In this document: positions 1 to 58,428 of the stretch, piece after piece
Layout of the letters: every line of letters begins with the position of its first letter
How positions within the stretch are numbered: the stretch's first letter is position 1
Source: Elusimicrobiota bacterium
GTDB lineage: Bacteria > Elusimicrobiota > Elusimicrobia > UBA1565 > JACRDR01
NCBI GenBank assembly: GCA_016207565.1
Contig: JACQPK010000267.1
Span: 1-58,428 of the forward strand
Length of the DNA: 58,428 bases
Direction: 5' to 3'
The notes under the pieces: model-generated
Told to the model about the DNA's origin: nothing
The model's input: only the letters and a program-made list of their open reading frames with translations
The model's database searches: none
Position numbers and translations under genes: made by a program

Positions 1-1
1 C

Positions 2-193
2 GCCGACACCGTTCAAGACGAGCATGACGACAACGGCGACGATGGCGACAGCGACTACGGTGCGGTCGAAGCCGAGGCTCCACCGCCGGCCGAGGATGGC
101 TGCGGAAACTGCATCGAGACCGACGCGATCCCGGAGGGCATGTCCGTCGAGATCGGGGGAGTCGAGTACGTCGGCACCGGAGACTTCCCCTAG
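2..193 (+). CDS. 3' end of a gene cut by the window edge; acidic C-terminus (...HDDNGDDGDSDYGAVEAEAPPPAEDGCGNCIETDAIPEGMSVEIGGVEYVGTGDFP*)
   Basis: Frame 2 is open from the window edge to TAG 191-193. It is absent from the ORF track because there is no in-window start. The composition looks coding. Confidence 0.35.
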   Translation, partial: ADTVQDEHDDNGDDGDSDYGAVEAEAPPPAEDGCGNCIETDAIPEGMSVEIGGVEYVGTGDFP

Positions 194-221
194 GCCGGGC
201 CCCCCCTAGGCCCGTCGAACC

Positions 222-230
222 TGCTATCAT
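222..230 (+). promoter_or_regulatory. Extended -10 promoter candidate TGCTATCAT for tRNA-Ser
   Basis: TGn + TATCAT ends 9 nt before the mature tRNA 5' end at 240. The identical 9-mer recurs at 36835-36843 before rnhA. Confidence 0.4.
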
Positions 231-239
231 GCAGCGTCT

Positions 240-331
240 GGAGGGGTGCCAGAGCGGTCGAATGGAGCCCGCTTGAAACGGGCCAGGCGCCGAGAGGCGC
301 CTCGGGGGTTCGAATCCCTCCCCCTCCGCCA
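240..331 (+). tRNA. tRNA-Ser (anticodon UGA), class II with long variable arm, encoded CCA
   Basis: Manual fold: acceptor GGAGGGG/CCCCTCC; anticodon stem GCCCG/CGGGC with loop CTTGAAA (anticodon TGA). The variable arm is a 7-bp stem AGGCGCC/GGCGCCT with a GAGA loop. T-loop is TTCGAAT, discriminator G, then CCA at 329-331. Confidence 0.9.
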
Positions 332-342
332 GTTTAGGCCTC

Positions 343-933
343 GTGACCGTTTCCACCGAACTCACCCGACTCGCCGGCGTCTGCGCTCAGCCGCCCGTGA
401 CGTTCAGGACGCTCGTGGCGCCGATGACGGCGCGCGAGCACGCCGTGCTGACGTTGTTTCTGGGCGTCTGCTTCATGCATCCGGTGCCCATGCCGGGCCT
501 GTCGTTCATCCTCGGCGTCATCATCTCGATCGCGGGGGCGCGGATCGCCCGCGGGCTCGGGCCGTGGGTGCCCGAGCGCTGGCTCGACCGGGAGCTGCCG
601 GGAGGCGTGCTGGCTCAGGTGCTCGAGAAGGCGGCGGCGCTCGCCAGGCGAGTCGAGCCGAAGAGCGCGCGACCCTCGGCGTGGATGGACGGCGCGGCCA
701 TCCGGCTCGTCGTCGGGGCCTCGATCTCGATCTGCGGGGTGCTGATCTGCACGCCCTTTCCCCCGCCGACGAACTTCCCGCCCGCGATCGCGCTGATCCT
801 GCTCTCGGTGGCGACGATCCTTCAGCGGCCGGGCTGGCTCGCGGCCGGGCTGATCGCCCTCGCCGCCAACCTCTGCCTCTTCGGCGCGCTGACGGCCGGC
901 GCGGCCGTGGCGGCTCTCGCCGTGCTCAGATGA
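343..933 (+). CDS. ExoD-like (exopolysaccharide synthesis family) integral membrane protein
   Basis: 196-aa ORF with a GTG start. It has several hydrophobic segments and an HPVPMPGLSFILGVIISIAG...LP pattern typical of the ExoD family. Confidence 0.55.
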   Translation: MTVSTELTRLAGVCAQPPVTFRTLVAPMTAREHAVLTLFLGVCFMHPVPMPGLSFILGVIISIAGARIARGLGPWVPERWLDRELPGGVLAQVLEKAAALARRVEPKSARPSAWMDGAAIRLVVGASISICGVLICTPFPPPTNFPPAIALILLSVATILQRPGWLAAGLIALAANLCLFGALTAGAAVAALAVLR

Positions 934-1426
934 TCACGCTCGTCGCTCCCTCTTCGATCTCCGGCTCGACCGGCGAGAACTCGTCGAGGGCGAACGCGGG
1001 CTCGGAGCCCACGCAGCCGATGAAGCTCACGAAGAACCAGGCCGGCTCGCCCGGCTTGAGCTCCTTATCCATCGCGTCGAGGGCGTCCCCCGTCGTGGCG
1101 ACCCACGCGGCGTCGCTCCCCCGGCCGAGCTTGAGCTCCTTCGTGAAGCGCGCGGCCTGATCTTCGGCGTTGAGCTTGGCCGTCCAGCGCTTCAGCAGCC
1201 TTTCCCTCGGCTTCGGGAGCGGCCTAGACACCGGGCGGTAATCGATCCGCAGGGAGAACAGCACGTCCTTGACGTCGACGCCGTCGGCGCCGGGCTTGCA
1301 CGGATGCTTCTTGACGACGGCCGCGGGCGTCGACTCCGGATAGCGCTCCGGATCGAAACCGGGGTCCTCGGCGGCGGCGGAGAGGCCCGCGGCCAAGACG
1401 AGGAAAAGGACGGCCCGGAGGATCAC
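926..1426 (-). CDS. Secreted hypothetical protein
   Basis: 166-aa ORF with N-terminal signal peptide ILRAVLFLVLAAGLSAAA. Non-repetitive composition. The start codon (GTG) is uncertain. Confidence 0.5.
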   Translation of the reverse strand: MILRAVLFLVLAAGLSAAAEDPGFDPERYPESTPAAVVKKHPCKPGADGVDVKDVLFSLRIDYRPVSRPLPKPRERLLKRWTAKLNAEDQAARFTKELKLGRGSDAAWVATTGDALDAMDKELKPGEPAWFFVSFIGCVGSEPAFALDEFSPVEPEIEEGATSVII

Positions 1427-1470
1427 CTCCTAATAGATAGCCGGAGAGCGCCCTCCGCGCAACCGGGTTT

Positions 1471-1479
1471 TGCTAACCT
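1471..1479 (+). promoter_or_regulatory. Extended -10 candidate TGCTAACCT, 7 nt before ATG 1487
   Basis: TGnTAnnnT geometry with no Shine-Dalgarno before 1487. Confidence 0.35.
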
Positions 1480-1486
1480 GTCGTAG

Positions 1487-2668
1487 ATGAGCGGCGTCCT
1501 GGCCGAAGCACCTCGCACCGTCTCGCCCGACCTCGTCTGCACGGGTTCCCCGTGGGAGCTGGGCTTCGTCCAGGGAAAGGCGCTGGCCGGCCGGATCCAC
1601 GCGACGCGGGGCGACCTGTCGAAGCTCGAGCTCTTCCGGCTGCGCCAGCCCTGGTTCCTCCCGTTTTCGGCCTACCGCGTCGTCGCCGAGCGCAAGGCCC
1701 GCGGGCTGCTCGAGCTCCCGCTGCGCCGAGAGCACCCTAGGGGCGCCGAGCGCCTCTCCGGCATCGCGGCCGGCGCGGGGCTCAGGCTCGACTCGGTCCT
1801 GCTCCTCAACGCCTTCGAGTCGTTCATGTCCGCGGCGCGCGAGCGCTGCACGCTGCCGTCGCCCGCCGCCTGCTCCGCGATCGCCCTTCGGGGGGCAAGG
1901 ACGGCGACGGGGGAGCCCGTCCTGACCCGTCTCTTCGACTACATTCCCGTCGCGCAGCCCTACTTCCTCGTCCGCGAGACCCGCCCGGAGGGGCGCTTGC
2001 GCTCGCTCGACTTCACCGTCGCGCCCCTCGCCGGCGCCATCGACGGGATCAACGAGAAAGGCCTCGCGATCACCTACAACTACGCGTACACGCAAGACGA
2101 GGCGAAGCCCACCGGGCCGATTTCGCTGGCGATCTCCGAGGCGCTCGAGCGCTGCGCGACCGTCGAGGAAGCGGCGCGCGTCATCGGCGACAAGCCCCGC
2201 TGGGGCGGCGGGCTGCTCATGCTCGCCGACGCCGACGGGGACATCGCCTCGCTCGAGCTCTCCTCCACGGCATCGCGGCTGCGCCGCCCGGCGGAGGGCG
2301 GCGACTGGGTCTGGCACACCAACGCGTTCCACACGACGGAGATGCGGGCCGTCGAGCTGCCGCCCGGGGCCGTCTTCGACCGGCGCGCGCCGCGCGCCCT
2401 GCGCGGACGCCGGGTGCACGACTCCGCCGAGCGCCGGGGCGCCCGTCTCGCCGAGCTCTTCGCGGGCGACGACCGGCTGTCCGCCGACGAGATCGTCTCC
2501 CGGCTGGCCGATCACGGCGACGACGACAAGCCGGCCGACACGACGGTCTGCGTGCACGGGAGCTTCTGGCACACGACCGCGGTCCTCCAGTATTTCCCAC
2601 GCTCTCGCCGGATGAGGGCGTCCTTCACGACCGCCTGCCGGGCGTCGTTTAGGGAGCTGGCGCTCTAG
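1487..2668 (+). CDS. Peptidase C45 / acyl-CoA:6-aminopenicillanic acid acyltransferase family protein
   Basis: 393 aa. Has a CSAIA nucleophile-type Cys context, a GINEKGLAI motif and the overall family layout. Confidence 0.7.
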   Translation: MSGVLAEAPRTVSPDLVCTGSPWELGFVQGKALAGRIHATRGDLSKLELFRLRQPWFLPFSAYRVVAERKARGLLELPLRREHPRGAERLSGIAAGAGLRLDSVLLLNAFESFMSAARERCTLPSPAACSAIALRGARTATGEPVLTRLFDYIPVAQPYFLVRETRPEGRLRSLDFTVAPLAGAIDGINEKGLAITYNYAYTQDEAKPTGPISLAISEALERCATVEEAARVIGDKPRWGGGLLMLADADGDIASLELSSTASRLRRPAEGGDWVWHTNAFHTTEMRAVELPPGAVFDRRAPRALRGRRVHDSAERRGARLAELFAGDDRLSADEIVSRLADHGDDDKPADTTVCVHGSFWHTTAVLQYFPRSRRMRASFTTACRASFRELAL

Positions 2669-3873
2669 GCGGCGGGTCGATGGCCGCCCCGCTCCGACGG
2701 CATTGTATCCATTCCTCTGGAAATCAGCGTCCAGTAAGCCTGGTACGCGAAGACCTGCTTGCGCTGCTTGCCGGTGATCTCTTTGACGATGCCGAGTTTC
2801 TGCAGGCGAACCATCGCCTGCATCACGGTCGGCAGGCTCAGGCCGAGTTCCTCCTGCGCAATCGCCAGCGACACGAGGCATTTCTTCTCAAGCACTCCAT
2901 GAAGCTTGATGGCGGAAGCTGAAGCCTTCCCGAGCGTCTCGATCTTGCGCCGGTCAGCCGCGAAGGTCTTGATGGCTCTTTCGGCCGTCTCCGCCGACCC
3001 CTTGGCAACCTCTTCGACGCCGGCGAGATAGAAGGCGAGCCATTCTTCCCACGCCCCGCGAAGGCGGACGCTCATGAGCGCCTCGTAATAGTCCATGCGC
3101 CGTTGCTTGAAGTAGAGGCTCAAGTAGAGCAGGGGATATGCCAGAGCCCCCTCCGCGTAAAGGATGAGCGGGATCAGCAGACGGCCGACGCGGCCGTTGC
3201 CGTCCAAGAATGGATGGATGCTCTCGAATTGGGCGTGAACGAGACCGGTCTTCATCAGCGTGGGCGTTTGGATCGGGTCGCCGTGGATGAACTTCTCGAG
3301 CGCGCCCATCGCCGGCAACACCTCATGCGGCGGCGGCGGGACGTAGACCGCGTTACCGGGCCTCGTCCCACCGATCCAGTTCTGCGAGGTCCTGAATTCG
3401 CCGGGACTCTTGTCCTCGCCGCGAGTCCCTCTCACGAGCACCTCGTGGACTTCGCGGATTAGGCGCAGGCTCATGGGAAAGCCGTCCCGGAGCCGGCGAA
3501 GGCCGTGCTCGAGAGCCGCGACGTAGTTTGAGACCTCCTTCACGTCGGAGGCCGGAACGCCCGGCGCCTGCTTGGTTTCGTAGAGCAACAAGTCGGAAAG
3601 GGAGGACTGCGTTCCCTCGATCTGAGACGAGAGCACGGCTTCCTTCCGGACGTAGGCGTAGAGGATAAGCTGCGGTCCCGGAAGGGCCGCCGCCATGCCG
3701 TCGAGGCGCGCGACGGCCTTCGTCGCACGGTCTTGGACGATGAGCAGCTTCTCCGACAGATCTAACGGGGGATTCGGAGGCAACGGCTTCGGGAGGAAGC
3801 ACTTGTAGGGTTCCGGTCCCGGCTGCCGCTCCCAACGACCCGAGCGGCTGGACCCTTTAGTCGGCTCCGCCAT
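2665..3873 (-). CDS. Fic family protein (class II, intramolecular inhibitory motif)
   Basis: Canonical Fic motif HPFLDGNGRVGRLL. N-terminal inhibitory-type motif SSQIEG matching (S/T)xxxE(G/N). C-terminal winged-helix-like tail. Confidence 0.9.
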   Translation of the reverse strand: MAEPTKGSSRSGRWERQPGPEPYKCFLPKPLPPNPPLDLSEKLLIVQDRATKAVARLDGMAAALPGPQLILYAYVRKEAVLSSQIEGTQSSLSDLLLYETKQAPGVPASDVKEVSNYVAALEHGLRRLRDGFPMSLRLIREVHEVLVRGTRGEDKSPGEFRTSQNWIGGTRPGNAVYVPPPPHEVLPAMGALEKFIHGDPIQTPTLMKTGLVHAQFESIHPFLDGNGRVGRLLIPLILYAEGALAYPLLYLSLYFKQRRMDYYEALMSVRLRGAWEEWLAFYLAGVEEVAKGSAETAERAIKTFAADRRKIETLGKASASAIKLHGVLEKKCLVSLAIAQEELGLSLPTVMQAMVRLQKLGIVKEITGKQRKQVFAYQAYWTLISRGMDTMPSERGGHRPAA

Positions 3874-3879
3874 AATTAA

Positions 3880-3908
3880 ATGATAGCTGGCTACCCTTAA
3901 GTTAGCAA
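3880..3908 (-). promoter_or_regulatory. Promoter candidate for fic: TTGCTA-17-TATCAT, then 6 nt, then ATG (leaderless geometry)
   Basis: Read on the minus strand: -35 at 3908-3903, -10 at 3885-3880, ATG at 3873-3871. The surrounding intergenic region is AT-rich. Confidence 0.45.
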
Positions 3909-3959
3909 GACCCTAATTAATGCCCGCGGAGCCTCGCGCGCATTGGGTTTGCCTCCGCC

Positions 3960-3987
3960 TTGACTTTCCGCCCCCCAGGGCTATCCT
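3960..3987 (+). promoter_or_regulatory. Promoter candidate TTGACT-16-TATCCT, 8 nt before ATG 3996
   Basis: Near-consensus -35 and a TAnnnT -10. Predicted +1 is about 3994. Confidence 0.4.
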
Positions 3988-3995
3988 AGGGTAGG

Positions 3996-5111
3996 ATGCC
4001 GTCCCATCAGCGCACGGCGGCGATACTGTTCCTAGCCGCCTTGCTCGTCGGCGGCGCAGCCGTCGTCGGCCTGCGATCTCGCTGGTCCGGAAGCTCGCCC
4101 TCCCGGCGCCTCAAGACCGCAAACCCCTCCGCCCGCCCCGGCGCCCTCGCGCCCGCCCCGCTCGACGAGGAAGAAGAACGATCGGGCCTCGAGCTGGTCT
4201 CGGGGTCCGGCATCCGCTTCGGCGGGCCGGCCCGGTACGGCTCGTCGGCTTCAGGCATCGCGACGGTCGACGCGGGGGGCGGCCCCTCAGGGATCGCGTC
4301 CCGGCTGCGCGAGGCGCTCGAGCTCGGGCCGATGGAAGGGCTCGGCGAGCCGGAATACGACCCCTCGGCGGCGACCGAGGCGCCGGCGGAGCCCTCGGCC
4401 GAGGCGGCGACGGACGAGAAGGGAAGACGCGGTCCCAATTCGCGAGATCACGGCTCCGCCTCGGCGGGCCGTTCGGGCACGTCTGCCGCCGGAGAGACGG
4501 CCGGTCCCATGGGCACCGCCGGCACGCCGGCGGAACCGTCGCCGGCCGGCATGCTCCTCTCGATGTTCAAGCCGGCGGACCGGACCCGGCTGTTGACCCA
4601 TCTCGAGGGGGGCAAGGGCTTCGTCTCCGCGTGCAAGGCCAGCGGCCTCGCCGCGCAGTGCATGTCGGCCGGGCAGGCGTGCACCCGCCAGGCCGCGTGC
4701 GGCCGCTGGCTCAACGGCCAGCTCACTGCGCACGCGCGCGCCAAAGCGGGCGACGCGGAACTCGCCGGAGGCGACCAGGTGGGCGGCGTGGGGGCCCAGG
4801 TGGGCGGATTCGCCTCCGGATACGGCGCCGGCGAAACGAACGCCGCCGGCCGGGAAAAGGGGCTCGGCTCCGGCGGCGGACGCGGTTCGGGCGCGGCGCG
4901 ATCGGCCGTGAAGACGGCGAAAAAGGACGACACGCCCGAGGAAGCCCTGACGCCCTCGCCCCGCCCCACCCCGACGCCGACCCGCATCACGATCCGGCTG
5001 CCGTTCGGCGGGACCCTGACGATCCCGACGTTCACGCCCACGCCGACCCCGCGGCCGGCCCCCATCACCACCCCCGTCGAAAAGGGGAATCCGAAGTACT
5101 TTCTGAAGTAA
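3996..5111 (+). CDS. Membrane-anchored low-complexity protein with C-x8-C-x6-C-x5-C motif and Pro/Thr-rich tail
   Basis: 371 aa. N-terminal TM segment AAILFLAALLVGGAAVVGL. Cys motif CKASGLAAQCMSAGQACTRQAAC is encoded at 4632-4700. It is the first gene of a long + strand operon. Confidence 0.6.
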   Translation: MPSHQRTAAILFLAALLVGGAAVVGLRSRWSGSSPSRRLKTANPSARPGALAPAPLDEEEERSGLELVSGSGIRFGGPARYGSSASGIATVDAGGGPSGIASRLREALELGPMEGLGEPEYDPSAATEAPAEPSAEAATDEKGRRGPNSRDHGSASAGRSGTSAAGETAGPMGTAGTPAEPSPAGMLLSMFKPADRTRLLTHLEGGKGFVSACKASGLAAQCMSAGQACTRQAACGRWLNGQLTAHARAKAGDAELAGGDQVGGVGAQVGGFASGYGAGETNAAGREKGLGSGGGRGSGAARSAVKTAKKDDTPEEALTPSPRPTPTPTRITIRLPFGGTLTIPTFTPTPTPRPAPITTPVEKGNPKYFLK

Positions 5112-5129
5112 TTTGTCATAATTCGTCGG

Positions 5130-6692
5130 ATGGCCCAGAGGCCCGAGAGCCTCGAGCTCCTGCTCGAGGTGTCGCTGCTTTTGTCCTCGAAGCTCGACGT
5201 TTCCGAGCTGCTGGAGACCATCATGCAGCTCTCCTCCCGCGTCGTCAACGCGGAGACCGCCAGCCTCCTCCTCGTCGATCCGAAGACCAACGAGCTCTAC
5301 TTCGACGTCGCGCTCGGCCTGGCCCCGGAGCTGACCAAGATCCGCCTTCCGATGGGCAAAGGCATCGCGGGCGCGTGCGCGCTCGAAGGCAAAACGCTGG
5401 TCATCAACGACGTCGCCTCGGACCCCCGCTGGAGCTCGACGATGGACAAGCAGTCGGGCTTCAAGACCCGCTCCATCCTCGCGGCCCCGATGAAGTTCGC
5501 GGGCCGCACGATCGGCGTGGTGGAGGCGATCAACCACATCGGCGGCGGCTTCTCGCCGGAGGACATCCGCATCTTCGAGGCCTTCGCCTCCCAGGCGGCC
5601 GTCGCCGTCGAGAACGCGCGCCTGTTCGCCTCCGTCCAAGAGGAGAAGACGCGCCTCGACACCGTCTTCACCCAGATGACCGACGGGGCCCTCTTGACCG
5701 ACGAGGCGGGCCGGGTCACGCTCGCCAACGGGGCGGCGGTACGCCATCTCGGCGGGCGGCTCGAGGCGGGCGCGGAGCTCGAGGTCGTGTTCGAGGGCCT
5801 CGACTTCAATCCTCCCGTGCGGGAGCTGCTGACGTCGCCCGAGGTGCACGCGTCGTTCGAGGCCGTGCGCGAGCTCCCCAAGCCCCTCGTCGTGGCGGGC
5901 ACCGCGAGCATCGTCCGCTTCGAGCGCATCGGCCGCACGCCGCCCTCGATGGGACGGCTCTTCATCTTCCGGGACGTCACCGCCCAGCGCCACGAGGACG
6001 CGCTCAAGCGGAGCTTCCTGTCGCTCATCTCCCACAAGCTCAAGACGCCGCTGGCCTCGATCACCGGCTACTCGCAGCTCCTGATGGACGACCTCTCCGC
6101 GAACACCGCGCCCCAGATGATGGAGCGCTCCGTGCGGGCGATCCTCACCCAAGGCAATAAGCTCGCGTCCTTGGTCGAGAAGCTCCTCAACTTCACCACG
6201 CTGGAGGACCTCAAGGAGCGCGACGTCGAGCGCGGCTGCGTCCCGGTCGACGGCGTGCTGGCCGACGCCACCGAAGCTCTCAAGGGCTGGATGGACGAGA
6301 AGAAGGCCGCGCTCACGGTCAACTCCGCCCCCGGGCTGTCGGTCTCGGGCGACCGGCTGCTCCTGCGCGACGTCTTCAAGAACCTGATCGAGAACGGCGT
6401 GAAGTTCTCCGAGACGGGGCGCCCCGTCGAGGTATGGGCCGAGGCGGTCGGACCGGAGGTGGCCGTCCACGTCCGCGACCAGGGCCCCGGCATCCCCCCC
6501 GAGGAGCAGGCGAAGGTCTTCGACAAGTTCTACCAGATCGAGGCGAGCTTCACCGGCCAGGTCGACGGCTGGGGCCTCGGCCTGCCGTTCGTGAAGAAGG
6601 TCGTCGAGACGCACGGCGGCCGCGTGCGGCTCGAGAGCTCGCTCGGCAAGGGCACGACCGTGACGTTGTTCTTGCCCTCGGCGGCGCCATGA
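5130..6692 (+). CDS. GAF domain-containing sensor histidine kinase
   Basis: N-terminal GAF-like region. H-box FLSLISHKLKTPLASITGYSQLL. HATPase C-terminus GWGLGLPFVKKVVETHGGRVRLESSLGKGTTVTLFLP. Confidence 0.9.
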   Translation: MAQRPESLELLLEVSLLLSSKLDVSELLETIMQLSSRVVNAETASLLLVDPKTNELYFDVALGLAPELTKIRLPMGKGIAGACALEGKTLVINDVASDPRWSSTMDKQSGFKTRSILAAPMKFAGRTIGVVEAINHIGGGFSPEDIRIFEAFASQAAVAVENARLFASVQEEKTRLDTVFTQMTDGALLTDEAGRVTLANGAAVRHLGGRLEAGAELEVVFEGLDFNPPVRELLTSPEVHASFEAVRELPKPLVVAGTASIVRFERIGRTPPSMGRLFIFRDVTAQRHEDALKRSFLSLISHKLKTPLASITGYSQLLMDDLSANTAPQMMERSVRAILTQGNKLASLVEKLLNFTTLEDLKERDVERGCVPVDGVLADATEALKGWMDEKKAALTVNSAPGLSVSGDRLLLRDVFKNLIENGVKFSETGRPVEVWAEAVGPEVAVHVRDQGPGIPPEEQAKVFDKFYQIEASFTGQVDGWGLGLPFVKKVVETHGGRVRLESSLGKGTTVTLFLPSAAP

Positions 6693-8083
6693 GCAAGCTC
6701 TCGGCGGTGAAACCCGAGGACTGGGCGCCCGTCCTGGCATTCGAGGAGTACGCGGAGGCCTATCTCGAGGAGTCGTGGGGAGCGAGCCTCCACTTCGAGG
6801 ACTCCCGTACGGAGGAGATTGCCTCCGGCGCCGACGTGGGCGCCGGGCTGCGCTACCTGCGGCGCTCCGAAGGTCCGTCCGGCTTCGAGACGCGGCACGG
6901 AAGCCTCAACGCGATCGACCCCGCCGCCGCGATGGCGCTCGCGCGCCGGCTCGCGGGCTCATCCTTGAACGGACGCTCGAAGGGCCTATCGGCCCTGACG
7001 CGCTGCGCTCAGCCGGTCACGATCCGCCCGGAGGACATCGGCCTCGAGCGCAAGATCGAGCTCCTCGTCTCCGTCGACCGCGCGCTGCGCGAGGAGTTCC
7101 CCCTCCTCCGGCAGGTCAGCCTGACCTACGCGGAGCGCCGCAAGGCGTTCATGGTGCTCAATTCCGAAGGGCACGCCCGCTACGAGGAGCGCGTCGCGAC
7201 GCTCTTCGTCGCCGACGTCACGGCCGAGCGAGACGGCATCCTCCAGACGGGGCACGAGGTGGTGGGCGGGGCCAAGGGCTTCGAGCTCCTCCTCGAGCAC
7301 GATCCGCTGCGCCTCGCGCGCGGCGCCGCGGCGCGAGCGGTCGCCAAGCTTTCCGCGCCTCCCGCCAAAGCCGGCGAGATGCCCGTGGTGCTCGCCGCCT
7401 CCGCGGGCGGGACCTTCGTCCACGAGGCGATCGGCCACTCGCTCGAGGCCGACCACGTCCAGGAGGGCACCTCCCCGGCGTACGTCGGCAAGGTCGGGCA
7501 GGTCGTCGCGCCCGAAAACCTCAGCATCGTCGACGACCCGACGCTGCCTTTCGCGCGCGGCTCCTTCGCGTTCGACGACGAGGGCACCCTCGCGCGTCCG
7601 ACCGCGGTCGTCAAAGACGGCGTCCTGCGGGAGTACCTGTACGACCGCATCACGGCGGCGAAGGACGGCAAGGCGCCCAACGGCCACGGCCGGCGGGAGT
7701 CCTACCGCCACCGGCCGATCCCGCGGATGTCGAACCTCTACATCGCGCCGGGCAAGGACGATCCCGCGCGGATCCTCTCCGAGCTGGACCGCGGGCTCCT
7801 CGTGACGCGCATGGGCGGCGGGCAGGTCAACACCGCGACCGGCGAGTTCGTGTTCGAGGTGGACGAGGGCTTCTGGGTCGAGGGCGGCGTCATCAAGCAC
7901 CAGGTCCGCGACGCCAACCTCTTGGGCATCGGCCCGGAGACGCTCAAGTCCATCGATCGCTTGGGCTGGGACATCGGCTGGGGCATCGGGACCTGCGGCA
8001 AGGACGGACAAGGGGTCCCCGTATCCGACGGACAGCCGACGCTGCGGATCCCCCGAATGCTTGTGGGCGGCAGGCATGATTAG
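6689..8083 (+). CDS. tldD: TldD family metalloprotease
   Basis: HEAIGH zinc motif and a conserved C-terminal GTCGKDGQGVPV region. The start ATG overlaps the kinase stop (ATGA at 6689-6692). Confidence 0.88.
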   Translation: MSKLSAVKPEDWAPVLAFEEYAEAYLEESWGASLHFEDSRTEEIASGADVGAGLRYLRRSEGPSGFETRHGSLNAIDPAAAMALARRLAGSSLNGRSKGLSALTRCAQPVTIRPEDIGLERKIELLVSVDRALREEFPLLRQVSLTYAERRKAFMVLNSEGHARYEERVATLFVADVTAERDGILQTGHEVVGGAKGFELLLEHDPLRLARGAAARAVAKLSAPPAKAGEMPVVLAASAGGTFVHEAIGHSLEADHVQEGTSPAYVGKVGQVVAPENLSIVDDPTLPFARGSFAFDDEGTLARPTAVVKDGVLREYLYDRITAAKDGKAPNGHGRRESYRHRPIPRMSNLYIAPGKDDPARILSELDRGLLVTRMGGGQVNTATGEFVFEVDEGFWVEGGVIKHQVRDANLLGIGPETLKSIDRLGWDIGWGIGTCGKDGQGVPVSDGQPTLRIPRMLVGGRHD

Positions 8084-8546
8084 GATACTATGGGGGCTGG
8101 TCCTGGCGTCGGCCCTCGTCGCGACGGCGGTCGCGATGGGGCGCAAGACGCCGAAGACCAGCCCGGGAAACGAACCCATGGACGCAACGGCCGACGTGAC
8201 TCCCAGCGAGTGGCGGGGCGCCTACAGCGCCGAGAACGCGCCGAGCGCGCGCATCGTCGAGAGCGGAGCCGAGTGGGACCGCCTGTGGCGCGACTCGCTC
8301 AACCAACCCGCGCCGCCGGTGAACTTCTCGCAGTACGTCGCCGCGGCGGTCTTCCTGGGCGCGCAGCCGACCGGCGGCTACGGCGTCGAGTTCTTGCCTC
8401 CCTTGTCGAACGCCCAGGAGCTCGCGCTGCGCTACCGCGTCGTGAAGCCGAAGGGCTTCGTCACCCAGGCCTTCACGCAGCCGTACGCGATCAGGCTCTA
8501 CAAGAAGACCGGCCAGCGGGTGTCCTTGGCGGAGGAGCAGGGGTGA
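8076..8546 (+). CDS. PrcB C-terminal domain-like secreted protein
   Basis: Signal/TM segment MIRILWGLVLASALVATAVA. The EWDRLW...VNFSQYVAAAVFLGAQPTGGYGVEF...TQPYAIRLY pattern resembles the PrcB_C family. An alternative TTG start lies at 8061. Confidence 0.55.
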   Translation: MIRILWGLVLASALVATAVAMGRKTPKTSPGNEPMDATADVTPSEWRGAYSAENAPSARIVESGAEWDRLWRDSLNQPAPPVNFSQYVAAAVFLGAQPTGGYGVEFLPPLSNAQELALRYRVVKPKGFVTQAFTQPYAIRLYKKTGQRVSLAEEQG

Positions 8547-9292
8547 ACCTCGCCGCCGTGCTCCTCCTGGGCTTTGCCGCGGGCGCCTGGGCCCAGGACG
8601 CCGAGCCCGCCCCCGCGCCCGTCCTGGAGGACGTCTCCCTTCCGATGCCTCGCGAGGGACGGGCGGGGTGGGTCAAGGCCAAGTCGTCGTTGCTGCTCTA
8701 CGACTCGTCGGGGACGCTCGTCAACGAGGTCGGGCTCGGCCACTGGGAGGAGCTCGGCTCCGGCGGCACCGCGCAGCGCAAGATCGTCCGCGGCGACGTC
8801 TCGGACGACGGCCGCTTCGCCTGGGCCTGGGAGCGCGTCGACACGGTGAAGGTCGGCCGCACCGAGAAGCCCCTGACGACCGCCCGCCTCCTGCGCTACT
8901 TCGGCACCGAGGGCCAAGAGCTCTTCCGCAACGAGCTCGCGGACGCCCCGCGAGGCCTCGATCCCGTCTCGCTCTCGAAGGACGGCGAGTGGCTGCTCCT
9001 CACCGAGCGGGGTCCCGACGCCTGGATCGTCGCGGCCTACGACTTCATGGGCAACCGCCTCGTCGACGCGCACGGCAAGGGCGCGGTCGAGTTCGCGCAG
9101 CTCGCGCCCAACGGCCAGTACGCGCTGGTCCGCTGGCACCAGCTCGACCTGCCGCCCGAGTATACGCTCCTCAAGATCGGCGACCGCGCCTCCACCGGCG
9201 TGCCGTCGCTCAAGGGCGTCGGCGTGGCCCCGAAGGTCACCGACGACGGCCGGGTCGTCGTCGGCGCGAAGGTCGTCTACCCGGAGAAATGA
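8543..9292 (+). CDS. Secreted hypothetical protein with SxDG-type beta-propeller-like repeats
   Basis: The GTG start overlaps the previous stop (GTGA). Signal peptide VNLAAVLLLGFAAGAWAQ. The upstream part of the 400-aa ORF is Arg/Gly-rich junk overlapping the previous gene. Confidence 0.6.
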   Translation: MNLAAVLLLGFAAGAWAQDAEPAPAPVLEDVSLPMPREGRAGWVKAKSSLLLYDSSGTLVNEVGLGHWEELGSGGTAQRKIVRGDVSDDGRFAWAWERVDTVKVGRTEKPLTTARLLRYFGTEGQELFRNELADAPRGLDPVSLSKDGEWLLLTERGPDAWIVAAYDFMGNRLVDAHGKGAVEFAQLAPNGQYALVRWHQLDLPPEYTLLKIGDRASTGVPSLKGVGVAPKVTDDGRVVVGAKVVYPEK

Positions 9293-10878
9293 TCCGTCTG
9301 CTGGTCGCCTTCTGGCTCGCCGCGGGCGCCTGGGCGCAGGTCGCCCCCGACGTGGGCCGGGCCGCGGAGGTCCAAAACGAGGAGACCGCGCTCGTCGCCC
9401 GCGCCGCCGAGGCGCTACGCGACGACGCCTCGATGCGCGACTCGCTCGCGCGCCGGCTGCTCGCCTCGAGCCTCGCGGACCAGCTCTCCGGCGGCGAGAC
9501 CGACCCCGAGAAGGCTAAAGAGGCCGTGGCCCAGTGGATCGCGGAGCATCCCGAGGACGCGGCCAACCTCGCCGTCGGCTTCGCCAAAGACGACGAGTCG
9601 GGCACGAAGGAGTTCGAGATCTCGCTGCGAGAACGGGTCTCGCGCAGCCTGGCCCTCAACCCCGAGCGCTACCACGGCATCCTGGGCGTCCTCTCGGCCG
9701 CGGGCAAGGAATCGAAGCTGATCAAGAAGCTCGAGAAGAAGATGGACGAGGAGGAGCAGCGCGAGCTGGTCAAGCGCCTCTTCGAGGGACAGGGCGGCGA
9801 GCAAGGACGCGTGCTCAAGCAGCCCGAGGGCGACGGCAAGGGCTCGGGTTCCGGGGGCGGCGCCTCTCCGTCGGCCGTCGCCGGCTCCAGCGCCTACGAC
9901 CGGCTCAGCGAGCTCAACCCGTCGGGCTACTCGCCCGAGGTGCTCTCGCTGCAGAGCCAACTCAACGCGCAGCGCCCGCCCGGCGCTCCGAAGCTCATCG
10001 AAACGGGCCGGCTCGACTACACGACGCTCGCGTATCCGACCTACGCGCTCCGCTCGGACCTCGGACGGCAGTCCGGGTCCGCCGCCGCCCGAGAGGCCTG
10101 GGCCGTCGCCCGCGCGCTCGGGCGCGAGCGCGAGTTCACCGCCGAGCAGTACTCGCTCCAAGGCGTCCAGGCGTCGCTCGCGAAGGCGGGAAAGGGCGTG
10201 AAGCTCCCCCCGCGCGTCGTGCGGAGGAAGGAGGCGCTGGAGAGGGCGCGCGCCGCGATCGCCGAGTTCGAGGCCGAGGCCGCGCGGATGCAGCAGCCGT
10301 CGGCCATCCATCGCGCGGGGCTCCGCACGCTCTCCGCGAAGCAGAAGGAGGCCTCCCGCTGGCTCGTCATCGCCAGCCTGGAGGCCGACGTCGAGCGCCT
10401 CGAGGCCGAGTCGGGCTTCTGGACCGCCGACCTCGAGAACCTCGTGAAGACCGCGCCCGCGGCCGAGCACGCCCGCCAGGCGTTTTTGGGCCGCGGGAAG
10501 GCGGTGCGCGAGCGTCTCGCGCGCATCCAGGCCCGCGACCAGGCGGCGCTGGCCATCCTTCTCTCCTCCGACTACGCGGCCCGCTGGAGGCAGATGGAGG
10601 GCGAGTTGGCCGAAGGCAACCGGCTGCGCCAGGGCCTCTCGCGCGACATCCAGCTCGTCTCGCGGGTGCCCGGCCAGCTGCACTCGGCGTACCGGCCGGT
10701 GCCGCGCTGGCGCGCCTGGCTCGAGAGCGCGCTGATCAAGCTCGCGCCGACCACCCGCATCGCCCGCGAGGCGAGCGCCCGCGAGCGGCGCGCGAGCGGC
10801 TGGTCCGAGGCGTTCGGCCTCGTCGCCGCCGGAGATTTCGTGCGCGCTCAGCGCGCCGCCGACGAAGCATCCCGTTAG
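9289..10878 (+). CDS. Secreted alpha-helical/coiled-coil hypothetical protein
   Basis: ATGA overlap with the previous gene. Signal peptide MIRLLVAFWLAAGAWAQ. Cys-free, Ala/Glu/Arg/Leu-rich helical composition. Confidence 0.6.
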   Translation: MIRLLVAFWLAAGAWAQVAPDVGRAAEVQNEETALVARAAEALRDDASMRDSLARRLLASSLADQLSGGETDPEKAKEAVAQWIAEHPEDAANLAVGFAKDDESGTKEFEISLRERVSRSLALNPERYHGILGVLSAAGKESKLIKKLEKKMDEEEQRELVKRLFEGQGGEQGRVLKQPEGDGKGSGSGGGASPSAVAGSSAYDRLSELNPSGYSPEVLSLQSQLNAQRPPGAPKLIETGRLDYTTLAYPTYALRSDLGRQSGSAAAREAWAVARALGREREFTAEQYSLQGVQASLAKAGKGVKLPPRVVRRKEALERARAAIAEFEAEAARMQQPSAIHRAGLRTLSAKQKEASRWLVIASLEADVERLEAESGFWTADLENLVKTAPAAEHARQAFLGRGKAVRERLARIQARDQAALAILLSSDYAARWRQMEGELAEGNRLRQGLSRDIQLVSRVPGQLHSAYRPVPRWRAWLESALIKLAPTTRIAREASARERRASGWSEAFGLVAAGDFVRAQRAADEASR

Positions 10879-10886
10879 GAGAAACG

Positions 10887-11942
10887 ATGAACGCGACCCT
10901 GATGACGGTCCTGGCCGCCGCGGCACTGGCCGCGAAGACGATCCCTCCCCCGCGCCCCGTGACGCCTCGCGGGCCGCTCCTGGCGCAGGAGCAGGCCACG
11001 ATCGAGATGTTCCGCAGGGCGAACGAGTCGGTCGCCTACATCACGACGCTGGTCGTCCAGCAGGACATCTTCAGCCTCGACGTGTTCGAGATCCCGCGCG
11101 GCGCCGGCTCCGGCTTTGTCTGGGACGATCAGGGGCACATCGTCACCAACTACCACGTGATCCAGGGGGCCTCCAGCGCGCAGGTCACGCTCGCGGACCA
11201 CTCGAAATGGAACGCTCAGCTCATCGGCGTCGCCCCCGACAAGGACCTCGCGGTGCTCAAGATCGACGCGCCCGCCGCCAAGCTCAAGCCGCTCGCGGTC
11301 GGCACCTCCAAGGACCTCCAGGTCGGGCAGTCCGCCTTCGCGATCGGCAACCCGTTCGGCCTCGACCAGACGCTGACTACCGGCGTCATCAGCGCGCTCG
11401 GCCGCGAGGTGAAGTCGCCCATCGGCGTGCCGATCCGCGGCGTGGTCCAGACGGATGCCGCGATCAACCCCGGGAACTCGGGCGGGCCGCTCCTCGACAG
11501 CGCCGGCCGCCTCATCGGCGTCAACACCGCGATCTACAGTCCCTCGGGCGCGTACGCGGGCATCGGCTTCGCCGTGCCGATCGACACGGTGAACCGCTAT
11601 GTCCCGCAGCTCATCGCGTACGGCAAGGTCGCCCGCCCCGGCTTCGGCGTGAACATCGCCGAGGATACGGTCGCCAAGAGGATCGGCGTGGAAGGCGTGC
11701 TGCTCATCAACGTTGCCCGCGGCAGCGCGGCGGCGAAGGCGGGCCTCCGCGGAACGAGGCGCGACTACGACGGCGAGATCATCCTCGGCGACGTCATCGT
11801 GGCGCTCGACGGCAAGGTCATCAAGGACTCCGAGGACCTCTACCGCTTCCTCGAGCAGAAGCAGCCGGGCGACGTCGTGGCGGTGACCGTGCTGCGCGAC
11901 AAGAAGCGCGTCACCGCGAACGTGAAGCTGCAGGAACTATGA
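10887..11942 (+). CDS. HtrA/DegP-like S1C serine protease with one PDZ domain
   Basis: AGGAG is 5 nt upstream of the start. Catalytic contexts TNYHVI (His), DLAVLKI (Asp) and GNSGGPLL (Ser). C-terminal PDZ-like region. Confidence 0.9.
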   Translation: MNATLMTVLAAAALAAKTIPPPRPVTPRGPLLAQEQATIEMFRRANESVAYITTLVVQQDIFSLDVFEIPRGAGSGFVWDDQGHIVTNYHVIQGASSAQVTLADHSKWNAQLIGVAPDKDLAVLKIDAPAAKLKPLAVGTSKDLQVGQSAFAIGNPFGLDQTLTTGVISALGREVKSPIGVPIRGVVQTDAAINPGNSGGPLLDSAGRLIGVNTAIYSPSGAYAGIGFAVPIDTVNRYVPQLIAYGKVARPGFGVNIAEDTVAKRIGVEGVLLINVARGSAAAKAGLRGTRRDYDGEIILGDVIVALDGKVIKDSEDLYRFLEQKQPGDVVAVTVLRDKKRVTANVKLQEL

Positions 11943-11985
11943 CCGCCGCGAGCAAGGAACCGGTTGCGCCCTACGGGGCGCAACC

Positions 11986-12900
11986 ATGACCTGGACCGGG
12001 CTCGCGCGGGCGGCCCAGGACTCGGTCAAGTACCTGTCCTCGCCGCAGGCGCTCGAGAGCCTGCGCCGCGATCCATACTGGCCCAAGTGGGACTCGCCGT
12101 GGTGGCACATGGCGCTCCTCTGCGAGCTCGGCGAGTCGAGCCTGATCCCCGTCGACACGGCGCGCGCGCTCGCCGCCTCGATCCGCGAGACGTGGAGGCC
12201 GTTTTTCCCGCGCAAGACGGCCGACGTGCCGCCCGGCGACGACGCGTACCGTGTCATCGGCTGCCTCTGCGCCGCCGGCACGGCGATGCAGATGCTGCAC
12301 TCCTGCGGGCTCGACCCCGACGCGGAGCTCCCCTTCGCGCGGCGCATGATTCTCGACAGCCGCCTGCCCGACGGCGGGGTGAACTGCGAGAGCGACGCCT
12401 ACGAAGGGAGCCGCAAGAGTTCCGTCGTCTCGACCGTGCCGGCGCTGGAGGCGATCTTGTACTGCACCCGGCGCCCCTTCACGCAGGAGGAGGAGGCGTT
12501 CCTCCTAGGCGGCGCGGAGTACCTGCTGGCGCACCGGCTCTTTCGCTCGACGAAGGGCTCGATGATCAAGCCCGAGTGGACGGAGCCCTGCTTCCCCCGC
12601 TTCTACGACTATGACGTGCTCCGGGGGCTCTCGTTTTTGTCCCATCTCGGCGCGCAGCGGCCGCTCCCGTGGCGCGAACGCGCCGCCGAGGCGCTCGAGA
12701 TCGTCGAGCGCTGGGCGAAAGGCGGGTTCCGCGTCGCCCGGCCGCTGCCGACGCCCCGCAGCATGGAATACCGGGGGGGCGCCTGGGTCCGCGGCACGGC
12801 GGCGGAGTTCCCGCTCCTCAAGGCCTGCCGCGGAGGCGACGGCGCCCGCGAAGCCCTCGCCCGCGAGTGGAGGCAGGTCACCTGCGCCGGGCGCTGCTGA
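11986..12900 (+). CDS. Hypothetical protein (Trp/Cys-containing, possibly alpha-alpha repeat fold)
   Basis: 304-aa ORF with a complex, non-repetitive composition (DPYWPKWDSPWWHMALLCELG). No family recognised. Confidence 0.55.
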   Translation: MTWTGLARAAQDSVKYLSSPQALESLRRDPYWPKWDSPWWHMALLCELGESSLIPVDTARALAASIRETWRPFFPRKTADVPPGDDAYRVIGCLCAAGTAMQMLHSCGLDPDAELPFARRMILDSRLPDGGVNCESDAYEGSRKSSVVSTVPALEAILYCTRRPFTQEEEAFLLGGAEYLLAHRLFRSTKGSMIKPEWTEPCFPRFYDYDVLRGLSFLSHLGAQRPLPWRERAAEALEIVERWAKGGFRVARPLPTPRSMEYRGGAWVRGTAAEFPLLKACRGGDGAREALAREWRQVTCAGRC

Positions 12901-13766
12901 CGGCGCTTCTGGCCGCCCTCGCCGCGCCCGCCGGCGCCGGCGAGTGCGTCTTCTACCTGAAGGCCTCCACCGCCTCGTTCGAGGCCCGGCTCTACGACCC
13001 GCGCTCGGAAAAGGACCGGAAGGCGCCGCTCGGCCGCGTGCCCTCTCCCGAGATCCTGTGGGACCACTCGTGGGAGAAGGTGTACTGGCTCGACGGCGGG
13101 CTGATCCGCCGCGCGTGGTGGCTCGGGAAAGGCAAGGCGCCGTGGCCGGTGCCTCTTCCGGAGGAGCTCGGCGCTCCGGCCGCGTGGTGGCTCGACTGGC
13201 GCGGGCTGAAGGTGGTCAAGCGCGCGGCCGACAAGCTCGAGCTCTGGGAGCACGTCGCGGCGAAGAAGACCTGGCGCCTCGGCGAGCGCGAGCGGCTGCT
13301 CGAGCCGGCGACGCGCGCCCGGCAGGCGGCCGGCGTCCTCTACGACTGGAACTCGCGGCGCCGGGACAAACCGCTCGCCGAGCTCCTGGCGGCGATGCAG
13401 GGGAACGCCCATCTCCACTCCATCCGCTGGGTCGGCACGCGCGAGTCGGGGGTCGGCCGCATCGCGTTCTACGGGGTCGACGGCTGCGGCCTGCGCGTGC
13501 AGGTCCACCGCGACGAGGCCGGCGCGCACATCGTCGCGCCGCTCTTCCACATCTGCGACAAGCAGGAGAAGGGCACGCTCATCTACGGCGAGCCGGACGG
13601 GGCGGGCTTCGCGCCGGTCGCCTTCGGCGAGGCCGCGCCGTGGCTGCTCTTGGGCATGGCGCCCAAGATGGAAGGGCCGCGCCTGCTGCGCCTCGAGGAC
13701 GCGAGGGAGGAGAAGTCGTTTCCTCCCGGCTCCTCGCACGCGGCCTGGGTCCCCTGCCCCCGTTGA
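12867..13766 (+). CDS. Secreted hypothetical protein
   Basis: The globular part of the 365-aa ORF starts after signal-like LLTALLAALAAPAGA. GTG 12867 was chosen as the start but is uncertain. It overlaps the previous gene by 34 nt. Confidence 0.45.
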   Translation: MEAGHLRRALLTALLAALAAPAGAGECVFYLKASTASFEARLYDPRSEKDRKAPLGRVPSPEILWDHSWEKVYWLDGGLIRRAWWLGKGKAPWPVPLPEELGAPAAWWLDWRGLKVVKRAADKLELWEHVAAKKTWRLGERERLLEPATRARQAAGVLYDWNSRRRDKPLAELLAAMQGNAHLHSIRWVGTRESGVGRIAFYGVDGCGLRVQVHRDEAGAHIVAPLFHICDKQEKGTLIYGEPDGAGFAPVAFGEAAPWLLLGMAPKMEGPRLLRLEDAREEKSFPPGSSHAAWVPCPR

Positions 13767-13783
13767 TGGGGTATAATGACTGG

Positions 13784-14185
13784 ATGAAGTATTTCACCGT
13801 CGAGGAGGCCCGCCGCGCGCTGCCGGAGGTCCGGAAGGTGTTCACGCTCTGCAAAGAGCTCCGGTGCAAGGCCAAGAGCCACGTCGAGAACCTGCGGCGG
13901 CTCGAAAGCGACGCTCACGGCAACGCGGCCCAAGCCGCGATCGAGCGCGGCCAGGTCGAGTTCCTGGCCGGCTGTCTGGAGCACGCGCTCAAAGGCCTCG
14001 AGGAACTCGGGGTCCTGCTGAAGGGCCTCGACCCCGGCCTCGTCGATTTCCCCCACCACATGGCCGACGGCAGCGAGGTCTACCTCTGCTGGCGCGAAGG
14101 CGAAGACGATATCACCCATTACCATTCGACCCGCGAGGGCTTCGCCGGCAGACGGCCCCTGCCCAAACCCGCGCTCCGGCACTGA
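13784..14185 (+). CDS. DUF2203 family protein
   Basis: MKYFTVEEARRALPEV... and C-terminal GLVDFP...VYLCWREGEDDITHYH...GFAGRRP match the DUF2203 pattern. TATAAT (13772-13777) lies 6 nt before the ATG. Confidence 0.75.
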   Translation: MKYFTVEEARRALPEVRKVFTLCKELRCKAKSHVENLRRLESDAHGNAAQAAIERGQVEFLAGCLEHALKGLEELGVLLKGLDPGLVDFPHHMADGSEVYLCWREGEDDITHYHSTREGFAGRRPLPKPALRH

Positions 14186-14193
14186 GGGATCCC

Positions 14194-14766
14194 ATGGCCA
14201 AGACGATCGGCGTGCTCGTCGAGCAGGACTACCAGGAGCTCGAGTTCTGGTACCCCGTGCTGCGTTTCCGCGAGGCCGGCCACAACGTCGTCGTGATCGG
14301 CTCGGGCTCGGCCGAGCGCTACCACTCGAAGAAGGGCTACCCGGCCGACGTCGACACCGCGGCCGACCGCGTGAACGCCGACGACCTCGACGCGATCGTG
14401 ATCCCCGGCGGCTGGGCTCCGGACTACCTGCGCCGCCACGAGGCGGTCAACGCCCTCGTGCGCGACTGCTACCGCGGCGGCAAGGTGGTCGGCGCGATCT
14501 GCCACGCCGGCTCGGTGCTGGTGAGCGCCGGGGTGCTCTCGGGCAAAACCGTCACGTCGTGGCCGTCGATCCGGGCGGACCTCGAGGCGGCCGGGGCGCG
14601 CTGGGTCGACAAGGACGCGCAAGTGGACGGGAACCTGGTCACCTCGCGCAAGCCGGACGATCTCCCGGCGTTCTGCCGCGCGATCCTCGCGGCGCTGGAG
14701 AAACCGGCCGTGAAGCCGGCGGCCGCCTCCCCCCGCATCGCGGCCCGCAAGAACGGCGGACGCTGA
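14194..14766 (+). CDS. DJ-1/PfpI family intracellular protease/amidase
   Basis: Nucleophile elbow AICHAG, VIPGGWAP, and a family-typical length of 190 aa. Confidence 0.88.
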   Translation: MAKTIGVLVEQDYQELEFWYPVLRFREAGHNVVVIGSGSAERYHSKKGYPADVDTAADRVNADDLDAIVIPGGWAPDYLRRHEAVNALVRDCYRGGKVVGAICHAGSVLVSAGVLSGKTVTSWPSIRADLEAAGARWVDKDAQVDGNLVTSRKPDDLPAFCRAILAALEKPAVKPAAASPRIAARKNGGR

Positions 14767-14768
14767 CA

Positions 14769-14799
14769 GTCTCATCGGGTGCGACGCACCCGATGAGAC
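14769..14799. repeat. 31-nt palindromic element, copy 1 (GTCTCATCGGGTGCGACGCACCCGATGAGAC)
   Basis: 14-bp perfect stem with a 3-nt loop. The outer flanks CGCTGAC/GTCAGCG (14761-14767 and 14802-14808) extend the palindrome across both convergent stop codons. Confidence 0.8.
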
Positions 14800-14802
14800 G
14801 GG

Positions 14803-15189
14803 TCAGCGGCGAGGGGAACGCGCGAAGGCCAGGACGTGGCCGTCCGGGTCCAGCACGTAACCCGCCTCGTCGCCCCAGTTGCGGAGCCGCAGCGGACTCA
14901 GCTCCCGCGCGCCGTTTGCGAGCGCGCGCTGATGGAGTTCGGGCGCGTCGGGCGTGAAGAGATAGACCTCCGCCCGCGGTACGCCGGCCGCGGAGGCGGG
15001 GTCGGCGATCGCGTCGCCCAAGAGGCGCTTGATGCCGGCGCTCGGCATGAGCCCGAGCACCGCGCCGTCGTTGAGCCTGAACTCGGTCATCCCGGGAACG
15101 TCGAGCTCCGGCTTCTTGCCTAGCACCGCGGCGTAGAACGCGGCGCTCGCCTTCTGATCGGAAACGTAGAGGATGAAGATCGCTTTCAT
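14803..15189 (-). CDS. VOC (glyoxalase/bleomycin resistance) family protein
   Basis: 128 aa; MKAIFILYVSDQKASAAFY... is typical of the VOC fold. ATGA overlap with the upstream GNAT gene. Confidence 0.8.
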   Translation of the reverse strand: MKAIFILYVSDQKASAAFYAAVLGKKPELDVPGMTEFRLNDGAVLGLMPSAGIKRLLGDAIADPASAAGVPRAEVYLFTPDAPELHQRALANGARELSPLRLRNWGDEAGYVLDPDGHVLAFARSPRR

Positions 15190-15629
15190 CGTGGCACCCG
15201 CCTCATGAACACCTTCTGCGTCTTCTCGAGCTCAAAGCCCCGGCGGAGATAGAAGCCGTGGGTCCGCTTGCGGATCACGTTGCAGCGGACGCGGAGCGCC
15301 GGCAAGCGCTTTTCGCGCGCCCAGCGCTGCGCGGCGCGCTCGAGCGCGGCGCCGAGCCCGCCGCTCCGGCAGCGCTCGTCCACGACGAGCCCGGCGATCT
15401 CCGCGTGCTCGGGCAGCTCGAGGAAGAGCTGCGTCCGCACATGGAGCCAGCCGCACGGCACGCCCTCGTGATCGGCGACGAAGACCGCGTGCCGCGGCGA
15501 GCGGATGATCCGGCGCAGTCGCGCGCGAAACGCCGCCGCCACGTCCGGATAGCCGAGCTGCGCCGCCAACCGCCGCAGCGCCTCCGCGTCCTTGAGCCCC
15601 GCCCGCCGGATCTTCGTGCCGCGATCCAA
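15186..15629 (-). CDS. GNAT family N-acetyltransferase
   Basis: Acetyl-CoA motif VVDERCRSGGLGAALERAAQRWA. The start was set to an in-frame TTG at 15629, just after the upstream stop; the start is uncertain. Confidence 0.7.
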   Translation of the reverse strand: MDRGTKIRRAGLKDAEALRRLAAQLGYPDVAAAFRARLRRIIRSPRHAVFVADHEGVPCGWLHVRTQLFLELPEHAEIAGLVVDERCRSGGLGAALERAAQRWAREKRLPALRVRCNVIRKRTHGFYLRRGFELEKTQKVFMRRVPR

Positions 15630-15639
15630 TCGAACGCCG

Positions 15640-16419
15640 CTAGGAGACGCGCTTCTTCTTCTTGAGGTAGGCGAACGGATGCCGGTCGGGGTCGACCGCC
15701 GGCGGGGGCGGCGGGGCCTCGCGGCGGTCCTCGGCGTAGTAGCGCTCCCAGAGCGCGGTCGGGTCGCCGCCGAGGAGGTAGCGCAGCAGGATCCACTGGT
15801 TGTAGAGCGTGTTCGTGATCGCGCCCCAGCGGCGCAGCCGGCGGGCGGCGGGCCGGATGTGCTCGGGCAGCACCTCGATGACGCCGAGCTTGCGGAGGCG
15901 GCGGCAGAACTCGACATCCTCCATCAGCGGGATCTCGGGGAAACCGCCGCACCTCTCGTAGACGTCCTTCGAGACGCAGAAACCCTGGTCGCCGTAGGCG
16001 AGGCCGAGGAACCGCGCGCGCCAGTTCTGGCCGTCGGCGATCAGCGTGTAGGGGAAGTGGTTGCCGTAGTCGACCGAGAACACCGTCGCCGCGAGCGGCT
16101 GGGCGTGCGTCCTCAGCCAGAACTTCTCGAGCCGCTCCTGCCAGTTGCCGGGCGGCTGCGTGTCGGCGTGCAGGAAGAAGAAAAGGTCGCCGGTCGCGAG
16201 CTTCGCCCCGGCGTGGAGCTGCGCGCCGCGGTTCGGCTTCTCGAGGACGCGGACCTGGTCGACGAAGTCGCGCGCGGCGTCGACGGTCTTGTCGGTCGAG
16301 CCGCCGTCGACGAGGATGATCTCCATGTGCGTCTCGTCGGAGATCTCGCGCAGGCGCTTGAGCGACGGGCCGATCTGCGGGCCCTCGTTCCAGGTCGGGA
16401 TGATGACGGAGAAGCGCAT
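15640..16419 (-). CDS. Family 2 glycosyltransferase
   Basis: MRFSVIIPTWNE...ILVDGGSTD...FLHADT is a GT2 signature. Confidence 0.85.
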   Translation of the reverse strand: MRFSVIIPTWNEGPQIGPSLKRLREISDETHMEIILVDGGSTDKTVDAARDFVDQVRVLEKPNRGAQLHAGAKLATGDLFFFLHADTQPPGNWQERLEKFWLRTHAQPLAATVFSVDYGNHFPYTLIADGQNWRARFLGLAYGDQGFCVSKDVYERCGGFPEIPLMEDVEFCRRLRKLGVIEVLPEHIRPAARRLRRWGAITNTLYNQWILLRYLLGGDPTALWERYYAEDRREAPPPPPAVDPDRHPFAYLKKKKRVS

Positions 16420-16420
16420 C

Positions 16421-17599
16421 TCAGGCGAGCGGCTTGAACACGAGGCCGGTCGTGATCTTCGGGAAGAAGTAGGTCGACTTCTGCGGCAGGAGCCCGATCC
16501 GCTCCACCGCTCGGCGGATATCCGCGACGCTCGCGGGCTTCACCAAGAGCGCCGCCCCCTTCGATTCGCGGGCGAGCCGGACGGCCTCCGCGGCCTCATG
16601 CGTGTACTTGAGGTGATGCGGGTCCACGCCGGACGTCACCGACCGGGCCAGGTACTCGACGCAGAGCCCGCTCTTGGCGCCCTCCGGGGACTTCGGCACG
16701 GCGAGCCAAAACGCGCGCGGCGCCTCGAAGAGGCCGAAGGCGTACGGGGACGGGTGCGCGTCGAGCACCTCGAGCAACGCGGTCAGGCCGGGCTTGGGCG
16801 TCAGGCGGCAGCGCTCGCGCGCGCGCGCCTGCGCCTCGCCCGGCGGAGAGACGACGCGGTGCGTGGGCAGCACCAGAAGCCCCGCGTCCTCTTCCGCGCA
16901 GACGTAAACGAGCATCGTCGACGTCGCGGGCGTCTTCGTCCGGCGGAAATACTCCTTCGCGACCTCGAAGCGATGGTGGCCGTCGGCGATGAGCAGCGTC
17001 TTCGGCCCGAGCGCCCGCTCGAGCGCGGCGACCGTCGAGGGCTCGTCGACGCGCCACACCTTGAAGCGCGACCCGTCGGAGCTCGTCCCGGCCTCATCGG
17101 ACCGCGCCGACTTGGCCCGCCGCAGCAGCGCGCGCACGGCGCCGCCGGCGTCGCGGAATAGCCCGAAGATCGGACTGGTGTTCACCTTGAGCGCGGCGAG
17201 CTGCTTGAGGCGGTCCGCCTTGGGCTTCGAAAGGGTCTTCTCGTGGCGACGGACCGTCCTCGGACCCGCGCGGCGCAGGTCGAGGGCGCAGAGCACGCCG
17301 GTCCGCACGTAGCGGCGGCCCCCGTAGGCGAAGGCCTGCTCCACGACGTAGTAGGCGGGCGCGTGGTCGGTCCGCACGATGCCCCGGTCGTTCCAGCGGC
17401 GCCACACGCCGCCCGCTTTCCGGTAGCGGTCGCCGTTGCCGGAGGGCAGCTCGAGATGGATCGCGTTGAAGGGAAGGCGGCGCAACCGGTCGGCCAGCCG
17501 GGCCCCGATCACGTCGTAGGGCGGACAGACGGCGCGATCCATGGCGACCCGCTTGCGGTCGTAGCGGACACCCCGGAACGGACGCATCAGCGCAGGCAT
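16421..17599 (-). CDS. DUF1015 domain-containing protein
   Basis: RPFRGVRYD N-terminus and ADGHHRFEVA motif. The start was taken at MPALMRPF; the upstream part of the 532-aa ORF belongs to a kinase relic. Confidence 0.8.
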   Translation of the reverse strand: MPALMRPFRGVRYDRKRVAMDRAVCPPYDVIGARLADRLRRLPFNAIHLELPSGNGDRYRKAGGVWRRWNDRGIVRTDHAPAYYVVEQAFAYGGRRYVRTGVLCALDLRRAGPRTVRRHEKTLSKPKADRLKQLAALKVNTSPIFGLFRDAGGAVRALLRRAKSARSDEAGTSSDGSRFKVWRVDEPSTVAALERALGPKTLLIADGHHRFEVAKEYFRRTKTPATSTMLVYVCAEEDAGLLVLPTHRVVSPPGEAQARARERCRLTPKPGLTALLEVLDAHPSPYAFGLFEAPRAFWLAVPKSPEGAKSGLCVEYLARSVTSGVDPHHLKYTHEAAEAVRLARESKGAALLVKPASVADIRRAVERIGLLPQKSTYFFPKITTGLVFKPLA

Positions 17600-17633
17600 C
17601 GACTTCCGATGATTCCGAATTCCGTGGAGTGTG

Positions 17634-17827
17634 TCAAGAACCCGGCTCCAACTCGATCCAGAAGCGGGTCCCCTTTCCCGGTTCGGTCTCGTAGCCGATC
17701 CGGCCGCCCGGTTCCACAGCAGAAAACGGCCCGCCGTATCCGCCACGACCACTCCTTCGGCGACGTGGTGGACGATGAGCTGCAAGAGCTCGAGCTTGTC
17801 GACGAGCTGCAACCGCGGAGCTTCCAT
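17634..17827 (-). pseudogene. Relic of a PAS sensor histidine kinase with an internal deletion and frameshift
   Basis: One frame encodes a PAS N-terminus: MEAPRLQLVDKLELLQLIVHHVAEGVVVADTAGRFLLWNRAA. A second frame then encodes only the extreme HATPase C-terminus, GGRIGYETEPGKGTRFWIELEPGS*. Everything in between is missing. Confidence 0.5.
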
Positions 17828-17878
17828 GGCCTCCCCGCTCGCCCTTAGGATACCACACGATTTCGTACAATCGACGGG

Positions 17879-19006
17879 ATGCGCCTGCTGCTTTTCGGGG
17901 GCAGCTTCGACCCGCCCCACCGAGGCCACAAGGCCCTGCTGGAGGCCGCGCACCGAACCCTCCGCCCGGACCGAACCCTCGTCCTGCCGGCGTGGCTCTC
18001 TCCCTTCAAGTCCGGCCACGGGGCGCCGGCCCGCGACCGGCTCGCCATGGCGAGGCTCCTCGTCCGGGGCCTGGAGCGCGCCTCGGTCGACGGGTTCGAG
18101 ATCGCCCGAGGCCGCCGGACCTTCGCCTATGAGCTGCTCCGGGAGGCCCGCCGCCGCTATCGGGGAGCCGAGCTATGGTTCTTGATCGGCTCGGACTCGC
18201 TGGCGACGCTGCCGGGCTGGAAGCGTCCCGGCGAGCTCCGGCTCGGCGTCTCCTGGCTGGTCGGCCACCGGACGGGCGCGCCCGCCCGGCCCCCGGAGGG
18301 CTTTCGGGTGCGCTTCCTGGCGGGCCGGTTCCCCGACGTCAGCTCGACGGAGCTGCGCGCCCGGCTCTACGCGGGCGAGGACTGGGGCGAGCTGCTGCCG
18401 AAACGCGTCGCGCGCTACATCCGCAAGCGGCGCCTCTACGGGCTGGCGGCGCACGAGGAGCTGGCCCGCGTCCTGTCGAAGGACCGCTATGCCCACACGC
18501 TCGGCGTGGCGCGGCTGGCCGCCGAGCTCGCTCGCCGTCACGGGCACGACGCCGGCGCCGCGGCGCTCGCGGGGCTCCTCCACGACTGCGGCCGGCGATT
18601 CGACCCTGCGGGGATGGCGCGCTACGCCCGCGAGCGGAGGCTCCCGGTGCCCGAGCGCGAGCGCACGCTGCGGGAGGCGCCGCTCCTGGCGCACGCCTAC
18701 ATCGGCGCCGACCTCGCCCGGCGCCGGTTCGGCGTGACCGATCCCGCGGTGCTCGGCGCCATCGCGCACCACACGCTCGGCAAGCCCCAAATGACCGCCT
18801 TCGAGCGGCTGCTCTACGTGGCGGACCTCGCCTCCCCGGACCGCGGCTTCTCCACGGCCGACCGGATCCGGCGCGTCGCGCTGCGGGATCTCGACCGCGC
18901 GTTCGTCGAGGCGGTGCAAACGAAAGAGTACTGGACCCGAAAGCGCGGCGGCTGGCTCCATCCGATGACGAGCAGGGTCCGGCGTTGGGCCCGGACGCTG
19001 CGCTGA
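17879..19006 (+). CDS. nadD: Fusion protein: nicotinate-nucleotide adenylyltransferase (NadD) + YqeK-type HD phosphohydrolase
   Basis: N-terminal LFGGSFDPPHRGH (HxGH) and SSTELR motifs. The C-terminal half has RYAHTLGVA...LLHDCG...HH, typical of YqeK HD domains. Confidence 0.85.
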   Translation: MRLLLFGGSFDPPHRGHKALLEAAHRTLRPDRTLVLPAWLSPFKSGHGAPARDRLAMARLLVRGLERASVDGFEIARGRRTFAYELLREARRRYRGAELWFLIGSDSLATLPGWKRPGELRLGVSWLVGHRTGAPARPPEGFRVRFLAGRFPDVSSTELRARLYAGEDWGELLPKRVARYIRKRRLYGLAAHEELARVLSKDRYAHTLGVARLAAELARRHGHDAGAAALAGLLHDCGRRFDPAGMARYARERRLPVPERERTLREAPLLAHAYIGADLARRRFGVTDPAVLGAIAHHTLGKPQMTAFERLLYVADLASPDRGFSTADRIRRVALRDLDRAFVEAVQTKEYWTRKRGGWLHPMTSRVRRWARTLR

Positions 19007-19007
19007 T

Positions 19008-19862
19008 ATGCGCTCGTTGAACTCGTGGGCGCGTCCGGTCGAGCTCGCGCTCGTCGTCGTCGGGCTCTCGGTCGCCGTGGCGCTCGGCGCGCTCGAGAGG
19101 CGCTCCGGGCTCGCCGCGAGCCTGCGCGCCGGGGCTCCGGTCGTCGCCCGCCTGAGCTTCCGCGGCGAGACCCGCGGCTCGTCTTTCGTCCTCGTCTACC
19201 ATCCAAGCTCGAGAACGCTCGATATCGCCGACCTCGCAGGCAAGCCCCTGACCGCCGCCGACCCCGACGGCGTCCTCCCGCCCCCGGCGTTCGAGGCCTC
19301 GGTCGACGTCCTGGGCGAGGCGCCCGCCGACGCGCTGGCCGTCCGCCGCCTCCTGGACTCGTGGCCCCGCGGCCTGCGCTTCTGGTGGGAGGCCGCCCGG
19401 CCGTCGCGGCAGGGAGCGCTCGCGGGGACGTCCGCCTACGATCGCGCGCTCATCGCGCTCGAGGCCTATCGCCTCGCCCCGGGCTCCGTCCGGCCCGTCT
19501 GGCCTCCGGCGAGCGCCTACCGGCGGGAGCTCTGGGCGAGCCTCCTGCGCGACGCGCCGGCCTCCGCCGACCCCGCCCAGATCCGCGTCGAGGTGCTCAA
19601 CGGCTCCGGCGAGTCCGGGCTGGCCCTGAGCGCGACGAAGGCCCTGCGCTGGCATCAGGTGGACGTCATCGACTACGGAAACGCCGACGACCACGGCGAG
19701 ACCCACCTCGTCGACCGCGCGGGCCGGCCGTCGGACGCCCGGCGGGTAGCGGAGCTCCTCGGCTGCCCCGACGCGGACGTCTGGACGCAGTACGACCCCT
19801 CGGCGACGGCGCCCGTCGCCCTCGTCTTAGGCCGGGATTTTCGCCGTTGCCGACGGCTGTAA
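19008..19862 (+). CDS. LytR_C domain-containing membrane-anchored protein
   Basis: N-terminal TM segment, and C-terminal IRVEVLNGSGESGLALSATKAL...VIDYGNAD pattern. Confidence 0.6.
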   Translation: MRSLNSWARPVELALVVVGLSVAVALGALERRSGLAASLRAGAPVVARLSFRGETRGSSFVLVYHPSSRTLDIADLAGKPLTAADPDGVLPPPAFEASVDVLGEAPADALAVRRLLDSWPRGLRFWWEAARPSRQGALAGTSAYDRALIALEAYRLAPGSVRPVWPPASAYRRELWASLLRDAPASADPAQIRVEVLNGSGESGLALSATKALRWHQVDVIDYGNADDHGETHLVDRAGRPSDARRVAELLGCPDADVWTQYDPSATAPVALVLGRDFRRCRRL

Positions 19863-19875
19863 TCCCGGCTATACT
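19847..19875 (+). promoter_or_regulatory. Promoter candidate TTGCCG-17-TATACT upstream of pilT (leadered; SD GGAAGGAG)
   Basis: Hexamer spacing read directly from the sequence. The -10 ends 35 nt before ATG 19911, leaving a leader of roughly 29 nt. Confidence 0.35.
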
Positions 19876-19910
19876 CCGCTTCTGAGACAATCCGGGGAAG
19901 GAGCTACTCC

Positions 19911-21002
19911 ATGGAACTCGTCGAAATCCTAAAGACCGCAGTCGACTCGGGCGCCTCCGACATCCACATCGTCATCGGCAAGCCGCCGATGATGCGCGCG
20001 GACGGAGACATCGCCGAGATCCCCGGCTTCTCGGTGATCAACGCCGAGGAAGCCAAACGCCTGATCTACTCGATCCTGTACGAAGAGCAGCGGGCGAAGT
20101 TCGAAGAGCACTGGGAGCTCGACTGCTCGTTCGCCGTTTCGGGTTTCGCGCGATTCCGCGTCAACGTCCTCCTCCAAAAGAACGGCGTCGAGGCGGTCAT
20201 GCGCGTGATCACCTCGAAGATCCCGACGCCCGAGCAGCTCCGGCTGCCGAAGGCGGTCGTCGACTTCGCGGACCTGCCGCGAGGCCTCGTCCTCGTCACC
20301 GGCGCGACCGGCTCCGGCAAATCGACCACCCTCGCGTCGATCATGGAGCTGATCAACCAGAAGTACAAGTGCCACGTGCTCACGGTCGAGGACCCGATCG
20401 AGTTCGTCTATGAGTCGAAGTCCTGCATCTTCCGCCAGCGCGAGGTCGGCCAGAACACGAAGAGCTTCAACGACGCCCTCAAGCACGCGCTGCGGCAGGA
20501 CCCCGACGTCATCTTAGTCGGCGAGCTTCGGGACCTCGAGACGATCCAGCTCGCCCTGACCGCGGCGGAGACGGGCCACCTCTGCTTCGGCACGCTGCAC
20601 ACGCAGGACTGCCCGTCGACGATCGATCGCATCATCGACGTCTTCCCGCCGCACCAGCAGATGCAGGTGCGCGTCATGCTCTCGACCGCGCTTCAGGGCG
20701 TCGTGACCCAGCTCCTCATCCCCCGCAAGGACGGGCAGGGCCGGGTCGCCTGCCGCGAGATCATGGTGGCGACCCCGGCCATCAACAACCTGATCCGCGA
20801 AGGAAAGACGCACATGCTGTATCAGGCGATCGACACGGGAGCCAAAAACGGCATGATCTCGATGGACAAGGCGCTCGCGGAGCTGGTCCGCCAGGGGCTC
20901 ATCTCGCCCGAGGAGGCGCTCACGCGCGCGCACAGCCTCGAGTCCCTGAAGAGCCTCATCGGCTACACCGGGAGCTCGTCGAAAGCGACGCTGATGGGCT
21001 GA
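19911..21002 (+). CDS. pilT: Type IV pilus twitching motility ATPase PilT
   Basis: Walker A GATGSGKST. PilT-type GELRDLETI, HLCFGTLHT and AINNLIREGK motifs. Confidence 0.92.
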   Translation: MELVEILKTAVDSGASDIHIVIGKPPMMRADGDIAEIPGFSVINAEEAKRLIYSILYEEQRAKFEEHWELDCSFAVSGFARFRVNVLLQKNGVEAVMRVITSKIPTPEQLRLPKAVVDFADLPRGLVLVTGATGSGKSTTLASIMELINQKYKCHVLTVEDPIEFVYESKSCIFRQREVGQNTKSFNDALKHALRQDPDVILVGELRDLETIQLALTAAETGHLCFGTLHTQDCPSTIDRIIDVFPPHQQMQVRVMLSTALQGVVTQLLIPRKDGQGRVACREIMVATPAINNLIREGKTHMLYQAIDTGAKNGMISMDKALAELVRQGLISPEEALTRAHSLESLKSLIGYTGSSSKATLMG

Positions 21003-21006
21003 GGCC

Positions 21007-21912
21007 ATGGACAACGCGGCGATGCTCAAGGCCCTCCGGGGCCTGCACCTCCTCGAGCGGATCCCCGACGACCGCCTGCCGACGCTGGCGGGCTTCCTCA
21101 AGCAGAAGGCGTTCACCGACGGCACCGTCATCTTCGAGGAGGGCTCCGAAGGAGACGCGCTGCTGTTCGTCGCGAAAGGGAGCATCCGCGTCTCCAAGCG
21201 GGTGCTCGGCGAGAAGGGAGAGATCGAGCAGAAGGACCTCGCGATCCTGCCTGCCGGCGAGTGCGTCGGCGAGATGTCGCTCATGGTGCCGGGCCCCCGC
21301 TCGGCCCGGGCCACGGCGGCGGGCGACGTCGAGGTCTTCCAGCTCGAGCGGACCGACCTCCTGCGCTGGCTCGACTCGAACCCGGCGCTGGCGGTCGGGT
21401 TCTTCGCCGAGATCGTCGAGACGCTCACACGGCGCCTGCGCCGATCCTCCAACGAGCTGACGCTCCTCTTCGACCTGAGCCAATGGCTGCTGGAGCCGAT
21501 CCCTTCCGGCAAGGACCTCCTGCAGAAGGTGCTCGGGCACCTCGTGCCGCACGTCGAAGGGACCTGGAGCGGCGCCGCCTTCCTTTATAACGAGTTCAAC
21601 GAGGAGATGGAGCGCGTCGCGAACCAAGGCCAGGCCGAAGTCCCTTCGACGTGCCCGGTGTTCGGCGACCAAAAGACGATCTGGCTCGACGGCAAGAGCG
21701 TCGCCGTCGCGATCCCCGGTCCCAAGCGGCTCGACGGCTACCTCGTCCTGGTGGGCGCCCAAGAGCCCCCCCCCGAGCTCCGCAACGAGATCTCCCGCAC
21801 CCTGGCCACCTCGGCCGGGCTGATCGAGTCCGCTCTCGAGAACATCCGCTTCCGCACGGAAGACCAGCTCCGCGCCCGCCTGCAGAGCGCCCGCTCCGCC
21901 GGATCGTTCTAA
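21007..21912 (+). CDS. Cyclic nucleotide-binding domain protein with GAF-like C-terminal half
   Basis: cNMP-binding pattern ...FEEGSEGDALLFVAKGSIRV...GECVGEMSL...RSARATA. Confidence 0.75.
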   Translation: MDNAAMLKALRGLHLLERIPDDRLPTLAGFLKQKAFTDGTVIFEEGSEGDALLFVAKGSIRVSKRVLGEKGEIEQKDLAILPAGECVGEMSLMVPGPRSARATAAGDVEVFQLERTDLLRWLDSNPALAVGFFAEIVETLTRRLRRSSNELTLLFDLSQWLLEPIPSGKDLLQKVLGHLVPHVEGTWSGAAFLYNEFNEEMERVANQGQAEVPSTCPVFGDQKTIWLDGKSVAVAIPGPKRLDGYLVLVGAQEPPPELRNEISRTLATSAGLIESALENIRFRTEDQLRARLQSARSAGSF

Positions 21913-21929
21913 TTAACTAAGATAGAGGC

Positions 21930-22313
21930 GTGAGGCGAGAGTTCAACCCCTTCAAGCAGCTTGCCGTGGGCTGCGCGCGCGCCGCCTACGACAAGAAGGC
22001 CGAGGACGTCGTCCTGGTCGACGTGCGGAAGTCGAGCATCGTCGCGGACTTCATGCTGCTCGTCAGCGTGACCTCGCCGGCCCATCTCGAGGCCGTGCAG
22101 GCAGCCATCGAGGACGTCATGGAGCCCTCGGGCATCGAGCTGCGCCACCGCGACGGCTCGCATTCCGCGCTGTGGCGCGTGCTCGACTACGGCGGCCTGC
22201 TCGTGCACCTCATGCACCAGGAGGCGCGGCACTTCTACGGGCTCGACAAGCTCTATCACGACCAGCCGAAGCAGCGGTGGATGCCGGTCGCGCGAAAAGC
22301 GAAAGCCGGATGA
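21930..22313 (+). CDS. rsfS: Ribosome silencing factor RsfS
   Basis: DKKAEDVVLVDVRKSSIVADFMLLVSVTS...WRVLDYGGLLVHLMHQEARHFYGLDKLY matches the RsfS/IojAP pattern. GTG start. Confidence 0.85.
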   Translation: MRREFNPFKQLAVGCARAAYDKKAEDVVLVDVRKSSIVADFMLLVSVTSPAHLEAVQAAIEDVMEPSGIELRHRDGSHSALWRVLDYGGLLVHLMHQEARHFYGLDKLYHDQPKQRWMPVARKAKAG

Positions 22314-23953
22314 TCGTCGAAAGGATCAAGAAGGACGCCTCCAAGCGGATCGAGGATTGGGCGGCGGAGCAGGGGCTCGGGGCGCCGCCCGCGCCGAGCT
22401 TCGCCCCTCCCCCCGCTCACGTCGCGGCCGACCTCTCGGTGCCATGGCCGCTCGGCGCCGCGAAGCTGCTCAAGCGCAAGCCGCTCGAGATCGCCGGGGA
22501 GCTGTCCGGCGCTCTGGGCGGGGTGCCCGGGATCGAGAAGGCCGAGCCGGCGCCGCCGGGGTTCGTGAACCTGCGGCTTTCCCAGGACGCCTTGGTCGAG
22601 AACTTGAAGGCGATCGTAGCCGAGCCGGGCGGCTACGGCGCCGGGCTCGCCGGTCCCCCCCGCAAGATCCTGATCGAGTACGTCTCGGCGAACCCGACGG
22701 GTCCGCTCCATCTCGCCTCCGGACGCGCCGCGACGCTCGGCGACAGCCTCGTGCGCATCCTCCGCCGCCTCGGCCACACGATGTGGGCCGAGTATTACGT
22801 CAACGACGCGGGAGGCCGGGCCGAGAAGCTCGGGCTCTCGCTGAGGGCGCGCTTCGAGAACCAGCCGGTCCCCGAGGACGGCTACCACGGCGACTACCTC
22901 AAAGACATCGCCGCCCAGCTCCCCGAGGACGCCCGGACCTGGACGCCCGAGCAGTTCGGCCGGCACGCGATGAAGGTCCTCCTCGAGACGCACAAGGCCG
23001 ACATGGCCGCCTTCGGCGTGACGTTCGACCGCTGGTTCCTCGAGAGCGAGCTCTACGCCTCGAAGGCGGTCGAGCAGACGCTCGAGGTCCTGCGCGGGCG
23101 CGGCATGGTCTACGATAAGGAAGGCGCCGTCTGGCTCGGGACCCAAGCCGTCGAGGGCGCCGACGACGACAAGGACCGCGTGCTCGTCAAGAGCACCGGC
23201 GCGCCGACCTATTTCCTGCCCGACATCGCGTACCACAAGAACAAGTTCGACCGCGGCTTCACCGAGCTCATCGACATCTGGGGCGCCGACCACCACGGCT
23301 ACGTGCCCCGGATGAAGGCCGCCGTCGCCGCGCTCGGCAAGGAGGCGAAATCCTTCCACGCGATCGTGCACCAGCTGGTGCACCTCTTCCGCGGCAACGA
23401 AGCCGTGAAGATGTCCAAGCGCGCGGGCGAGTTCGTGACGCTCCGCGAGGTCGTGGAGGAGGTCGGCCGCGACGCGTGCCGCTTCTTCTTCGCGCTGCGC
23501 ACCGCGAACTCGCACATGAACTTCGACCTCGAGCTCGCGAAGAAGCAGAGCTCCGAGAACCCGGTCTACTACGTGCAGTACGTCCACGCGCGGATCTGCT
23601 CGATCTTCCGCGAGGCCGAGAAGGCCCTGGGCGCCGGCCTCGGCGAGCGCGCGAGCCTGGCGAACGCGGACGGCGCGCGGCTCTCGACGCCCGAGGAGCG
23701 GGCGCTGCTCATGAAGCTCGCGTGGTTTCCGGCGGCGCTGCAGACCTGCGAGGCGGAGCTTTCGCCGCATCCGCTCGGCAATTACCTGCTCGAGCTCGCC
23801 GGGCTGTACCACCCCTTCTACGAGAAGTGCCGCGTGCTGGAGCCGAAGGACCCCGACACGACGCTTGCCCGGCTCGCGCTCTGCGCGGGCGTGCGCGACG
23901 TCATCGCCCAGGGCCTCTCGGTGCTCGGCGTCTCCGCCCCGGAAAAGATGTAG
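22310..23953 (+). CDS. argS: Arginine--tRNA ligase
   Basis: ATGA overlap with rsfS. SANPTGPLHLASGR (HIGH-type) and a KMSKRAG (KMSK) motif. Confidence 0.92.
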   Translation: MIVERIKKDASKRIEDWAAEQGLGAPPAPSFAPPPAHVAADLSVPWPLGAAKLLKRKPLEIAGELSGALGGVPGIEKAEPAPPGFVNLRLSQDALVENLKAIVAEPGGYGAGLAGPPRKILIEYVSANPTGPLHLASGRAATLGDSLVRILRRLGHTMWAEYYVNDAGGRAEKLGLSLRARFENQPVPEDGYHGDYLKDIAAQLPEDARTWTPEQFGRHAMKVLLETHKADMAAFGVTFDRWFLESELYASKAVEQTLEVLRGRGMVYDKEGAVWLGTQAVEGADDDKDRVLVKSTGAPTYFLPDIAYHKNKFDRGFTELIDIWGADHHGYVPRMKAAVAALGKEAKSFHAIVHQLVHLFRGNEAVKMSKRAGEFVTLREVVEEVGRDACRFFFALRTANSHMNFDLELAKKQSSENPVYYVQYVHARICSIFREAEKALGAGLGERASLANADGARLSTPEERALLMKLAWFPAALQTCEAELSPHPLGNYLLELAGLYHPFYEKCRVLEPKDPDTTLARLALCAGVRDVIAQGLSVLGVSAPEKM

Positions 23954-23954
23954 C

Positions 23955-24491
23955 TCACTCGCCCAGCTTCTTATTCCCCGTCGGCGGCCCCTTCTTCGGC
24001 TTCTGCGGCGACATGCCGGGGATGGCCGCGAAGAGTCTAGGCGCGTCCAGGAAGTCGGCGGCACCACGAAAGCGCTCCAGGTAGGCGGCGAATTCGCGTT
24101 CGGTCTCGGGATAGCGCGTCAGACCGGTCCCGCTGAGGAGACTCAACTCGAGCCGGCCTCCCTCCACGCGATATTCGGCGGGCCACCAGCGACCCTCGGG
24201 AGATCCGTGGACATACCCGATCCACAATAGGTCGAACTCCTGCGCCGAGCTCCGGATGCGCGTCCGGACGGCATACAACCGTTTGGTCTGCCCGTCCTGG
24301 TACGTCGAGTCGATCTGATACGCGGACCCCTTTCGCGAGCTCACTTCGTGCCGGTCGCCATTCTCGTCCCATACGCCCACAAGGGAACCGTCGATCGGCT
24401 GCAACTGCCCAACGACGACGCTCGAGCCGCTCTTGATGCAGGCGGACGAGAGCGCGACAAGGACCAACAGCAGGGGAAGGTTTCTATTCAT
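23955..24491 (-). CDS. Lipoprotein, hypothetical
   Basis: MNRNLPLLLVLVALSSAC has a lipobox. CATCCT lies 6 nt before the ATG. Confidence 0.6.
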   Translation of the reverse strand: MNRNLPLLLVLVALSSACIKSGSSVVVGQLQPIDGSLVGVWDENGDRHEVSSRKGSAYQIDSTYQDGQTKRLYAVRTRIRSSAQEFDLLWIGYVHGSPEGRWWPAEYRVEGGRLELSLLSGTGLTRYPETEREFAAYLERFRGAADFLDAPRLFAAIPGMSPQKPKKGPPTGNKKLGE

Positions 24492-24710
24492 GCCCGCAGG
24501 ATGGCCCAATCTCCCCCGAAAGGCACACAACGTTTTCGCCAAGAAAAAGAGTTAATCCCCGCATCACGAATTCCGCCCCCCCTCCGGGCCCATAAGTTCG
24601 CTGAAAACCATCGCCCGCCGCGACCGCCAAACCTCCGGCTCCCTACTACAAGGATTAGGGCTCCTGCGTCGCGAGGCGCGATGCGCGCGGTGCGCGTGTC
24701 CACGGGGGCC

Positions 24711-26033
24711 TCAATCCGCGGAACAGAGCGGAACGTTGGAGCCGAGCATGCACACGGTGCCCTCACTGCAGGACCCTCCGATCGACTGGTTCGACCGGCA
24801 GGGCGGCGGCATCGGGCTGAACGGCGCGACGTAGTCGTGATGCAGCTTGCCGGCCGGCCCGCAGGTCAGGGCGTTGCAGTTGCGCTTGACCACATCGAGG
24901 TAACCGTCCACCTTTTTGCCCGTGGTCGCGTCGGCGAGGATGAAGTGGGCCTTGATCTTGTTGTCGCCCCACATGCCCGCCTCGTAAGGGATCGTCCCTA
25001 TCCATTTGCCGTCCTTGTATTCCCAATGGTGGTTCCCCCAGTCCGCGCCGCCGTTGCGGCGCTTGAACGGCATGATGTAGTTCGTTCCGATCGACGCGCA
25101 GTAGCCGGAGGGACTCGTCCACTCGCCGCGGCGGTGGTCGAGGACCTCGTAGCAGACCGTCGTCTTCTCGGCTGCCAAGCCCGTGATCTCGTAGCGGATG
25201 GTCCGCGGATCGTTCATGTCGAACTCCGCCCGAGCCGGGGTGATGGCCGGCTCCCCGGCGGCCGCGATAGCGGCGTGCGATCCGATCCCTCCCGCGTGGG
25301 TGGAACCGGACGCCGACTTGAGGTCGTTCGAGGCCGCGCCCGAGGAGCCCAGCAGCCCCGCGGCGGCCGTCGTCGGGCCGGGAGTCCCCGCGGTCGTGGC
25401 GGCGGGCGCGGGCGCGCCGTGCTGCGAAGTCCCGGCGGCCGCGCTGCTGAACTTCGGCGCCCGCGTGTTGAGTCGGCTCAAGCGGTTGATCTGGGTCGGG
25501 ACGGCGCGCAACACGCCGACGGAGGACATCCGCTCGAGCCGGCGCTTCCCGGCCGCCGCCTTGGCCGCCTGGGGGATGCGCGCGGTCCTCGCGGCGAGGG
25601 CCGGCATCGCGAAGAAGGCGGTGGTCGCGGCGCCGAAGCCGGACCGGGCCGAGGCGGCCGAGCCCTGGCGCGCCGCGGCGATCGGCGCCGGCGCGTCGCG
25701 CAGCGCGGCCTCGGAACCGGCGTTCAGGCCCTCGATCGGGATCGGCGGCGGCTCGCCGATGCGGCCGGCGGGAGGCAACGGCCCCGCGGGCGAGCGGAGC
25801 GGAGCGAAGCCCGGCCCTTTCGCCGCGCGCGGCGCGGCAGGCTCGCGCGTTAACGCGGGCAGGCGGTCTCCGTCGAACTCGTAGGACGACAACGACGACC
25901 CGGCCGGAGCGGGTTGCGGCCAACGCACTCGGTCGGCGAGGTCGGGCGGCGGAGCGCCGATCGAGAGGACGACCCCCAACGCCGCCGCCGCGACGGCGGC
26001 GGCGCCCGAACGCCCGACCCATTCTTGGTTCAT
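24711..26033 (-). CDS. Membrane-anchored surface protein: shared N-module + type I Cys-rich C-terminal domain (geneC)
   Basis: TM segment AAAVAAAALGVVLSIG and a low-complexity linker with GFGAATTAFFA...GKRRLERMSSVGVLRAVPT. The C-terminal domain is paralogous to that of the 28718-29821 gene. Confidence 0.65.
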   Translation of the reverse strand: MNQEWVGRSGAAAVAAAALGVVLSIGAPPPDLADRVRWPQPAPAGSSLSSYEFDGDRLPALTREPAAPRAAKGPGFAPLRSPAGPLPPAGRIGEPPPIPIEGLNAGSEAALRDAPAPIAAARQGSAASARSGFGAATTAFFAMPALAARTARIPQAAKAAAGKRRLERMSSVGVLRAVPTQINRLSRLNTRAPKFSSAAAGTSQHGAPAPAATTAGTPGPTTAAAGLLGSSGAASNDLKSASGSTHAGGIGSHAAIAAAGEPAITPARAEFDMNDPRTIRYEITGLAAEKTTVCYEVLDHRRGEWTSPSGYCASIGTNYIMPFKRRNGGADWGNHHWEYKDGKWIGTIPYEAGMWGDNKIKAHFILADATTGKKVDGYLDVVKRNCNALTCGPAGKLHHDYVAPFSPMPPPCRSNQSIGGSCSEGTVCMLGSNVPLCSAD

Positions 26034-26043
26034 ATGCCCCCCT

Positions 26044-27546
26044 TCAACGGACGCCGACGGCTTTCTGCAGGACGCCGATCCTTCGGTCCAGCTCGCGGGC
26101 GATCTCCGCGTAGAGATGGCGCGCGTTGTCGGCGAGATCGGTGCGCCCGTGCGCGATCACGGGCGTGCGGCCGGCCTCCATGCGCTCGCGCGCCTCGCGG
26201 AGGCGGCGCTTGAACTCGCCCTGGCCCTCCGGCCAGTCCGCGCGCCAAAACGCGGTGCCGCCCCCCGTGCACGTATTCGAGGTCGATTGGGGGCCTTTGT
26301 CCATCTCGGCCTGGTATCCCATATAGTCGAGCTTCTTGAGCTCGGTCCACGCGCGGGCGTCGCCCGCGTTGCACGCGCTCAAGAGTTGAAACCAGTCCTG
26401 ATAGACCGGGTTCTGGCATCCAGGCGTCACGAGCAGCACGTTCGGGTCGATGACCGTGCGGCGGCAATCGGTCCAGAGGAAGAACTCGTTGGAGCCGGCA
26501 TACGGGAGGTACTCGTAGACGCGGTCCATCGGCGTGCGCTTCCAATCGGCCAGGAACACATCCCCGGCCTCGAAGCGCGCGTTCCGCGGGAGGCGAGCCG
26601 GCTCGGCGAGCCAGTCCGTCATGCGGATTCGAGCCTCGAGGAGTTGCCGCAAGGCGATGACCGCCAACGTCTCGGTGGGGCAGTCGCCGGAGGCAGGGCA
26701 CGTCCGCTGCGGCAGGGCCGCGAGGATCCGGTAATACTCGGCGAGCAGTTGCGCGTCCGACGGGAGCGCCCCCCCGGCCGGCGTCGAGCCCCTGGGCAAG
26801 GACCCCGCGGCGCCGGCGGAAACGGCTCCGCGTCCCCGAGTGACGGTATCCGACGAGCGTGCGTCTTCGCCCGAACGGGCCGCCGAAGCGCTCGAGCGTC
26901 CGGCCGCGCTCGCATCGGAGGAGCCCGCAGCGCCCGCGCCCAAGGACTTCGCCCCGGCGCTGGACCCGGCAAGAGCGGCCGAGCGGGCCGAGACCGCCGA
27001 AAGCCCGCCCAACGCGGGGAGCAGCGTCGGCGCGGTGCGCGCGACGCCGATCGAAGCGAGGCGCTTGAGCCGCTTCTTGGCGGCGGGCCGAGCGGGCTGG
27101 ACGACGGCGGCGGCCCGGGGCGCCTCGGCGGACACGGCGAGAAACGCGGAGCTCGCGCCGCCGAATCCGGCGTGCGCGACGACGCCGCCTTGGGCGGGAA
27201 CGGCGGCCGGGACGTCGCGGAGCGACTCGTCCACGTAGGCGGCGCCGGCCTGAGGCGGCGCGCTCCGGCCGCCGGCGCGGGCGACGGACGGGAACGTGGG
27301 TGAAAACGGCGTCCCGGCGACGGAGAAGGAGCCGGGCGCGGCCGACGGCGCCGGCGCCTCTGCGATCAGCTCGGGCAGGCGGTCGAACGGCTCGGGCTCC
27401 TCCGCGGGATCGACGGCGGCTCGCGCGGGCCACAACACCGGCTCCGCGCGCTCCTCGGCGGGCCGCTCCATCGAGAGCGCGACCCACAGGGCCGAGCCTC
27501 CGAGCGCGAGTCCCCAACCGGCGAGCCAGGTCTTCGTCATGATCAT
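26044..27546 (-). CDS. Membrane-anchored surface protein: shared N-module + type II Cys-rich C-terminal domain (geneB)
   Basis: Start MIMTKTWLAGWGLALGGSALWVAL overlaps the geneA stop (ATGA). Contains GFGGASSAFLA...AKKRLKRLASIGVARTAPT, then an unrelated ~250-aa domain with 8 Cys. The rest of the 953-aa ORF is a read-through artefact. Confidence 0.65.
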   Translation of the reverse strand: MIMTKTWLAGWGLALGGSALWVALSMERPAEERAEPVLWPARAAVDPAEEPEPFDRLPELIAEAPAPSAAPGSFSVAGTPFSPTFPSVARAGGRSAPPQAGAAYVDESLRDVPAAVPAQGGVVAHAGFGGASSAFLAVSAEAPRAAAVVQPARPAAKKRLKRLASIGVARTAPTLLPALGGLSAVSARSAALAGSSAGAKSLGAGAAGSSDASAAGRSSASAARSGEDARSSDTVTRGRGAVSAGAAGSLPRGSTPAGGALPSDAQLLAEYYRILAALPQRTCPASGDCPTETLAVIALRQLLEARIRMTDWLAEPARLPRNARFEAGDVFLADWKRTPMDRVYEYLPYAGSNEFFLWTDCRRTVIDPNVLLVTPGCQNPVYQDWFQLLSACNAGDARAWTELKKLDYMGYQAEMDKGPQSTSNTCTGGGTAFWRADWPEGQGEFKRRLREARERMEAGRTPVIAHGRTDLADNARHLYAEIARELDRRIGVLQKAVGVR

Positions 27547-28553
27547 CGCCCCGTGTAGCGGCGCCGGCAGGCCTCGTCCGCATTGCAGCGCCGCATGGCT
27601 TCCATGCACGCCGGGGTGACGTTCGCGCCCCGGCAGGCCTCGAGTCCGGTGACGCCGTTCTCCGCGCCGGTCTCGAGGACGCGCAGCAACTGGCGGCGCG
27701 ACTCGTCGTCCATGCGGCTCAAGAGCGCGGAGCTCTCCAGCCCCTCGACCTCTTGCGACTCTCCCGCGTCCTTCACCCTCGCCAGCTTCCAGTCGATGCC
27801 GCGAGCCTCCTGTCCTAGATCGCTTCGGCCGCGGACCTCCTCGTCGCGCAGGCCGTCGCCGGCGTTCTCTCCCGCCGCGCGGCGCGGACCGGCGCCGTAC
27901 GCGCTCGGCGCGTCCCGCAGATCCGTCGGCCGCTCGAGCGACGGGTTCGACGCGAGAAGGCGCCACGCGTTGCCGCTGTCGGAGCGGAATAGCCTCGCCT
28001 CGGCGGCCGCGCCCCGGACGACCGTCGCCGGGCGCGTCGCCGCGGCCCGCGGATACAACGACCGGCCGGACGCCGCGGACATGCCGGCGAGGGCCGAGGA
28101 GCGCTCTTGCGAGCGGGCCGGGCCCTGCCACCGCGCGCGGCCTTTCAGGGAGCCGGAGGCGTCCCACTCCATCGCCTTTCCTTCGTCCCACGCCGCGCCG
28201 GGAGCCGAGCGCGCCGCGGTCGGCTGCGCCTCCGCCGCCGCGCGCGAGGCGCCTAGCGCCGCCAACGAGGAACCGTTGCGCGGGCCGCCGCGCCGCCGGG
28301 CCGCGCCGGCCGCCGCCAGCGGCTCGCCGGCCGCGGTCCAGGCGGCGGCCGGACGCGCCGCGAAAAGCGGGCGGGGCGCCTCGAGCCTGCGGCCGACCGA
28401 GAACCGAGCGCCGTCCGCATCGGTCGTCCATAAGGCGAAGACCGCGCCGCTGGCCCCGCCTCCCAGCGAGAGGAGCGCCGCCAGGATGAGGAGCCGCCGA
28501 TCGGAACCGTCGGGCGGCACCGTCCTGCGCACCTGGATCATCGGCTCGTTCAT
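27543..28553 (-). CDS. Membrane-anchored low-complexity protein ending in C-x8-C-x6-C-x5-C (geneA)
   Basis: Start taken at MNEPMIQVRR...RLLILAALLSLGGGASGAVFALW. Cys motif CRGANVTPACMEAMRRCNADEAC is encoded at 27567-27635. Confidence 0.6.
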   Translation of the reverse strand: MNEPMIQVRRTVPPDGSDRRLLILAALLSLGGGASGAVFALWTTDADGARFSVGRRLEAPRPLFAARPAAAWTAAGEPLAAAGAARRRGGPRNGSSLAALGASRAAAEAQPTAARSAPGAAWDEGKAMEWDASGSLKGRARWQGPARSQERSSALAGMSAASGRSLYPRAAATRPATVVRGAAAEARLFRSDSGNAWRLLASNPSLERPTDLRDAPSAYGAGPRRAAGENAGDGLRDEEVRGRSDLGQEARGIDWKLARVKDAGESQEVEGLESSALLSRMDDESRRQLLRVLETGAENGVTGLEACRGANVTPACMEAMRRCNADEACRRRYTGR

Positions 28554-28559
28554 ACCGGC

Positions 28560-28588
28560 AGGATGCGCCGATCCCGAAGACCCCTCCA
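28560..28588 (-). promoter_or_regulatory. Promoter candidate TGGAGG-17-CATCCT, 6 nt before ATG 28553
   Basis: Read on the minus strand. It has the same TGGAG -35 box and spacing as the three upstream modules at 31270, 32861 and 38281. Confidence 0.4.
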
Positions 28589-28682
28589 CGAAAAAGCCGT
28601 TGACACCGGAATCTGTCGTAAAAACCGGAGCTTTTACGCCGGAAACCGTATTCGCACAAAATTCCTTCAGAGGCTCTCCGCC

Positions 28683-28711
28683 TTGCATTCCCACGCCGCG
28701 GACCGCATACT
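28683..28711 (+). promoter_or_regulatory. Promoter candidate TTGCAT-17-CATACT, 6 nt before ATG 28718
   Basis: Hexamers and spacing read directly. No Shine-Dalgarno is present. Confidence 0.4.
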
Positions 28712-28717
28712 TTCGCG

Positions 28718-29821
28718 ATGGCGCACGCCGCTTCGAAGCTCGACCTAAAAACCCTCGGCCTGCTCGCCGTCGTGGTGCTCCTGAGCATGCTCGCGGGGAC
28801 CGGGACGGTGCGCCTATTCCTCAAAGGGGGCGGGACCTCGAAGCCGAGCGCCGTAGACGTCACGGTCGCCCCCGAACCACCCGAGAAGAAGAGCGTCTTC
28901 GCCAAAGACGAGCCCGCCGGGGAGCCGGCGCCCCAAGCTCACGCCGAGGTGAAGGTGCCGGTGCTCCCGCTGCCGCCGACCCTGCCGCCCAAGCGCCGGA
29001 GGAAAATGCCGCCGCAGCCCGCTCCCGAGACCCCGGAGCCGCCCCAGATCGCGCCCGCGAACTTCTTCAACTACGGGATCGGGGAAGGGGTCGAGAAGTC
29101 GGGCGCGCGGTTGGACGTCCCCGCGGCCCCGGAGCGTCCGCGTCGCGAGCTTCAGCGCGTCCCGTCGATCGGCCAAGCCCGCCCGCGCAACGTCACGGGC
29201 GCCAAGCCCCCTTCCGTGCCTCGGCCGGAGGGAAGCGAGTTCAAATCCGCGAAGGCGTCCGGGGCCGCGCTCAAGGCGCATCTCAGCCGGATGTTCGGAG
29301 AGCCGGACGGGGCCCTGAGGGTGCCGCTGTCCAAGTTTACCACCGACACGCCCGGCGACGGCGAAGGGCGGACCGGCGAAAGCGGTCCGGCCCGAGGCAC
29401 GCCGGCGGGCGGGATCGACCCGCGGCTGCGGCGCATCAACAACGCCACGATCACCGACGAGGACGCGCAGAACCCCGCGATCGAGCCCCGCCACGCGACG
29501 TTCGACATGGCCGCGCCGCGGACGCTCCAGTACCGAGTGACCGACATCCCGAAAGAGCGCACCGTCGTCTGCTACGAGGTGCTCGCGCACCCCTGCTGCC
29601 CGGAGTGCGTCGGCCCCGGCAATCAATGCGAGAGCTCGGCGAACTACTCCTCGTTCAACGGGAACGCCGACTGGAGATACGAGGGCGGCGCCTGGCTCGG
29701 AACGTTGGTGTACGTCCCGGCGGCGTACGGCTGCGAGGGCATCCAGGTCCGCTTCGTCTTCGCCGACAAGCGGACCGGCAAACACGCCGGCGCCGGCATG
29801 AACGTCGTCAACGGCTACTGA
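28718..29821 (+). CDS. Membrane-anchored surface protein: diverged N-module + type I Cys-rich C-terminal domain
   Basis: TM segment LGLLAVVVLLSMLAG and the motif RPRRELQRVPSIGQARP. The C-terminal region ATFDMAAPRTLQYRVTDIPKERTVVCYEVLAH... aligns with geneC AEFDMNDPRTIRYEITGLAAEKTTVCYEVLDH... Confidence 0.65.
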   Translation: MAHAASKLDLKTLGLLAVVVLLSMLAGTGTVRLFLKGGGTSKPSAVDVTVAPEPPEKKSVFAKDEPAGEPAPQAHAEVKVPVLPLPPTLPPKRRRKMPPQPAPETPEPPQIAPANFFNYGIGEGVEKSGARLDVPAAPERPRRELQRVPSIGQARPRNVTGAKPPSVPRPEGSEFKSAKASGAALKAHLSRMFGEPDGALRVPLSKFTTDTPGDGEGRTGESGPARGTPAGGIDPRLRRINNATITDEDAQNPAIEPRHATFDMAAPRTLQYRVTDIPKERTVVCYEVLAHPCCPECVGPGNQCESSANYSSFNGNADWRYEGGAWLGTLVYVPAAYGCEGIQVRFVFADKRTGKHAGAGMNVVNGY

Positions 29822-31284
29822 TGCGGCTGACGACGAAGATCACGCTGCTGCAAACGGGTTTCGCCGCCGTCGTGCTGCTCGCGACGCTGCTTCCCTTGGT
29901 CGTTTCCGAACGGCGCCACGTGCGCGAGCTCGAGGAGAAGCGCCAGGCCGCGCAGGTGGAGCAGCTCGCCCGCGCCTGCGGCGAGGCGTTCAAGAGCCAA
30001 GACGAGGCCGCCGCGCTCGGCTATCTCAAGACGCTCGTGCTGGTCTCGCCGCCCGGCTCGATCAGCTACGGCGCCTTCCTCGACGCCGAGGGCCGGACGT
30101 GGCTCCACACCGAGTTCCTCCACGGCGGCCGCGCCTCGAAGGGGAAGCGCGCGGCGGACCCGCGCGTAGACGCGGCGCTCGCCTCGCCCGAAGGCGGGCG
30201 CTCGGGGAACCTCATCTGGGCCCCGGTATATTTCACCGGACCCGCCGGCCGCGAACGCCGCGGCACCGCGGTCATCGCCTACGACCCGGCCGCGGCCTCG
30301 CAAGCCCTCGGCGCGCTCCAACGCGACTCGCTCTCGAGGGTCGCGCAGGTAGCGTTGCCGGGCCTGGGCCTCGGGCTCCTGCTTGCGTTCGTGCTCGGCC
30401 GCGCGCTGGCGGAACCGATCCAGCGCTTGGCCTTCGGGACGCGCCGCGTCGGCGAAGGGAGGCTCGACACGCGGATCCCCGACGAGGGCTCCGACGAGCT
30501 CGGCGACCTGGCGCGGGACTTCAACGCGATGGCCGCCAAGCTCAACGAGCTCGACGAGCTCAAAGACAGCTTCCTAGCGCAGATCACGCACGACCTGCGC
30601 AACCCGCTTACGGCGATCATCGCGCACGTGAACGTGCTCGGCATGGGAATCCACGGACCCGTGAACGAGAAGCAGAAGAAGAACCTGGACCTCGTCCAAG
30701 AGAGCTCGCTTTACCTCAACGAGCTGATCGGCGACATCCTCGACCTGACCAAGCTCGAGGCGGGCAAGATGGAGTTCGCGCCGAAACCGGTGGACGCCCA
30801 CGCCGCGGCCCGCGCCGTACTCGACCTCAACTCCGCGCGGGCCGCGGAGTACGGCGTCGCGCTCGAGTGCGCCGTGCCCGAGGGCGCCTCCGTCACGGCC
30901 GACCCCGAAGGCCTAAAGCGCGTCCTCATCAACCTCGTCTCCAACGCGCTGAAGTTCACGCCCAAAGGCGGCAAGGTGACGGTCGGCCTCGCCTCGGTCA
31001 ACGGCTCGGACCGGATCTCGGTGTCCGACACCGGCATCGGGATCCCGGAGGACAAGCTCGGCCTCCTATTTAGGAAGTTCTCCCAGGTGGCCGAGACCAA
31101 GAACAAGGTGCGAGAGGCGGCCGGCACCGGCCTCGGGCTCGTCATCTGCAAGCAGATCGTGGAGGCCCACGGCGGCACGATCGGCGTCGAGAGCGTCTAC
31201 CGGAAGGGCACGACGTTCTTCTTCCACCTTCCCAAGGCCCCCCGGCCGGAAGACCCCGCCGTTCCCTCCCTCAAAGACGGCTGA
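29821..31284 (+). CDS. HAMP domain-containing sensor histidine kinase
   Basis: The start shares one nt with the previous stop (TGATG). Two TM segments flank a ~150-aa periplasmic region. Has HAMP, an H-box FLAQITHDLRNPLTAI, and HATPase GTGLGLVICKQIVEAHGGTIGVES. Confidence 0.9.
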   Translation: MRLTTKITLLQTGFAAVVLLATLLPLVVSERRHVRELEEKRQAAQVEQLARACGEAFKSQDEAAALGYLKTLVLVSPPGSISYGAFLDAEGRTWLHTEFLHGGRASKGKRAADPRVDAALASPEGGRSGNLIWAPVYFTGPAGRERRGTAVIAYDPAAASQALGALQRDSLSRVAQVALPGLGLGLLLAFVLGRALAEPIQRLAFGTRRVGEGRLDTRIPDEGSDELGDLARDFNAMAAKLNELDELKDSFLAQITHDLRNPLTAIIAHVNVLGMGIHGPVNEKQKKNLDLVQESSLYLNELIGDILDLTKLEAGKMEFAPKPVDAHAAARAVLDLNSARAAEYGVALECAVPEGASVTADPEGLKRVLINLVSNALKFTPKGGKVTVGLASVNGSDRISVSDTGIGIPEDKLGLLFRKFSQVAETKNKVREAAGTGLGLVICKQIVEAHGGTIGVESVYRKGTTFFFHLPKAPRPEDPAVPSLKDG

Positions 31285-31388
31285 AACGATCCTCCCTCAG
31301 CCTGAAAATACTCCGAAAAGTAATGCGGTAACACCGTTCAGCGCCAAGTTTATGGAGACCGCGCCCGCCTCGGGCTACCGTAAGGCCA
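31270..31388 (+). promoter_or_regulatory. Conserved upstream module, copy A (boxes 1-5; -35 TGGAGA 31353-31358, -10 TACCGT 31376-31381)
   Basis: Colinear with the copies at 32861 and 38281. Box 1 overlaps the kinase stop codon. Confidence 0.55.
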
Positions 31389-31403
31389 GTGAGGAGGCCG
31401 GAC

Positions 31404-32726
31404 ATGAAGAACCGATTCTGGATCGCGCTCGCGAGCTTGGCTCTCGGTGCGTTCGCCGAGGCCCGGGAGGCGCTGGCGCCGAGGGCGCAGGTCGAGTTCG
31501 AGCTGGGCGTCGTGCGCCACGAGTTGCGCAAGAAGAGCTCCGGGCCCCGCTGGAGCGCCGGGATCACCTCGATGGCCCAACTGTCGCTCGACGCCCGCCG
31601 CGCGCGGCTCGGCGGAGGCGGCGGGGCGCCTTCGGGAACCCTCCCCAAGCTCTCGGCCCTCTCCGTCCCCGGAGCCGGCGCGAGCGCGGTCGACTGGCGG
31701 GACCGCGACGGCCGGGACTTCGTGACGCCGGTCAAGAACCAAGGCAAGTGCGCCAGCTGCTGGGCGTTCTCGACCACCGCGGCGCTGGAGTCCTACATCC
31801 TGAGGCGCTCGAGCGTCTCCTCCCAGATCGACCTCTCCGAGCAGATCGTGGTTTCCTGCAGCGGCGCCGGGAACTGCGTCGAGGGCGGCTTCCAGGACTA
31901 CGCGGCGGAGTATCTCCAGAGGATCGGAACGGCCGACGAGTCGCTCGCTCCCTACCAGGCGGCCGACGCGCCGTGCACGCTCCTCGGGGGCTCTTGGACG
32001 AACGAGACGCTGCGGGCGGGGCAGTGGTTCTCGGTCGACGGCTCCGTCGACGGCCTGCGCTCCGCGCTGGCCGACCACGGGCCGGTCGTCGTCTGGTTCC
32101 GGGTCTACGCCGACTTCTTCTTCTATCAGTCCGGCGTCTACGAGCACGTCGCGGGCGACTGGATGGGCAACCACTCGGTCGTCCTGGTCGGCTACGACGA
32201 CACCCAGCGCGCCTTCATCGCCAAGAACAGCTGGGGGACCCGGTGGGGCGACCGAGGCTATTTCCTGATCTCCTACTCGGCCGTGTCGTCGGAGGTCGAG
32301 CTCGGACGCTGGTCGCTCGCGTTCGCGCCGAAGGAGCCGTCCCCGGTCCAGGTCCGCGTCGCCCAGCCGAGGCCGAACGCGATCGTCGCGCCGGACGCCG
32401 CCGCGACGGGAAGCGTGACGTTCGAAGGCGACGAGAACTTCCGCGTGACCGCGTTGGAGTTCACGGTCGACGGACGGAGGCTTCCGCCGGTCGAGCCCGC
32501 TCAGGCGTGGTCGGTCGCGCTTTCGACGGAGAGCCTCGCCGACGGCCCCCACACGCTGACGGTCACGGCGGCCGACAACGCCGGGCACACCCGCACGGTG
32601 TCGGTTCCGTTCACGGTCGGGGAGACGCTCGTCGACGACTTCGACTTCCGCCACCCCGGTCCGGACACGGACCTGGAGGACCGCCGCCGCCGATTCCGGC
32701 GCCGGCCCTTCACGCTGCGGCCGTGA
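31404..32726 (+). CDS. Papain-like (C1A) cysteine peptidase, secreted, with C-terminal Ig-like domain
   Basis: GAGGAGG is 6 nt upstream of the start. Signal peptide MKNRFWIALASLALGAFA. Catalytic contexts QGKCASCWAFS (Cys), GNHSVVLVGYD (His) and KNSWG (Asn). An alternative GTG start lies at 31389. Confidence 0.85.
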   Translation: MKNRFWIALASLALGAFAEAREALAPRAQVEFELGVVRHELRKKSSGPRWSAGITSMAQLSLDARRARLGGGGGAPSGTLPKLSALSVPGAGASAVDWRDRDGRDFVTPVKNQGKCASCWAFSTTAALESYILRRSSVSSQIDLSEQIVVSCSGAGNCVEGGFQDYAAEYLQRIGTADESLAPYQAADAPCTLLGGSWTNETLRAGQWFSVDGSVDGLRSALADHGPVVVWFRVYADFFFYQSGVYEHVAGDWMGNHSVVLVGYDDTQRAFIAKNSWGTRWGDRGYFLISYSAVSSEVELGRWSLAFAPKEPSPVQVRVAQPRPNAIVAPDAAATGSVTFEGDENFRVTALEFTVDGRRLPPVEPAQAWSVALSTESLADGPHTLTVTAADNAGHTRTVSVPFTVGETLVDDFDFRHPGPDTDLEDRRRRFRRRPFTLRP

Positions 32727-32761
32727 CCGCGGGTTTCTCGCCGGCGGCTGCGCCTACCTAG

Positions 32762-32845
32762 GCTAGTGCGGCCTTGATCGGCCAGCGCGAGCGCGCGGTA
32801 GCGCCGCGTCTGCGCGTCATCTTCGATGAAGAGGGTCGTCTTTCC
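32762..32845 (-). pseudogene. Fragment of an OmpR-type response regulator N-terminus
   Basis: GKTTLFIEDDAQTRRYRALALADQGRT aligns with the intact regulator GKTILMIEDDGNTRRAFAAALASLGHRV (36116-36799). There is no start codon, and similarity stops after ~28 codons. Confidence 0.45.
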
Positions 32846-32860
32846 TTGAGCCCTGGGGCT

Positions 32861-32974
32861 CTCAAAGACCGCTGAAACCGTCCCGCGCCCCCTGGAAATA
32901 GACGAAATTTCCGGCGAAATCCGTTCAGAGAAGAATGCGTGGAAGCGGCGCGGCGGCCGGGCTACCCTGCGAGC
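32861..32974 (+). promoter_or_regulatory. Conserved upstream module, copy B (-35 TGGAAG 32940-32945, -10 TACCCT 32963-32968, ATG 32975)
   Basis: Colinear with copies A and C. The -10 is followed by exactly 6 nt and then ATG, with no SD. Confidence 0.55.
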
Positions 32975-33208
32975 ATGAACGCTACAGCAGAGAGCCTGAG
33001 GCCGATCACGATACTCGCCGCCGGGCTCAGCGCCCAGGCAACGCCGCAGCCGGCAACAACTCTGACCAAGGCGATCGGAGCGTCGAGTGCCCACGTCGCC
33101 TTGGCGACCGGGCCGGCCGGCGTCTTGGCGACCGGCGCCGAGCCCGGGGTCCCCGACCGCCGCAAACGGCTGGCTGCAGGTGTTGGCGCCCGATCGGTGA
33201 TCCCATGA
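32975..33208 (+). CDS. 77-aa stand-alone copy of the shared N-module (signal peptide + GASSAHVA...RRKRLAAGVGARSVIP)
   Basis: Signal-like ITILAAGLSAQA. The C-terminal half aligns with geneB GGASSAFLAV...AKKRLKRLASIGVARTAPT. ATGA overlap with the next gene. Confidence 0.45.
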   Translation: MNATAESLRPITILAAGLSAQATPQPATTLTKAIGASSAHVALATGPAGVLATGAEPGVPDRRKRLAAGVGARSVIP

Positions 33209-34248
33209 AACGCTTCTTGCTGCCGGCCGTCGCGAGCCTGCTCGTCCTTCTCGGACCGGGAGCCGAGGCGGGCCCGCGCAAGCGGAAGCTCGCGCCGCTC
33301 ACCTCGTGGCCCTCCGCGGCGCAGACCGCGAAGAGCCTGTCCGGCGTCTTTACCGCGGCGCCCGGCGACGCCGGCCTCCAGTCGTCCGAGGCCGGCACGC
33401 CTTCGGCGCAAGACGGACGGGGCGGCCTGGCCTTCGGCCGCGCGACGGGCGTCGAGGCTTCGGTGCTCCGGTCGGGCCTGCCGTCGGGAGCGCACGCGTC
33501 CGCGTCGACGCAGCATGCGTCCTCGACGAAGACCGCCGCGGGGGCCTCGGAGCCCGAGCCCGCCTCGGCGTCGTGCCGCGGCGAGGACTGGGTCGATCTC
33601 TCATGCTCGGTGCCGCCCCAGCCGGAGGTGCAGGCGCTCACGGCCGAGGAGCGGGAGGAGTGCGAGGCCGAGGCCCGAGCGGCGCCCTCCTACCTCGGCG
33701 CGGAGTGCAACCCGGCGGCATGGTGGCTGCGGCGGCACCATTATGAGACTCCCGCGTACTTGGACGCCCAGGCGGGCTGCCGCGAGCGCGTCCACAACGT
33801 CTGGTGGACGCGGCGCACCTTCGATAGCTGTCCGGAGACGTTCGGCTCCGGGCAGCGCCGGATGATCGAGGGACCCGCGGGCGCCCTCGTCACATTCAAG
33901 GTGCAGACCCAGAAGTTCCAGCCCGGGATCCACCACGTCAACGAGTGGGTCGCCGCCGAGCGCCCGATAGCGCAGCCGCGTTCGGTGAAGGCGTGGATCT
34001 CGGCCGAGCCCGCCGGGGAAGCCGTGGCCGGTCTCGGATGCAGCAGGGAAGGCGTGTTCATCTTCAGCGTCGACCTCAGGTATCTGCTTTACGACGCGGG
34101 CGGGCCCGTGCCGGCGGACACGCAGCGCGCCGTGGACACGTACCAGTGGTGCCTGCTCAAGGCCGAGCGCGTATACTACATCAACTTCGAGATCACCGAG
34201 TGCGACGCGGCGGTCTGCGGAGTCGTCAGCGAGCTGTACCTGCACTAG
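33205..34248 (+). CDS. Secreted Cys-rich protein (paralog of 38396-39466)
   Basis: Signal peptide MKRFLLPAVASLLVLLGPGAEA. PRKRKL...GLQSSEAGTP aligns with PKRKL...GLQSTQAGTP. The C-terminal ...QWCLLKAERVYYINFEITEC aligns with ...NLCILEPGGHYYLNVAGRC. Confidence 0.65.
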   Translation: MKRFLLPAVASLLVLLGPGAEAGPRKRKLAPLTSWPSAAQTAKSLSGVFTAAPGDAGLQSSEAGTPSAQDGRGGLAFGRATGVEASVLRSGLPSGAHASASTQHASSTKTAAGASEPEPASASCRGEDWVDLSCSVPPQPEVQALTAEEREECEAEARAAPSYLGAECNPAAWWLRRHHYETPAYLDAQAGCRERVHNVWWTRRTFDSCPETFGSGQRRMIEGPAGALVTFKVQTQKFQPGIHHVNEWVAAERPIAQPRSVKAWISAEPAGEAVAGLGCSREGVFIFSVDLRYLLYDAGGPVPADTQRAVDTYQWCLLKAERVYYINFEITECDAAVCGVVSELYLH

Positions 34249-34291
34249 TGGGGAAGTTCCGTTGCGCCTCCCGATTTGGGAGGATCGCCTC

Positions 34292-34798
34292 ATGAACACG
34301 TCCAAGGCGACCGGGCTCGGGGCGTGCCTCGCCCTGCTCGCGATGCTCTTCGGCTTCATCCTCGGCGGGGCTTTCGGAGGCGCCGAGAGCTCCATCAAGC
34401 AGCGCCTCGCCGACTCGGGCGCCGCGGCGCTGCAGACCGCCTACGCGGGCGACAAGGCCGCGATGGACGCGGTCGTGAAGAAGTCCTGGGAATACCTCCA
34501 GCGCGCCCACCTCCACGGCGGCGCGATCGGGGCGGGCGCGCTCGCCTCCATCCTGGCCCTCACGTTGCTCGCGGCGCCGGGACGCCTGCGGGACGCCAGC
34601 GCGCTCGCGCTCGGCGCCGGCTCGCTCCTCTACCCCGTGTTCTGGCTCGTCGCGGGCCTGGCCGCCCCGGGGCTCGGGAGCACGGGCGCCGCGAAGGAGG
34701 CGTTCAAGTTCTTGGCGGTGCCGGGCGCGGGGCTGTGCATCCTCGGGCTATGCGGGACGCTGGCCTGCGTGGCGCGCGGGCTCCGGTCGAAGCCCTAG
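34292..34798 (+). CDS. Integral membrane protein, hypothetical (about 4 TM)
   Basis: GGGAGGA lies 7 nt upstream of the start. The protein is hydrophobic and Gly/Ala/Leu-rich. Confidence 0.55.
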   Translation: MNTSKATGLGACLALLAMLFGFILGGAFGGAESSIKQRLADSGAAALQTAYAGDKAAMDAVVKKSWEYLQRAHLHGGAIGAGALASILALTLLAAPGRLRDASALALGAGSLLYPVFWLVAGLAAPGLGSTGAAKEAFKFLAVPGAGLCILGLCGTLACVARGLRSKP

Positions 34799-35595
34799 CG
34801 CGACGCCGAGTCCGCGAACCAGACGAGGGGCCCGTTCCAGGACTCGTGGCTGAACGCGCGGACACGGACCGGGGCCATAAAGCCGCCGCCGGCGTTGAAA
34901 TCGCCGGGCGTATGCTGCGACTCGACGGCCTTCAGCCCGGTCGCCTGCTCGATCGAGGATGCGAGTGCCTTCGCGTCGCCGCCTTGGAAAAAGACGACCG
35001 ACGGCGCGCCGAGCCCCGCCTCCGCCTCGAGCCACTTGTCCTGGACGATCTTGCGCGGATCGGTGTAGGTCACCTGCAAGGCGATCTCGGGGTTTTTCTC
35101 GCCGTTGAGCGAGAGCTTCAGCGCGTAGAGGCCGCGGCCCGACGACTTGACCTTCGAGAACCATTGCTCGTAGCGCGAGTCGTCCGGCGACTCCTCGAGT
35201 CCGGCCTTGGCGCGGGCGGCCGCCCAGTCCTTCTCGTCGGTGAGCGTTTCGATCCGACCCGTGACCGGGCTCCCCGCAAATCCCATCGACTTCGACATCC
35301 CCCGCGTCCCTTCGCTCTTGATCCCCGCCGCTCGCGCGCCGAGCCTCGCGTGGAGCGTCTTCTCGTCGTCGCCGAGCGCCGCGCCGGATAGTCCCTTGCC
35401 GGGCGCGAGTCCCCGCGGCGCCACGAACACCCTCACCACGGCCGGCCCGTTCGCGCTGACGATGAGCCGGTCGGTGCGCAGCTTCCCGTCGACGACGGTC
35501 GTGCTCTCGCGGCCCGTGGCGCCGTGCAGGCAGGCGAAGGCGGCCGAACCGGCGGCGGCGAGCGTCAGGACGGCGAGGAGGAGTCGGGTCTTCAT
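34795..35595 (-). CDS. Secreted hypothetical protein
   Basis: GGGAGG is upstream of the start. Signal peptide MKTRLLLAVLTLAAAGSAAFA, followed by a complex globular sequence. Confidence 0.6.
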   Translation of the reverse strand: MKTRLLLAVLTLAAAGSAAFACLHGATGRESTTVVDGKLRTDRLIVSANGPAVVRVFVAPRGLAPGKGLSGAALGDDEKTLHARLGARAAGIKSEGTRGMSKSMGFAGSPVTGRIETLTDEKDWAAARAKAGLEESPDDSRYEQWFSKVKSSGRGLYALKLSLNGEKNPEIALQVTYTDPRKIVQDKWLEAEAGLGAPSVVFFQGGDAKALASSIEQATGLKAVESQHTPGDFNAGGGFMAPVRVRAFSHESWNGPLVWFADSASR

Positions 35596-35644
35596 GGGGG
35601 GCCTCCCGGGCGCTCGGAAGGATATCCCCGGAGCGATTGTCACG

Positions 35645-36115
35645 TCAAGGGGTCTTCTTCTTGACGCGGACGAGCACGTGGCGCACCTCGAGCGTGTCCC
35701 CCTCGAAGTCCTCGTGGAGCCCGAGCTCGACGACGCGGTACCACAGCCGTCCGGGCTCCACCGCGTAGACGTGGTTCGTGCACAGGCAGGCGAACTCGAA
35801 GCCGAGAGAGGCCTCGGGCGGCTTGACGTGGTGGGGCGCGGCGAAGAAGCGCAGGAGCCCCTTCGTCTCGTTACGATACACGAGCACGAGCTTGCGCGTT
35901 TCTCCGGGCCGCAACGCGACGTTCGCGCCCTTGATCTCGGGCCCCGCGGGGAGCCGCGAGGCATCCGAAACCTCGCCCATCTTCCAGAGAGGCAGGCGGG
36001 TGCTCGCGTCGTACTCGTGCACGCGCATCGCCTTCGGGAGGTCGCGGTAGTCCCACCGGATGGAGACGGTCGCGGCCCACGCGCTCGCCGCGAGCAGCGG
36101 CAGCAGCCCGGTCAT
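35645..36115 (-). CDS. Secreted hypothetical protein
   Basis: 156 aa with signal peptide MTGLLPLLAASAWAA. It starts immediately after the regulator stop. Confidence 0.6.
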   Translation of the reverse strand: MTGLLPLLAASAWAATVSIRWDYRDLPKAMRVHEYDASTRLPLWKMGEVSDASRLPAGPEIKGANVALRPGETRKLVLVYRNETKGLLRFFAAPHHVKPPEASLGFEFACLCTNHVYAVEPGRLWYRVVELGLHEDFEGDTLEVRHVLVRVKKKTP

Positions 36116-36799
36116 CTAGGAGAAGTAGCGGAAGCCCTTGCCGGGGACGGCCTGGAGCCGGTCCGCCAGGGACTGCGGGAGCTTGCGGCGCAGCTTCGAC
36201 ATGTGAGCGTCGACGAGGTTGTCGACGGCGACCGTCCGCCAGAGCGTCGAGAGGATCCACTCGCGGCTGAGCACCTTCGGCCGCTTCTTCACGAGCGCGT
36301 AGAAAAGGTCGAACTCCTTGGCGGTGAGGTTCGGAATCGTGACGTCGCCGAACTTTACGAGATGCGCGGCGGGGTCGATGGTCAGGTCGCCGGCCTCGAG
36401 CTGCCCCCCCTCGTCCTTGTCGAGCGCGAGGCGGTTCATGAGCGCCTGCGCCCAGAGGAGCAGCTCCTGCGGGAGGACGGGCTTCACGAGGTACTGGTCC
36501 GCGCCGGACTCGAAGCCCTCCTTCTTCTCGTCGAGCTGTCCCTTGCCGGTGAGCATGATCACCGGCGTCGCGTGAAGCGTCTTGTGCGCGCGGACCTTCT
36601 TGCAGAAATCGTAGCCCGTGCCGTCGGGGAGCCCCACGTCGAGCACGATGAGGTCGGGCTTCTCCGTCTGGAAGAGGTGGTAGCCGACCTCGATCCCCTC
36701 GGACTCCAGCACGCGATGGCCGAGGCTGGCGAGCGCCGCGGCGAACGCGCGGCGCGTGTTGCCGTCGTCCTCGATCATCAGGATCGTCTTGCCCGCCAT
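36116..36799 (-). CDS. OmpR/PhoB-type response regulator
   Basis: Receiver domain (ILMIEDD...DLIVLDVGLPDGTG...MLTGKG) plus a winged-helix C-terminus (LTAKEFDLFYAL...VDAHMSKLRRKL...GKGFRY). TATACT lies 8 nt before the ATG. Confidence 0.9.
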   Translation of the reverse strand: MAGKTILMIEDDGNTRRAFAAALASLGHRVLESEGIEVGYHLFQTEKPDLIVLDVGLPDGTGYDFCKKVRAHKTLHATPVIMLTGKGQLDEKKEGFESGADQYLVKPVLPQELLLWAQALMNRLALDKDEGGQLEAGDLTIDPAAHLVKFGDVTIPNLTAKEFDLFYALVKKRPKVLSREWILSTLWRTVAVDNLVDAHMSKLRRKLPQSLADRLQAVPGKGFRYFS

Positions 36800-36834
36800 T
36801 GGCCGCGAGTATATCAACTTGGATGCCGGTTGAG

Positions 36835-36843
36835 TGCTATCAT
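36835..36843 (+). promoter_or_regulatory. Extended -10 candidate TGCTATCAT, 6 nt before ATG 36850
   Basis: Identical 9-mer to the tRNA-Ser promoter candidate. No SD is present. Confidence 0.4.
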
Positions 36844-36849
36844 GGCCGC

Positions 36850-37608
36850 ATGGCGCACGCGGACACGATCTTCGCGTACTCCGATGGAGCCTGCTCGGGC
36901 AACCCAGGGCCCGGCGGCTGGGGCGTCGTCCTGATCCTGCCGGAAGGCCGCGTCCGCGAGCTCGGCGGCGGCGAGCGCCCCACGACCAACAACCGGATGG
37001 AGCTCCTGGGCGCGATCGCGGCGCTGCGCGCGGTCGCCGACCGCCCGGAGCCCGTGAAGCTGTTCACGGACTCCTCCTACGTCGTCAACGGCGCCACGCT
37101 CTGGGTCCACGGCTGGCGGCGGCGCGGCTGGAAGACGATGGAAGGCAAGGACGTCCTCAACCGCGACCTCTGGGAGACGCTGACGGAGCTATCGGCCGCC
37201 CGGCGCGAGCGCCTCAAGTGGGTCCAGGTGAAGGGCCACGCGGGCCACGACCTCAACGAGCGCTGCGACGAGATCGCGGTCGCCTACACGAAGGGGAAGC
37301 GCCCCGAGCTCTACGACGGGCCGGCGATCGGCTGCGGCTACTCGCTGCTGGAGCCGGGGGCGGAGCTGCTGCGCAGCGCGGTGCGAAAACCCTCCGGTCC
37401 GATCCGCGAGAAACCGAAGGGCGGCTACGGGACCAGGCGCCGTTGCGCCGCCGCCAGCTGGTACCTGAGCCTCGTGGCGGGCAAGTTCGAGAAGCACGCC
37501 ACCTGGCCCGAGTGCCAGGCGCGCGTCAGCGGCGTGAGTGGCGCCAGGTTCAAGAAGGTCACCTCCCCCGACGAGGAGGAGTCCATCCGCCGCGCCTGGG
37601 GCTGTTAA
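36850..37608 (+). CDS. rnhA: Ribonuclease HI with C-terminal hybrid-binding (Cauli_VI/RNase H1 N-terminal-like) domain
   Basis: RNase H core SDGACSGNPGPGGWG...TNNRMEL...TDSSYV...HAGHDLNERCDEIA. The C-terminal WYLSLVAGKFEKHATWPECQARVSGVSGARFKKVTSPDEEES matches the HBD pattern. Confidence 0.85.
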   Translation: MAHADTIFAYSDGACSGNPGPGGWGVVLILPEGRVRELGGGERPTTNNRMELLGAIAALRAVADRPEPVKLFTDSSYVVNGATLWVHGWRRRGWKTMEGKDVLNRDLWETLTELSAARRERLKWVQVKGHAGHDLNERCDEIAVAYTKGKRPELYDGPAIGCGYSLLEPGAELLRSAVRKPSGPIREKPKGGYGTRRRCAAASWYLSLVAGKFEKHATWPECQARVSGVSGARFKKVTSPDEEESIRRAWGC

Positions 37609-37649
37609 AAAAGTAAACCCTGGGGACTGTCCCCAACGTTTACTTTTTT
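37607..37649. terminator. Bidirectional intrinsic terminator between convergent genes
   Basis: AAAAAAGTAAAC...TGGGGA-ctg-TCCCCA...GTTTACTTTTTT. This is a GC hairpin flanked by an A-tract and a T-tract that also pair with each other. Confidence 0.75.
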
Positions 37650-37651
37650 GC

Positions 37652-38233
37652 CTAGGGAGCCTGGGGCTCGTCGGGCTCGGTGATGTAGCCGGAACCCTCG
37701 ATCCAGCCGGAGCCGCTCACGCGGACCCAGCCGCCGTTGTTGTAGCCGTTGACCGGGATCGAGCCCTCGACCCGGATCGTCCCCACGTAGCGCCCTCCTT
37801 TATAGAGCGTCACGTAGGCCGACGGCCGGGCCCAGCCGTTCACCCAGCTTCCGTTGACGTAGTAGGTATCGGAGTGGGACACGGTGACGAAGCCGCTCAG
37901 GTAGCGGCCCTCGTTGTCTTGGAGCTGCGTGTTGCCGCTGACCGTGATCCAGACGTAGCCGGTCCGGCCGTTCCCGACGTAAGCGTCCCCGGAGACGTAG
38001 ACGTGGCCGCGGAGCGTGACGTACTTGCTCTGCCCCGCCGCGACCTTCCGCAGGGACGCGCCGGGCGCGGCGGTCCGGGCCTCGAGGGCGCGGATCGGAT
38101 GGCGAAGCTTGAAGGCCCCGAGGGACCCAAACGCCTGGACGGCGGAGGCGGCGGACACTTCCGCCGAGCCGACCGCCGCGGCGGGCGCGGCGAGACCGAA
38201 CGACAACCCGAGCATGAGGAGTCCTTTCATCAT
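37652..38233 (-). CDS. Secreted beta-rich Gly/Tyr/Val repeat protein, hypothetical
   Basis: Signal peptide MMKGLLMLGLSFGLAAPAAA. TTGCAC-18-TAGAAT-6-ATG promoter geometry at 38240-38269. Confidence 0.6.
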   Translation of the reverse strand: MMKGLLMLGLSFGLAAPAAAVGSAEVSAASAVQAFGSLGAFKLRHPIRALEARTAAPGASLRKVAAGQSKYVTLRGHVYVSGDAYVGNGRTGYVWITVSGNTQLQDNEGRYLSGFVTVSHSDTYYVNGSWVNGWARPSAYVTLYKGGRYVGTIRVEGSIPVNGYNNGGWVRVSGSGWIEGSGYITEPDEPQAP

Positions 38234-38280
38234 GCGCCGATTCTAGGACTTTGGGCCCGGCTTGTGCAAACGGACCGGGA

Positions 38281-38395
38281 CTCAATAAGCGCTGAACCCC
38301 ACAGGTGGAGACGCCAAAATCGTTGAATTCATTACATTTTCACGTTGAGCGCTGTTTGGTTGGAGTCCCCGAAGTGCGGGGGCTAGACTATCCGC
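38281..38395 (+). promoter_or_regulatory. Conserved upstream module, copy C (-35 TGGAGT 38361-38366, -10 TAGACT 38384-38389, ATG 38396)
   Basis: Colinear with copies A and B. The -10 is followed by exactly 6 nt and then ATG, with no SD. Confidence 0.55.
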
Positions 38396-39466
38396 ATGAA
38401 GAACATCCTGCTTCTCACGGCCCTCGCGACCCTCACGCTCGCCGCGCCGGCCGCGGCCGCCCAAAAGCCCTTCGCCCGGACCACTCCGAAGCGCAAGCTC
38501 TCACGCCTACAGGCCCCGCCTTCGAACCGGCCGGGCTTCCTGAATTTCTGGGCCGCCTTCACCGCCGGCTCCGCCCCGCAGACCGGCCTCCAGTCGACGC
38601 AGGCCGGCACTCCGGAGAGCGGCCGGTTCATCGGCGGCCCGGCGCTCGGCGCCGCCACGGCGACCCGATACGGCGGCATCGGCGACACTGCGAGCTCCGG
38701 CAGTCCGTCGACGTCCACGCACGCCGGGGTGATTTCGAATACCTTCCCTACATCCCTGTCATTCGACCAGCGGAGCACCGAACTCCGGCCGTACTCGAGC
38801 GCGCCCGGACCGCGGCGGCTCTCGCGCGACTATGTGTCCAACCCGCCGCTGATCTGCCCCTACGGCAGCCCGGCGGGCGAGCCGGGCACCGGCCTCTGCC
38901 GCTACCGAGGCCTGGTGATGGCCGAGGCCTACCCACCCCCCACTCCGGAGGGTTTCGTGGAGAGGGAGATCTACGCGCTGGAGCATTGGCCCGGGCAGGG
39001 CTGGGGGCATCGGATGCTGCGGATGGGAGCCGGCGCCAAGTGGGCGGTGCGCTTCAAGGCCGAAACGACGAACGCCGTCCAAGTCGGCGGCCTGTACGCC
39101 CTTCCCCTCCGCAGCCCGATGGCAATGTTCGTCTCAGTCTCGCGCAGGCCCGGAGATTTCGACGTGGCGCCGGGCTGCCTGCGCACGCCGGCGAGTCTGG
39201 CGAACGACGACGGCGGCGGCGCGCCCAACGTCGACGCGGTCATCGAGCTGCGCTTCACCCGGACGCCCGACGCGGGCCAGCGCCAACAGGCGGAGCTCGG
39301 GAACCTCTGCATCCTCGAGCCCGGCGGCCACTACTACCTCAACGTCGCCGGGCGCTGCGCGCCGGAGCTCGACCCGGACAATCTCTACCGCGAGGCCCGA
39401 GACACGTGGGGCTGCCCCGTCGCGCTATCGAATATAAACCGCTACGTCAACGCCAGCATGCCTTGA
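38396..39466 (+). CDS. Secreted Cys-rich protein (paralog of 33205-34248)
   Basis: Signal peptide MKNILLLTALATLTLAAPAAAA. See the paralog alignment blocks listed for 33205-34248. Confidence 0.65.
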   Translation: MKNILLLTALATLTLAAPAAAAQKPFARTTPKRKLSRLQAPPSNRPGFLNFWAAFTAGSAPQTGLQSTQAGTPESGRFIGGPALGAATATRYGGIGDTASSGSPSTSTHAGVISNTFPTSLSFDQRSTELRPYSSAPGPRRLSRDYVSNPPLICPYGSPAGEPGTGLCRYRGLVMAEAYPPPTPEGFVEREIYALEHWPGQGWGHRMLRMGAGAKWAVRFKAETTNAVQVGGLYALPLRSPMAMFVSVSRRPGDFDVAPGCLRTPASLANDDGGGAPNVDAVIELRFTRTPDAGQRQQAELGNLCILEPGGHYYLNVAGRCAPELDPDNLYREARDTWGCPVALSNINRYVNASMP

Positions 39467-39474
39467 CCGCGCAG

Positions 39475-40752
39475 CTAACAGTGCCGGAAGGCGCGGCGGG
39501 CGGCGGCGATCGTCCGATCGATATCCGCGGGGGTGTGCGCCGCCGACAGGAAGGCGGCCTCGAACTGCGCTGGCGGCAGGTACACGCCCGCGTCCAGCAT
39601 CGCCTGGAAGAACCGCGCGTAGCGCTTGGTGTCCGCGGTCTTCGCCGACGCGTAGTCGCGCACCGCGTTCGACGTGAAAAACAGCGTGAACATCGAGCCG
39701 GTCGACTGAACGCGCGCCGGCACGCCGGCCTCGTCCGCCGCCTGCTGCAGGCCGCGCGCCAGCCGGCGCGTCAACGACTCGAGCCGTGCGTACGGGGACG
39801 TCCGCCGCAGCGTCCGCAGGCACTCGAGGCCCGCCGCGACCGCGACCGGGTTGCCCGAGAGCGTCCCGGCCTGATACACCGGCCCCAGCGGCGCGACGAG
39901 CTCCATCACCTCTCTGCGCCCGCCGTAAGCGCCGATCGGGAATCCCCCCCCCACGATCTTGCCCAGGCAGGTCAGGTCGGGCTCGATCGCGAAGCGCTCC
40001 TGCGCGCCGCCGAGCCCGAGGCGGAAACCGGTGATGACCTCGTCGAAGACGAGCAGCGCCCGGTGGCGCTTCGTGATCCGCCGAAGCGCCTCGAGAAAGC
40101 CTCGCTCCGGCAGGACGGTCCCCATGTTTCCCACGACGGGCTCGACGATCAGCGCCGCGATGCGCGCGCCGTGCTTGCGGAACGCCGCCTCCACGGCCGC
40201 GGGGTCGTTGTAGGGCAGGACGATCGTGGTGCGCGCCCAGGCCTCCGGCACGCCGGCGGAGTCGGGGCGGCCCAGCGTCAGCGCCCCGGAGCCGGCGGCG
40301 ACCAGGAGGCTGTCGGCGTGGCCGTGGTAGCAGCCCTGGAACTTGATCACGCAGTCGCGCTTCGTCCAGGCGCGGGCGACGCGCAGCGCGCTCATCACCG
40401 CCTCGGTGCCGGAGCTCGTCAGCCGGACGCGCTCCATCGAGGGATAGGCGCGGCGGATCTCCTCGGCGAGGAGGACCTCGCCTTCGGTCGGCGCCCCGAA
40501 GCTCGCGCCGCGGGCGGCGGCGGCGGCGGCCGCGCGCGTCACCCCGCGGTGCGCGTGCCCGAGGATGAGCGGCCCCCAGGACAGGCAGTAGTCGATGTAG
40601 CGCTTGCCGTCGGCGTCGATGAGCCGCGCGCCGGAGCCCCGCTGGGCGAAGACGGGCGTGCCGCCGACGGCCCGGAAGGCGCGGACCGGGGAGTTTACGC
40701 CGCCGACGAGGACGCGTTGGGCGCGGGCGAACAAGGCTCGAGAGCGTTTCAT
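39475..40752 (-). CDS. hemL: Glutamate-1-semialdehyde 2,1-aminomutase
   Basis: VNSPVRAF, SGTEA, VFDEVITGFR and the GKIVGGGFP (PLP-Lys) context. Confidence 0.92.
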   Translation of the reverse strand: MKRSRALFARAQRVLVGGVNSPVRAFRAVGGTPVFAQRGSGARLIDADGKRYIDYCLSWGPLILGHAHRGVTRAAAAAAARGASFGAPTEGEVLLAEEIRRAYPSMERVRLTSSGTEAVMSALRVARAWTKRDCVIKFQGCYHGHADSLLVAAGSGALTLGRPDSAGVPEAWARTTIVLPYNDPAAVEAAFRKHGARIAALIVEPVVGNMGTVLPERGFLEALRRITKRHRALLVFDEVITGFRLGLGGAQERFAIEPDLTCLGKIVGGGFPIGAYGGRREVMELVAPLGPVYQAGTLSGNPVAVAAGLECLRTLRRTSPYARLESLTRRLARGLQQAADEAGVPARVQSTGSMFTLFFTSNAVRDYASAKTADTKRYARFFQAMLDAGVYLPPAQFEAAFLSAAHTPADIDRTIAAARRAFRHC

Positions 40753-41180
40753 GGCCGCGACAATAGCAACGTCCCGGCCACCACGAGCACCGTCCCCGCG
40801 ACCTTGGAGCCCGTGAGCGGCTCCTTCAAAAACAGCGTCGCCAGGAGCATCGTAAATAGCGGGAACGCCGCGCAGAACGGGACGACCTTCGAGGCCTCCG
40901 CGGACGCCAGCGCGCGGTAATACAGGAACACACCCAACAGCGGCAGCGTCACGCTGCCCGCGAGCATCCACAGCACGCGCCGGTCGGCGCGCCAGACCGC
41001 GAGACGGATCTCGTCGAAGTAGAGCACCATCGGCATCAGCAGGATCACGAAGAAGAGGTAGAAGCGGGCGAGGAACAGGTGATGGCTGTCGAGCCTCTCG
41101 AGCGCCGCCTTGTCGAAGTAGGCGCCCGCGCCCCAAAGGCAGATCACGGCCACGCACGTCAGGATCGTCGTCGCGCTCAT
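40749..41180 (-). CDS. EamA-like (DMT superfamily) small membrane protein
   Basis: 143 aa, 4-5 TM, single EamA-type half. ATGA overlaps at both ends, with hemB upstream and hemL downstream. Confidence 0.65.
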
Positions 41181-42205
41181 CGACCGGTAAGGCCGCGCGC
41201 GTCAGCGCGCGCGGCACGGCCGTAAGGAGAACGGCCTTCGGCCAGCCAGCGGGCGGCGTCGAGCGCGTAGTACGTGAGGATGAGGTCGGCGCCGGCGCGC
41301 TTGATCGAGGTCAGCACCTCAAGCGCGATGCGCTTCTCATCGATCCAGCCCTTGGCGCCCGCCGCCTTGATCATCGCGTACTCGCCGGACACGCTGTAGG
41401 CCGCGGTCGGCATGCCGAACCGCTCCTTCACCTTCGAGAGCACGTCGAGGTAGGCGAGGGCCGGCTTCACCATCACCATGTCCGCCCCCTCCTCGACGTC
41501 GAGGGCGACCTCGCGCAGCGCCTCGAGGACGTTGGATGGGTCCATCTGGTACGTCGAGCGGTCGCCGAACTGCGGCGGCGACTCGGCCGCGTCGCGGAAG
41601 GGGCCGTAGAAGCCGGAGGCGTATTTCGCGGCGTAGGCGAGGATCGGAGTGTCCCGCAGCCCCGCGCCGTCGAGCGCCCGCCGGATCGCCGCGACCTGGC
41701 CGTCCATCATGCCGGAAGGCGCGATGACGTCGGCGCCGGCCTTCGCCTGGCTGACCGCGGTCTTCGCGGCGAGCTCGAGCGTGTCGTCGTTGTCGACGCG
41801 GCCGTTCTTCACCACGCCGCAGTGGCCGTGGTCGGTGTACTCGCAAAAGCAGAGGTCCGCCATCACGGCCATGTCGGGGAGAGCGTCCTTGACGGCCGCC
41901 GCCGCTCGCTGCACGATGCCGTCGGCGGCGTAGGCGCCTCTCGCCAGCGAGTCCTTCTTCTCGGGGATGCCGAAGAGGATGATCGAGCGCACCCCCGCCT
42001 TCCAGGCCTCCTTCGAGAGCTTGACCCCTTCGTCGACGGAAAGCTGGAACTGCCCCGGCATGGAGCCGATCGGCCGGCGCTCGTTCTTGCCGGGACGGAT
42101 GAAGAGCGGCAGGATGAAGTCGGAGGGCTCGAGCCGGGTCTCGCGGACCAACTCGCGGATCGCCGGGGTCGAACGGAGCCGTCTCAGCCGGGTGGCGGGG
42201 AACAT
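41177..42205 (-). CDS. hemB: Porphobilinogen synthase (delta-aminolevulinic acid dehydratase)
   Basis: RLRRLR..., the Cys-rich metal site [14 protein letters not shown], and the active-site VMVKPA region. Confidence 0.92.
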
Positions 42206-42224
42206 GACCCCGCCATTCTACTAC

Positions 42225-43208
42225 TTACCGGCTTTTCGAAAACACGGCGTCGATCCGAGCCCCCACCGCGCCGGCGTCGACGTACCGGGGCTCGGGGCCG
42301 AACGCCTCCTCGAGCCACGCGGCGAGCCGCACGCCCGCCCGCTCGAGCCGCTCGAAGGCGATCGGCTGCATGCGGTCCTGGTAGCTCTCGTCGATGCGGC
42401 CCTGCGTCCGGCGCTGCTCGGGATAGATGACGTTGGCGGCGATGTCGTGTCCCTCGAGGACCGCCGAGATCTTCGGGTCGCCCTGGAGCCACGAGCCGGT
42501 GTCGGCGCGGGCGAGGTCGGCGTTGAGGCGGTCCATGAGACCGGGGAGATCCGCGGCGACTTGCTTGTCGAGGCGGACCGGGTCGAAGGGGCCGGTCCAC
42601 GCGGGCCGCGACGCCCACTCGCGCAGTTGCACCACGCCGTCCCAGACCTGGTGGAGGCTCTTGCGGATGTCGCCGAACTCGACGCGGGCCTCAGTGCCGC
42701 CGTGGTCGTGGTTGTCGGCGACGTGCAGGGGTTGGTGGAGATCGCCGGCCAGGTGCACGAGGAACATGAGCGCGACCTTTCTCTGCTGGGCGCCGGTCTC
42801 CCGGCGGAGCGCGCGGATCTGCAAGTCGATCTGCGCCCATACGCACTCCGTGCCCTCGGGGCAGTGGCGCGGGAGGTCGGACTCGGAGACCCGCGCGCCG
42901 ACCGGGACGTTCATGTAATGCCAGTCCTTGGTCACCTTCGCCGCGTCGGCCGGGAGGGAGACGAGGCCCCCGCAGTGGATCGTGCCGCGCTCGTGCAGGA
43001 TCGCGTCGGCGCAGCTCGCCACGCGCTCGAGGCCGTCGGCGGCGCCCAACAGGCCGTCCACCTTCCGGCGCGTCTCGCTCGAGAGGCGGTCGTGGGCGAT
43101 GCGGGCGACGGCCCGGTGGGCCAGGGGACCCCAGGCGAAGGCCTCCCGGCCGAGTACCGACGACAAGGCGAGTACCGCCGCGACCGTCCTGAGTCGGCGC
43201 TGATTCAT
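42225..43208 (-). CDS. S1/P1 nuclease family protein, secreted
   Basis: Signal peptide followed by WGPLAHRAVARIA. Also has HYMNVP and HLAGDLHQPLH motifs. Confidence 0.85.
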   Translation of the reverse strand: MNQRRLRTVAAVLALSSVLGREAFAWGPLAHRAVARIAHDRLSSETRRKVDGLLGAADGLERVASCADAILHERGTIHCGGLVSLPADAAKVTKDWHYMNVPVGARVSESDLPRHCPEGTECVWAQIDLQIRALRRETGAQQRKVALMFLVHLAGDLHQPLHVADNHDHGGTEARVEFGDIRKSLHQVWDGVVQLREWASRPAWTGPFDPVRLDKQVAADLPGLMDRLNADLARADTGSWLQGDPKISAVLEGHDIAANVIYPEQRRTQGRIDESYQDRMQPIAFERLERAGVRLAAWLEEAFGPEPRYVDAGAVGARIDAVFSKSR

Positions 43209-43312
43209 GCCTCCAGGATGACCGATTCGGTGAGCCGCTTGATGAGGCCAAGGTGCTAGCCGGAAAGGAGGCTTTGGGACCAGCCGGAACCAAAGATCCG
43301 GCACCCATATTT

Positions 43313-43978
43313 CTACTTTATTTTATTGATTTTTTTCTTGCGGGTGCCCGGCGTGAGAAGCGGCTCGATGCCGCCCAAGGAACCGCCGACCTTGAAGCGG
43401 TCCAAAAACACCGCCGGGACCTTGTGGGCGACGGGGTCCTGAGGCGCGGCTCCGGAGGGGACGCGCACCAGCTGGTCCGGCTTGAGCGTGACGGTCTTGC
43501 CTTGGGCGGTGATCTCGACTTGGCTCTCCAGGCCGGCGAGCAGGGTCTCTTTCGCGTCCGTCTTGCCCCAAAACAGCGTGCCGCGAACGGCCGCGACGGC
43601 CTGGGGGGTCGAGACCCGCATCCGCCGCCCCGCCCGCAGCCTCTTCACCAGCCCCAATAGCCACTCGCCGGCCTTGAACTCGACGTTCGGGTCCTCGGCC
43701 TCGCCGCCCAAGACCAGCGTCGAGCCGCCGGCCACGAGCAGGGTCGCCCCGCCGTCGAGCTCGAGCTGCGCCACCGCCGCCTCGCCGGTCTTGATCCAGT
43801 CGCCCGAGATGAGCGTCGCGCCCCGCTGCGCCTTCACGAAGGCCCCGTGCCCGAGCGCCTTGATCGTGACGTCGCCCGAGACGCTGAGAATCCGCGCGTA
43901 AAACTCCGCCGCCTGCGCGCTCTTGGCGGGGGCCGCCCACGCGGCGCCCGCAAGCGAGAGGATCAACGCGAGCAGCAT
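43313..43978 (-). CDS. FecR domain-containing secreted protein
   Basis: Signal peptide MLLALILSLAGAAWA, with a FecR-type GDVTIK...ATLISGDWIKTGEAAVAQLELDGGATLLVAGGSTL region. It starts 2 nt after the addA-like stop. Confidence 0.7.
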   Translation of the reverse strand: MLLALILSLAGAAWAAPAKSAQAAEFYARILSVSGDVTIKALGHGAFVKAQRGATLISGDWIKTGEAAVAQLELDGGATLLVAGGSTLVLGGEAEDPNVEFKAGEWLLGLVKRLRAGRRMRVSTPQAVAAVRGTLFWGKTDAKETLLAGLESQVEITAQGKTVTLKPDQLVRVPSGAAPQDPVAHKVPAVFLDRFKVGGSLGGIEPLLTPGTRKKKINKIK

Positions 43979-43980
43979 CG

Positions 43981-46900
43981 TCACGATTCTATCACTTGGC
44001 CGGTGCGCAAGAACACGAGCTTGAACCCGCACGGCTTGCCGAGGGCACGCCGGACGGCCTCGCGATAGACCTCGGCCTGCACCGCGTGGCGTTTGACGAG
44101 CGCCGCAAGCTCCCGATCGGACACGCGCTCGGTCTTGTAGTCGGCGATCCAGAGCTTGCCGCCGGCGCGATACAGGAGGTCGATCGAGCCGCGGACGACC
44201 TGGCCGCCGTCCGCGTAGATGAACGGCAACTCCCGGCCCAGGATCACCGCCCGGGCGAGCTCGCGCGCCGCCTTCGACGCGATGAAGTCCCCGAGGATCG
44301 CGCGGCACTCGTCGCCGATCGCGGCGGCGTCGGCCGCTCCCTCGCGTTCGACCCTGGCGACCTCCCGCGCGACGGCCTCCCGCAGTCTCACCTGGTGCGT
44401 CGCACCGGATGAGACGGCGAAGTCCCAGCGCTCGAGCACGCGGTGGCACACGACGCCGACGAGCCGGGGCGAGGCGCCGGCCGGCGCGTCCTCGGCCCGC
44501 TCGAAGCCGGCCCGCGCCGGCGGCTTGTCCTCGAGGGCCGCGAGACGGGTCGCGCTCGTCGACGCCGGGCGCTCGGCCGCGGCCGCCGACGCCCATCTAG
44601 CCTTCCAGAGCGCGCCGAGCCCCGTGAGGTCGATCGCCGTCGCGGGAGCGGCGCGCGACGGCGCGGACGGGGCCGGCTCCTCGTCGAGATAGGCGATCGG
44701 GACCCGCCGGCCGCCGAGCGTGAGCGCCTCCGGCGCGTCGTCGCCCGGCCAGGCCCCCGCGCGCGCGAGCAAGCCCGCGAAGCTCGCCTCGCTCCCGGGG
44801 GAGAGCGAGCCCGCGAGGATCAGGCGGTCGCGCGCGCGCGTCATCGCGACGTAGAGCAGCCTCACGCCTTCGTAGCGCTCCCGGCGCGCCTCCTCGAGCT
44901 TCAAAAACCCCATCGCCGCGTCGGCCGCCTTGGCCTTCGGCAGCGAGAGGCCGACCGCGCCCGCCGTCCAATCGACCCTCGAGGCGGGCGGGTCGCCTCC
45001 GCCCGGAGGCGCCGCGAGGTTCGGCAGGATGACCACGGGCCACTCGAGGCCCTTCGACTTGTGGACCGAGAGGATGCGCACCGCGTCGAGATGCTCGTCG
45101 GCGAGCGGGCTCTCGCCTTCCCGGGCGAAGTCCTTCATCTCCCGCTCCACGAGGCCGATGAACTCCTTGAGCGTCGCGCCGCGCTCCTCGGCGGCGCGGG
45201 AGGCGAGCCGCGCGAACTTCAGCAGGTTCGAGGCGGTCTGGTCCCCGTAGTAGGCCGCCGAGGCGAGCTCGAGGAGGAACGTCTCGCGGAAGACGCGGGC
45301 GACGAAGTCGCCGAGCGGCTCGCGCCCGGCCCGCTCCCGGAGCCCCCGCAGGGCCGCATACAGCGTCGTCAGCCGCGCGCGGGCCGCCGCGCCCAGGGCG
45401 CGAGGCGGATCGCGGCGATAGTCCATGCCGGACGCCTCGCGCAGCTCGAGCAGCTCCCGGTCGTCGAGGCCCGCGAGCGGCGAGCGCAGAAGCCCCGCCA
45501 TCGACACGCGGTCGCCGGGCTCGTCGAGGACCCGGAGGAGGTTGAGCAGGTCGAGCGCCTCCTGCGTGCCGTAGAAGTAGCGGTCGGCCTCGACGGCGTA
45601 GGGGAGGCCGGCGCGCTTCAACGCGTCAAGGTAGACCTCGAGCGACGTCGTGGTCCGAAGCAGGATCGCGACGTGCCGGAACTCATACGCCCTTCCCGGC
45701 CCCGCGTTTTCCGCGATCCACCGCGCGATCCATTCGGCCTCGCGCCCGCGGCCGTCGTCGGCTCGCTCCCCGTCGCGCAGCCGCGCGACGACGAGCTCGA
45801 CGGCCGTGCCGTCGAGCGCGGCCCTCATCGGCTGGATCGCCAAATATCCCGGCTGCAGCCCGGCCTCGAGCGTCATGAGCCTCTCGTGCACCGCGTTCAC
45901 GGGATCGACGACGCCGTCGTGGCCGCGGAAGCTCGTCGTGAGGTCGCATCGCTCGGCCCCTTGCGCGAGCAGGAGCTCGGTGAAGCCGTGGTAGGCGCGC
46001 ATGTCGGCGCCGCGAAAGCGGTAGATCGACTGCTTCGGGTCGCCGACGACGAAGAGCTTCCCCGCCTCGAGGCTCAGCTCGCGCCAGGAGGAGGCGCGGG
46101 CCCCCCGGCGCTCCCCGAGGTAGAGCAGCAGCTCCCCCTGCACCGGGTCGGTGTCCTGGAACTCGTCGATAAATAACGCGTCCCAACGAGCCTTGAGCGC
46201 CTCGCGCACGGCGGGGTGGTCGCGCACGAGGTCGCGCGCGCGCCGGAGCAGCCCGAAGTACGAGACGAGGCCGCGGCGCCGGTGCCGCTCGCGCACGCGC
46301 GCCGAGAGGCCCTCGACCAGCTCGACGGCCCGCCGCACGAGCCGCTCGCCGTCGCCGGAGGTCGCGGCGCACAGGACCGTCGCCTCCCGGTAGGCCGCCT
46401 CGTCGGGATCGCCCTCCCAGGCCTTCGGCCACGTGTAGGCCTTGACCTTCCGGAACTCGTAACGCTCCGGCCAGGCGCCGCGGCCCGCGCACGCGGAGGC
46501 GAGGTCCTTGAGCCGGGCGGCGGCCTCGGCCGCCCCCTCCAGGATCTTGCTGGCGCCGCCGGGGCGCGGCTTGGAGCCGAAGCCCTCGAGCGTCGCGGCG
46601 AGCCTGCCCAGCCGCTCGCGCATCGCGGCCGTCGCGCCCGGCGCGGCCTGGCAGGTCTCCTCCTCGCAGAGCGACCGGGCCAGCGTCTCGAGGTCCGCCA
46701 AGCCGACCAGCGGGAGCAGCGAGAGCCACAGGCCCCGCCGGGGAGCCGCCTCGCCGAGCTCCGCGTCGAGCCACGCGGCCCACTCGCTCTCGAAGAGCTC
46801 CTGCAGCCCGGGGCCGGTGTCCACGTCGAAGCCGGGGTCGACGCCCGCCTCGAGCGGGTGGAGCCGGAGCACGTGCGAGGCGAAGTGGTGGATCGTGCCG

Positions 46901-47316
46901 ATCATGGCGCGATCCATCCGCTCGAGCGCCGAGGCCGCGACCGCGCCCACGCGCTCGGGCGCCAGGCCGAAACGCCCGCGCGCCTCGGCGAGGAGCCGGC
47001 GGGCCTCGTCGCGCCGCGATCCGGAGGGAAGCGCGTCCTCGAGCTCCGCGAGCACGTCGGCGAGGCGCCCCGAGAGGCGGAGCTGCACCTCGCCCGCCGC
47101 CTTCTCGGTGAAGGTGAGCGCCACGAGCCGGGTCAGGTCGACGCCCTTCCCCTTCGGCCCGCCGGCCAGGAGCGTGAAGAGGATGCGGTCGGTCAGGAGC
47201 GTCGTCTTCCCCGTACCGGCGCCCGCCTCGACGACGACGTTGCGGCGCAGCTCGAAGCGGGCGCGGTCGCGGGCGGCCTGGTCGGGAGGAAGCACGGAAG
47301 CCCTCATAAGGTCCAT
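43981..47316 (-). CDS. UvrD/AddA-like helicase with C-terminal PD-(D/E)XK nuclease domain
   Basis: Walker A AGAGTGKTT, UvrD/Rep helicase motifs, and C-terminal GSIDLLYRAGGKLWIADYKTE. Confidence 0.88.
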   Translation of the reverse strand: MDLMRASVLPPDQAARDRARFELRRNVVVEAGAGTGKTTLLTDRILFTLLAGGPKGKGVDLTRLVALTFTEKAAGEVQLRLSGRLADVLAELEDALPSGSRRDEARRLLAEARGRFGLAPERVGAVAASALERMDRAMIGTIHHFASHVLRLHPLEAGVDPGFDVDTGPGLQELFESEWAAWLDAELGEAAPRRGLWLSLLPLVGLADLETLARSLCEEETCQAAPGATAAMRERLGRLAATLEGFGSKPRPGGASKILEGAAEAAARLKDLASACAGRGAWPERYEFRKVKAYTWPKAWEGDPDEAAYREATVLCAATSGDGERLVRRAVELVEGLSARVRERHRRRGLVSYFGLLRRARDLVRDHPAVREALKARWDALFIDEFQDTDPVQGELLLYLGERRGARASSWRELSLEAGKLFVVGDPKQSIYRFRGADMRAYHGFTELLLAQGAERCDLTTSFRGHDGVVDPVNAVHERLMTLEAGLQPGYLAIQPMRAALDGTAVELVVARLRDGERADDGRGREAEWIARWIAENAGPGRAYEFRHVAILLRTTTSLEVYLDALKRAGLPYAVEADRYFYGTQEALDLLNLLRVLDEPGDRVSMAGLLRSPLAGLDDRELLELREASGMDYRRDPPRALGAAARARLTTLYAALRGLRERAGREPLGDFVARVFRETFLLELASAAYYGDQTASNLLKFARLASRAAEERGATLKEFIGLVEREMKDFAREGESPLADEHLDAVRILSVHKSKGLEWPVVILPNLAAPPGGGDPPASRVDWTAGAVGLSLPKAKAADAAMGFLKLEEARRERYEGVRLLYVAMTRARDRLILAGSLSPGSEASFAGLLARAGAWPGDDAPEALTLGGRRVPIAYLDEEPAPSAPSRAAPATAIDLTGLGALWKARWASAAAAERPASTSATRLAALEDKPPARAGFERAEDAPAGASPRLVGVVCHRVLERWDFAVSSGATHQVRLREAVAREVARVEREGAADAAAIGDECRAILGDFIASKAARELARAVILGRELPFIYADGGQVVRGSIDLLYRAGGKLWIADYKTERVSDRELAALVKRHAVQAEVYREAVRRALGKPCGFKLVFLRTGQVIES
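44385..44415. repeat. 31-nt palindromic element, copy 3 (inverted orientation, 2 stem mismatches), inside the addA-like CDS
   Basis: GTCTCACCTGGTGCGTCGCACCGGATGAGAC, compared with copies 1 and 2. It encodes VSSGATHQVRL in the addA reading frame. Confidence 0.7.
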
Positions 47317-47336
47317 TACTCCTGAGTTAACCCTTC

Positions 47337-47463
47337 AACGGAGGAACGCAGAGGCACGCAGAGGAAGTAACGAAGAGGCGCGCAAAGGACAGCACTGATT
47401 GCGGATCCGTCCTCCGCGTTCCTCTCTGTAAATTCCCTTCGCGTACCTCTGCGTCCCTCCGTT
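47337..47463. repeat. 127-nt imperfect inverted repeat (arms ~55 nt) in the addB-addA intergenic region
   Basis: The left arm AACGGAGGAACGCAGAGGCACGCAGAGGAAGTAACGAAGAGGCGCGCAAAGGAC pairs with the reverse complement of the right arm, GAACGGAGGGACGCAGAGGTACGCGAAGGGAATTTACAGAGAGGAACGCGGAGGAC. ACGCAGAGG is tandemly duplicated in the left arm. Confidence 0.7.
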
Positions 47464-47482
47464 CTTACCGTAAGAGCGATGT

Positions 47483-50400
47483 TCATAGGGGCAGCTCCCG
47501 CCGCTCGAGGAACTCGGCGAGCTCCCGGGACGCGTCGGCGCGGCGCGCGGTCGGCCCGTGCGACTTGCGGCAGACGGCCGCGAAGGCGCAGCGCCCGCAG
47601 GCCCCATGCATCGACTCGTCGCGCGCGATCATGAACTCGCCGCGCTCGATCCCGGCGACGAAGCCCTCGAGGCGGTCCCAGAAGCCCGGCCGGAGCGCGC
47701 GCCACTCCTGGGGCTCGAGCGCGACGATCGCCGGCTCGCCCGGATGTTCGGGCGTCCCCTCGAGGCAGTACAGCGCGGCGCCGGCGACGTCACCCTCCCG
47801 GCCGAGGCCCATGGCCAGCGCGAGCTCGAGGTAGATCGGCGGCTGCAGTTCGCCCATCCGCTTCAGCCGGTCGCGGAGCTTTGCCGGCCCGCGCCCGGAC
47901 TTGTAATCGACGATCCAGAGGCGGCCGTCGGGGGCCGTGTCGATGCGGTCGGCGCGCCCGCGCAGCGCGATCCCGCGCGCGCTCCCTTCGAGCGGATGCT
48001 CGAAGAACCGGGGCACGAGCCCGGTGAGCCTGACGCGCTCGACGTCGAGCGCCGCGAGCCGGCGCAGCCGGAGCTCCAGGCGCGCGCGCGTCGCCTCCCA
48101 CACCACGGGATAGACGCCGAGCTCGCGCCAACTCACGGCGCCCAGGACCTCGCGGAGGGCTCGCTCGAGGCGCGGCGTGAAATCCGCGCGGGCGTCCTGC
48201 CAGAAGCCCTCCTCGGCCAGGGAGCGGTGGAAGCGCTCGAGCACGTCGTGCGCGAGCGTGCCGCGGGCCGCGGGCGCCACCTCGCCACGCTCGGCGGGCT
48301 CCGCCGGCTCGCCGAGGCCCAGGACGCGGCCGGCGAAGTACTGGAACGGGCAGGCGAGGTACTCCTCCAGGGCGGAAGGCGCGTAGCTCGGAGCCTCGGC
48401 GGCGCCGCGCCTCGACGCGGGCCCGACCAGCCCGTCGAACGCGCCGGGCGCCCCCGGGCGGTTGAGCAGGGCGACGCGCTCGCGGCACGCGTCGAGCAGT
48501 CGGGCGTCGAAGCCGAGCCCGGCGAGGCCGGCGCTCGAGCCGGCGCCTCGCGAGACCTCGAGCGCGGCCTCCTTCGGCGAGAGCCGGGCCTTTCCGGCGA
48601 ACTGGAGCTTCTCGAACGGCCGCCGCGGCACGCGCACGGCACGCTCGAGCTCGGTGCCGGCCGCGCGGCAGAGCTCCCGGAGGTAGATCGACGGGACCTG
48701 CGCGCGGCCGTCGTCGCCCGACCGCGGATAGACGCAGGTCAGGCTCTCGACGGCGGAGCCGGCGAGCAGCGTGAAGAGGAGCCTCTCCTCGGCGTAGCCC
48801 TCGAGCTTCGGCAGGATCCAGTACCCGCCCGGGTGCTCGAGGCGCGAGCGCACCGAGTCGGACACCAGCGGGTCCTCGCGGACCTGCCGCGGGAATACGC
48901 GCTCCTGCAGGCCGATCAGGAAGAGGTGCTTGAAGGACTCGCCGCGGGCGGACATCGCGTCGAGCACGCGCACGCCGAGGTTCGGCCCGGCCGGCGGCGA
49001 CTGGGCGCGGCGAAGCTTCTCCTCGAGCGTCTCGAGGAACTCGGCGAAGTCGGCGCCGGGCGCGGCGGGCCCGAACCCCGCCAGGGCGTCCACCGCCTCG
49101 AGCACCGCGTCGAAGGCCTCGCGGGCGGGCCCGGGCTCCGGTCGCGCGAAATGCGCCTCGAGCGCGCGCCGCGCGTGGGCCGCCATCGCCGGCCAGGGAT
49201 CGGCCGGCAGGCCCGCCGGCCCGGCGAGCTCGCGGTCGAGCCCGCGCACCCAGCGCCACAGCGACGCGACGTGCGCCGCCGGGATATTGGGGCCGTGCTC
49301 CTCGGATCCGAGCGGGAGGTCGCGCTCGATCCACGGGGCCAGACGCCCCTCCCACTGGAGGAGCCCCGAGTGGAGCCCGAGCTTGCGCACGATCGCCGGC
49401 CAGTCGTGGACGCCCTCCTCCGAGGCGCGGAGGCGGCAGTACGGCGAGGAGACCAAGTCGAGCACGCTTCTCGCGGGGAACTCGCGGCGGCGCAGGGTGA
49501 GCAGCCCGAGCGCGAGCCGCGCCGCCGGATGGCGCAGCAGGGGACCTCCCGCGTCCGTCCAGTACGGCACGCCGTTCTCGGCGAACACCTCCGCCACCGC
49601 CGCGCGGTAGGGCTCGAGCGTCCGCGCGACGACGCCGATGTCGGCGAAGTCGGGAGCATCCGGGCGGGCGCGGAGCGCCAGGATCTCCTTGGCGACGAGC
49701 CACACCTCGTCGCGGGCGCCCGAGGCGCTGAAGACGCGCAACGCGTCCGGTGCGGGCGCGGCCTGGGCGCCCGGGACGAAGAGCGCGTCGGAGGCCGCGC
49801 CGAGCGCGAGCGCGGCCGGCTCGGCGGGGAGATGCCGGGCCTTCGCGCGGCCGAGCTTCACCTTCAGGAACCGCTCGGCGAACGCGAGTCCCGGACGGCC
49901 CGGGACGTAGGGGAAGAAGACCGTGCACGCGAAGGCGCCGGCCATGGCGTCGAAGAAGTCCGCCTGGGCGCCCGTGAGGTCGTAGAAGCCGTAGTAGAGG
50001 AACTCGGCGTAGCGCGCGAGCGTCTCGGCCTGGCCGTCGCTCACCGCGTCCGCCGCCTCGCGGGCCAGCCCCGACGGCGGGAGGCACCCGAGCGTCGCGA
50101 GGCGCCGCCGGTAGCCGGACTCCAGCGCGAGCAGCGCCGAGAGCCTGCGCCGCTCGTCGGGCTCGAGCGGCAGCCGGTCGAGGTGTTCGCCGAAGCCGTC
50201 CGGGTCGACCCCCGCGTCGATGAGGTCGCGGAGGCTCGAGCGGTAGGCGGCCGCGAGCCCGCGGGAAGGCCGGGCGCCGGCGTCGGCGAGGAGGCGGTCG
50301 AGCACCTTGTCGTGGAAGAGCCCGTCGCCCACGAAGCGGGCCGAGGGCCCGCCCCGCGCCTCGAGCGCCTCCAGGGCAAGGCTATGGAAGGTGTGGAATC

Positions 50401-50581
50401 GGACGTTGAGGAGGGCGAGCCCGCCCTCGTGGGCGGCGAGCCGCTCGAGGCGTTCCGCGAGCCTGCGCGACGGCGCGACGACCGCCACGGCGCGTCCGGG
50501 GCCGGGCTTCGACTCCTTGAGCGCCGCGAGGAACGCGCGCTCCAGCGACGGGAAGGCCCCGCAGACGACGCGCAGGCTCAC
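47483..50581 (-). CDS. AddB-like PD-(D/E)XK nuclease/inactive helicase subunit with Fe-S Cys cluster
   Basis: The GTG start overlaps the upstream stop (GTGA). Nuclease region RADRID...LWIVDYKSG. The Cys pattern (CPFQYF upstream, plus C-terminal CGRCAFAAVC) is typical of the AddB iron staple. Confidence 0.8.
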   Translation of the reverse strand: MSLRVVCGAFPSLERAFLAALKESKPGPGRAVAVVAPSRRLAERLERLAAHEGGLALLNVRFHTFHSLALEALEARGGPSARFVGDGLFHDKVLDRLLADAGARPSRGLAAAYRSSLRDLIDAGVDPDGFGEHLDRLPLEPDERRRLSALLALESGYRRRLATLGCLPPSGLAREAADAVSDGQAETLARYAEFLYYGFYDLTGAQADFFDAMAGAFACTVFFPYVPGRPGLAFAERFLKVKLGRAKARHLPAEPAALALGAASDALFVPGAQAAPAPDALRVFSASGARDEVWLVAKEILALRARPDAPDFADIGVVARTLEPYRAAVAEVFAENGVPYWTDAGGPLLRHPAARLALGLLTLRRREFPARSVLDLVSSPYCRLRASEEGVHDWPAIVRKLGLHSGLLQWEGRLAPWIERDLPLGSEEHGPNIPAAHVASLWRWVRGLDRELAGPAGLPADPWPAMAAHARRALEAHFARPEPGPAREAFDAVLEAVDALAGFGPAAPGADFAEFLETLEEKLRRAQSPPAGPNLGVRVLDAMSARGESFKHLFLIGLQERVFPRQVREDPLVSDSVRSRLEHPGGYWILPKLEGYAEERLLFTLLAGSAVESLTCVYPRSGDDGRAQVPSIYLRELCRAAGTELERAVRVPRRPFEKLQFAGKARLSPKEAALEVSRGAGSSAGLAGLGFDARLLDACRERVALLNRPGAPGAFDGLVGPASRRGAAEAPSYAPSALEEYLACPFQYFAGRVLGLGEPAEPAERGEVAPAARGTLAHDVLERFHRSLAEEGFWQDARADFTPRLERALREVLGAVSWRELGVYPVVWEATRARLELRLRRLAALDVERVRLTGLVPRFFEHPLEGSARGIALRGRADRIDTAPDGRLWIVDYKSGRGPAKLRDRLKRMGELQPPIYLELALAMGLGREGDVAGAALYCLEGTPEHPGEPAIVALEPQEWRALRPGFWDRLEGFVAGIERGEFMIARDESMHGACGRCAFAAVCRKSHGPTARRADASRELAEFLERRELPL

Positions 50582-51435
50582 GGCGTCGGCCTCGGGCTCG
50601 GGCTCGGCGTCGGCTGCCCTCGCGCCGTGTCGGTGGAGGCGGCGGCGCCGGCCGCCCCGCCGGCAAAGCGCTCCCCGTACGCCGAGACGCGCCGGCCGCA
50701 CTCCGCGTCCTTTCGGCATTCCGCCAGCGCGCGCTCGCATTGGCCGCCGGGGCCGAGCCGCCGGCAGATGTCGAGGAAGTCCGGGCCGGAGCCGGGCTGC
50801 ACCCAGTGGCCTTCGATCCTCGGATCTCCGCGCCCGCGCGCTCCCGCCGCCTCGACCCCGGGCCTAGACGCCGCCGCGCCTCCCGCCGCGGGGCCCTGGC
50901 CGCCGGGGGCGTTCCCTTCGCCCGGCTCGACGGCGTAGAGGCCGTAGACCTTGCCTTCGCCGGCCGCCGCTTTCGCCGCGGCCGCGGCCTCGCGGACGGA
51001 GACTCCGAGCCCCGGCCGGGAGGCGAGCCGCTCGGCCAATGCCCGAAAGCCTGCCTCCCGGGAGGCGCTCGCGAACAGCGCGGCGAAGTCCCGCTCGGCC
51101 GTCAGGTCGCGGAGGAAGTCCCGCGCGGTGGGGCCGGCCTGCCGGCGGGCCCGGCTCTGCGCGGCGCGCTCGACGAAACGGTTCCAGAGCGTCCGCAGCC
51201 GGGGCTTGGCGGCGAACTCGCGCGCGAAGGCGCGCGCCGCGGGGTCGTCTTGCTCTCGCCCGAGAAGACGCGCGAGCTCCTCAAAAGAGAGCGGCTCCTC
51301 CTTCGGCGGCGGCGGCGGAGCGGAGGCGCGGTCGTCGGGCGCGGGCGGCGAGAGCCTGGGCGCGAGCCACCACCCGACGAGCAGGCCGAGCAGCGAGAAC
51401 GCGAGGAGCGCGACGAGGAGGCCCGTGCGGCGCAT
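50578..51435 (-). CDS. Membrane-anchored low-complexity protein with C-x8-C-x6-C-x5-C motif
   Basis: Start taken at MRRTGLLVALLAFSLLGLLVGWW. Cys motif CRRLGPGGQCERALAECRKDAEC is encoded at 50698-50766. Confidence 0.6.
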   Translation of the reverse strand: MRRTGLLVALLAFSLLGLLVGWWLAPRLSPPAPDDRASAPPPPPKEEPLSFEELARLLGREQDDPAARAFAREFAAKPRLRTLWNRFVERAAQSRARRQAGPTARDFLRDLTAERDFAALFASASREAGFRALAERLASRPGLGVSVREAAAAAKAAAGEGKVYGLYAVEPGEGNAPGGQGPAAGGAAASRPGVEAAGARGRGDPRIEGHWVQPGSGPDFLDICRRLGPGGQCERALAECRKDAECGRRVSAYGERFAGGAAGAAASTDTARGQPTPSPSPRPTP

Positions 51436-51533
51436 TGCGTTTCTATCCCGTGCGTGCCTGGCCTCACCGTTACGCCGCAGATCGAGGCCTGGCACGCTAC
51501 CTCACGGATGATATCAAGTATAATCGCCGCTCC

Positions 51534-51950
51534 ATGAAGGAGATGGCCCGTCTCGCGCGGCTCGTCGCGAAGCTCCGGTCTCCGACCGGCTGCCCTTGGG
51601 ACCGGGCGCAGGACCATGTCTCCCTGATCCCGTATCTAAAGGAAGAGGCGCGCGAGGTCGAGAAGGCGCTCCGGCGCGGAGAGTGGCACGACATCGAAGA
51701 CGAGCTCGGCGACCTGCTCCTGCAGATACTCCTCCACGCGCAGATCGAGGACGAGCAGGGGCGCTTCGACCTCGAGGACGTCGCCCGCAGCCAGTATCTG
51801 AAGCTCCGGCGCCGGCACCCGCACGTCTTCGGCGGGACGAAGTTCAAGACGCCCAAGGAAGTCTTGCGGAACTGGGACCGGATCAAGTCGGTCGAGCGAG
51901 GGCGGCGCGCGGCCGACGTCCGGCGGCGCCTCGCGCGGCGGCGCGCGTGA
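51534..51950 (+). CDS. mazG: MazG-type nucleoside triphosphate pyrophosphohydrolase
   Basis: CPWDRAQDH...EEAREVEKAL...ELGDLLLQILLHAQI...RRHPHVFG. TATAAT lies 9 nt before the ATG. Confidence 0.85.
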   Translation: MKEMARLARLVAKLRSPTGCPWDRAQDHVSLIPYLKEEAREVEKALRRGEWHDIEDELGDLLLQILLHAQIEDEQGRFDLEDVARSQYLKLRRRHPHVFGGTKFKTPKEVLRNWDRIKSVERGRRAADVRRRLARRRA

Positions 51951-52390
51951 CGGGCGCGGGCGTCGCGCTCCGCTGGGTCGGCCACGGGACGCCCGAATAC
52001 GAGCGCCTCGTCGATCTGCGGCGGGAGATCCTCCGCAAGCCGCTCGGACTCGTCTTCACTCCGGAGCAGCTCGCCGCCGAGTCGGACCAACTGCACCTGG
52101 GGGCGTGGGACGGAGAGCGCGCGCTCGGCTGCCTGGTCCTGCGCATCGCGAGCGCCGATTCGGTCGTGATGCGGCAGGTCGCCGTCGCGGCCGAGGCTCA
52201 GCGCCGCGGGATCGGGAAGCTCCTCGTCGATGAGTCGGAGCGCGAGGCGCGGCGCCGGGGACTGGCGCGGATGAGCCTCCACGCGCGCGAGACGGCGGTC
52301 CCGTTCTACGAGCGACTCGGCTACCATATCGAAGGCGAGCCCTTCACCGAGGTCGGGCTCCCTCACCGCGAGATGGCCAAAACCCTGTAG
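51947..52390 (+). CDS. GNAT family N-acetyltransferase
   Basis: GTGA overlap with mazG. Acetyl-CoA motif RQVAVAAEAQRRGIGKLLV. Confidence 0.8.
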   Translation: MTGAGVALRWVGHGTPEYERLVDLRREILRKPLGLVFTPEQLAAESDQLHLGAWDGERALGCLVLRIASADSVVMRQVAVAAEAQRRGIGKLLVDESEREARRRGLARMSLHARETAVPFYERLGYHIEGEPFTEVGLPHREMAKTL

Positions 52391-52391
52391 A

Positions 52392-52422
52392 GTCTCATCT
52401 GGTGCGACGCACCAGATGAGAC
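52392..52422. repeat. 31-nt palindromic element, copy 2 (GTCTCATCTGGTGCGACGCACCAGATGAGAC)
   Basis: It differs from copy 1 only at the two paired stem positions (G:C changed to T:A). It starts 2 nt after the GNAT stop. Confidence 0.8.
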
Positions 52423-52435
52423 TATACTCCCGAAC

Positions 52436-53596
52436 GTGCCCTGGATCGGCTCCGCGGCGTGGGACCTCGGCTGGATCCAGTGCGGGTTATGGCTCTCCGC
52501 CGGGCACGCGGCCCTGCTGCTCGCCCCGACGGCCTTCGCCCCGGCGTACGCGTTGGCCTTCCTCCTATTCTGGATGTCCCACCGCGCGGGGACGATCCTG
52601 CTCTCCTTCGGGCTGCGCGAGTACCGCGCGCTCGCGGCGGCGCAGCCGGGCCGGTTCTACCTCGCGCCCGCGGCTTGGTTCGCGTTCGCGTCCGCGGTGC
52701 TCTTCGCGCCGGCCTGGATCACCGCCGAGCCCCTCGAGCGCCGGCTGCTCCTGCTCTTGATCATCCGCTTCGGGTATAACGCGCTCCACTTCGCCGGGCA
52801 GCACTACGGCGTGCTCAGCCTCTACCGGCTCCGCGCGCGGCAAGACCCCAGGTCCGCCGCCAAGGGCGTCGACAAGGCGTTCTGCTTCGCCGCCGCCGGC
52901 GCGTCGATGCTCCTGCCGTTCATGCTCGACGCCGCCGCGCGCATGTCGGCGCCGGCCAACGCATTGTCGGGCGTCCGAGGCGCCGCGGCCGCCGCGCTCC
53001 TCACGCTGGCCGCCTGGGTGGCCGTCAACGAGCGCGCCGAAGGCCGGCCCTCTTGGCCGAAGCTGCTGTACGTGCTCACGCTGGCCGCCGTCAGCGCCTT
53101 CGCGCTGCTCGGCCCGCATCCGGAGCGCACCGCGCTACTCATCGCCGTGCAGCACTACGTCGTCGCGACCGGGCTCTGCACCCGGATGGTCGTTCACTCG
53201 ACCGACGGGCTCGGGCGGCGGGCCTGGACCCCGGCGACCGCCTTCGCCGCCCTGTTCGCGATCGGCCTCGTGCCGGTCCTGCTGGGCTATCGCAGCGCCC
53301 ACATCGACACGGTCGACTGGCTCTTCGCCTCGTGGTGGGACAACGACGAGCTCGGCCTGGCCTTCCGGCTGTCGGCCGCGCTGGTCTACGGCCTGAGCTT
53401 CGCCCACAACGCGTGGGACGCGGCGGTGTTCCGTTTTCGCGACCCGGCGGTGCGCGCCGTGTCCGTCCCGCTGCTACTGGGCCCCGACGGACCGCGCGAG
53501 CCTGCGCTCACCGGCGGCGGGCGGCTTGCGGGCCCCGTTGAGGCTCTCGAGATCGCGCGCCTCGCCGACGGCGATCGCGACCATCGCCTCGGGTGA
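52436..53596 (+). CDS. Polytopic membrane protein, hypothetical
   Basis: 386 aa, about 9-10 hydrophobic segments, GTG start. The 3' end overlaps the convergent M16 gene by 123 nt. Confidence 0.55.
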   Translation: MPWIGSAAWDLGWIQCGLWLSAGHAALLLAPTAFAPAYALAFLLFWMSHRAGTILLSFGLREYRALAAAQPGRFYLAPAAWFAFASAVLFAPAWITAEPLERRLLLLLIIRFGYNALHFAGQHYGVLSLYRLRARQDPRSAAKGVDKAFCFAAAGASMLLPFMLDAAARMSAPANALSGVRGAAAAALLTLAAWVAVNERAEGRPSWPKLLYVLTLAAVSAFALLGPHPERTALLIAVQHYVVATGLCTRMVVHSTDGLGRRAWTPATAFAALFAIGLVPVLLGYRSAHIDTVDWLFASWWDNDELGLAFRLSAALVYGLSFAHNAWDAAVFRFRDPAVRAVSVPLLLGPDGPREPALTGGGRLAGPVEALEIARLADGDRDHRLG

Positions 53597-56167
53597 GAAG
53601 ACGCGGCGAGCCACGCGGCGGACGTCCTCGGCGGTGACCGCCTCCAAGCGCTTCACATAGCGCGCGAGCTCGCGCTCGGGGGGCAGCCCGTCCACCTCGA
53701 GCTTCCAGAGCATCCCGGCGAGCCCTTCGAGCGAGGCCAGGCGGATCGCGAACACGCCCGCGAGGTGCCGCTTCGCCGCGTCGAGCTCGGAGGCGGGCAC
53801 GAGCCGCTCGCGGATGCGGTCGACCTCGCCGCGCATCTCGCCGAGCGCGGCGGCGGCCACCTCGCCTCGCGTCTCCGCGCTGGCCACCCAGGTCGCGCAC
53901 CGGCTCAGAGTCGCGGCGCGCGCGTAGGAGCCGTAGGTGTAGCCCTTGTCGATCCGCAGGTTCAAGAATAGCCGCGAGGTCGAGCTGCCGCCGAGGATGT
54001 GGTTCATGACCACGAACGCCGGATAGTCCTCGTCCATGGAGGTCACGGGCAAAGCTTGCGCGAGGCTCAGGTTCACCTGCCGCGAGCCGCTCCGGGCCAA
54101 GAGCCGCGGCGCTCCGGCGGCCGCGGCCGGGACCGGCGGAGGGAGCGGCGGAGGGACGCTCTCGGGCCAGTCCCCGAGGCAGCGATCGAGGAGGCGGCGC
54201 GCCGTCTCCGGCGCGAGGTCGCCCACCAACACCAGCGTTGCGCCTCCGGGCCTGAACGCGCGGCGGTGGTACGCCCGCAGGCTCGCCCCCTGGATGGCCG
54301 AGAGCTCGGCGTCCGACGGGAACGGCCGTCCGTACGGGTGGTCCCCGTAGAGCGCCTTCTTCATGGCCTCCCCCGTGAGGAAGTCGGGGTCGAGGCGGAC
54401 CTGGCGCATGCGCTCGAGCGTCTGCTCGCGCCAGAGGGCGACCTCGCGCTCGGGGTAGGAGGCCTCGGTCAGCAGGCGGTTCAGCAAGCGGAGGAACGGC
54501 TCGGCGGAACGGGCCAGCCCGGAGGCCGACAGCACCGCGAGCTCTCTACGGCTCTCGACGCCGACGGAGAACCCCATGCGGGCGAAGGCGCGGGCGATCG
54601 AGGCGGCGTCCAGCCCCGCCACCCCTTTGAACAAGAGCGAGGCCGCGCCCTCGGAGACCCCGGAGTCCCGCGGCCCTTCGGCGAGCTTTCCCGCCGGCAT
54701 CGACAGCCGGAGCTCGAGGAGCGGCAGCTTCGCGTCGCGAACGAACAGCACCGACAGCCCGTTGCGGAGCCGGAACCGGTGTATCTTGGGCGAGCGCGGG
54801 GGCTTCGCCGGGCCGACCGGCGGAGGGGCCTCGCCCCGCGCCCGGGGCGCGGCCTCGGGGATCGGCGGCGTCGGCGGCTCCTCTTCGGGAGCCGAAGGCT
54901 TCACCGGCCGGACGGCGACGATCCCGCGGCCCGGCACCGGCAGCCAGCGGCGCATGGCGGCCGCGACCTCCGGCCGCCGGATCGACGCGAGCGCCTGGAG
55001 GTCGAACGCCAAGCGGCGCGGGTCGCCGATCAGCGCGGCGTAGGAGCTGAGCGTCCGCGCGCGCTCGAGCTGGAACTGAAGGCCGTGCAGCCACTGGAAC
55101 TCGAGCTGGGTCTTCGCGCGCTCCACCTCCGACTCGGAAGGGCCGCGGGCCGAGAGCCGCTTGATGAAGCCGTCGAGGCGCTTCAAGGCCGCGTCGGCCG
55201 AGGCGCCGTCGCGCAGCAAGGCGTCGATGCCGAAGGCGTCCGGGCCGCGCGCGTTCGTGTGGTGCGTCCACCACGGGATGGCCGCGCTCGTCGACAAGGC
55301 GAGCTTCGCCTCGCGCACGAGGTCGCAATACAGCGGGCTCTCCTCGCCGCCCGCGAGGAGCTCGGCCAGGATCGTCAGCGCCCAGAAGTCGCGCGAGCCG
55401 CGGTCGGGGGCGCGCCACGCCACCATCAGCCGCGGCAGCTTCGCGAGCGGGTCGGGGAAGTCCATGCGGCGGTCGCGCGTGAGCGGCGGCTCCGTGAGAT
55501 CCCGCGACGGCTCGACGGGTCTAAACGGGACGCGGCCGAAGTACTTGCGCATGAGCCTGCGCGTCTGGTGGGCGCCGATGTCCCCGGCGAGCGCGACCAC
55601 CGCGTTGTTGGGCGCGTAGTGCGCCTGGTAAAAAGCGCGCACGTCGTCGAGACGCGCGTCGCGGATATCGGCGGCGTCGCCGATCGTCGCGTGCCGGTTC
55701 TCCCAGAGGTCGAATACCGCCTCGCCCATCCCCTCCGTCTGCGCGCGGCGGTAGGGCTGGTTCAGGTACGAGCGCCGCATCTCCTCGAGGACGACCTGCT
55801 TCTCGAGCGCGAGCGCCCGCTCGTCGACGTGCAGCGTGTGCATGCGGTCGGCCTCGGCCCACAAGACGAGCTCCAGCGCCGCGGTCGGCACGACCGAGTG
55901 GTAGGTCGTGTTCGTCTTCATCGTGTAGGCGTTGCGGACGCCGCCGTTGCCTTCGATGAGCGCGGAGATCTCGCGCGGCCTCAGGTTGCGGGTCCCCTGG
56001 GCCATGAGATGCTCGAAGAGGTGCGCGAAGCCCGCCTTGCCGGACCGCTCGTCCCTGGAGCCGACGCGGTAGGTGACCGAGACCGCGACCGTGGGGCTCG
56101 ACCGGTCGGTCGCGACGACCACGCGCAGCCCGTTGGGCAGGACGAACGACGTGAGGGGCAGTCTCAT
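53474..56167 (-). CDS. Tandem M16 (pitrilysin/insulinase) family zinc peptidase (active N-terminal unit + inactive second unit)
   Basis: HLFEHLM (HxxEH) occurs in the first unit. The second M16-like unit (RFRLRNGLSVLFV...) lacks the motif. Start taken at MRLPLTSFVLPNGLRVV. Confidence 0.88.
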   Translation of the reverse strand: MRLPLTSFVLPNGLRVVVATDRSSPTVAVSVTYRVGSRDERSGKAGFAHLFEHLMAQGTRNLRPREISALIEGNGGVRNAYTMKTNTTYHSVVPTAALELVLWAEADRMHTLHVDERALALEKQVVLEEMRRSYLNQPYRRAQTEGMGEAVFDLWENRHATIGDAADIRDARLDDVRAFYQAHYAPNNAVVALAGDIGAHQTRRLMRKYFGRVPFRPVEPSRDLTEPPLTRDRRMDFPDPLAKLPRLMVAWRAPDRGSRDFWALTILAELLAGGEESPLYCDLVREAKLALSTSAAIPWWTHHTNARGPDAFGIDALLRDGASADAALKRLDGFIKRLSARGPSESEVERAKTQLEFQWLHGLQFQLERARTLSSYAALIGDPRRLAFDLQALASIRRPEVAAAMRRWLPVPGRGIVAVRPVKPSAPEEEPPTPPIPEAAPRARGEAPPPVGPAKPPRSPKIHRFRLRNGLSVLFVRDAKLPLLELRLSMPAGKLAEGPRDSGVSEGAASLLFKGVAGLDAASIARAFARMGFSVGVESRRELAVLSASGLARSAEPFLRLLNRLLTEASYPEREVALWREQTLERMRQVRLDPDFLTGEAMKKALYGDHPYGRPFPSDAELSAIQGASLRAYHRRAFRPGGATLVLVGDLAPETARRLLDRCLGDWPESVPPPLPPPVPAAAAGAPRLLARSGSRQVNLSLAQALPVTSMDEDYPAFVVMNHILGGSSTSRLFLNLRIDKGYTYGSYARAATLSRCATWVASAETRGEVAAAALGEMRGEVDRIRERLVPASELDAAKRHLAGVFAIRLASLEGLAGMLWKLEVDGLPPERELARYVKRLEAVTAEDVRRVARRVFSPEAMVAIAVGEARDLESLNGARKPPAAGERRLARSVGAQ

Positions 56168-56263
56168 GGCGAGTGGCCAGTATAGACCTTCACATCGCCA
56201 AGGCACAAGTTTGACGCGGGCGCCGCTCGTGGGAATGGAGGCCGGCGTTATCATATTTCCGCA

Positions 56264-56677
56264 ATGCTGGCCCCCGCGGTCCTGATGCTCTTGGCCCTCG
56301 ACCCCGTCTGGGCGTCCCGTCCGGAGCCCCTGCTCGAGGGGACCGCGTGGAAGCTCCTCGTCGAACGCGACGCCGTTCCCGAAGGCCTCTGGACTACCGA
56401 TCTGCTCGTCTTCGGCCGCAAGCGTTTCGCGGCGCTGGAATACCTCACCGCCGGCTTCTCGCCTAGCGTGTACCGCGTCGAGCGCGAAGGCGACGCCGTG
56501 CGCTGGTCCGCGGAACTCCAAGCGCCGAGCGGCCACCTCGTCCACTTCGACGGGGTCCGCCGGGGCCGCCGGATGACCGGCAACCTCCGGTGGCTGGATC
56601 CCGAGGGAGCCAGCGTCGAGCTGCCGTGGAAGGCGATCATCCGCCCTCCACCCAACCACCTTCCCTCGGGTCTCTGA
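56264..56677 (+). CDS. Small secreted hypothetical protein
   Basis: 137 aa with signal peptide MLAPAVLMLLALDPVWA. TATCAT/CATATT lies just upstream of the start. Confidence 0.5.
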   Translation: MLAPAVLMLLALDPVWASRPEPLLEGTAWKLLVERDAVPEGLWTTDLLVFGRKRFAALEYLTAGFSPSVYRVEREGDAVRWSAELQAPSGHLVHFDGVRRGRRMTGNLRWLDPEGASVELPWKAIIRPPPNHLPSGL

Positions 56678-56697
56678 AGGGCATATAATGGGGCCCC

Positions 56698-58191
56698 ATG
56701 AAACACGCCCGCAACGGCGCCGCGCGCGTCGCCCAGGTCGCGGCCCCTAGATCGGCGGGTCCGCTCCGCGAGACCTACACCTTCTCCGACGTCCTCCTCG
56801 TCCCCCAGCGGTCCCCGATCGTTTCGCGCAAGGACGTCGACACGACGGGACGGTTCTCGCGGCGGATCTCGCTCCACCTCCCGATCGTCTCCGCGAACAT
56901 GGACACGGTCACCGAGGCGGAGATGGCGATCGCGATGGCCCGCTTCGGCGGCCTGGGCATCATCCACCGTTTCCTGACGATCGAGGAGGAGTGCGCCGAG
57001 GTCGCGAAGGTGAAGCGCGCCGAAGGCATCGTCATCGAGCGACCGTATACGCTCTCGCCCACGGACACGGTCGCCGGCGCGCGAGAACTCATGCGCCGCT
57101 GGGAGGTGGGCGGCCTCCTCGTCGTCGACGCGAAGAAGAAGCTCGTCGGCATCGTCACGACCCGCGATCTCAAGTTCCTGCCGAGGGGCTCCGACGGCGA
57201 GTCCGTCACGAAGGTCATGACCGACAAGGTCGTCACGGTCAAACCCGGGGCGAGCCTCGCCGAGTGCGAGAGGATCCTTTCGGCCGCGAAAGTGGAGAAG
57301 CTGCCGGTCGTCGACGCCTCGGGCCAGGTCCAGGGCCTCATCACCGCCAAGGACCTGATGAAGAAGCGCCGCCACCCCGTCGCCTCGCTCGACAAGAAGG
57401 GCCGGCTGCTCGTCGGCGCCGCCATCGGGGTGGTGGGCGATTACCTCGAGAGGACGGCGGCGCTCCTGGAGTCGGGCGCGGATGTGCTCGTCCTCGACGT
57501 GGCCCACGGCCATGCCGACCACGTGATCGCGGCCGTCGAGAGGATCAAGGCGAAGTGGCCCAAGACCGAGCTGGTCGCGGGCAACGTCGCCACGTGGGAA
57601 GGGGCGCGCGATCTCGCCTCGGCCGGCGCCGACGGCGTGAAGATCGGCGTCGGGCCCGGCGCGACGTGCTCGACGCGCATCGTGACCGGCTCGGGCGTGC
57701 CTCAGCTCTCCGCCGTGCTCGAGTGCGCCCGGATCACGCGCGAGCGCGATATCCCGATCACGGCCGACGGCGGCATCCGCGACTCCGGCGACATCGTGAA
57801 GGCGCTCGCCGGCGGCGCCTCGTGCGTGATGGTCGGCAGCCTCCTCGCCGGCTCCGACGAGAGCCCGGGCTGGACCGTCGTCCGCAAAGGCATGAAGTAC
57901 AAGGCCTACCGCGGCATGGCGTCCTTGGCCGCGACCGTCACCCGCCGGCAGAAGGAAGGCGCCGCGGAGTTCGAGGCCGAGCAGCTCTCGGAGATCGTCC
58001 CCGAGGGCGTCGAGGCGCTCGTCCCCTACCGCGGCAAGGCGGCCGAGGTCCTCAAGCAGCTCGACGGCGGCCTCCGATCCGGCATGAGCTACTCCGGCGC
58101 GCCCGACCTTCGCGCGCTCTGGCGCAACGCCGAGTTCGTCCGCATCACGCCCGCGGGCTGGGCCGAGTCCAAGCCCCACGCCGTCGAATGA
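56698..58191 (+). CDS. guaB: IMP dehydrogenase
   Basis: FSDVLLVPQ, tandem CBS region, catalytic loop [11 protein letters not shown], and [17 protein letters not shown]. Confidence 0.92.
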
Positions 58192-58428
58192 GCGCGGCCG
58201 CGCTGCCGTGGCTCCTCGCCGGAGCCGCGCTCGCGCAGCCCGTCGCCGACAGCACCGCCCCCGCCGTCGCCGTCTCGACGACCGCCCCGGGCGCGCTGCC
58301 GGGCTATGAGGCCGCCGCCTCGACGGCATCCGTGCGCCTCTCGACCGAGGCCGTCCCCGCCGCGCTGCCGCTCCCGGTCACGCCGCCGGCCGCGCCGCCC
58401 CCGCCGCCGGTCGCCGCTCCGCCCCCGC
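58188..58428 (+). CDS. 5' part of a secreted Ala/Pro-rich protein, cut by the window edge
   Basis: ATGA overlap with the guaB stop. Signal-like [18 protein letters not shown]. The frame stays open to the window end. Confidence 0.4.
   Translation, partial: MSAAALPWLLAGAALAQPVADSTAPAVAVSTTAPGALPGYEAAASTASVRLSTEAVPAALPLPVTPPAAPPPPPVAAPPP

What the first reader, a model, noticed from the sequence alone, without database searches (positions are those of the whole stretch)
3996..51435. C-x8-C-x6-C-x5-C motif shared by three membrane-anchored disordered proteins, each heading an operon
Cys spacing is identical in all three:
- 3996-5111: CKASGLAAQCMSAGQACTRQAAC, nt 4632-4700
- 27543-28553: CRGANVTPACMEAMRRCNADEAC, nt 27567-27635
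- 50578-51435: CRRLGPGGQCERALAECRKDAEC, nt 50698-50766

In each case a basic or aromatic G/R-R-R/W follows. Two of the three are preceded by a similar [DS]R[TR][RQ]LL..LE.G...V...AC segment. All three have a short N-terminus, one TM helix and a long low-complexity region.

Each is the first gene of a tightly coupled operon. The first heads kinase-TldD-PrcB-...-HtrA, the second heads geneB-geneC, and the third heads the addB-like gene with a GTGA overlap.

I do not recognise this as a known zinc-binding or disulfide-knot family.
Basis: seen in the sequence. Interest (0 to 1): 0.65.

Follow-up and report, generated by a model that had tools for sequence, protein, structure and literature searches.

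The report
Four-cysteine helical domain in Elusimicrobia
Three membrane-anchored proteins in this uncultivated Elusimicrobiota contig share a real, previously unnamed ~60-residue helical domain with four invariant cysteines; it is confined to a few groundwater relatives and is most likely a disulfide-stapled module outside the cytoplasm, so it is a modest lineage-specific novelty.

Summary
C-x8-C-x6-C-x5-C occurs exactly three times in the six-frame translation, at the stated coordinates. About 0.0002-0.0004 occurrences are expected by chance. Each protein has only these four Cys.

An exhaustive profile search of 1.84 billion proteins found 17 further representative clusters, and one more member in one of those clusters. 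Every named one comes from Elusimicrobia/Elusimicrobiota MAGs. All keep the four Cys at 8/6/5 spacing. No Pfam, NCBIfam or PDB family covers the module.

AlphaFold2 predicts a confident five-helix domain (pLDDT 88). Foldseek finds no significant match. A local C-x6-C-x5-C resemblance to the first 19 positions of the metazoan GDNF/GAS1 domain is sub-threshold.

Three lines favour an exported, disulfide-bonded module over a zinc site:
- flank charges suggest N-in/C-out topology in most members;
- Cys outside the module are even in number in nearly all complete members;
- some members carry C-terminal Hint domains.

The "heads an operon" part holds locally and in the closest relatives. It is not a property of the family: more distant Elusimicrobia keep kinase-TldD without protein 1, and other members sit in unrelated contexts. 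Protein 3 also has a confidently folded N-terminal helical domain. Function remains unknown.

The parts
3996..5111 (+). Protein 1 (371 aa): N-terminal TM anchor, Ala/Gly/Pro/Ser-rich region, Cys module, Pro/Thr-rich tail
   Evidence: ORF and GC3 0.88. Relatives P0004, P0005, P0007 and P0009 are 32-43% identical overall.
4017..4073 (+). Protein 1 predicted TM helix (residues 8-26)
   Evidence: Kyte-Doolittle maximum of 2.55 over 19 residues.
4542..4730 (+). Protein 1 four-Cys helical module (residues 183-245; Cys 213, 222, 229, 235)
   Evidence: Pattern scan, family alignment A3, AF2 pLDDT 88 with five helices. It is 48-72% identical to the relatives' modules, against 28-38% for the rest of the protein.
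3960..3987 (+). Sigma-70-like promoter match (TTGACT-16-TATCCT) ending 8 nt before the protein 1 ATG
   Evidence: Consensus scan: 3 matches found against 0.1 expected in shuffles. This is a consensus match only.
27543..28553 (-). Protein 2 (336 aa): TM anchor, low-complexity region, C-terminal Cys module
   Evidence: ORF and GC3 0.85. The start is supported by the alignment with P0008.
27546..27737 (-). Protein 2 four-Cys module (residues 273-336; Cys 307, 316, 323, 329), which ends the protein
   Evidence: It is 53-63% identical to the relatives' modules, against 28-39% for the rest.
50578..51435 (-). Protein 3 (285 aa): TM anchor, folded helical N-domain, disordered linker, truncated Cys module, Pro-rich tail
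   Evidence: ORF and GC3 0.89. AF2 model built on alignment A4.
50965..51288 (-). Protein 3 N-terminal helical domain (residues 50-157), shared with P0011, P0012, P0015, P0016, P0019, P0020, P0023 and P0024
   Evidence: Alignment A4. AF2 pLDDT is about 90 or higher over residues 51-130 and falls to about 80 by residue 157. No Pfam or Foldseek match.
50668..50826 (-). Protein 3 Cys module (residues 204-256; Cys 224, 233, 240, 246). It lacks the first two helices of the full module.
   Evidence: AF2 predicts three helices with pLDDT 53-70.
5130..6692 (+). GAF-PAS-HisKA-HATPase kinase, 18 nt downstream of protein 1
   Evidence: Pfam. The same adjacency is seen in L081 and L089.
26044..27546 (-). 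geneB (500 aa; signal/TM, low complexity, 6 Cys; no Pfam). Its start overlaps the protein 2 stop (ATGA).
   Evidence: It is absent after protein-2 relatives in L082 and L083.
47483..50581 (-). AddB-like PD-(D/E)XK nuclease. Its GTG start overlaps the protein 3 stop (GTGA).
   Evidence: Pfam and the junction sequence. The same adjacency is seen in L087, where AddB is 63% identical.

Best explanation
The three genes encode paralogous members of an undescribed protein-domain family, so far seen only in a narrow set of high-GC, mostly groundwater Elusimicrobiota. The domain is about 60 residues and all-helical.

Its signature is h-h-x-x-h-F/L-x-x-h-x-P-x-x-R-x-x-h-h-x-x-h-E-x-G-x-G-h-x-x-A-C-x8-C-x2-A-x3-C-x5-C-x-x-W-L. 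Only the four Cys are invariant.

It is carried by type-II (N-in/C-out) single-pass membrane proteins whose other parts are fast-evolving, low-complexity linkers.

I infer that the module lies outside the cytoplasm and is held together by two disulfides. These most plausibly join Cys1-Cys2 and Cys3-Cys4, each stapling a helix-turn-helix corner. On this reading the module is a small, stable binding knob on a flexible tether anchored in the inner membrane, comparable in layout to TonB, TolA or FtsN.

Shown: the family exists, the Cys are invariant, the fold is predicted helical, and there is no known-family match.

Inferred: export, disulfides, and the tethered-knob role. The binding partner is unknown.
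For: - Non-random pattern: 3 observed against about 2-4e-4 expected, and 0 in 1.28 Mb of related DNA.
- Family: the exhaustive HMM search returned 23 proteins at E<=1e-3. Seventeen are non-window members, all with 8/6/5 spacing. P0024 is a further member from a cluster listing.
- In the 20-sequence alignment the only invariant columns are the four Cys.
- The module is 48-72% identical between relatives, while the rest of the protein is 28-39% and neighbouring genes are 79-86%.
- AF2 gives pLDDT 88 and five helices. Cys40 and Cys47 lie seven residues apart in one predicted continuous helix. That is roughly 10 A, too far for both to ligate one Zn. Cys31/Cys40 and Cys47/Cys53 flank the two helix-helix turns.
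- Topology: the K+R flank count favours N-in/C-out in 12 of 17 members.
- Cys outside the module, the TM helix and the Hint catalytic Cys come in even numbers (2, 2, 2, 6, 6, 4, 2, 2) in eight of the nine complete members that have any. P0021 has 15 outside the module, so 14 only if one more is set aside.
- P0011, P0012 and P0024 end in Hint/PT-HINT domains. From general knowledge, these are typical of secreted bacterial proteins.
- The module core has no CxxC and almost no His.
Against: - No experiment or coordinate-level model shows the disulfides. The tool returned no coordinates, so the connectivity is inferred from secondary structure alone.
- Protein 1 itself has more K+R after the TM helix than before it (5 against 2), and its closest relatives are ties. 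Its topology is therefore ambiguous.
- The best (non-significant) structural neighbours are cytoplasmic HTH and sigma region-4 domains.
- No Dsb-type oxidoreductase was looked for, because the rest of the genome is not in hand.
- The genomic contexts give no consistent partner.
Confidence: 0.5

Rival explanations
1. The module is cytoplasmic (N-out/C-in topology) and its four Cys bind a metal or an Fe-S cluster. It would then be a membrane-tethered, HTH-like or WhiB-like redox or metal sensor that talks to the adjacent signalling genes.
For: - Protein 1 has 5 K/R after the TM helix against 2 before it.
- The sequence pattern L..h.P..R..h...hE.G recalls sigma-70 region 4.
- The top Foldseek hits are SigD region 4, ModE, phage sigma factors and one WhiB.
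- Single members hit HTH_28 (E=0.002) and HTH_20 (E=0.048).
- Several members neighbour histidine kinases, a response regulator, a Ser/Thr kinase or GerE.
Against: - All structural hits have E>2 and TM-score about 0.35 for the full-length sigma alignments (up to 0.50 over shorter alignments).
- No Sigma70_r4 or Whib Pfam hit in any of the 20 members.
- Most members have N-in charge bias.
- Extra Cys are even in number in nearly all complete members, and some members carry Hint fusions.
- There is no CxxC and almost no His.
- Cys40 and Cys47 are i,i+7 in one predicted helix, which argues against a mononuclear Zn site. A cubane cluster is not excluded.
Confidence: 0.15
2. The module is a bacterial relative of the metazoan GDNF/GAS1 (GFR-alpha) cysteine-rich helical domain.
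For: - The PDB profile search lists GFRalpha3 (E=0.061), GFRAL, GAS1 and GFRalpha1 among its 26 weak hits. All align on C-x6-C-x5-C with the same A and D positions.
- Protein 2's module hits Pfam GDNF with E=0.04.
Against: - Only model positions 1-19 of 87 are matched, at 15.1 bits against a 22-bit cut-off, in 1 of 20 members.
- The family has 4 Cys. From general knowledge, a GFR-alpha domain has about 10.
- Foldseek against the PDB returns no GFR-alpha chain.
- The E-values are not significant once the number of queries is considered.
Confidence: 0.05
3. The modules mark dedicated accessory or regulatory subunits of the operons they head (kinase-TldD-PrcB-HtrA, geneB-geneC, AddAB), so that each module protein works with the downstream gene products.
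For: - The junctions are tight (18-nt gap, ATGA, GTGA) with no terminator-like sites between the genes.
- Protein-1-like followed by the GAF kinase recurs in L081 (contig ends in the kinase) and L089, where TldD and PrcB follow too.
- Protein-3-like followed by AddB recurs in L087.
- Protein-2-like is followed by a geneC/g28718-family protein in L082 and L083.
Against: - Those genomes are very close relatives (neighbour genes 63-86% identical), so synteny is weak evidence.
- About 30 more distant Elusimicrobia keep kinase-TldD with no protein-1 gene.
- geneB is missing in L082 and L083.
- Other members have unrelated neighbours.
- The identical P0005 is followed by different genes in L089 and L090.
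- A membrane-anchored, probably periplasmic protein has no obvious role with the cytoplasmic AddAB enzyme.
Confidence: 0.15
4. The shared spacing is a chance or compositional artefact of a high-GC, low-complexity sequence.
For: - The proteins are compositionally biased.
- BLASTP with composition adjustment gives only E=2e-4 to 0.03 between the paralogues, and fails even for protein 1 against its clear relative P0004.
Against: - The expected count is 2-4e-4 against 3 observed.
- There are none in 1.28 Mb of related DNA.
- Seventeen independent clusters keep the four Cys plus R, E.G and A positions.
- AF2 gives a confident fold.
Confidence: 0.01

Closest known systems
GDNF/GAS1 domain (Pfam PF02351; GFR-alpha receptors, GAS1, GFRAL)
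   Same: It has the local motif C-x2-A-x3-C-x2-D-x2-C-x3-[LY], that is C-x6-C-x5-C across a helix-turn-helix. It is extracellular and disulfide-stabilised. It gives the best, but non-significant, PDB and Pfam sequence matches.
   Different: Only 19 of the 87 model positions match, below threshold, in 1 of 20 members. The module has 4 Cys rather than about 10. There is no Foldseek match. The GDNF/GAS1 family is metazoan, whereas this one is from Elusimicrobiota.
TonB / TolA / FtsN-type envelope tethers (N-terminal TM anchor, extended linker, small C-terminal domain)
   Same: The overall layout matches: a short cytoplasmic N-terminus, one TM helix, a long Pro/Ala/Ser/Thr-rich linker and a small folded domain.
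   Different: There is no TonB_C, TolA or SPOR domain by Pfam. The folded unit is a Cys-stapled helical module. No ExbBD or TolQR genes lie adjacent in the window.
Sigma-70 region 4 / small HTH domains
   Same: The N-terminal half of the module has the pattern L..h.P..R..h...hE.G and a helix-turn-helix-like arrangement. HTH and sigma-4 proteins dominate the weak Foldseek lists.
   Different: There are no significant scores (E>2, TM about 0.35-0.5) and no Sigma70_r4 Pfam hit. The module has four invariant Cys and probably lies outside the cytoplasm.
WhiB-like [4Fe-4S] proteins and twin-Cx9C (CHCH) helical hairpins
   Same: These are small all-helical domains defined by four Cys placed near helix ends.
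   Different: The spacings differ. From general knowledge, WhiB-like proteins have C-xn-C-x2-C-x5-C and CHCH domains have two Cx9C pairs. There is no Pfam hit. One 23-column Foldseek alignment to a phage WhiB has E=8.5.

Membership tests
GDNF/GAS1 domain (PF02351) | Match to the Pfam model at or above the gathering score (22 bits) over most of its 87 positions | tested here: not met
   The best score is 15.1 bits (E=0.04), over model positions 1-19 only, in 1 of 20 members.
GDNF/GAS1 domain (PF02351) | About ten Cys forming five disulfides in a five-helix domain (established knowledge of GFR-alpha structures) | tested here: not met
   The module has four Cys, and most members have no other Cys.
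GDNF/GAS1 domain (PF02351) | Fold similarity to solved GFR-alpha/GAS1 structures | tested here: not met
   Foldseek against the PDB returned 5 hits, all with E>5, and none is a GFR-alpha chain.
Sigma-70 region 4 / HTH | Sequence match to Sigma70_r4 or HTH models across the family | tested here: not met
   No Sigma70_r4 hit. HTH_28 and HTH_20 each hit 1 of 20 members, with E=0.002 and E=0.048.
Sigma-70 region 4 / HTH | Significant structural superposition on HTH domains | tested here: inconclusive
   The top hits are HTH or sigma-4 proteins, but with E of 2.4-9 and TM-scores of 0.3-0.5. Small helical domains seldom reach significance in such searches.
Zinc-binding anti-sigma (ZAS, zf-HC2) and C4 zinc ribbons | H-x3-C-x2-C or paired CxxC knuckles | tested here: not met
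   No member has CxxC or the HxxxCxxC motif in the module. There is no zf-HC2 hit.
WhiB-like Fe-S proteins | C-xn-C-x2-C-x5-C spacing and a Whib Pfam match | tested here: not met
   The spacing is 8/6/5, or 8/3/5 in second copies. There is no Whib hit.
TonB/TolA-like envelope tether (works-like comparison only) | N-terminal TM anchor with N-in/C-out topology | tested here: inconclusive
   A single N-terminal hydrophobic helix is present in all complete members. Charge bias favours N-in in 12 of 17, but protein 1 is reversed. This is prediction only.
TonB/TolA-like envelope tether (works-like comparison only) | TonB_C or TolA C-terminal domain and ExbBD/TolQR partners | tested here: not met
   No such Pfam domains occur in the three proteins or their neighbours.
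New Elusimicrobiota four-Cys helical module (this family) | C-x8-C-x6-C-x5-C with conserved Ala at Cys2+3, preceded by R..hh..hE.G.G..AC and usually followed by ..WL | tested here: met
   All three window proteins and 17 database clusters fit. Protein 3 and P0023 lack the N-terminal R..E.G helices.
New Elusimicrobiota four-Cys helical module (this family) | Disulfide-bonded, extracytoplasmic | not testable with these tools
   Only indirect evidence is available: topology bias, mostly even numbers of extra Cys, and Hint fusions.

The most novel reading that the evidence does not exclude
The module is a new kind of envelope thiol/redox or Fe-S sensor. Four invariant Cys on a helical scaffold, tethered to the inner membrane, would switch state with periplasmic or membrane redox conditions and signal to the adjacent kinases or proteases. 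Alternatively, it is a true prokaryotic relative of the GDNF/GAS1 helical disulfide motif.
Probability: 0.1. Interest if true: 0.6.

Novelty: new variant of a known kind. Interest (0 to 1): 0.3.

Why it matters
It defines a clean, testable domain of unknown function: about 60 residues, four invariant Cys, a confident predicted fold and no database model. The domain is specific to an uncultivated Elusimicrobiota lineage, where it occurs several times per genome on fast-evolving envelope proteins. It could be deposited as a new family and would improve annotation of these MAGs. If the Cys prove to be redox- or metal-active, it would add a new envelope sensing module. As it stands it is a lineage-restricted structural domain without a known function. 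It does not bear on a major open question.

Tried and rejected
- **Word-indexed homologue search.** It was used three times: with protein 1, with the 3-sequence module alignment and with the 20-sequence module alignment. It returned only the query itself or nothing, although the family is in the collection. The index seems unsuited to short or low-complexity queries.
- **BLASTP with composition adjustment.** It misses the clear protein 1/P0004 relationship. MAFFT and HMMER were used instead.
- **Genome-collection scan anchored on TldD.** It gave 80 loci and identified the phylum, but none carries the module.
- **Metagenome scans.** With the protein-1 subgroup it found only one contig, which encodes P0005 again.
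- **Structure searches.** Foldseek against the PDB and BFVD with the module model, and against the PDB with the protein 3 model, gave nothing significant.
- **False positives in the exhaustive search.** P0003 is a turtle RhoGAP with repeats. P0014 is a 3,621-aa protein with 18 repeats (11 reported in the original search) of a three-Cys motif, each scoring only about 3 bits. P0022 is a two-Cys repeat protein. All three were rejected.
- **Literature.** Searches for the spacing and for Elusimicrobia cysteine-rich proteins found nothing.
- **Contig look-ups.** The look-up of encoding contigs failed for protein 1 itself and for P0011.
Full report
**1. The observation**

The window is 71% GC. In their frames third-position GC is 0.85-0.89, the signature of real coding sequence in this genome.

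A scan of all six reading frames finds C-x8-C-x6-C-x5-C exactly three times. The sites are nt 4632-4700 (+), 27567-27635 (-) and 50698-50766 (-). I predicted 53 genes (18,031 aa, Cys 1.0%). The expected number of exact matches is 1.9e-4 for independent residues. It is 4e-4 if each protein's own Cys are placed at random, and 0.01 for the raw six-frame translation. Each of the three proteins has exactly four Cys, all in the motif. The six-frame translation of 1.28 Mb of related DNA contains none.

**2. Gene structure and junctions**

- Protein 1 (3996-5111) follows a 212-nt gap after a divergently transcribed Fic gene. A sigma-70-like match (TTGACT-16-TATCCT, 3960-3987) ends 8 nt before its ATG. 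This is a consensus match only.
- The GAF-PAS-HisKA kinase starts 18 nt after the protein 1 stop. TldD/PmbA, a PrcB_C protein, two unknown proteins and an HtrA-type protease follow.
- The protein 2 stop overlaps the ATG of geneB (ATGA, 27546-27543).
- The protein 3 stop overlaps a GTG that opens a typical AddB N-terminus (GTGA, 50581-50578). The alternative upstream ATG of the AddB frame would give an Arg-rich, off-frame-looking extension.
- The protein 2 start at 28553 is supported by the orthologue alignment (MNEPMIQVRR against MTEPTIQIRR).
- No terminator-like sites separate these gene pairs.

**3. Whose genome**

A genome-collection scan with the TldD protein shows the contig belongs to Elusimicrobiota. 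The best matches are groundwater MAGs: 83% identity to JACRDR01 (GCA_016212845.1), then 76% and 69%.

**4. Is there a family?**

The word-indexed homologue search found nothing. An exhaustive HMMER search of 1.84 billion representative proteins with the three-sequence module profile returned 23 proteins at E<=1e-3. Three are the window's own proteins.

Three are repeat-driven false positives. They are a turtle RhoGAP, a 3,621-aa protein whose 18 repeats (11 in the original search) have only three Cys and score about 3 bits each, and a two-Cys repeat protein.

The other 17 all carry C-x8-C-x6-C-x5-C. Every member with a source name comes from an Elusimicrobia/Elusimicrobiota MAG and is labelled 'hypothetical' or 'Hint domain-containing'. 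The rest come from metagenomes, some of them groundwater.

In the 20-sequence alignment the only invariant columns are the four Cys. An Arg in helix 2 and the Ala three residues after Cys2 are at least 90% conserved. E.G before Cys1 and W-L after Cys4 are common.

Protein 3 and its relative P0023 have a truncated version without it.

Within subgroups the module is 48-72% identical, against 28-39% for the rest of the protein. The flanking housekeeping genes are 79-86% identical. The module is thus a conserved island in fast-evolving proteins.

**5. Known or not**

- No Pfam or NCBIfam model matches the three proteins or their relatives in the module region.
- A profile search of all PDB sequences gives nothing significant. 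The best hits (E=0.06 and upward) include four GFR-alpha/GAS1-type chains aligned on C-x6-C-x5-C.
- Protein 2's module touches the first 19 of 87 positions of Pfam GDNF/GAS1 at 15.1 bits, below the 22-bit cut-off. It is the only one of 20 members to do so.
- I treat this as a motif-level resemblance, not membership.

**6. Structure**

AlphaFold2 on the 20-sequence alignment gives mean pLDDT 88.2 and pTM 0.67. It predicts five helices at residues 2-6, 11-22, 27-33, 37-47 and 51-62 of the 63-aa segment. Cys31 is in helix 3, Cys40 and Cys47 are both in helix 4, and Cys53 is in helix 5.

Seven residues on one continuous helix is roughly 10 A. This is my inference from helix geometry. It argues against one Zn ion held by all four Cys. 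Cys31/Cys40 and Cys47/Cys53 sit symmetrically about the two inter-helix turns, the geometry expected for two disulfide staples.

Foldseek finds no significant neighbour in the PDB or BFVD. The weak lists are dominated by HTH and sigma region-4 proteins.

For protein 3, AF2 predicts a TM helix (residues 4-28) and a helical domain at residues 50-157, confident over most of its length. It then predicts a disordered stretch and the Cys module at moderate confidence. That N-domain is shared with eight other family members. It has no Pfam or Foldseek match.

**7. Location and chemistry (inferred)**

- All complete members have one N-terminal hydrophobic helix. K+R counts in the flanks favour N-in/C-out in 12 of 17. 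Protein 1 is the exception (2 against 5) and its closest relatives are ties.
- Cys outside the module, the TM helix and the catalytic Cys of Hint domains number 2, 2, 2, 6, 6, 4, 2 and 2 in eight of the nine complete members that have any. P0021 has 15 Cys outside the module, so 14 only if a further one is set aside. Mostly even numbers are what disulfide-bonded exported proteins show.
- P0011, P0012 and P0024 end in Hint/PT-HINT domains.
- The module has no CxxC and almost no His.

Together these favour an exported, two-disulfide helical domain.

**8. Genomic context**

- The arrangement of a protein-1-like gene followed by the GAF kinase recurs in the closest MAG (L081, whose contig ends within the kinase) and in a groundwater metagenome contig (L089), where TldD and PrcB follow as well.
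- About 30 other Elusimicrobia loci keep kinase-TldD with a divergently oriented, unrelated gene upstream and no module.
- Protein-2-like genes are followed by a member of the geneC/g28718 family in L082 and L083, not by geneB.
- A protein-3-like gene followed by AddB recurs in L087.
- Other members neighbour a response regulator (L088) or a Ser/Thr kinase and a radical-SAM gene (L086), or sit at a contig end (L085).
- The identical P0005 protein is followed by different genes in two assemblies.

'First gene of a tight operon' is therefore true here and in near relatives. It is not a conserved feature of the family.

**9. Verdict**

This is a real, undescribed, lineage-restricted domain family. 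The most likely mechanism is a disulfide-stapled helical binding module on a flexible inner-membrane tether (confidence about 0.5).

The rivals are:
- a cytoplasmic metal or Fe-S, HTH-like sensor (0.15);
- operon-specific accessory subunits (0.15);
- a GDNF/GAS1 relative (0.05);
- a chance artefact (about 0.01).

It is of modest interest: a new domain of unknown function rather than a new kind of system.

Noticed in passing
window 24711-26033 (-), 26044-27546 (-), 28718-29821 (+); L082 815-1951; L083 1825-3147: geneC and g28718 share a C-terminal Cys-containing domain (about 30% identity). Like geneB, each is a TM/signal segment plus low-complexity region plus a Cys-bearing C-terminal domain (6-8 Cys), with no Pfam or NCBIfam hit. 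A member of this second unnamed family lies next to a protein-2-like gene in all three genomes examined.
   Followed up: partly
window 2665-3783 (-) and AT-rich spacer about 3860-3930: A Fic/DOC gene sits between the AAT-like gene and protein 1. In the closest MAG (L081) the AAT-like gene is followed directly by the protein-1 orthologue. The Fic gene therefore looks like a lineage-specific insertion, flanked by an unusually AT-rich stretch in a 71% GC contig.
   Followed up: partly
P0011, P0012, P0024 (family members from other Elusimicrobia MAGs): These members end in a Hint/PT-HINT (intein-like) domain, with only a few to about ten residues and no further domain after the terminal HN. This is a Hedgehog-like 'cargo then Hint' layout on a membrane-anchored protein.
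   Followed up: partly
P0013 residues 361-391; P0021 residues 330-362: A second, six-Cys variant of the module (C-x4/6-C-x5-C-x8-C-x3-C-x5-C) occurs downstream of the canonical copy in two members. The Cys2-Cys3 spacing is shortened from 6 to 3 residues, about one helical turn.
   Followed up: no
window 5082-5108 (C-terminus of protein 1) and the C-termini of P0004, P0005, P0007 and P0009: The protein-1 subgroup ends in a conserved short motif, K-[LY]-[QFY]-L-[EK] (KLQLE or KYFLK), after a Pro/Thr-rich tail. This could be a C-terminal recognition peptide, for example for a PDZ protease such as the HtrA encoded in the same gene cluster.
   Followed up: no
window 3960-3996: A sigma-70-like promoter match ends only 8 nt before the protein 1 ATG. 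If it is functional, the mRNA would be leaderless or nearly so.
   Followed up: no
L089 versus L090: The identical 348-aa protein P0005 is followed by GAF kinase-TldD-PrcB in one assembly and by a GerE-domain gene in another. This reflects either strain-level rearrangement or an assembly chimera.
   Followed up: no
window 31389-32726 (+): A papain-family (C1) cysteine protease with a bacterial Ig-like domain follows the HAMP kinase. In L082 the corresponding position holds DUF4214 proteins.
   Followed up: no
The word-indexed protein search missed every family member, although they are present in the same collection. Short or compositionally biased queries appear to fall through that index.
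   Followed up: yes

Follow-up and report, generated by a model that had tools for sequence, protein, structure and literature searches.

Three copies of a 31-nt palindrome lie in the 58,428-nt stretch of DNA analysed here (the window), which belongs to a draft Elusimicrobiota MAG of 70% GC and approximately 77.5% completeness. Two of the copies sit beside stop codons and the third is in frame inside a gene, which raises the question of what kind of element occupies both settings and how it arrived there. The reading that we favour, at a probability of about 0.75, is that the copies belong to a family of dispersed palindromic repeats of the REP type (family B), with a hairpin unit of approximately 33 nt, that spread recently within one Elusimicrobiota species.

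The three copies occupy the positions given for them in the initial annotation, with the sequences described there. A pattern search allowing up to three mismatches recovered exactly these three in the window and none in 100 shuffles. Copy 2 is identical to the family consensus, and copy 1 differs from it solely at pair 9/23, which is G:C instead of T:A. Copy 3 is centred on T and departs from the consensus twice, its non-Watson–Crick positions being C.A at 7/25 and T.G at 9/23. Copy 1 fills the junction of two convergent genes, for a DJ-1/PfpI family protein and a glyoxalase-fold protein, and is enclosed with both of their stop codons by the longer palindrome CGCTGAC...GTCAGCG (RNA fold of −40 kcal/mol, z of −9.7). 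This nesting had been pointed out earlier, as had the spacing of copies 1 and 2 within 3 nt of stops, which measures 2 and 3 nt for copy 1 and 1 nt for copy 2. Directly 3′ of copy 2 stands TATACT, followed after 7 nt by a GTG at 52436; the GNAT acetyltransferase gene on its other side probably starts further downstream than the listed coordinate. Neither copy 1 nor copy 2 has a T-tract, and the terminator scan found no terminator-like site at either, in keeping with the earlier view that they are not classical terminators. Rfam 15 gave no match at or above the gathering score anywhere in the window.

Table 1. Family B copies, the genes that adjoin or contain them, and a copy of a second palindrome family in the window
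Feature	Position	Strand	Sequence or remarks
Family B palindrome copy 1	14768..14800 (31-mer 14769-14799)	.	GTCTCATCGGGTGCGACGCACCCGATGAGAC; centre A on +
Family B palindrome copy 2	52391..52423 (31-mer 52392-52422)	.	GTCTCATCTGGTGCGACGCACCAGATGAGAC; centre A on +
Family B palindrome copy 3	44385..44415	-	GTCTCACCTGGTGCGTCGCACCGGATGAGAC; in frame in addA
DJ-1/PfpI family gene	13864..14766	+	TGA 14764-14766, 2 nt before copy 1
Glyoxalase-fold gene, convergent with DJ-1 gene	14803..15189	-	stop 14803-14805, 3 nt after copy 1
GNAT acetyltransferase gene (true start probably downstream)	51596..52390	+	TAG 52388-52390, 1 nt before copy 2
AddA-like helicase-nuclease gene	43981..47316	-	intact frame of 1111 aa; Pfam UvrD-helicase, UvrD_C, PDDEXK_1
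Family A copy (not family B)	37606..37650	.	GTAAACCCTGGGGAC-T-GTCCCCAACGTTTAC; A-tract and T-tract, between convergent stops

A genome-wide count, suggested at the outset, places the three window copies in a REP-like family of 24 near-identical loci on 21 contigs, of which 15 have no mismatch to the search pattern. The same 24 loci were recovered by nhmmer with --max, which found no weaker, diverged or older relics in the whole draft genome. When all flanks were compared with each other they had nothing in common that would define a larger MITE or IS unit, and the repeat consists only of the approximately 33-nt palindrome A-GTCTCATCTGGTGCG-A/T-CGCACCAGATGAGAC-T. The palindromes are 31–33 nt long with stems of 15–16 bp, fold as RNA at −25 to −40 kcal/mol (z from −3.5 to −9.7) and are almost invariant at all 31 positions. 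Orientation is random, with A at the centre of 14 copies and T at that of the other 10. Copies occur singly: the nearest two on any contig are more than 9 kb apart, which does not fit a paired unit of the REPIN type. One copy lies at a contig end.

The ends of the element read (A)GTCTC...GAGAC(T); neither bears a conserved GTAG or CGTC tag, and the flanking 5-mers are heterogeneous, GTAG being confined to copies that adjoin a TAG stop. Most copies are flanked by A...T, and no consistent target-site motif or duplication is present across the 24. Flanks of the form TA...TA occur only at the copy on contig C473, where the genome G001, of the same genus, has a single shared TA. The pentamer CCGCA recurs immediately before the 31-mer, in 5 of the 46 flanks. 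No copy is followed by a T-tract.

The exchange of G:C for T:A between copies 1 and 2 had been taken to argue for selection on the stem, a claim that the whole family does not bear out. Pair 9/23 is mostly T:A; copy 1 has the only compensated version, and four copies carry a mismatch there (those on C7, C64 and C276, and copy 3). Over all stems there are 2 double changes against 20 unpaired cells, and among 500 shuffles 102 reach the observed number of pairs changed on both sides and 34 reach the covariation score. Stem covariation is thus not significant, being no better than in shuffles. Nor is the compensated pair, since one-sided variants at 9/23 are commoner.

Fifteen of the 24 copies lie 0–5 nt from the stop codon of a high-GC3 gene, a distance within which only 3.5% of intergenic positions fall, and the element often supplies part of the stop codon. 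Seven or eight copies fill convergent gene junctions, in a genome whose convergent-gene spacers have a median of 16 nt; seven others stand in front of genes or within long spacers. In total 22 copies are extragenic and two intragenic. At four sites compared with G001 the ancestral stops are kept and the element begins 0–2 nt after them; at two of these the convergent stops of G001 overlap (TTAG) or abut (TGACTA), and the element occupies precisely the point between them. The DJ-1 orthologue in G001 also ends CGC TGA C, so the stop before copy 1 is ancestral and the element starts 2 nt after it. An empty counterpart of copy 2 was sought in four relatives, which have no clear orthologue of the GNAT gene.

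Copy 3 lies within an AddA-like gene whose homologues are annotated as Elusimicrobia UvrD-helicase or AddA proteins. The initial annotation correctly gave its opposite orientation, its two stem mismatches, its reading frame and the encoded peptide VSSGATHQVRL (residues about 968–978), and misplaced it between the helicase and nuclease parts: it lies inside the Pfam PD-(D/E)XK nuclease match (921–1092), in a loop of the nuclease domain flanked by the conserved blocks CHRVLERWDF and GSIDLLY...DYKT. The C-terminal 259 residues gave no sequence-level match in the PDB. Whether addA orthologues lack the 31-nt segment, a point raised at the outset, was answered by 57 homologues, all of which are without it; the loop of this protein exceeds theirs by a net 6 residues. 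The second intragenic copy, on C64, lies in a linker of an otherwise intact PUFA-synthase-like gene, where it is read in the same frame as in AddA and encodes VSSGATHPMRL; orthologues of this gene also lack the segment. Net gains of 6 (AddA) and 1 (PUFA-synthase-like) residues compare with about 11 encoded, so simple insertion does not explain the intragenic copies.

Outside this genome, family B had no match in 40 relatives, G001 included, and none in one scan each of metagenome contigs and viral contigs. One scan of species-representative genomes returned a single match, a palindrome of Methylobacterium sp. 10 with the same inner 25 nt, which we judge to be due to chance or unrelated.

The host genome holds at least four palindrome families besides family B. 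Placement beside stops recurs in two of them, with 76% of family A and 56% of family C no more than 5 nt away. Family A, with approximately 150 copies, shares with family B the build of a perfect palindrome about a single A/T, its stem flanked by A- and T-tracts in a manner resembling a two-way intrinsic terminator; 13 of its cores are at contig ends. REP elements and their RAYT genes are reported to form joint systems, termed REPtrons (work of Nunvar 2010, Bertels & Rainey 2011 and Ton-Hoang 2012). A search for RAYT genes elsewhere in the genome, also proposed at the outset, found six PF01797 genes (RAYT-like Y1 transposases, on contigs C25, C406, C201, C386, C127 and C468), none of them adjoining family B, which is on none of these six contigs. 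Five of the six encode HUH and YIxxNP motifs and score 58–79 bits against the REP-associated tyrosine transposase model NF047646, whose cut-off is 80, and three of the six have inverted copies of family A on either side. The assembled approximately 77% of the genome yielded no RAYT gene with inverted copies of family B around it, and a REPtron was rejected for family B on this ground; with the genome only 77.5% complete, a cognate gene may lie in the unassembled part. A motif, GGGAACTTTT...TATAnnT, is common to the regions upstream of the RAYT-like genes and to three family B flanks (C261, C276 and C277). It was rejected as a link between the two since it also precedes unrelated genes, and for that reason looks like a general promoter.

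In the broad sense family B has the marks of a REP: it is a short, stable, hairpin-forming palindrome (REPs measure 20–40 bp), dispersed with unrelated flanks, species-specific, mostly extragenic and downstream of ORFs, and it shares its host with several other families and with RAYT-like Y1 genes, some bracketed by inverted REPs. The survey of Di Nocera et al. 2013 (PMC3733652) describes REPs at convergent junctions with under 20 bp to either ORF end, TAG stops supplied by the termini of REPs, and intragenic REPs in recBCD and UvrD-type genes. Family B likewise favours convergent junctions a few bp from both stops, provides part of the stop codon with its ends and has occasional in-frame copies, one of them in a RecB/AddA-type repair gene. 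According to the same survey a genome may hold several REP families, not all of which have a RAYT, and its text has no occurrence of "Elusimicrobiota" (PMC3733652). Family B differs from REPs in having no terminal GTAG or CGTC tag, in being a perfect palindrome about one central nucleotide where REPs have an imperfect stem with loop and bulge, and in its modest copy number of 24; it differs from REPINs in occurring as single copies instead of pairs, and from REPtrons in having no RAYT gene flanked by its own copies in the assembled approximately 77%. It lies outside the GTAG and CGTC super-families, does not qualify as a REPtron in the assembled sequence, and lacks the features of a REPIN, a MITE or an intrinsic terminator; in the window it corresponds to no Rfam 15 family.

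Rickettsia palindromic elements (RPEs) are said, after Ogata et al. 2000, to be selfish DNA that lies in frame in protein-coding genes. Common to RPEs and family B is that functional proteins accommodate the in-frame palindromes in loops or linkers, where they add a short peptide; RPEs are about 100–150 bp long and many are intragenic, whereas family B measures 31–33 nt with 2 of 24 copies intragenic, and the two have no sequence similarity. RPEs are also discussed in PMC3733652. The family B hairpin starts 0–5 nt after the stop, within the footprint of a terminating ribosome, a likeness to stop-proximal REPs of E. coli. Those REPs, when approximately 15 nt or less from the stop, reportedly lower expression of the upstream gene by stalling ribosomes and by trans-translation (Liang, Rudd & Deutscher 2015). 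A similar lowering by family B is, by this analogy, only a possibility.

Could the hairpin instead be kept mainly for its use in RNA, as a two-way terminator without a U-tract, a 3′-end stabiliser or a ribosome-stalling structure, with mobile spread serving as delivery only? The 15 copies lying 0–5 nt after real stops and the very stable RNA stems would fit, as would the seven or eight filled junctions, which have no spacer in G001; with almost no spacer between most convergent genes of this genome, an inserted two-way hairpin could be beneficial, and family A has terminator-like A- and T-tracts beside its stem. We nevertheless think this rather unlikely, given the missing T-tract and empty terminator scan, the seven copies placed elsewhere, before genes or inside long spacers, the two within genes, where termination would be harmful, and stem covariation that is not significant. 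Perfect two-fold symmetry about a single central base and near-invariance at 31 positions might suggest an operator, or a nucleoid-organising site, of a dimeric DNA-binding protein, selected at about 24 places. Its placement at the 3′ ends of genes and not at promoters, the in-frame copies in two unrelated genes whose orthologues lack them, the lack of copies in G001 despite conserved flanking genes, and a near-identity over 31 nt that is typical of recent copying and unlike operators together make a binding site very improbable. No more probable is a minimal MITE made of the two terminal inverted repeats of a TA-targeting IS630/Tc1-type DDE transposon: the TA...TA flanks at C473 against one shared TA in G001, the A...T flanks of most copies and the presence of one IS630-like DDE_3 gene in the genome would fit such an origin, but there is no consistent target duplication over the 24 copies, no solitary half-sites bound any transposase gene, and the end region of the IS630-like element has no similarity to the palindrome arm GTCTCATCTGGTGCG.

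Recent spread of a REP-type repeat remains the best explanation, and family B would then represent selfish DNA of an established kind, the REP elements (Di Nocera 2013), here seen for the first time in this lineage. A RAYT-type Y1 transposase would copy the element as single-stranded hairpins, the enzyme being supplied in trans by one of the six genes present or by a cognate gene in the unassembled 23%. Only insertions sparing genes would survive: those just past stops, those separating convergent stops that abut, and those that keep the reading frame within a flexible loop. The stable hairpin, predicted at −25 to −40 kcal/mol as RNA, is probably an incidental 3′-end structure on flanking transcripts. 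Filtering of random insertions by selection seems on its own too weak for the approximately 20-fold enrichment beside stops, so that insertion must also be targeted in some way, or copies favoured by positive selection for a 3′-end function. A further reading we hold to be doubtful: family B and the other families would not be filtered random insertions and would instead be delivered precisely to stops (0–2 nt past them, or between overlapping convergent stops), serving as two-way hairpin terminators without a U-tract where convergent genes otherwise have no spacer, and the overwriting of codons within genes would point to copying by templated patch repair or conversion, unlike cut-or-peel-and-paste transposition.

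The finding opens no new mechanism. It documents hairpin repeats of the REP type, together with RAYT-like genes, in high-GC members of the Elusimicrobiota, a phylum known almost solely from metagenomes. In this genome the palindromes break the assembly, as copies at contig ends attest, and can mislead the annotation of gene ends; they could also be used as strain markers. A burst of 24 near-identical copies in a single species, set beside the empty sites of G001, shows exactly where these elements come to rest: at stop codons or between them, and in frame within loops of AddA and a PUFA-synthase-like protein.

The three copies of the 31-nt palindrome (family B) in the window have the coordinates and sequences read in the initial annotation, and they are the only window matches to a degenerate 31-mer pattern allowing up to 3 mismatches, which had no match in 100 dinucleotide-preserving shuffles of the window. 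Copies 1 and 2 differ solely at the pair formed by stem positions 9 and 23 (G:C and T:A, respectively), and copy 3 has the opposite central base and two non-Watson–Crick positions. Copy 1 is nested, as first described, in a longer palindrome, CGCTGAC...GTCAGCG. No T-tract lies 3′ of any copy and a terminator scan was empty, in agreement with the earlier view that these are not classical intrinsic terminators; Rfam gave no match in the window. Copy 2 fills the −35 and spacer position of a would-be leaderless-type promoter of the downstream membrane-protein gene, because TATACT directly follows it, with a GTG 7 nt farther on.

Positions of family B copies, other palindromes and associated features (C-numbers, contigs of the draft genome, C151 being the window; G001, same-genus relative genome)
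Feature	Location	Sequence or setting	Copies	Same site in G001
Family B, copy 1	C151:14769-14799	Starts 2 nt past TGA of DJ-1/PfpI gene; ends 3 nt short of stop of convergent glyoxalase-fold gene		Ancestral stop, same position
Family B, copy 2	C151:52392-52422	Starts 1 nt past TAG of GNAT gene
Family B, copy 3	C151:44385-44415	In frame in AddA-like gene; VSSGATHQVRL
Family B, second in-frame copy	C64:1951-1981	KR-DH linker of PUFA-synthase-like multidomain protein; VSSGATHPMRL
Family B, C473 copy	C473	31-mer between two TAs		Two stops overlap as TTAG
Family B, C271 copy	C271	Element between the stops		Stops abut, TGACTA
Family B, C171 copy	C171	Starts 1 nt past stop		Ancestral stop, same position
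Sequence 3′ of copy 2	C151:52423-52438	TATACT directly, then 7 nt, then GTG at 52436
CCGCA beside copy 3	C151:44416-44420	Directly 5′ of the 31-mer
Family A		GTAAAnnnTGGGGAC-N-GTCCCCAnnnTTTAC, often with A- and T-tracts	~140-153 (~150)
Family A, window copy	C151:37606-37650	TAAAAAAGTAAACCCTGGGGAC-T-GTCCCCAACGTTTACTTTTTTG
Family C	C82:3297-3339 (example)	ACGCAACACGGTGCC-N-GGCACCGTGTTGCGT	~10-20
Family D	C468:13467-13546 (example)	80-nt palindrome, TAGGGTCAGACCCCTTGTCAGGATTC...	6
Family E	C308:5714-5777 (example)	GTTACTCCCGGTACCGGGAGTAAC, zero-nt centre	4
RAYT-like gene	C406:10077-10382	NAVHIV, QVHLEP
Methylobacterium sp. 10 palindrome	NZ_KI912577.1 4917-4945	GTTCATCGGGTGCGTCGCACCCGATGAAC

The source draft genome (519 contigs, 4.95 Mb, 70% GC, 77.5% complete, 5.4% contaminated) contains family B at 24 loci on 21 contigs, as determined by pattern search; 15 loci have no mismatch to the pattern, the remainder differ at 1–3 positions, and one copy is truncated by a contig end. 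An unfiltered profile search returned the identical 24 loci and nothing weaker, so the draft genome holds no old decayed copies. The flanks have nothing in common, and the repeat unit is therefore the palindrome alone, about 33 nt long once the bases next to the 31-mer are counted (A before it in 22 of 24 copies, T after it in 16 of 23). Orientation is random, with a central A in 14 copies and a central T in 10. Of 46 flanks, 5 have CCGCA directly 5′ of the 31-mer, above composition expectation (C79, C229:17743, C293, C171 and the window); the motif could reflect a weak target preference or be left over from a longer element. Contigs with family B have a uniform GC content of 0.66–0.72 and six also hold the genome’s main repeat family; the copies thus belong to one organism. 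This is an otherwise unsampled high-GC Elusimicrobiota species, since the homologues of the window’s AddA are named as Elusimicrobia or Elusimicrobiota MAG proteins, with a best identity of only 63%. Palindromes break the contigs of this fragmented MAG (contig ends coincide with 13 family A cores and with one copy of family B), so the copy numbers given are minimum values and the assembly may lack a cognate transposase.

Within the order, 40 relatives, among them G001 as the sole same-genus genome, have no copy of family B at up to 2 mismatches, and scans of metagenome and viral contigs gave 0 matches each. Its absence from the relatives and collections searched indicates that the family is species-specific and young. 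An exact scan of a species-representative collection with the inner 25 nt returned one palindrome only, in Methylobacterium sp. 10; its inner 25 nt equal those of copy 1 and its outer arms differ, and it was judged a chance or unrelated match.

The exchange of G:C for T:A had been taken as a sign of selection on structure, a reading that the wider family does not bear out. Among 13 distinct sequence variants, both partners changed at two pairs only, namely 9/23 (copy 1) and 6/26 (the C271 copy), against 20 unpaired cells. The observed number of such pairs was reached by 102 of 500 shuffled controls and the covariation score by 34 of 500, and four variants (C7, C64, C276 and copy 3) have a mismatch at pair 9/23, which is compensated once. 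As shuffles often reach the observed covariation, the stem is conserved mainly through the youth of the copies, with no selection on pairing seen; position 9/23 looks like a recurrent arm polymorphism.

With genes recognised by high third-position GC (crude calls), 15 of the 24 copies lie 0–5 nt from a genuine stop codon, whereas only 3.5% of intergenic positions in the source genome are within 5 nt of a stop. In several copies the opening bases of the element supply part of the stop (TA|G, TA|A, TG|A). Seven or eight occupy a convergent junction and two lie within genes; seven are found elsewhere, three of these upstream of promoter-like motifs. Families A and C are as close to stops (76% and 56% within 5 nt, respectively); stop proximity is therefore not peculiar to family B and is a property of these repeats in the source genome. 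By the crude gene calls, convergent pairs have a median spacer of 16 nt and overlap in 159 of 509 cases, and most would have no terminator room without the palindromes.

Comparison with G001 yielded four family B empty sites, at C473, C271, C171 and copy 1. At C473, the terminal G of the element rebuilds each TA into TAG, leaving both protein ends at their previous length. Neither a common target motif nor a consistent target duplication was discerned at family B sites.

The two intragenic copies leave their host reading frames intact and share the same orientation and frame. Copy 3 is indeed in frame within the AddA-like gene; it had been placed between the helicase and nuclease parts, and actually encodes residues ~968–978, within the Pfam PD-(D/E)XK match (921–1092), flanked by the conserved blocks CHRVLERWDF and GSIDLLY...DYKT. 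The proposed lack of the segment in orthologues holds for all 57 aligned homologues, in which the loop has a near-fixed length; the window’s loop is 6 residues longer, and the element encodes about 10–11. The C64 host has tandem ACP, KR and DH domains, and the linker of its orthologue in G001 is unrelated and just 1 residue shorter (net +1 here). In these two cases, ancestral codons seem to have been partly replaced by the element.

A de novo survey of the genome found at least four palindrome families besides family B. Families A, B and C are built alike, as a perfect palindrome around a single central base, usually A or T. Family A has 12 copies in G001 and essentially none in other relatives searched; its window copy precisely fills the gap between two convergent stops and resembles a two-way terminator in having both an A-tract and a T-tract. 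A RAYT (REP-associated tyrosine transposase) gene elsewhere in the genome had been raised as a prospect, and six RAYT-like PF01797 (Y1 transposase) genes are present, a class found in 38 of 41 genomes of the order. Five of the six keep the HUH and YIxxNP motifs; these five have a DnaA-C-like tail and score slightly under the cut-off of the NCBIfam model for REP-associated tyrosine transposases. Three of the genes (C386, C127 and C468) have inverted family A copies on both sides, the classical layout of a REPtron (a REP with its cognate RAYT), and the C25 gene has half of a family D palindrome at its 3′ side; family B is on none of the six contigs. The C406 gene lacks the first HUH His and the catalytic Tyr, and the family A palindrome downstream of it has a direct repeat, AAAGCC[T/A]GGCACC, on each side; these repeats are similar to the family C apex. 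A conserved upstream arrangement of GGGAACTTTT, ~20 nt, TATAnnT, 6–8 nt and the start codon occurs on C386, C127, C468, C261, C276 and C277, 5′ of RAYT-like and unrelated genes, and probably represents a promoter type that the organism uses commonly, giving transcripts a short leader or none.

That family B spread as mobile or copied DNA is supported by the near-identity of its copies, their unrelated flanks, the empty sites and the lack of copies in the relatives searched. The element observed in the initial annotation is real, and its kind is already known: REP elements are short dispersed hairpins, with several species-specific families per genome, that lie within a few bp of where convergent or same-direction ORFs end, provide TAG stops from their termini and occur in frame within recBCD- and UvrD-type repair genes, and some families bracket RAYT genes whereas others have no dedicated transposase (Di Nocera et al. 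2013, PMC3733652). As family B matches these features, it is best read as a new REP-type family. Judging solely from genomic company, a RAYT may copy it. Unlike the tagged REP sub-classes it carries no GTAG or CGTC tag, and unlike a REPtron it has no cognate RAYT found in the 77.5%-complete draft; it is therefore filed as REP-like in behaviour, within no named super-family.

A primary role as a functional RNA hairpin, either terminator or stabiliser, is compatible with the positions of family B, yet the hairpin lacks a U-tract, and neither the intragenic nor the upstream copies fit such a role. The 3′-end and in-frame locations speak against a protein operator, as does the lack of copies in G001 at sites with conserved flanking genes. 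An IS630-type MITE is likewise disfavoured by the lack of a consistent target duplication and by the ends of the genome’s one IS630-like gene, which are unrelated to family B. For the REP-type family preferred here, the exact placement at stops could reflect targeting, positive selection for a 3′-end hairpin where convergent genes lack a spacer, or both.

Follow-up and report, generated by a model that had tools for sequence, protein, structure and literature searches.

Two neighbouring genes of an uncultured groundwater Elusimicrobiota bacterium encode proteins that begin alike and end differently, which raises the question of whether they are exchangeable cassettes of the polymorphic-effector kind or another sort of envelope protein. 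We analyzed them (geneB, geneC) together with the adjacent geneA and the divergent geneD in the window, the whole 58,428-nt stretch of DNA, with the following layout.

23955..24494, reverse strand: gene for a small predicted lipoprotein, same strand as geneC and downstream of it, lipobox-like end in its N-terminus MNRNLPLLLVLVALSSAC
24711..26033, reverse strand: geneC (NCBI HY553_11490), 440 aa; anchor, predicted disordered stalk, beta-domain and 6-Cys tail
24714..24884, reverse strand: geneC C-terminal tail (aa 384–440), 6 Cys, kept in both C orthologues
24885..25244, reverse strand: geneC beta-domain (aa 264–383), predicted member of an undescribed ~110-aa family with two invariant Cys
25245..25952, reverse strand: geneC stalk (aa 28–263), N-module part common with geneB, from AF2 pLDDT, composition and motif conservation
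25953..26009, reverse strand: geneC hydrophobic segment (aa 9–27), signal anchor or signal peptide by hydropathy
25494–25547, 25608–25640 and 25686–25706, reverse strand: geneC stalk motifs KRRLERMSSVGVLRAVPT, GFGAATTAFFA and ALRDAPA
25740–25766, 25851–25874 and 25917–25937, reverse strand: geneC stalk motifs GRIGEPPPI, DGDRLPAL and ADRVRWP
26044..27546, reverse strand: geneB, 500 aa; anchor and stalk homologous to geneC, then an unrelated head
26047..26784, reverse strand: geneB head (aa 255–500), 6 Cys, without detectable relative
26785..27546, reverse strand: geneB N-module (aa 1–254), 32–37% identical to all three C-protein N-modules
27025–27078 and 27136–27168, reverse strand: geneB motifs KKRLKRLASIGVARTAPT and GFGGASSAFLA
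27205–27225, 27367–27387 and 27427–27447, reverse strand: geneB motifs SLRDVPA, FDRLPEL and AEPVLWP
27543..28553, reverse strand: geneA, 336 aa from MNEPM (start may instead be GTG 28592); TM anchor (aa 21–39), disordered region and helical 4-Cys C-terminal domain (27555–27644)
28554..28717, no strand: geneA/geneD divergent intergenic region, with blocks conserved across three genomes
28718..29821, forward strand: geneD (HY553_11505), 367 aa, divergent from geneA; TM anchor (28754–28810), Pro-rich stalk and beta-domain (29480–29812)
29051–29080 and 29141–29182, forward strand: geneD stalk motifs APANFFNYGI and RRELQRVPSIGQAR
29821..31284, forward strand: sensor histidine kinase with HAMP, HisKA and HATPase_c (Pfam) and two TM segments by inspection

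The four ORFs appear to be genuine genes, since GC3 stays at 0.88–0.90 over their whole length (0.90 in geneC). The operon links described by the first-pass annotation are present: geneA and geneB share an ATGA overlap, and a 10-nt gap preceded by GAAGGGGGG separates geneB from geneC.

The likeness of the geneB and geneC N-termini, claimed earlier over ~230 residues, is borne out by 80 identities in 233 aligned positions (34%; BLASTP with compositional adjustment, E = 7e-14). It could in principle be an artefact, either of Ala/Pro-rich composition or of a chimeric assembly of geneB, given that A/G/S/P/T make up 62% of the geneB N-module and 63% of the geneC stalk, that both lack Cys, and that the window is part of a metagenome-assembled genome. 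With the TM segment excluded, however, the Smith–Waterman score is 269 against 80 ± 11.5 for global shuffles (z = 16), and it stays above shuffles confined to 20-residue windows (z = 13.6) and, with geneB shuffled, even to 10-residue windows (z = 10.5), so the likeness is more than composition and the low-complexity matching that the first-pass annotation had flagged does not account for it. The motifs are moreover kept in orthologues from two other assemblies, GC3 is uniform along geneB (0.76–0.96), and the operon junctions are tight on both sides; we regard an artefact as exceedingly improbable. Conservation along the stalk is patchy, comprising approximately six short motifs between variable Ala/Pro-rich spacers, and these are retained in geneB, geneC, two C orthologues and the fragment P0020.

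Beyond this region the two heads are unrelated, as first described, their Smith–Waterman score of 30 being that of shuffled sequences (30 ± 4.5, z ~0). Recounting the cysteines gave six in geneB and eight in geneC rather than the eight and ten reported; geneA has four and geneD six, and all 24 are located in the heads. The four stalks are 49–63% A/G/S/P/T and Cys-free. Each protein has a single hydrophobic 19-mer, which is N-terminal; in geneC, aa 9–27 have the highest Kyte–Doolittle mean (1.91) among the first 60 start positions, and no 19-mer starting past residue 80 exceeds 1.6. Residues 1–261 of geneC were modeled almost throughout at pLDDT <50 and without secondary structure, although the AF2 models are low-confidence ones from single sequences (mean pLDDT 44.8 and 52.6) in which apparent disorder may partly reflect the missing alignment. 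The shared N-module of geneB and geneC is thus predicted to be a hydrophobic anchor followed by a disordered stalk. A profile of it had no match to geneA or geneD at E < 0.1; their grouping with geneB and geneC as a single family of four rests on architecture, one short motif in geneD and an LRDAP in geneA seen by eye.

The geneB head is mostly helical in its low-confidence single-sequence AF2 model (mean pLDDT 52.6). It found no relative in Foldseek, a PDB sequence search or Pfam, NCBIfam, PADLOC and PHROG, and no close relative in a JGI metagenome scan. The C-terminal domain of geneC recurs in geneD (BLASTP E = 4e-21), as had been noted; the alignment covers both stretches quoted at the time and extends upstream into the KRRLERMSSVGV / RRELQRVPSIGQ motif. 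AF2 predicts this domain in geneC to be all-beta (block-mean pLDDT ~50–80). Its search profile matched 22 of 1.84 billion (1.84e9) representative proteins, those with a named source belonging to Elusimicrobia and Patescibacteria (Vampirococcus, Gracilibacteria). Some carry two to three tandem copies, and in Patescibacteria the domain lies inside large secreted proteins, one of which (P0017) also has PG_binding_1. The signature VCxEVLAHP...C...GNxDWxY..GxWxG...Y....WG..GI includes the invariant C31, C49 and W74, and several aromatic positions are conserved. No PDB match was obtained by Foldseek at E ≤ 0.001, with only generic Ig-like, E-set or glycosidase-accessory sandwiches among its hits, and no Pfam or NCBIfam model fits. 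We regard the C/D head as a predicted all-beta domain from no described family, ~110 aa long, in which two Cys are invariant and whose fold is probably Ig-like or carbohydrate-binding-module-like. In this predicted sandwich fold it resembles Ig-like, E-set and CBM-type domains of bacterial surface proteins, such as Big_1, CarboxypepD_reg, FN3-like RbmA and intimin D0; like them, it is found in tandem, and also at the ends of large secreted proteins beside CarboxypepD_reg-like and PG_binding_1 domains. Unlike those, the C/D domain has its own two-Cys signature outside any Pfam or NCBIfam model and is extremely rare, its known sources being Elusimicrobia and Patescibacteria. The only full-length database match to geneC was itself, in an Elusimicrobia MAG, and its tail gave a weak match to the interior of P0016, at E = 1e-5 against a database of very small size.

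A lone N-terminal hydrophobic segment, Cys confined to the heads and the presence of the beta-domain in secreted patescibacterial proteins make an envelope or surface, extracytoplasmic location of the geneA–D products plausible. The same plan, in which one N-terminal TM leads through a long low-complexity linker with short conserved functional motifs to a small globular domain at the C-terminus, characterizes the SPOR proteins FtsN, DedD and DamX as well as TonB and TolA. The C-terminal domain of Escherichia coli FtsN is disulfide-bonded. On this model geneA–D would be structural tethers spanning the periplasm, anchored in the inner membrane, their disordered linker bearing a short activating motif and their C-terminal domain targeting the wall or outer membrane. 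The short N-terminus, single TM, long motif-bearing linker and small Cys-containing C-terminal domain agree with it, as do the peptidoglycan-binding domain of P0017 and the fixed position of the D <-> A–C cassette beside argS in three genomes. Against it, geneA–D resemble neither SPOR, TonB_C and TolA nor any further Pfam family in sequence or profile, even at E ≤ 1; their heads are instead a new beta-domain and a domain without detectable relative. No division or Tol-Pal/Exb genes occur among the adjacent neighbours scanned with Pfam, and restriction to a few groundwater Elusimicrobia would be unusual for core envelope machinery. We consider a tether of this type rather unlikely.

The first-pass annotation had compared the locus to polymorphic effectors or adhesins, in which recombination joins alternative C-terminal effectors to a conserved delivery N-terminus. 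CdiA-CT, Rhs/YD, MafB and LXG toxins do resemble geneB and geneC in having a shared N-terminal region, unrelated C-terminal domains and adjacent genes, and that part of the comparison stands. The N-termini of polymorphic toxins are typically near-identical. A classification of these systems was reportedly made by Zhang et al. in 2012. Here the N-modules are only 34% identical, no DNA-level repeat links the two genes, and there is no sharp junction of the VENN or PxxxxDPxGL type. Neither Pfam nor the other family searches returned a known trafficking, toxin or immunity domain; no orphan C-terminal array was found, nor any T5, T6, T7 or other dedicated secretion genes among the neighbours scanned with Pfam. 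Only two head types occur on this N-module among the 1.84 billion representatives, and geneB is followed by a 440-aa paralogue rather than a small immunity gene. A novel toxin among the functionally unassigned heads is formally conceivable, and in two of the three genomes geneC is followed by a gene for a small lipoprotein (the homologue in L003, downstream of the C orthologue, is 26% identical to 23955..24494, and L001 lacks one). We nonetheless judge a toxin or variable-adhesin cassette very unlikely. That none of the domains could be recognised still holds: geneA–D fit no described family in Pfam, NCBIfam, PADLOC, PHROG or PDB, and Foldseek assigned no well-known family to the geneB head or the beta-domain.

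Related loci offer a different origin for geneB. Orthologues of geneC (42% identity) are present in two Elusimicrobia loci, L001 and L003, which adjoin ArgS/RsfS/cNMP/PilT as in the window. In both, a geneA orthologue directly precedes geneC with a gap of 3 nt, and neither a geneB counterpart nor an alternative stands in its place. Orthologues of geneD are a cut gene in L001 (1–717) and P0021 in the syntenic locus L002. The geneB stalk is equidistant (32–37%) from the three C proteins, themselves 40–54% identical to one another. As two related loci pass from geneA straight to geneC, geneB reads as a lineage-specific, old or fast-evolving paralogue and not a recombining cassette. The ancestral order would be D <-> A–C, with geneB an extra of this genome that arose when an old or fast-evolving stalk duplicate joined a new head, and not through ongoing cassette exchange.

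We propose, at about an even chance of being right, that geneA–D encode envelope-tethered binding proteins on flexible stalks restricted to a lineage of groundwater Elusimicrobia. Each would start with a hydrophobic anchor, continue as a disordered stalk of ~200–240 residues without Cys and end in a small Cys-containing head, in an N-in/C-out topology suggested by hydrophobicity, with the head Cys probably disulfide-bonded outside the cytoplasm. The approximately six stalk motifs may be docking sites through which the stalk attaches to a shared envelope partner, and the heads would confer specificity, perhaps by binding a ligand, glycan or envelope component; the suggestion of binding is a guess based on their architecture and on the conserved aromatic positions. 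An adhesin role is possible.

The heads might instead capture an envelope or external ligand on behalf of two-component signalling, the proteins acting as co-sensors or accessory proteins that signal to a neighbouring kinase via membrane or periplasm contacts. The geneD stop (TGA, 29819–29821) overlaps the ATG of the HAMP-HisKA-HATPase kinase (29821–29823) by 1 nt, and the kinase is translationally coupled to geneD. A weak paralogue of the geneA 4-Cys domain (ORF 3996–5111, E = 2.4e-4) precedes a GAF-PAS histidine kinase by 18 nt, the L002 D orthologue clusters with two OmpR-type response regulators, and the Elusimicrobia beta-domain protein P0008 (L004) is two genes after Response_reg and Trans_reg_C genes. 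Yet no kinase follows the D orthologue in L002, geneA, geneB and geneC have no kinase neighbour, and the patescibacterial beta-domain proteins lack two-component neighbours. Two-component genes are common and chance proximity is likely; a co-sensor role seems unlikely, though not negligible. The overlap of geneD with the kinase also counts towards the binding-protein reading, as a link to signalling.

Two gene starts merit revision or comment. NCBI places that of geneB (HY553_11495, P0003) at 27540, two codons later than 27546. For geneA, the orthologues and the conserved 164–165-nt intergenic region indicate a start not at 28694 but most likely at 28553 (MNEPMIQVRR) or at the conserved in-frame GTG 28592. 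Intergenic blocks that do not vary between the window, L001 and L003 include AGTATG, TGAAGGAAT and TTTTCGTGGAG.

The locus is best read as encoding a family of envelope-tethered proteins restricted to a narrow clade. Each member would have an anchor, a flexible stalk with short motifs, and a small head that is stabilised by disulfides and lies outside the cytoplasm, where it would probably bind glycan, wall or another ligand. The architecture is of a known kind, and one domain family in the locus has not yet been described. The genes concerned are:

24711-26033, minus strand: geneC, 440 aa; its protein is an exact match to HY553_11490 (NCBI), from the metagenome-assembled genome of an Elusimicrobia bacterium
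26044-27546, minus strand: geneB, 500 aa, the same as HY553_11495
27543-28553, minus strand: geneA, 336 aa
28718-29821, plus strand: geneD, 367 aa, the same as HY553_11505
23955-24494, minus strand: small predicted lipoprotein gene that follows geneC in the same direction, with a counterpart of 26% identity at 2675-3205 of locus L003

An exact look-up of the geneB and geneC proteins with the start codons of the first-pass annotation returned no record. The ATGA overlap of geneA and geneB and the 10-nt gap between geneB and geneC are both present as first described, and GAAGGGGGG precedes the gap. The contig has a G+C content of ~70%, and GC3 over the full length of the four genes (0.88-0.90) is comparable to that of adjacent housekeeping genes. 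On account of its orthologues and a conserved 164-165-nt divergent intergenic region, geneA most likely starts at 28553 (MNEPMIQVRR) or at a conserved in-frame GTG 39 nt upstream (28592).

The N-terminal likeness of geneB and geneC is real, extending over the first ~230-250 residues (34% identity in a 233-aa BLASTP alignment, composition-adjusted E=7e-14). With the transmembrane segment removed, the Smith-Waterman score of the pair was 269, as against 80 +/- 11.5 for global shuffles (z=16), and shuffles preserving local composition gave z=13.6 (20-residue windows) and z=10.5 (10-residue windows); the similarity is therefore not purely compositional. All four proteins have a single strongly hydrophobic 19-mer, N-terminal in each, and the 200-240 residues that follow it are 49-63% Ala/Gly/Ser/Pro/Thr. 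In the AlphaFold2 model of geneC, nearly all of residues 1-261 have pLDDT <50 and no secondary structure. An alignment of geneB, geneC, two geneC orthologues and the fragment P0020 confined stalk conservation to short blocks with variable spacers between them, in order AERVRWP, DRLP[AE]L, GRxGEPPPI, [LM]RD[AV], G[FL]GxxSxAF[FL] and [KN][KR]RLx[RK][LM]xS[IV]GVxRxxPT. Together, the hydrophobic segment, low pLDDT and patchy blocks indicate that the shared N-terminal module is an anchor followed by a predicted intrinsically disordered stalk with short linear motifs rather than a folded domain. GeneD has only the last, basic motif, and geneA shares an LRDAP motif by eye only; a module HMM matched neither protein at E<0.1.

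Outside this genome the module is very rare. A HMMER search of 1.84 billion representative proteins, with a profile built from geneC, the N-terminal part of geneB and geneD, gave only 22 matches at E<=1e-3. The module itself was matched only in geneB, geneC, the full-length geneC orthologue P0004 and the P0020 fragment, and a genome scan added one further locus, L003, on a contig of Elusimicrobia MAG GCA_016212845.1. The profile also aligned with most of P0021, a positional geneD orthologue, and the remaining matches covered the geneC/geneD head alone. Scanning JGI metagenomes with the module gave pattern matches, none confirmed as a relative, and a search of the literature on groundwater Elusimicrobia MAGs found nothing on these proteins.

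Synteny bears on the origin of geneB. In L001, a groundwater metagenome contig, and in L003, genes for PilT, a cNMP-binding protein, RsfS and ArgS adjoin the geneC orthologue as in the window, and a geneA orthologue ends 3 nt before it; geneB is absent from both loci. L001 also has the divergent geneD orthologue; the downstream lipoprotein gene is missing there, argS coming directly after geneC. From the adjacency of geneA and geneC without geneB, and from geneD in L001, we infer an ancestral cassette of geneD divergent from a geneA-geneC pair, geneB having been either gained in this genome or lost in common by the other two. The geneB stalk is 32-37% identical to the three geneC stalks, which are 40-54% identical among themselves, and there is no DNA repeat between geneB and geneC. 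This even distance and the lack of a repeat suggest that the stalk was duplicated long ago or has evolved fast since, and nothing points to recent recombination. GeneB would then be a paralogue in which the stalk was retained and a different head gained.

The divergent geneA/geneD intergenic region occupies 28554-28717 in the window, 718-882 in L001 and 40-241 in L003. The blocks AGTATG, TGAAGGAAT, TTTTCGTGGAG and CATCCT are invariant in the three genomes, where the proteins are only ~40% identical. These blocks may be common regulatory sites, or else GTGGAG may indicate that geneA begins further upstream, with the in-frame GTG at 28592. A promoter and terminator scan yielded nothing exceeding shuffled expectation, and an Rfam scan of 23-31 kb gave zero matches.

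The heads carry all of the cysteines in the four proteins, the stalks none. The counts are six in geneB and eight in geneC, correcting the eight and ten reported initially, with six in geneD and four in geneA. As first proposed, the geneB and geneC heads are unrelated (z about 0), and geneC and geneD have a C-terminal domain in common (E=4e-21) that takes in both stretches originally aligned and extends upstream into KRRLERMSSVGV and RRELQRVPSIGQ, respectively. The first-pass annotation recognised none of the domains, and this holds: geneA, geneB, geneC and geneD had no match in Pfam or NCBIfam (E<=1) or in PADLOC, and PHROGs returned two insignificant matches only (E=0.26 and 0.056).

The domain shared by geneC and geneD, here called the beta-domain, is ~110 aa long, with C31, C49 and W74 invariant and the signature VCxEVLAHP...C...N[FY]xxFxGNxDWxY..GxWxG...Y....WG..GI. 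Carriers with a source name belong to Elusimicrobia and Patescibacteria (Candidatus Vampirococcus lugosii, Gracilibacteria and 'Patescibacteria group'). It occurs in tandem (two to three copies) in P0005, P0014 and P0022, and also close to the C-terminal end of secreted proteins 450-900 aa long, of which one has PG_binding_1 and three have sub-threshold CarboxypepD_reg matches; the domain region itself had no Pfam or NCBIfam match in geneC, geneD and ten other carriers. In the AlphaFold2 single-sequence model of geneC the domain is predicted as all-beta, with 10 strands in residues 265-382 and block-mean pLDDT of ~50-80. Foldseek with this region against PDB found only generic Ig-like, E-set and glycosidase-accessory sandwiches; probabilities for Ig-like domains reached 0.99, but the best E-value was 3e-3, so that nothing fell at E<=1e-3, and TM-scores were at most ~0.5. 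Against BFVD the matches were Ig-like viral membrane glycoproteins. If the main reading is right, this would be an undescribed extracellular domain family with two invariant cysteines, connecting Patescibacteria with groundwater Elusimicrobia and suitable for deposition as a new domain model.

Kinship with influenza N2 neuraminidase is improbable. The beta-domain profile gave a marginal match in a PDB sequence search (E=0.0085, 18 bits) covering residues ~221-316 of crystallised N2 heads and nearly the whole beta-domain, and Foldseek against viral models did not support it; the match is probably due to chance.

Word-indexed searches recovered only geneC itself with the full-length protein, and nothing with the isolated geneC and geneB heads, the geneC head missing even its own protein. 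These sub-sequence nulls carry little weight because the exhaustive HMMER search found ~20 relatives of the geneC head that were missed there. Beyond the beta-domain, geneC has a 57-aa tail with six cysteines that is kept in its orthologues and resembles P0005 by eye, without a statistical match. The geneB head (246 aa) is modelled as mostly helical at low confidence (pLDDT 52.6), at which the best Foldseek match (E=0.67) is meaningless. A PDB sequence search with it was empty and a JGI metagenome scan gave pattern matches with no confirmed close relative; of geneB, the exhaustive search profile comprised the N-terminal part.

A conserved N-terminus followed by unrelated heads had suggested a polymorphic effector or toxin cassette, a tempting analogy that we consider highly improbable. 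The underlying observation stands with minor corrections such as the cysteine counts, and the interpretation stands in part, without this analogy: four of the defining features tested here were not found, the pair of toxin and immunity genes not being counted among them. Polymorphic toxin systems have a known trafficking or secretion N-domain (TPS/FHA, PAAR, RHS/YD, LXG, WXG100 or MafB-N), whereas none was detected in geneA-D with Pfam or NCBIfam at E<=1. Their N-termini are highly conserved up to an abrupt junction motif, whereas geneB and geneC share 34% identity over 233 aa and fade gradually into low-complexity sequence. Their toxin domains precede a cognate immunity gene; here the 440-aa geneC follows geneB and a lipoprotein gene follows geneC, though a head might still be a novel toxin that sequence alone would not reveal. 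They also display many C-termini or orphan cassettes, in contrast to a module found in few proteins and a geneB wholly missing from relatives. Toxin, immunity and defence models (Pfam, PADLOC) had no match, and no T5, T6 or T7 secretion, toxin or immunity genes occurred among the scanned neighbours.

Sortase-anchored or otherwise C-terminally sorted surface proteins differ as well, since geneA-D have no sorting signal: the C-termini (...PLCSAD, ...KAVGVR, ...RRYTGR, ...VVNGY) show no LPXTG, PEP-CTERM or T9SS CTD motif, no terminal hydrophobic segment and no NCBIfam sorting-domain match. As one functional refinement of the envelope-tether reading, the proteins may be structural tethers of the FtsN/TonB kind, which are bitopic (N-in/C-out) with a disordered periplasmic linker; the single N-terminal hydrophobic 19-mer and predicted disordered stalk might reflect such a layout. 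No SPOR (PF05036) or TonB_C (PF03544) domain was matched in geneA-D at E<=1, and Foldseek returned Ig-like sandwiches for geneC and nothing for geneB.

Another candidate refinement is that members of this envelope-tethered family may act as co-sensors for two-component systems. The ATG of a HAMP-HisKA-HATPase sensor kinase gene lies partly within the stop codon of geneD, which would be a candidate accessory partner of this kinase, and P0008, an Elusimicrobia beta-domain protein, is encoded downstream of response-regulator genes. A likeness by eye between the C-terminal region of P0008 and other Cys-rich proteins of the window was not borne out by BLASTP. The product of an ORF at 3996-5111 (plus strand) has an anchor at its N-terminus, a long disordered stretch and a small four-Cys motif (GFVSACKASGLAAQCMSAGQACTRQAACGRW), and is weakly similar to the geneA C-terminus (tblastn E=0.003; HMM E=2.4e-4 in a small local database). 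A gap of 18 nt separates this ORF from the GAF-PAS-HisKA-HATPase kinase gene that follows it (5130-6692, plus strand). This pair echoes that of geneD and its kinase. Further along the plus strand are:

31389-32726, plus strand: cysteine protease of the papain family (Peptidase_C1) that ends in an Ig-like domain, between the kinase and a Cys-rich protein
33205-34248, plus strand: secreted protein, 42% identical to L002 5775-6866, no Pfam match
38387-39466, plus strand: secreted protein, 26% identical to L002 3949-4941, no Pfam match

Both secreted proteins have Ala/Gly/Ser-rich N-terminal parts and Cys-rich C-terminal domains with a common short motif, C.L.PG..YY.N, and OmpR-type response regulators surround both. 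L002, from the same MAG as L003, is syntenic with 29-44 kb of the window and contains P0021, OmpR-type response regulators and homologues of these two proteins; the protease and the kinase are both missing from it.

A broader proposal, which we regard as improbable in its entirety, is that the stalk serves for modular docking, its motifs plugging different sensor heads with disulfide bonds into a single piece of envelope machinery, such as the product of the co-transcribed geneA or the histidine kinase next to geneD. By placing new heads on a duplicated stalk, the lineage could evolve further receptors for the envelope or for ligands, and the two-Cys beta-domain, exchanged among groundwater lineages including episymbiotic Patescibacteria, would serve to recognise other cells or glycans. 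If the main reading of envelope-tethered proteins is right, the locus would be a clear small-scale case of a new envelope protein arising from a duplicated disordered, motif-bearing stalk and a new head. Current views are not overturned; the main gain is a smaller 'hypothetical protein' space in uncultured phyla.

Patescibacterial carriers of the beta-domain had no kinase or response-regulator neighbours. In two Patescibacteria-like contigs (L006 6001-8724 and L007 2768-5491), P0017, a 907-aa beta-domain protein, is encoded inside a ribosomal-protein operon: its gene, that of a neighbouring 1032-aa protein and several small genes lacking annotation lie between those for L5 and S14.

Follow-up and report, generated by a model that had tools for sequence, protein, structure and literature searches.

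Introduction

Leaderless promoters of the sigma-70 type, in which a TANNNT -10 hexamer lies about 6-7 nt before the start codon, are known in Actinobacteria and Deinococcus. The promoter region that is described here has the same geometry, and a -10-like hexamer is enriched at 6-7 nt in its genome; it differs in that the lineage is Elusimicrobia and in that its own hexamer, CATCCT, begins with C and belongs to a weaker class. A further likeness is to the control regions bound by OmpR/PhoB-family regulators, of which the PmrA box, CTTAAT-N5-CCTAAG, is an example (PMC3973317). The full copies of the promoter module discussed below carry a PmrA-like box 1, in which CTCAAA and CTGAAA stand head to tail 5 bp apart, and an OmpR-type regulator and a kinase are both encoded nearby. 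Unlike in the PmrA and Pho boxes, the region under study keeps the first hexamer only, and the candidate boxes lie at about -105 from the -10, off the -35. The locus also resembles divergent autoregulated two-component regions, where likewise an operon with a kinase gene and a target operon diverge from a single short spacer, and this layout is found again at the four regulator paralogs with module-like regions named below. Here, however, the divergent operon contains the kinase only and the intact regulator is encoded 7.5 kb away.

The window, meaning the whole stretch of 58,428 nt that was analyzed, is contig C151 of the metagenome-assembled genome G000 (4.95 Mb, 519 contigs, 70% GC). We looked at the region upstream of geneA, labeled D (window 28554-28700, minus strand), which an earlier note on this DNA had read as a diverged copy of a module found in full upstream of three other genes (copies A, B and C). 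Based on our comparisons, D is most likely an eroded homologue in a family of control regions that is larger than three copies. The features are collected in Table 1.

Table 1. Features of the geneA spacer, its flanking operons and related control regions (window positions unless a contig of G000 is named).
Feature	Position	Strand	Remark
geneA-geneB-geneC operon	24711..28553	-	three genes in order
geneA	27543-28553	-	
geneB	26044-27546	-	ATGA overlap with geneA
geneC	24711-26033	-	
Operon of 28718 gene and HAMP histidine kinase	28718..31284	+	
HAMP histidine kinase	29821-31284	+	downstream of 28718 gene
geneA ATG, proposed start of leaderless mRNA	28551..28553	-	G001 ortholog aligns from residue 1
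-10 hexamer CATCCT	28560..28565	-	6 nt before ATG 28553; CGCATCCTG identical in G001 ortholog
Extended -35 block TTTTCGTGGAGG	28583..28594	-	includes TGGAGG 28588-28583; 12 nt identical in G001
"Box 3-like" string TCAACGGC	28596..28603	-	weak match to GTTCAG
Palindrome CGTAAAA-N8-TTTTACG	28617..28638	.	not conserved in G001
TTTCCGGCGTAAA, with 9-mer in common with copy B	28633..28645	-	chance level, not colinear
"Box 1-like" string CTCTGAAGG	28672-28664	-	
Conserved block GCCTCTGAAGGAAT	28661..28674	-	contains CTGAAG at -105; 13/14 nt identical in G001
Divergent promoter, TTGCAT 28683-28688, 17 nt, CATACT 28706-28711, 6 nt, ATG 28718	28683..28720	+	
Module copy A	31266..31388	+	upstream of C1 peptidase gene
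Module copy B	32857..32974	+	ends at ATG 32975 of 77-aa ORF
Module copy C	38276..38395	+	ends at ATG 38396
OmpR/PhoB-family response regulator	36116..36799	-	candidate binding protein; Pfam Response_reg and Trans_reg_C
Firm family member	C231:2182-2302		
Firm family member, back-to-back pair	C196:2338-2462	-	
Firm family member, back-to-back pair	C196:2544-2667	+	
Firm family member	C16:14536-14656		
Candidate family members	C196:4317-4436, C243, C292, C89, C360, C30, C468		

The spacer and its two promoters

The two operons stand back to back and are separated by 164 nt (window 28554-28717) with a GC content of 57%. The products of geneA, geneB and geneC are all membrane-anchored or exported, and no Pfam family was found for any of them. 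The frame of geneA can be extended to a GTG at 28694, but this extension has a GC3 of 0.51 versus 0.90 in the flanking gene bodies; based on this contrast the spacer is non-coding. An Rfam search of the spacer region matched no family. D lies 2.7 kb from module copy A, beside the kinase operon.

When the sequence was re-read, every string that the earlier note had listed was found again at its position. TGGAGG and CATCCT are spaced by 17 nt, and D has what is expected of a leaderless sigma-70-type promoter: a -10 at 5-8 nt from the start codon, no Shine-Dalgarno sequence and a -35 at 16-18 nt. TGGAGG agrees with TTGACA at 3/6 positions. On the plus strand the proposed promoter of the 28718/kinase operon was confirmed to be present, and its -10, CCGCATACT, is identical in the genome of a sister species (G001), whose -35 reads TTGAAA here and is likewise 17 nt away. 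The conserved block at 28661..28674 is also situated 8 nt upstream of the -35 of this plus-strand promoter. Both promoters are weak by the Escherichia coli consensus, and a generic promoter scan of the spacer found neither, TGGAGG scoring below its threshold. Judged as phylogenetic footprints, both predicted promoters are real, since the elements are kept while the filler between them has diverged in G001.

Two repeat-like features of the window can be mentioned here. A near-perfect 30-bp palindrome, GTCTCATCTGGTGCGwCGCACCAGATGAGAC, occurs at 14769-14799, 44385-44415 and 52392-52422; it has 16 copies in the genome, mostly intergenic, and resembles a repeat family of the REP or terminator kind. 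At 24127-24257 (+) there is a weak match to the hammerhead type I family (22.5 bits, where the gathering score is 34; E 0.17), which is probably noise.

Predicted leaderless starts across the genome

In G000, TANNNT peaks 6-7 nt before the ATG or GTG that opens long GC3-rich ORFs, at 5-6 times background, with peak rates of 10.4 and 9.4 per 1000 ATG compared with a background of about 1.5-2. Between 624 and 798 genes were obtained as leaderless candidates, and roughly 15% of the genes of G000 appear leaderless. In a full-text literature search, no report of leaderless genes in Elusimicrobia came up. Generic -10 hexamers stand in the context tGC-TAnnnT, and CANNNT, the class to which the CATCCT of D belongs, is only about 2-fold enriched genome-wide at the 6-nt gap. 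The generic -35 is TTGAC (65 candidates, as against 1-5 in position-shifted controls), whereas TGGAG at the -35 is a minority variant (16 candidates, as against 3-7).

Leaderless geometry had been listed among the shared features of the module. As some 800 candidate genes share it, it is generic in this genome and is no sign that D belongs with the module. The argument from the TGGAG -35 holds in part: the box is present and a T tract followed by TGGRG is common to the family, but, as a minority variant, it ties D to the module weakly.

The module family

Seven firm control regions of the family were found in G000, and at least 12 if weaker candidates are counted, the latter having been assigned by iterated profiles, a procedure that may slide towards features common to promoters in general. 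The module is thus not a set of three or four copies, as had been proposed. A member starts with CTSAAA-N5-CTGAAA (box 1), followed by a second A-rich pair and an inverted CTGAAC (box 3), and ends with a T tract, TGGRG, 17-18 nt, gGCTAYCCT and, after about 6 nt, the start codon. The T tract followed by TGGRG is common to D and other members. The -35 hexamers of the family vary (TGGAGA, TGGGCG, TAGAGG, TTGGCC), and the -10 hexamers end in CCT in 8 of 14 members versus 13% generically. A hydrophobic N-terminus is encoded by 13/14 family genes, compared with 36% of the generic leaderless genes.

One module-like leaderless promoter, at C243:6648-6777 (-), precedes a gene for a membrane-anchored protein with a DLRDAPA motif like that of geneB and geneC, and this protein may belong to the same surface-protein family. 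A match of the box 1 matrix on contig C102 was discarded, as it falls in a tRNA region. TGAAAC-N17-AAAATA, considered as an upstream promoter within the module, was also rejected, as it is not kept in the G001 copies.

Comparison of D with the module

The motif and covariance-model scan that had been proposed as a check was run, and D was not detected. An nhmmer profile of copies A, B and C left D unmatched at E<=10 in both the window and the genome, and the sequence-only covariance model R1, with its filters off, left it unmatched at E<=10 in 82 kb. With a 9-sequence profile, none of whose members was chosen through D, the region gets 3.4 bits (E about 620). On an 18-nt box 1 matrix the string of D that was described as box 1-like scores 0.0 bits versus 22-30 bits in the true copies. 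On a 31-nt matrix that is anchored on the -10 and covers box 3, the T tract and the -35, D scores 7.1 bits and ranks 15/798; among the 793 non-training leaderless promoter regions it is 10th, i.e., in the top 1.3%.

The string match between D and copy B also proved uninformative. The 9-mer TTTCCGGCG that they have in common is not colinear, with 57 nt between it and the -35 in D but 32 nt in copy B, and a match of 9 nt or longer with A, B or C is obtained in 14% of shuffles and in 27% of generic leaderless promoter regions. The earlier idea that the elements of D stand with extra spacing does not hold overall, since 81 nt separate the first box and the -35 in D versus 78-83 nt in copies A and B. 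CTGAAG in D is at -105 from the -10, and half-site 1 of five other copies is at -102 to -106. D has the T tract with a TGGRG -35 and the colinear overall length of a module. It shows no significant profile similarity, and neither the tandem CTSAAA-N5-CTGAAA of box 1 nor a box 3, which in the module reads GTTCAG and lies some 13 nt ahead of the -35, is present. Box 3 and GCTGAAAC, the second half-site of box 1, are the best-conserved parts of the module. At the position of box 3 D has GTCAAC, and the GTCAGAG of the G001 ortholog matches better.

The orthologous spacer in the sister genome

G001 (3.2 Mb) is the only sister species genome that was compared. It encodes a geneA ortholog with about 49-52% identity, the alignment beginning at residue 1, and the region upstream of it is called here Dg. 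Four blocks of 9-14 nt are conserved in Dg with their spacing unchanged, while the sequence between them has diverged. TTTTCGTGGAGG, 17 diverged nt, CGCATCCTG, 5 nt and ATGAACGAGCC follow one another, GCCTnTGAAGGAAT stands exactly 81 nt upstream of TGGAGG, as in D, and CCGCATACT, the -10 of the divergent promoter, is kept as well. At exactly this distance from TGGAGG, CTGAAGGAA is found in D and in the C231 member, and ATGAAGGAA in Dg. D has eroded further than Dg, in which the second half-site still reads CTGACG, box 2 GTGAAAA and box 3 GTCAGAG.

Dg lies outside the material on which the earlier note was based and can therefore serve as an independent test of the relation to the module. A model built from A, B and C only, searched against G001, gives Dg 16.5-16.6 bits (E 0.017 per genome) as its third best match; the two matches above it are clear module copies (C238:5658-5774 and C309:4591-4705). 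With the 9-sequence profile Dg reaches 18.2 bits (E 0.015). In the reciprocal direction, the three best matches to Dg as a single query against G000 are D, which is colinear along its entire length, the copy on C231 and copy B; a joint profile built from D and Dg finds C231, C243 and copy B again. It is these scores and reciprocal searches, and not D itself, that relate the geneA control region to the module. The claim that D is a diverged module copy thus stands as far as the relation is concerned, which is shown through the G001 ortholog, and falls short for D itself, which is not detected and has neither a complete box 1 nor box 3.

In G001 the divergent operon consists of a geneA paralog, the 28718 ortholog and a kinase ortholog (75% identity). 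This order, opening with the geneA paralog (MSEPEIQLRRK...), combines G001:C144 (6536-6606) with G001:C270 (1-3445) and assumes that the end of C144 joins the start of C270. On this assumption the two spacers are orthologous, and the kinase operon is served by the spacer in G001 as in G000. G000 does not have this leading geneA paralog, yet the -10 CCGCATACT is the same in both genomes.

The search for other relatives was less productive. No relatives of geneA were found in the metagenome contigs or the genome contigs that were searched, and in a set of 5.8 billion proteins the G001 protein was the only relative found, so there are no further orthologous spacers to compare. When copy A by itself was used as a blastn query against relatives, only noise from the GC-rich spacer came back, and even copies B and C were missed. 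G001 also has a weak homolog of the Cys-rich protein, whose gene has a Shine-Dalgarno sequence and no module.

Regulators of the OmpR/PhoB type

The response regulator encoded at 36116-36799 has at least 11 paralogs in G000, at 40-67% identity. This expanded OmpR-type subfamily is spread over contigs C196, C292, C42, C434, C389, C236, C76, C118, C324 and C506, and several of its members are preceded by predicted leaderless TATACT promoters. Module-like regions are found 30-103 nt upstream of regulator paralogs, and divergent from them, on C292, C76, C506 and G001:C238; in the C292 and G001:C238 cases, 4 nt separate the end of the reversed box 1 from the TATACT -10 of the regulator gene. A module-like match at most 103 nt upstream occurs in 3/12 regulator paralogs, where 0.1-0.7 would be expected depending on the null, a modest enrichment that may point to linkage of regulators and modules. 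Next to D itself there is a kinase only and not a regulator. Copies A and B adjoin a kinase 3' end and an apparent regulator gene fragment. The minus strand at 32762-32845 translates to GKTTLFIEDDAQTRRY, which resembles the intact regulator at its N-terminus and lacks a start codon, and it looks like a remnant of a regulator gene beside copy B.

Discussion

In our judgment D is probably an ordinary promoter region, an eroded homologue of a genus-specific family of control regions, which sits in a bidirectional leaderless spacer. In this mechanism two weak sigma-70-type promoters would fire outward from the 164-bp spacer, one into geneA-B-C on the minus strand and one into the 28718/kinase operon on the plus strand, and both transcripts would be leaderless because a -10 hexamer stands 6 nt before each ATG. 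D would be derived from control regions of 120-165 bp with CTSAAA hexamers spaced by 11 bp, of the kind that OmpR/PhoB-type regulators bind; such regions would drive genes for exported proteins, often beside paralogous regulator genes. Of such a region D retains the core of the promoter and a single hexamer (CTGAAG, at -105), the second half-site and box 3 having been lost. With a -35 as poor as TGGAGG, preceded by a T tract, the geneA promoter is expected to depend on an activator, for which a response regulator of the expanded OmpR-type family is the best candidate. Relative to geneA the conserved hexamer block stands at about -116, relative to the kinase operon at -44 to -57, and from these positions it could equally serve autoregulation of the kinase operon. 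The transcription starts, the binding of a response regulator and activation by it, and any co-regulation of geneA-B-C with copies A, B and C are inferences.

One option that goes further is that a cassette of a regulator gene and a 120-165-bp bidirectional leaderless region was duplicated as a unit many times in the genus, with D, A and B standing at different stages of erosion. We regard this as possible rather than probable; if it is true, the duplications would have brought a lineage-specific set of Cys-rich exported proteins under a whole range of paralogous regulators.

Other explanations have to be weighed against an eroded homologue. D could be a generic housekeeping pair of leaderless promoters, its likeness to the module being due to chance and promoter grammar and the signal of Dg being coincidental or specific to G001. 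This is what one would read from D itself, which no module profile matches, whose individual strings are at chance level and whose leaderless geometry is generic. Yet Dg is the third best match in a 3.2-Mb genome, exactly at the predicted place and strand, the reciprocal search ranks D, C231 and copy B on top, the proximal region of D is within the top 1.3%, and the block at 81 nt from TGGAGG is present in all of D, Dg and C231, which makes the generic pair unlikely. At the other extreme, and in line with the earlier note, D would be a fully functional fourth copy, through which one regulator co-regulates geneA-B-C, the peptidase and the Cys-rich genes. We find this decidedly unlikely: the TGGAGG with its T tract, the conserved hexamer at -105, the colinear spacing and the place of D near copy A and the kinase operon all fit it, but D has lost the second half-site and box 3, and at least 12 paralogous regulators share 40% identity or more, so related control regions need not share one regulator.

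It is very improbable that TGGAG marks the promoters of an alternative sigma factor, with D and the modules forming its regulon, and this candidate was rejected. A TGG -35 and a CCT -10 are not associated genome-wide (Fisher p 0.72), the -10 and its GC context agree with the generic consensus and the -35 hexamers vary within the family; what speaks for such a regulon is the minority status of the TGGAG variant and the excess of -10 hexamers ending in CCT. Scarcely credible, finally, is a start of geneA at GTG 28694 or a long structured leader on its mRNA, in which case the "module" would be coding sequence or an RNA element. The frame is indeed open back to this GTG and the minus strand folds to -50 kcal/mol. 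However, the GTG start was ruled out on the GC3 contrast, and the protein alignment with the ortholog begins at the ATG; an RNA element in the spacer was ruled out since Rfam gave no match and the palindrome at 28617..28638 is not conserved in G001, which also means that this palindrome is probably not functional.

The reading of D as an eroded homologue implies no new mechanism, and the family is a normal small regulatory family rather than a new kind of element. The case also carries a caution, namely that short-string likeness between promoter regions in a genome of 70% GC is mostly chance; here the orthologous spacer of a sister genome was the one informative test. For uncultured Elusimicrobia the analysis gives a testable map of promoter grammar, with leaderless starts, a weak -35 and upstream hexamer repeats, and it connects orphan exported proteins to a family of two-component systems.
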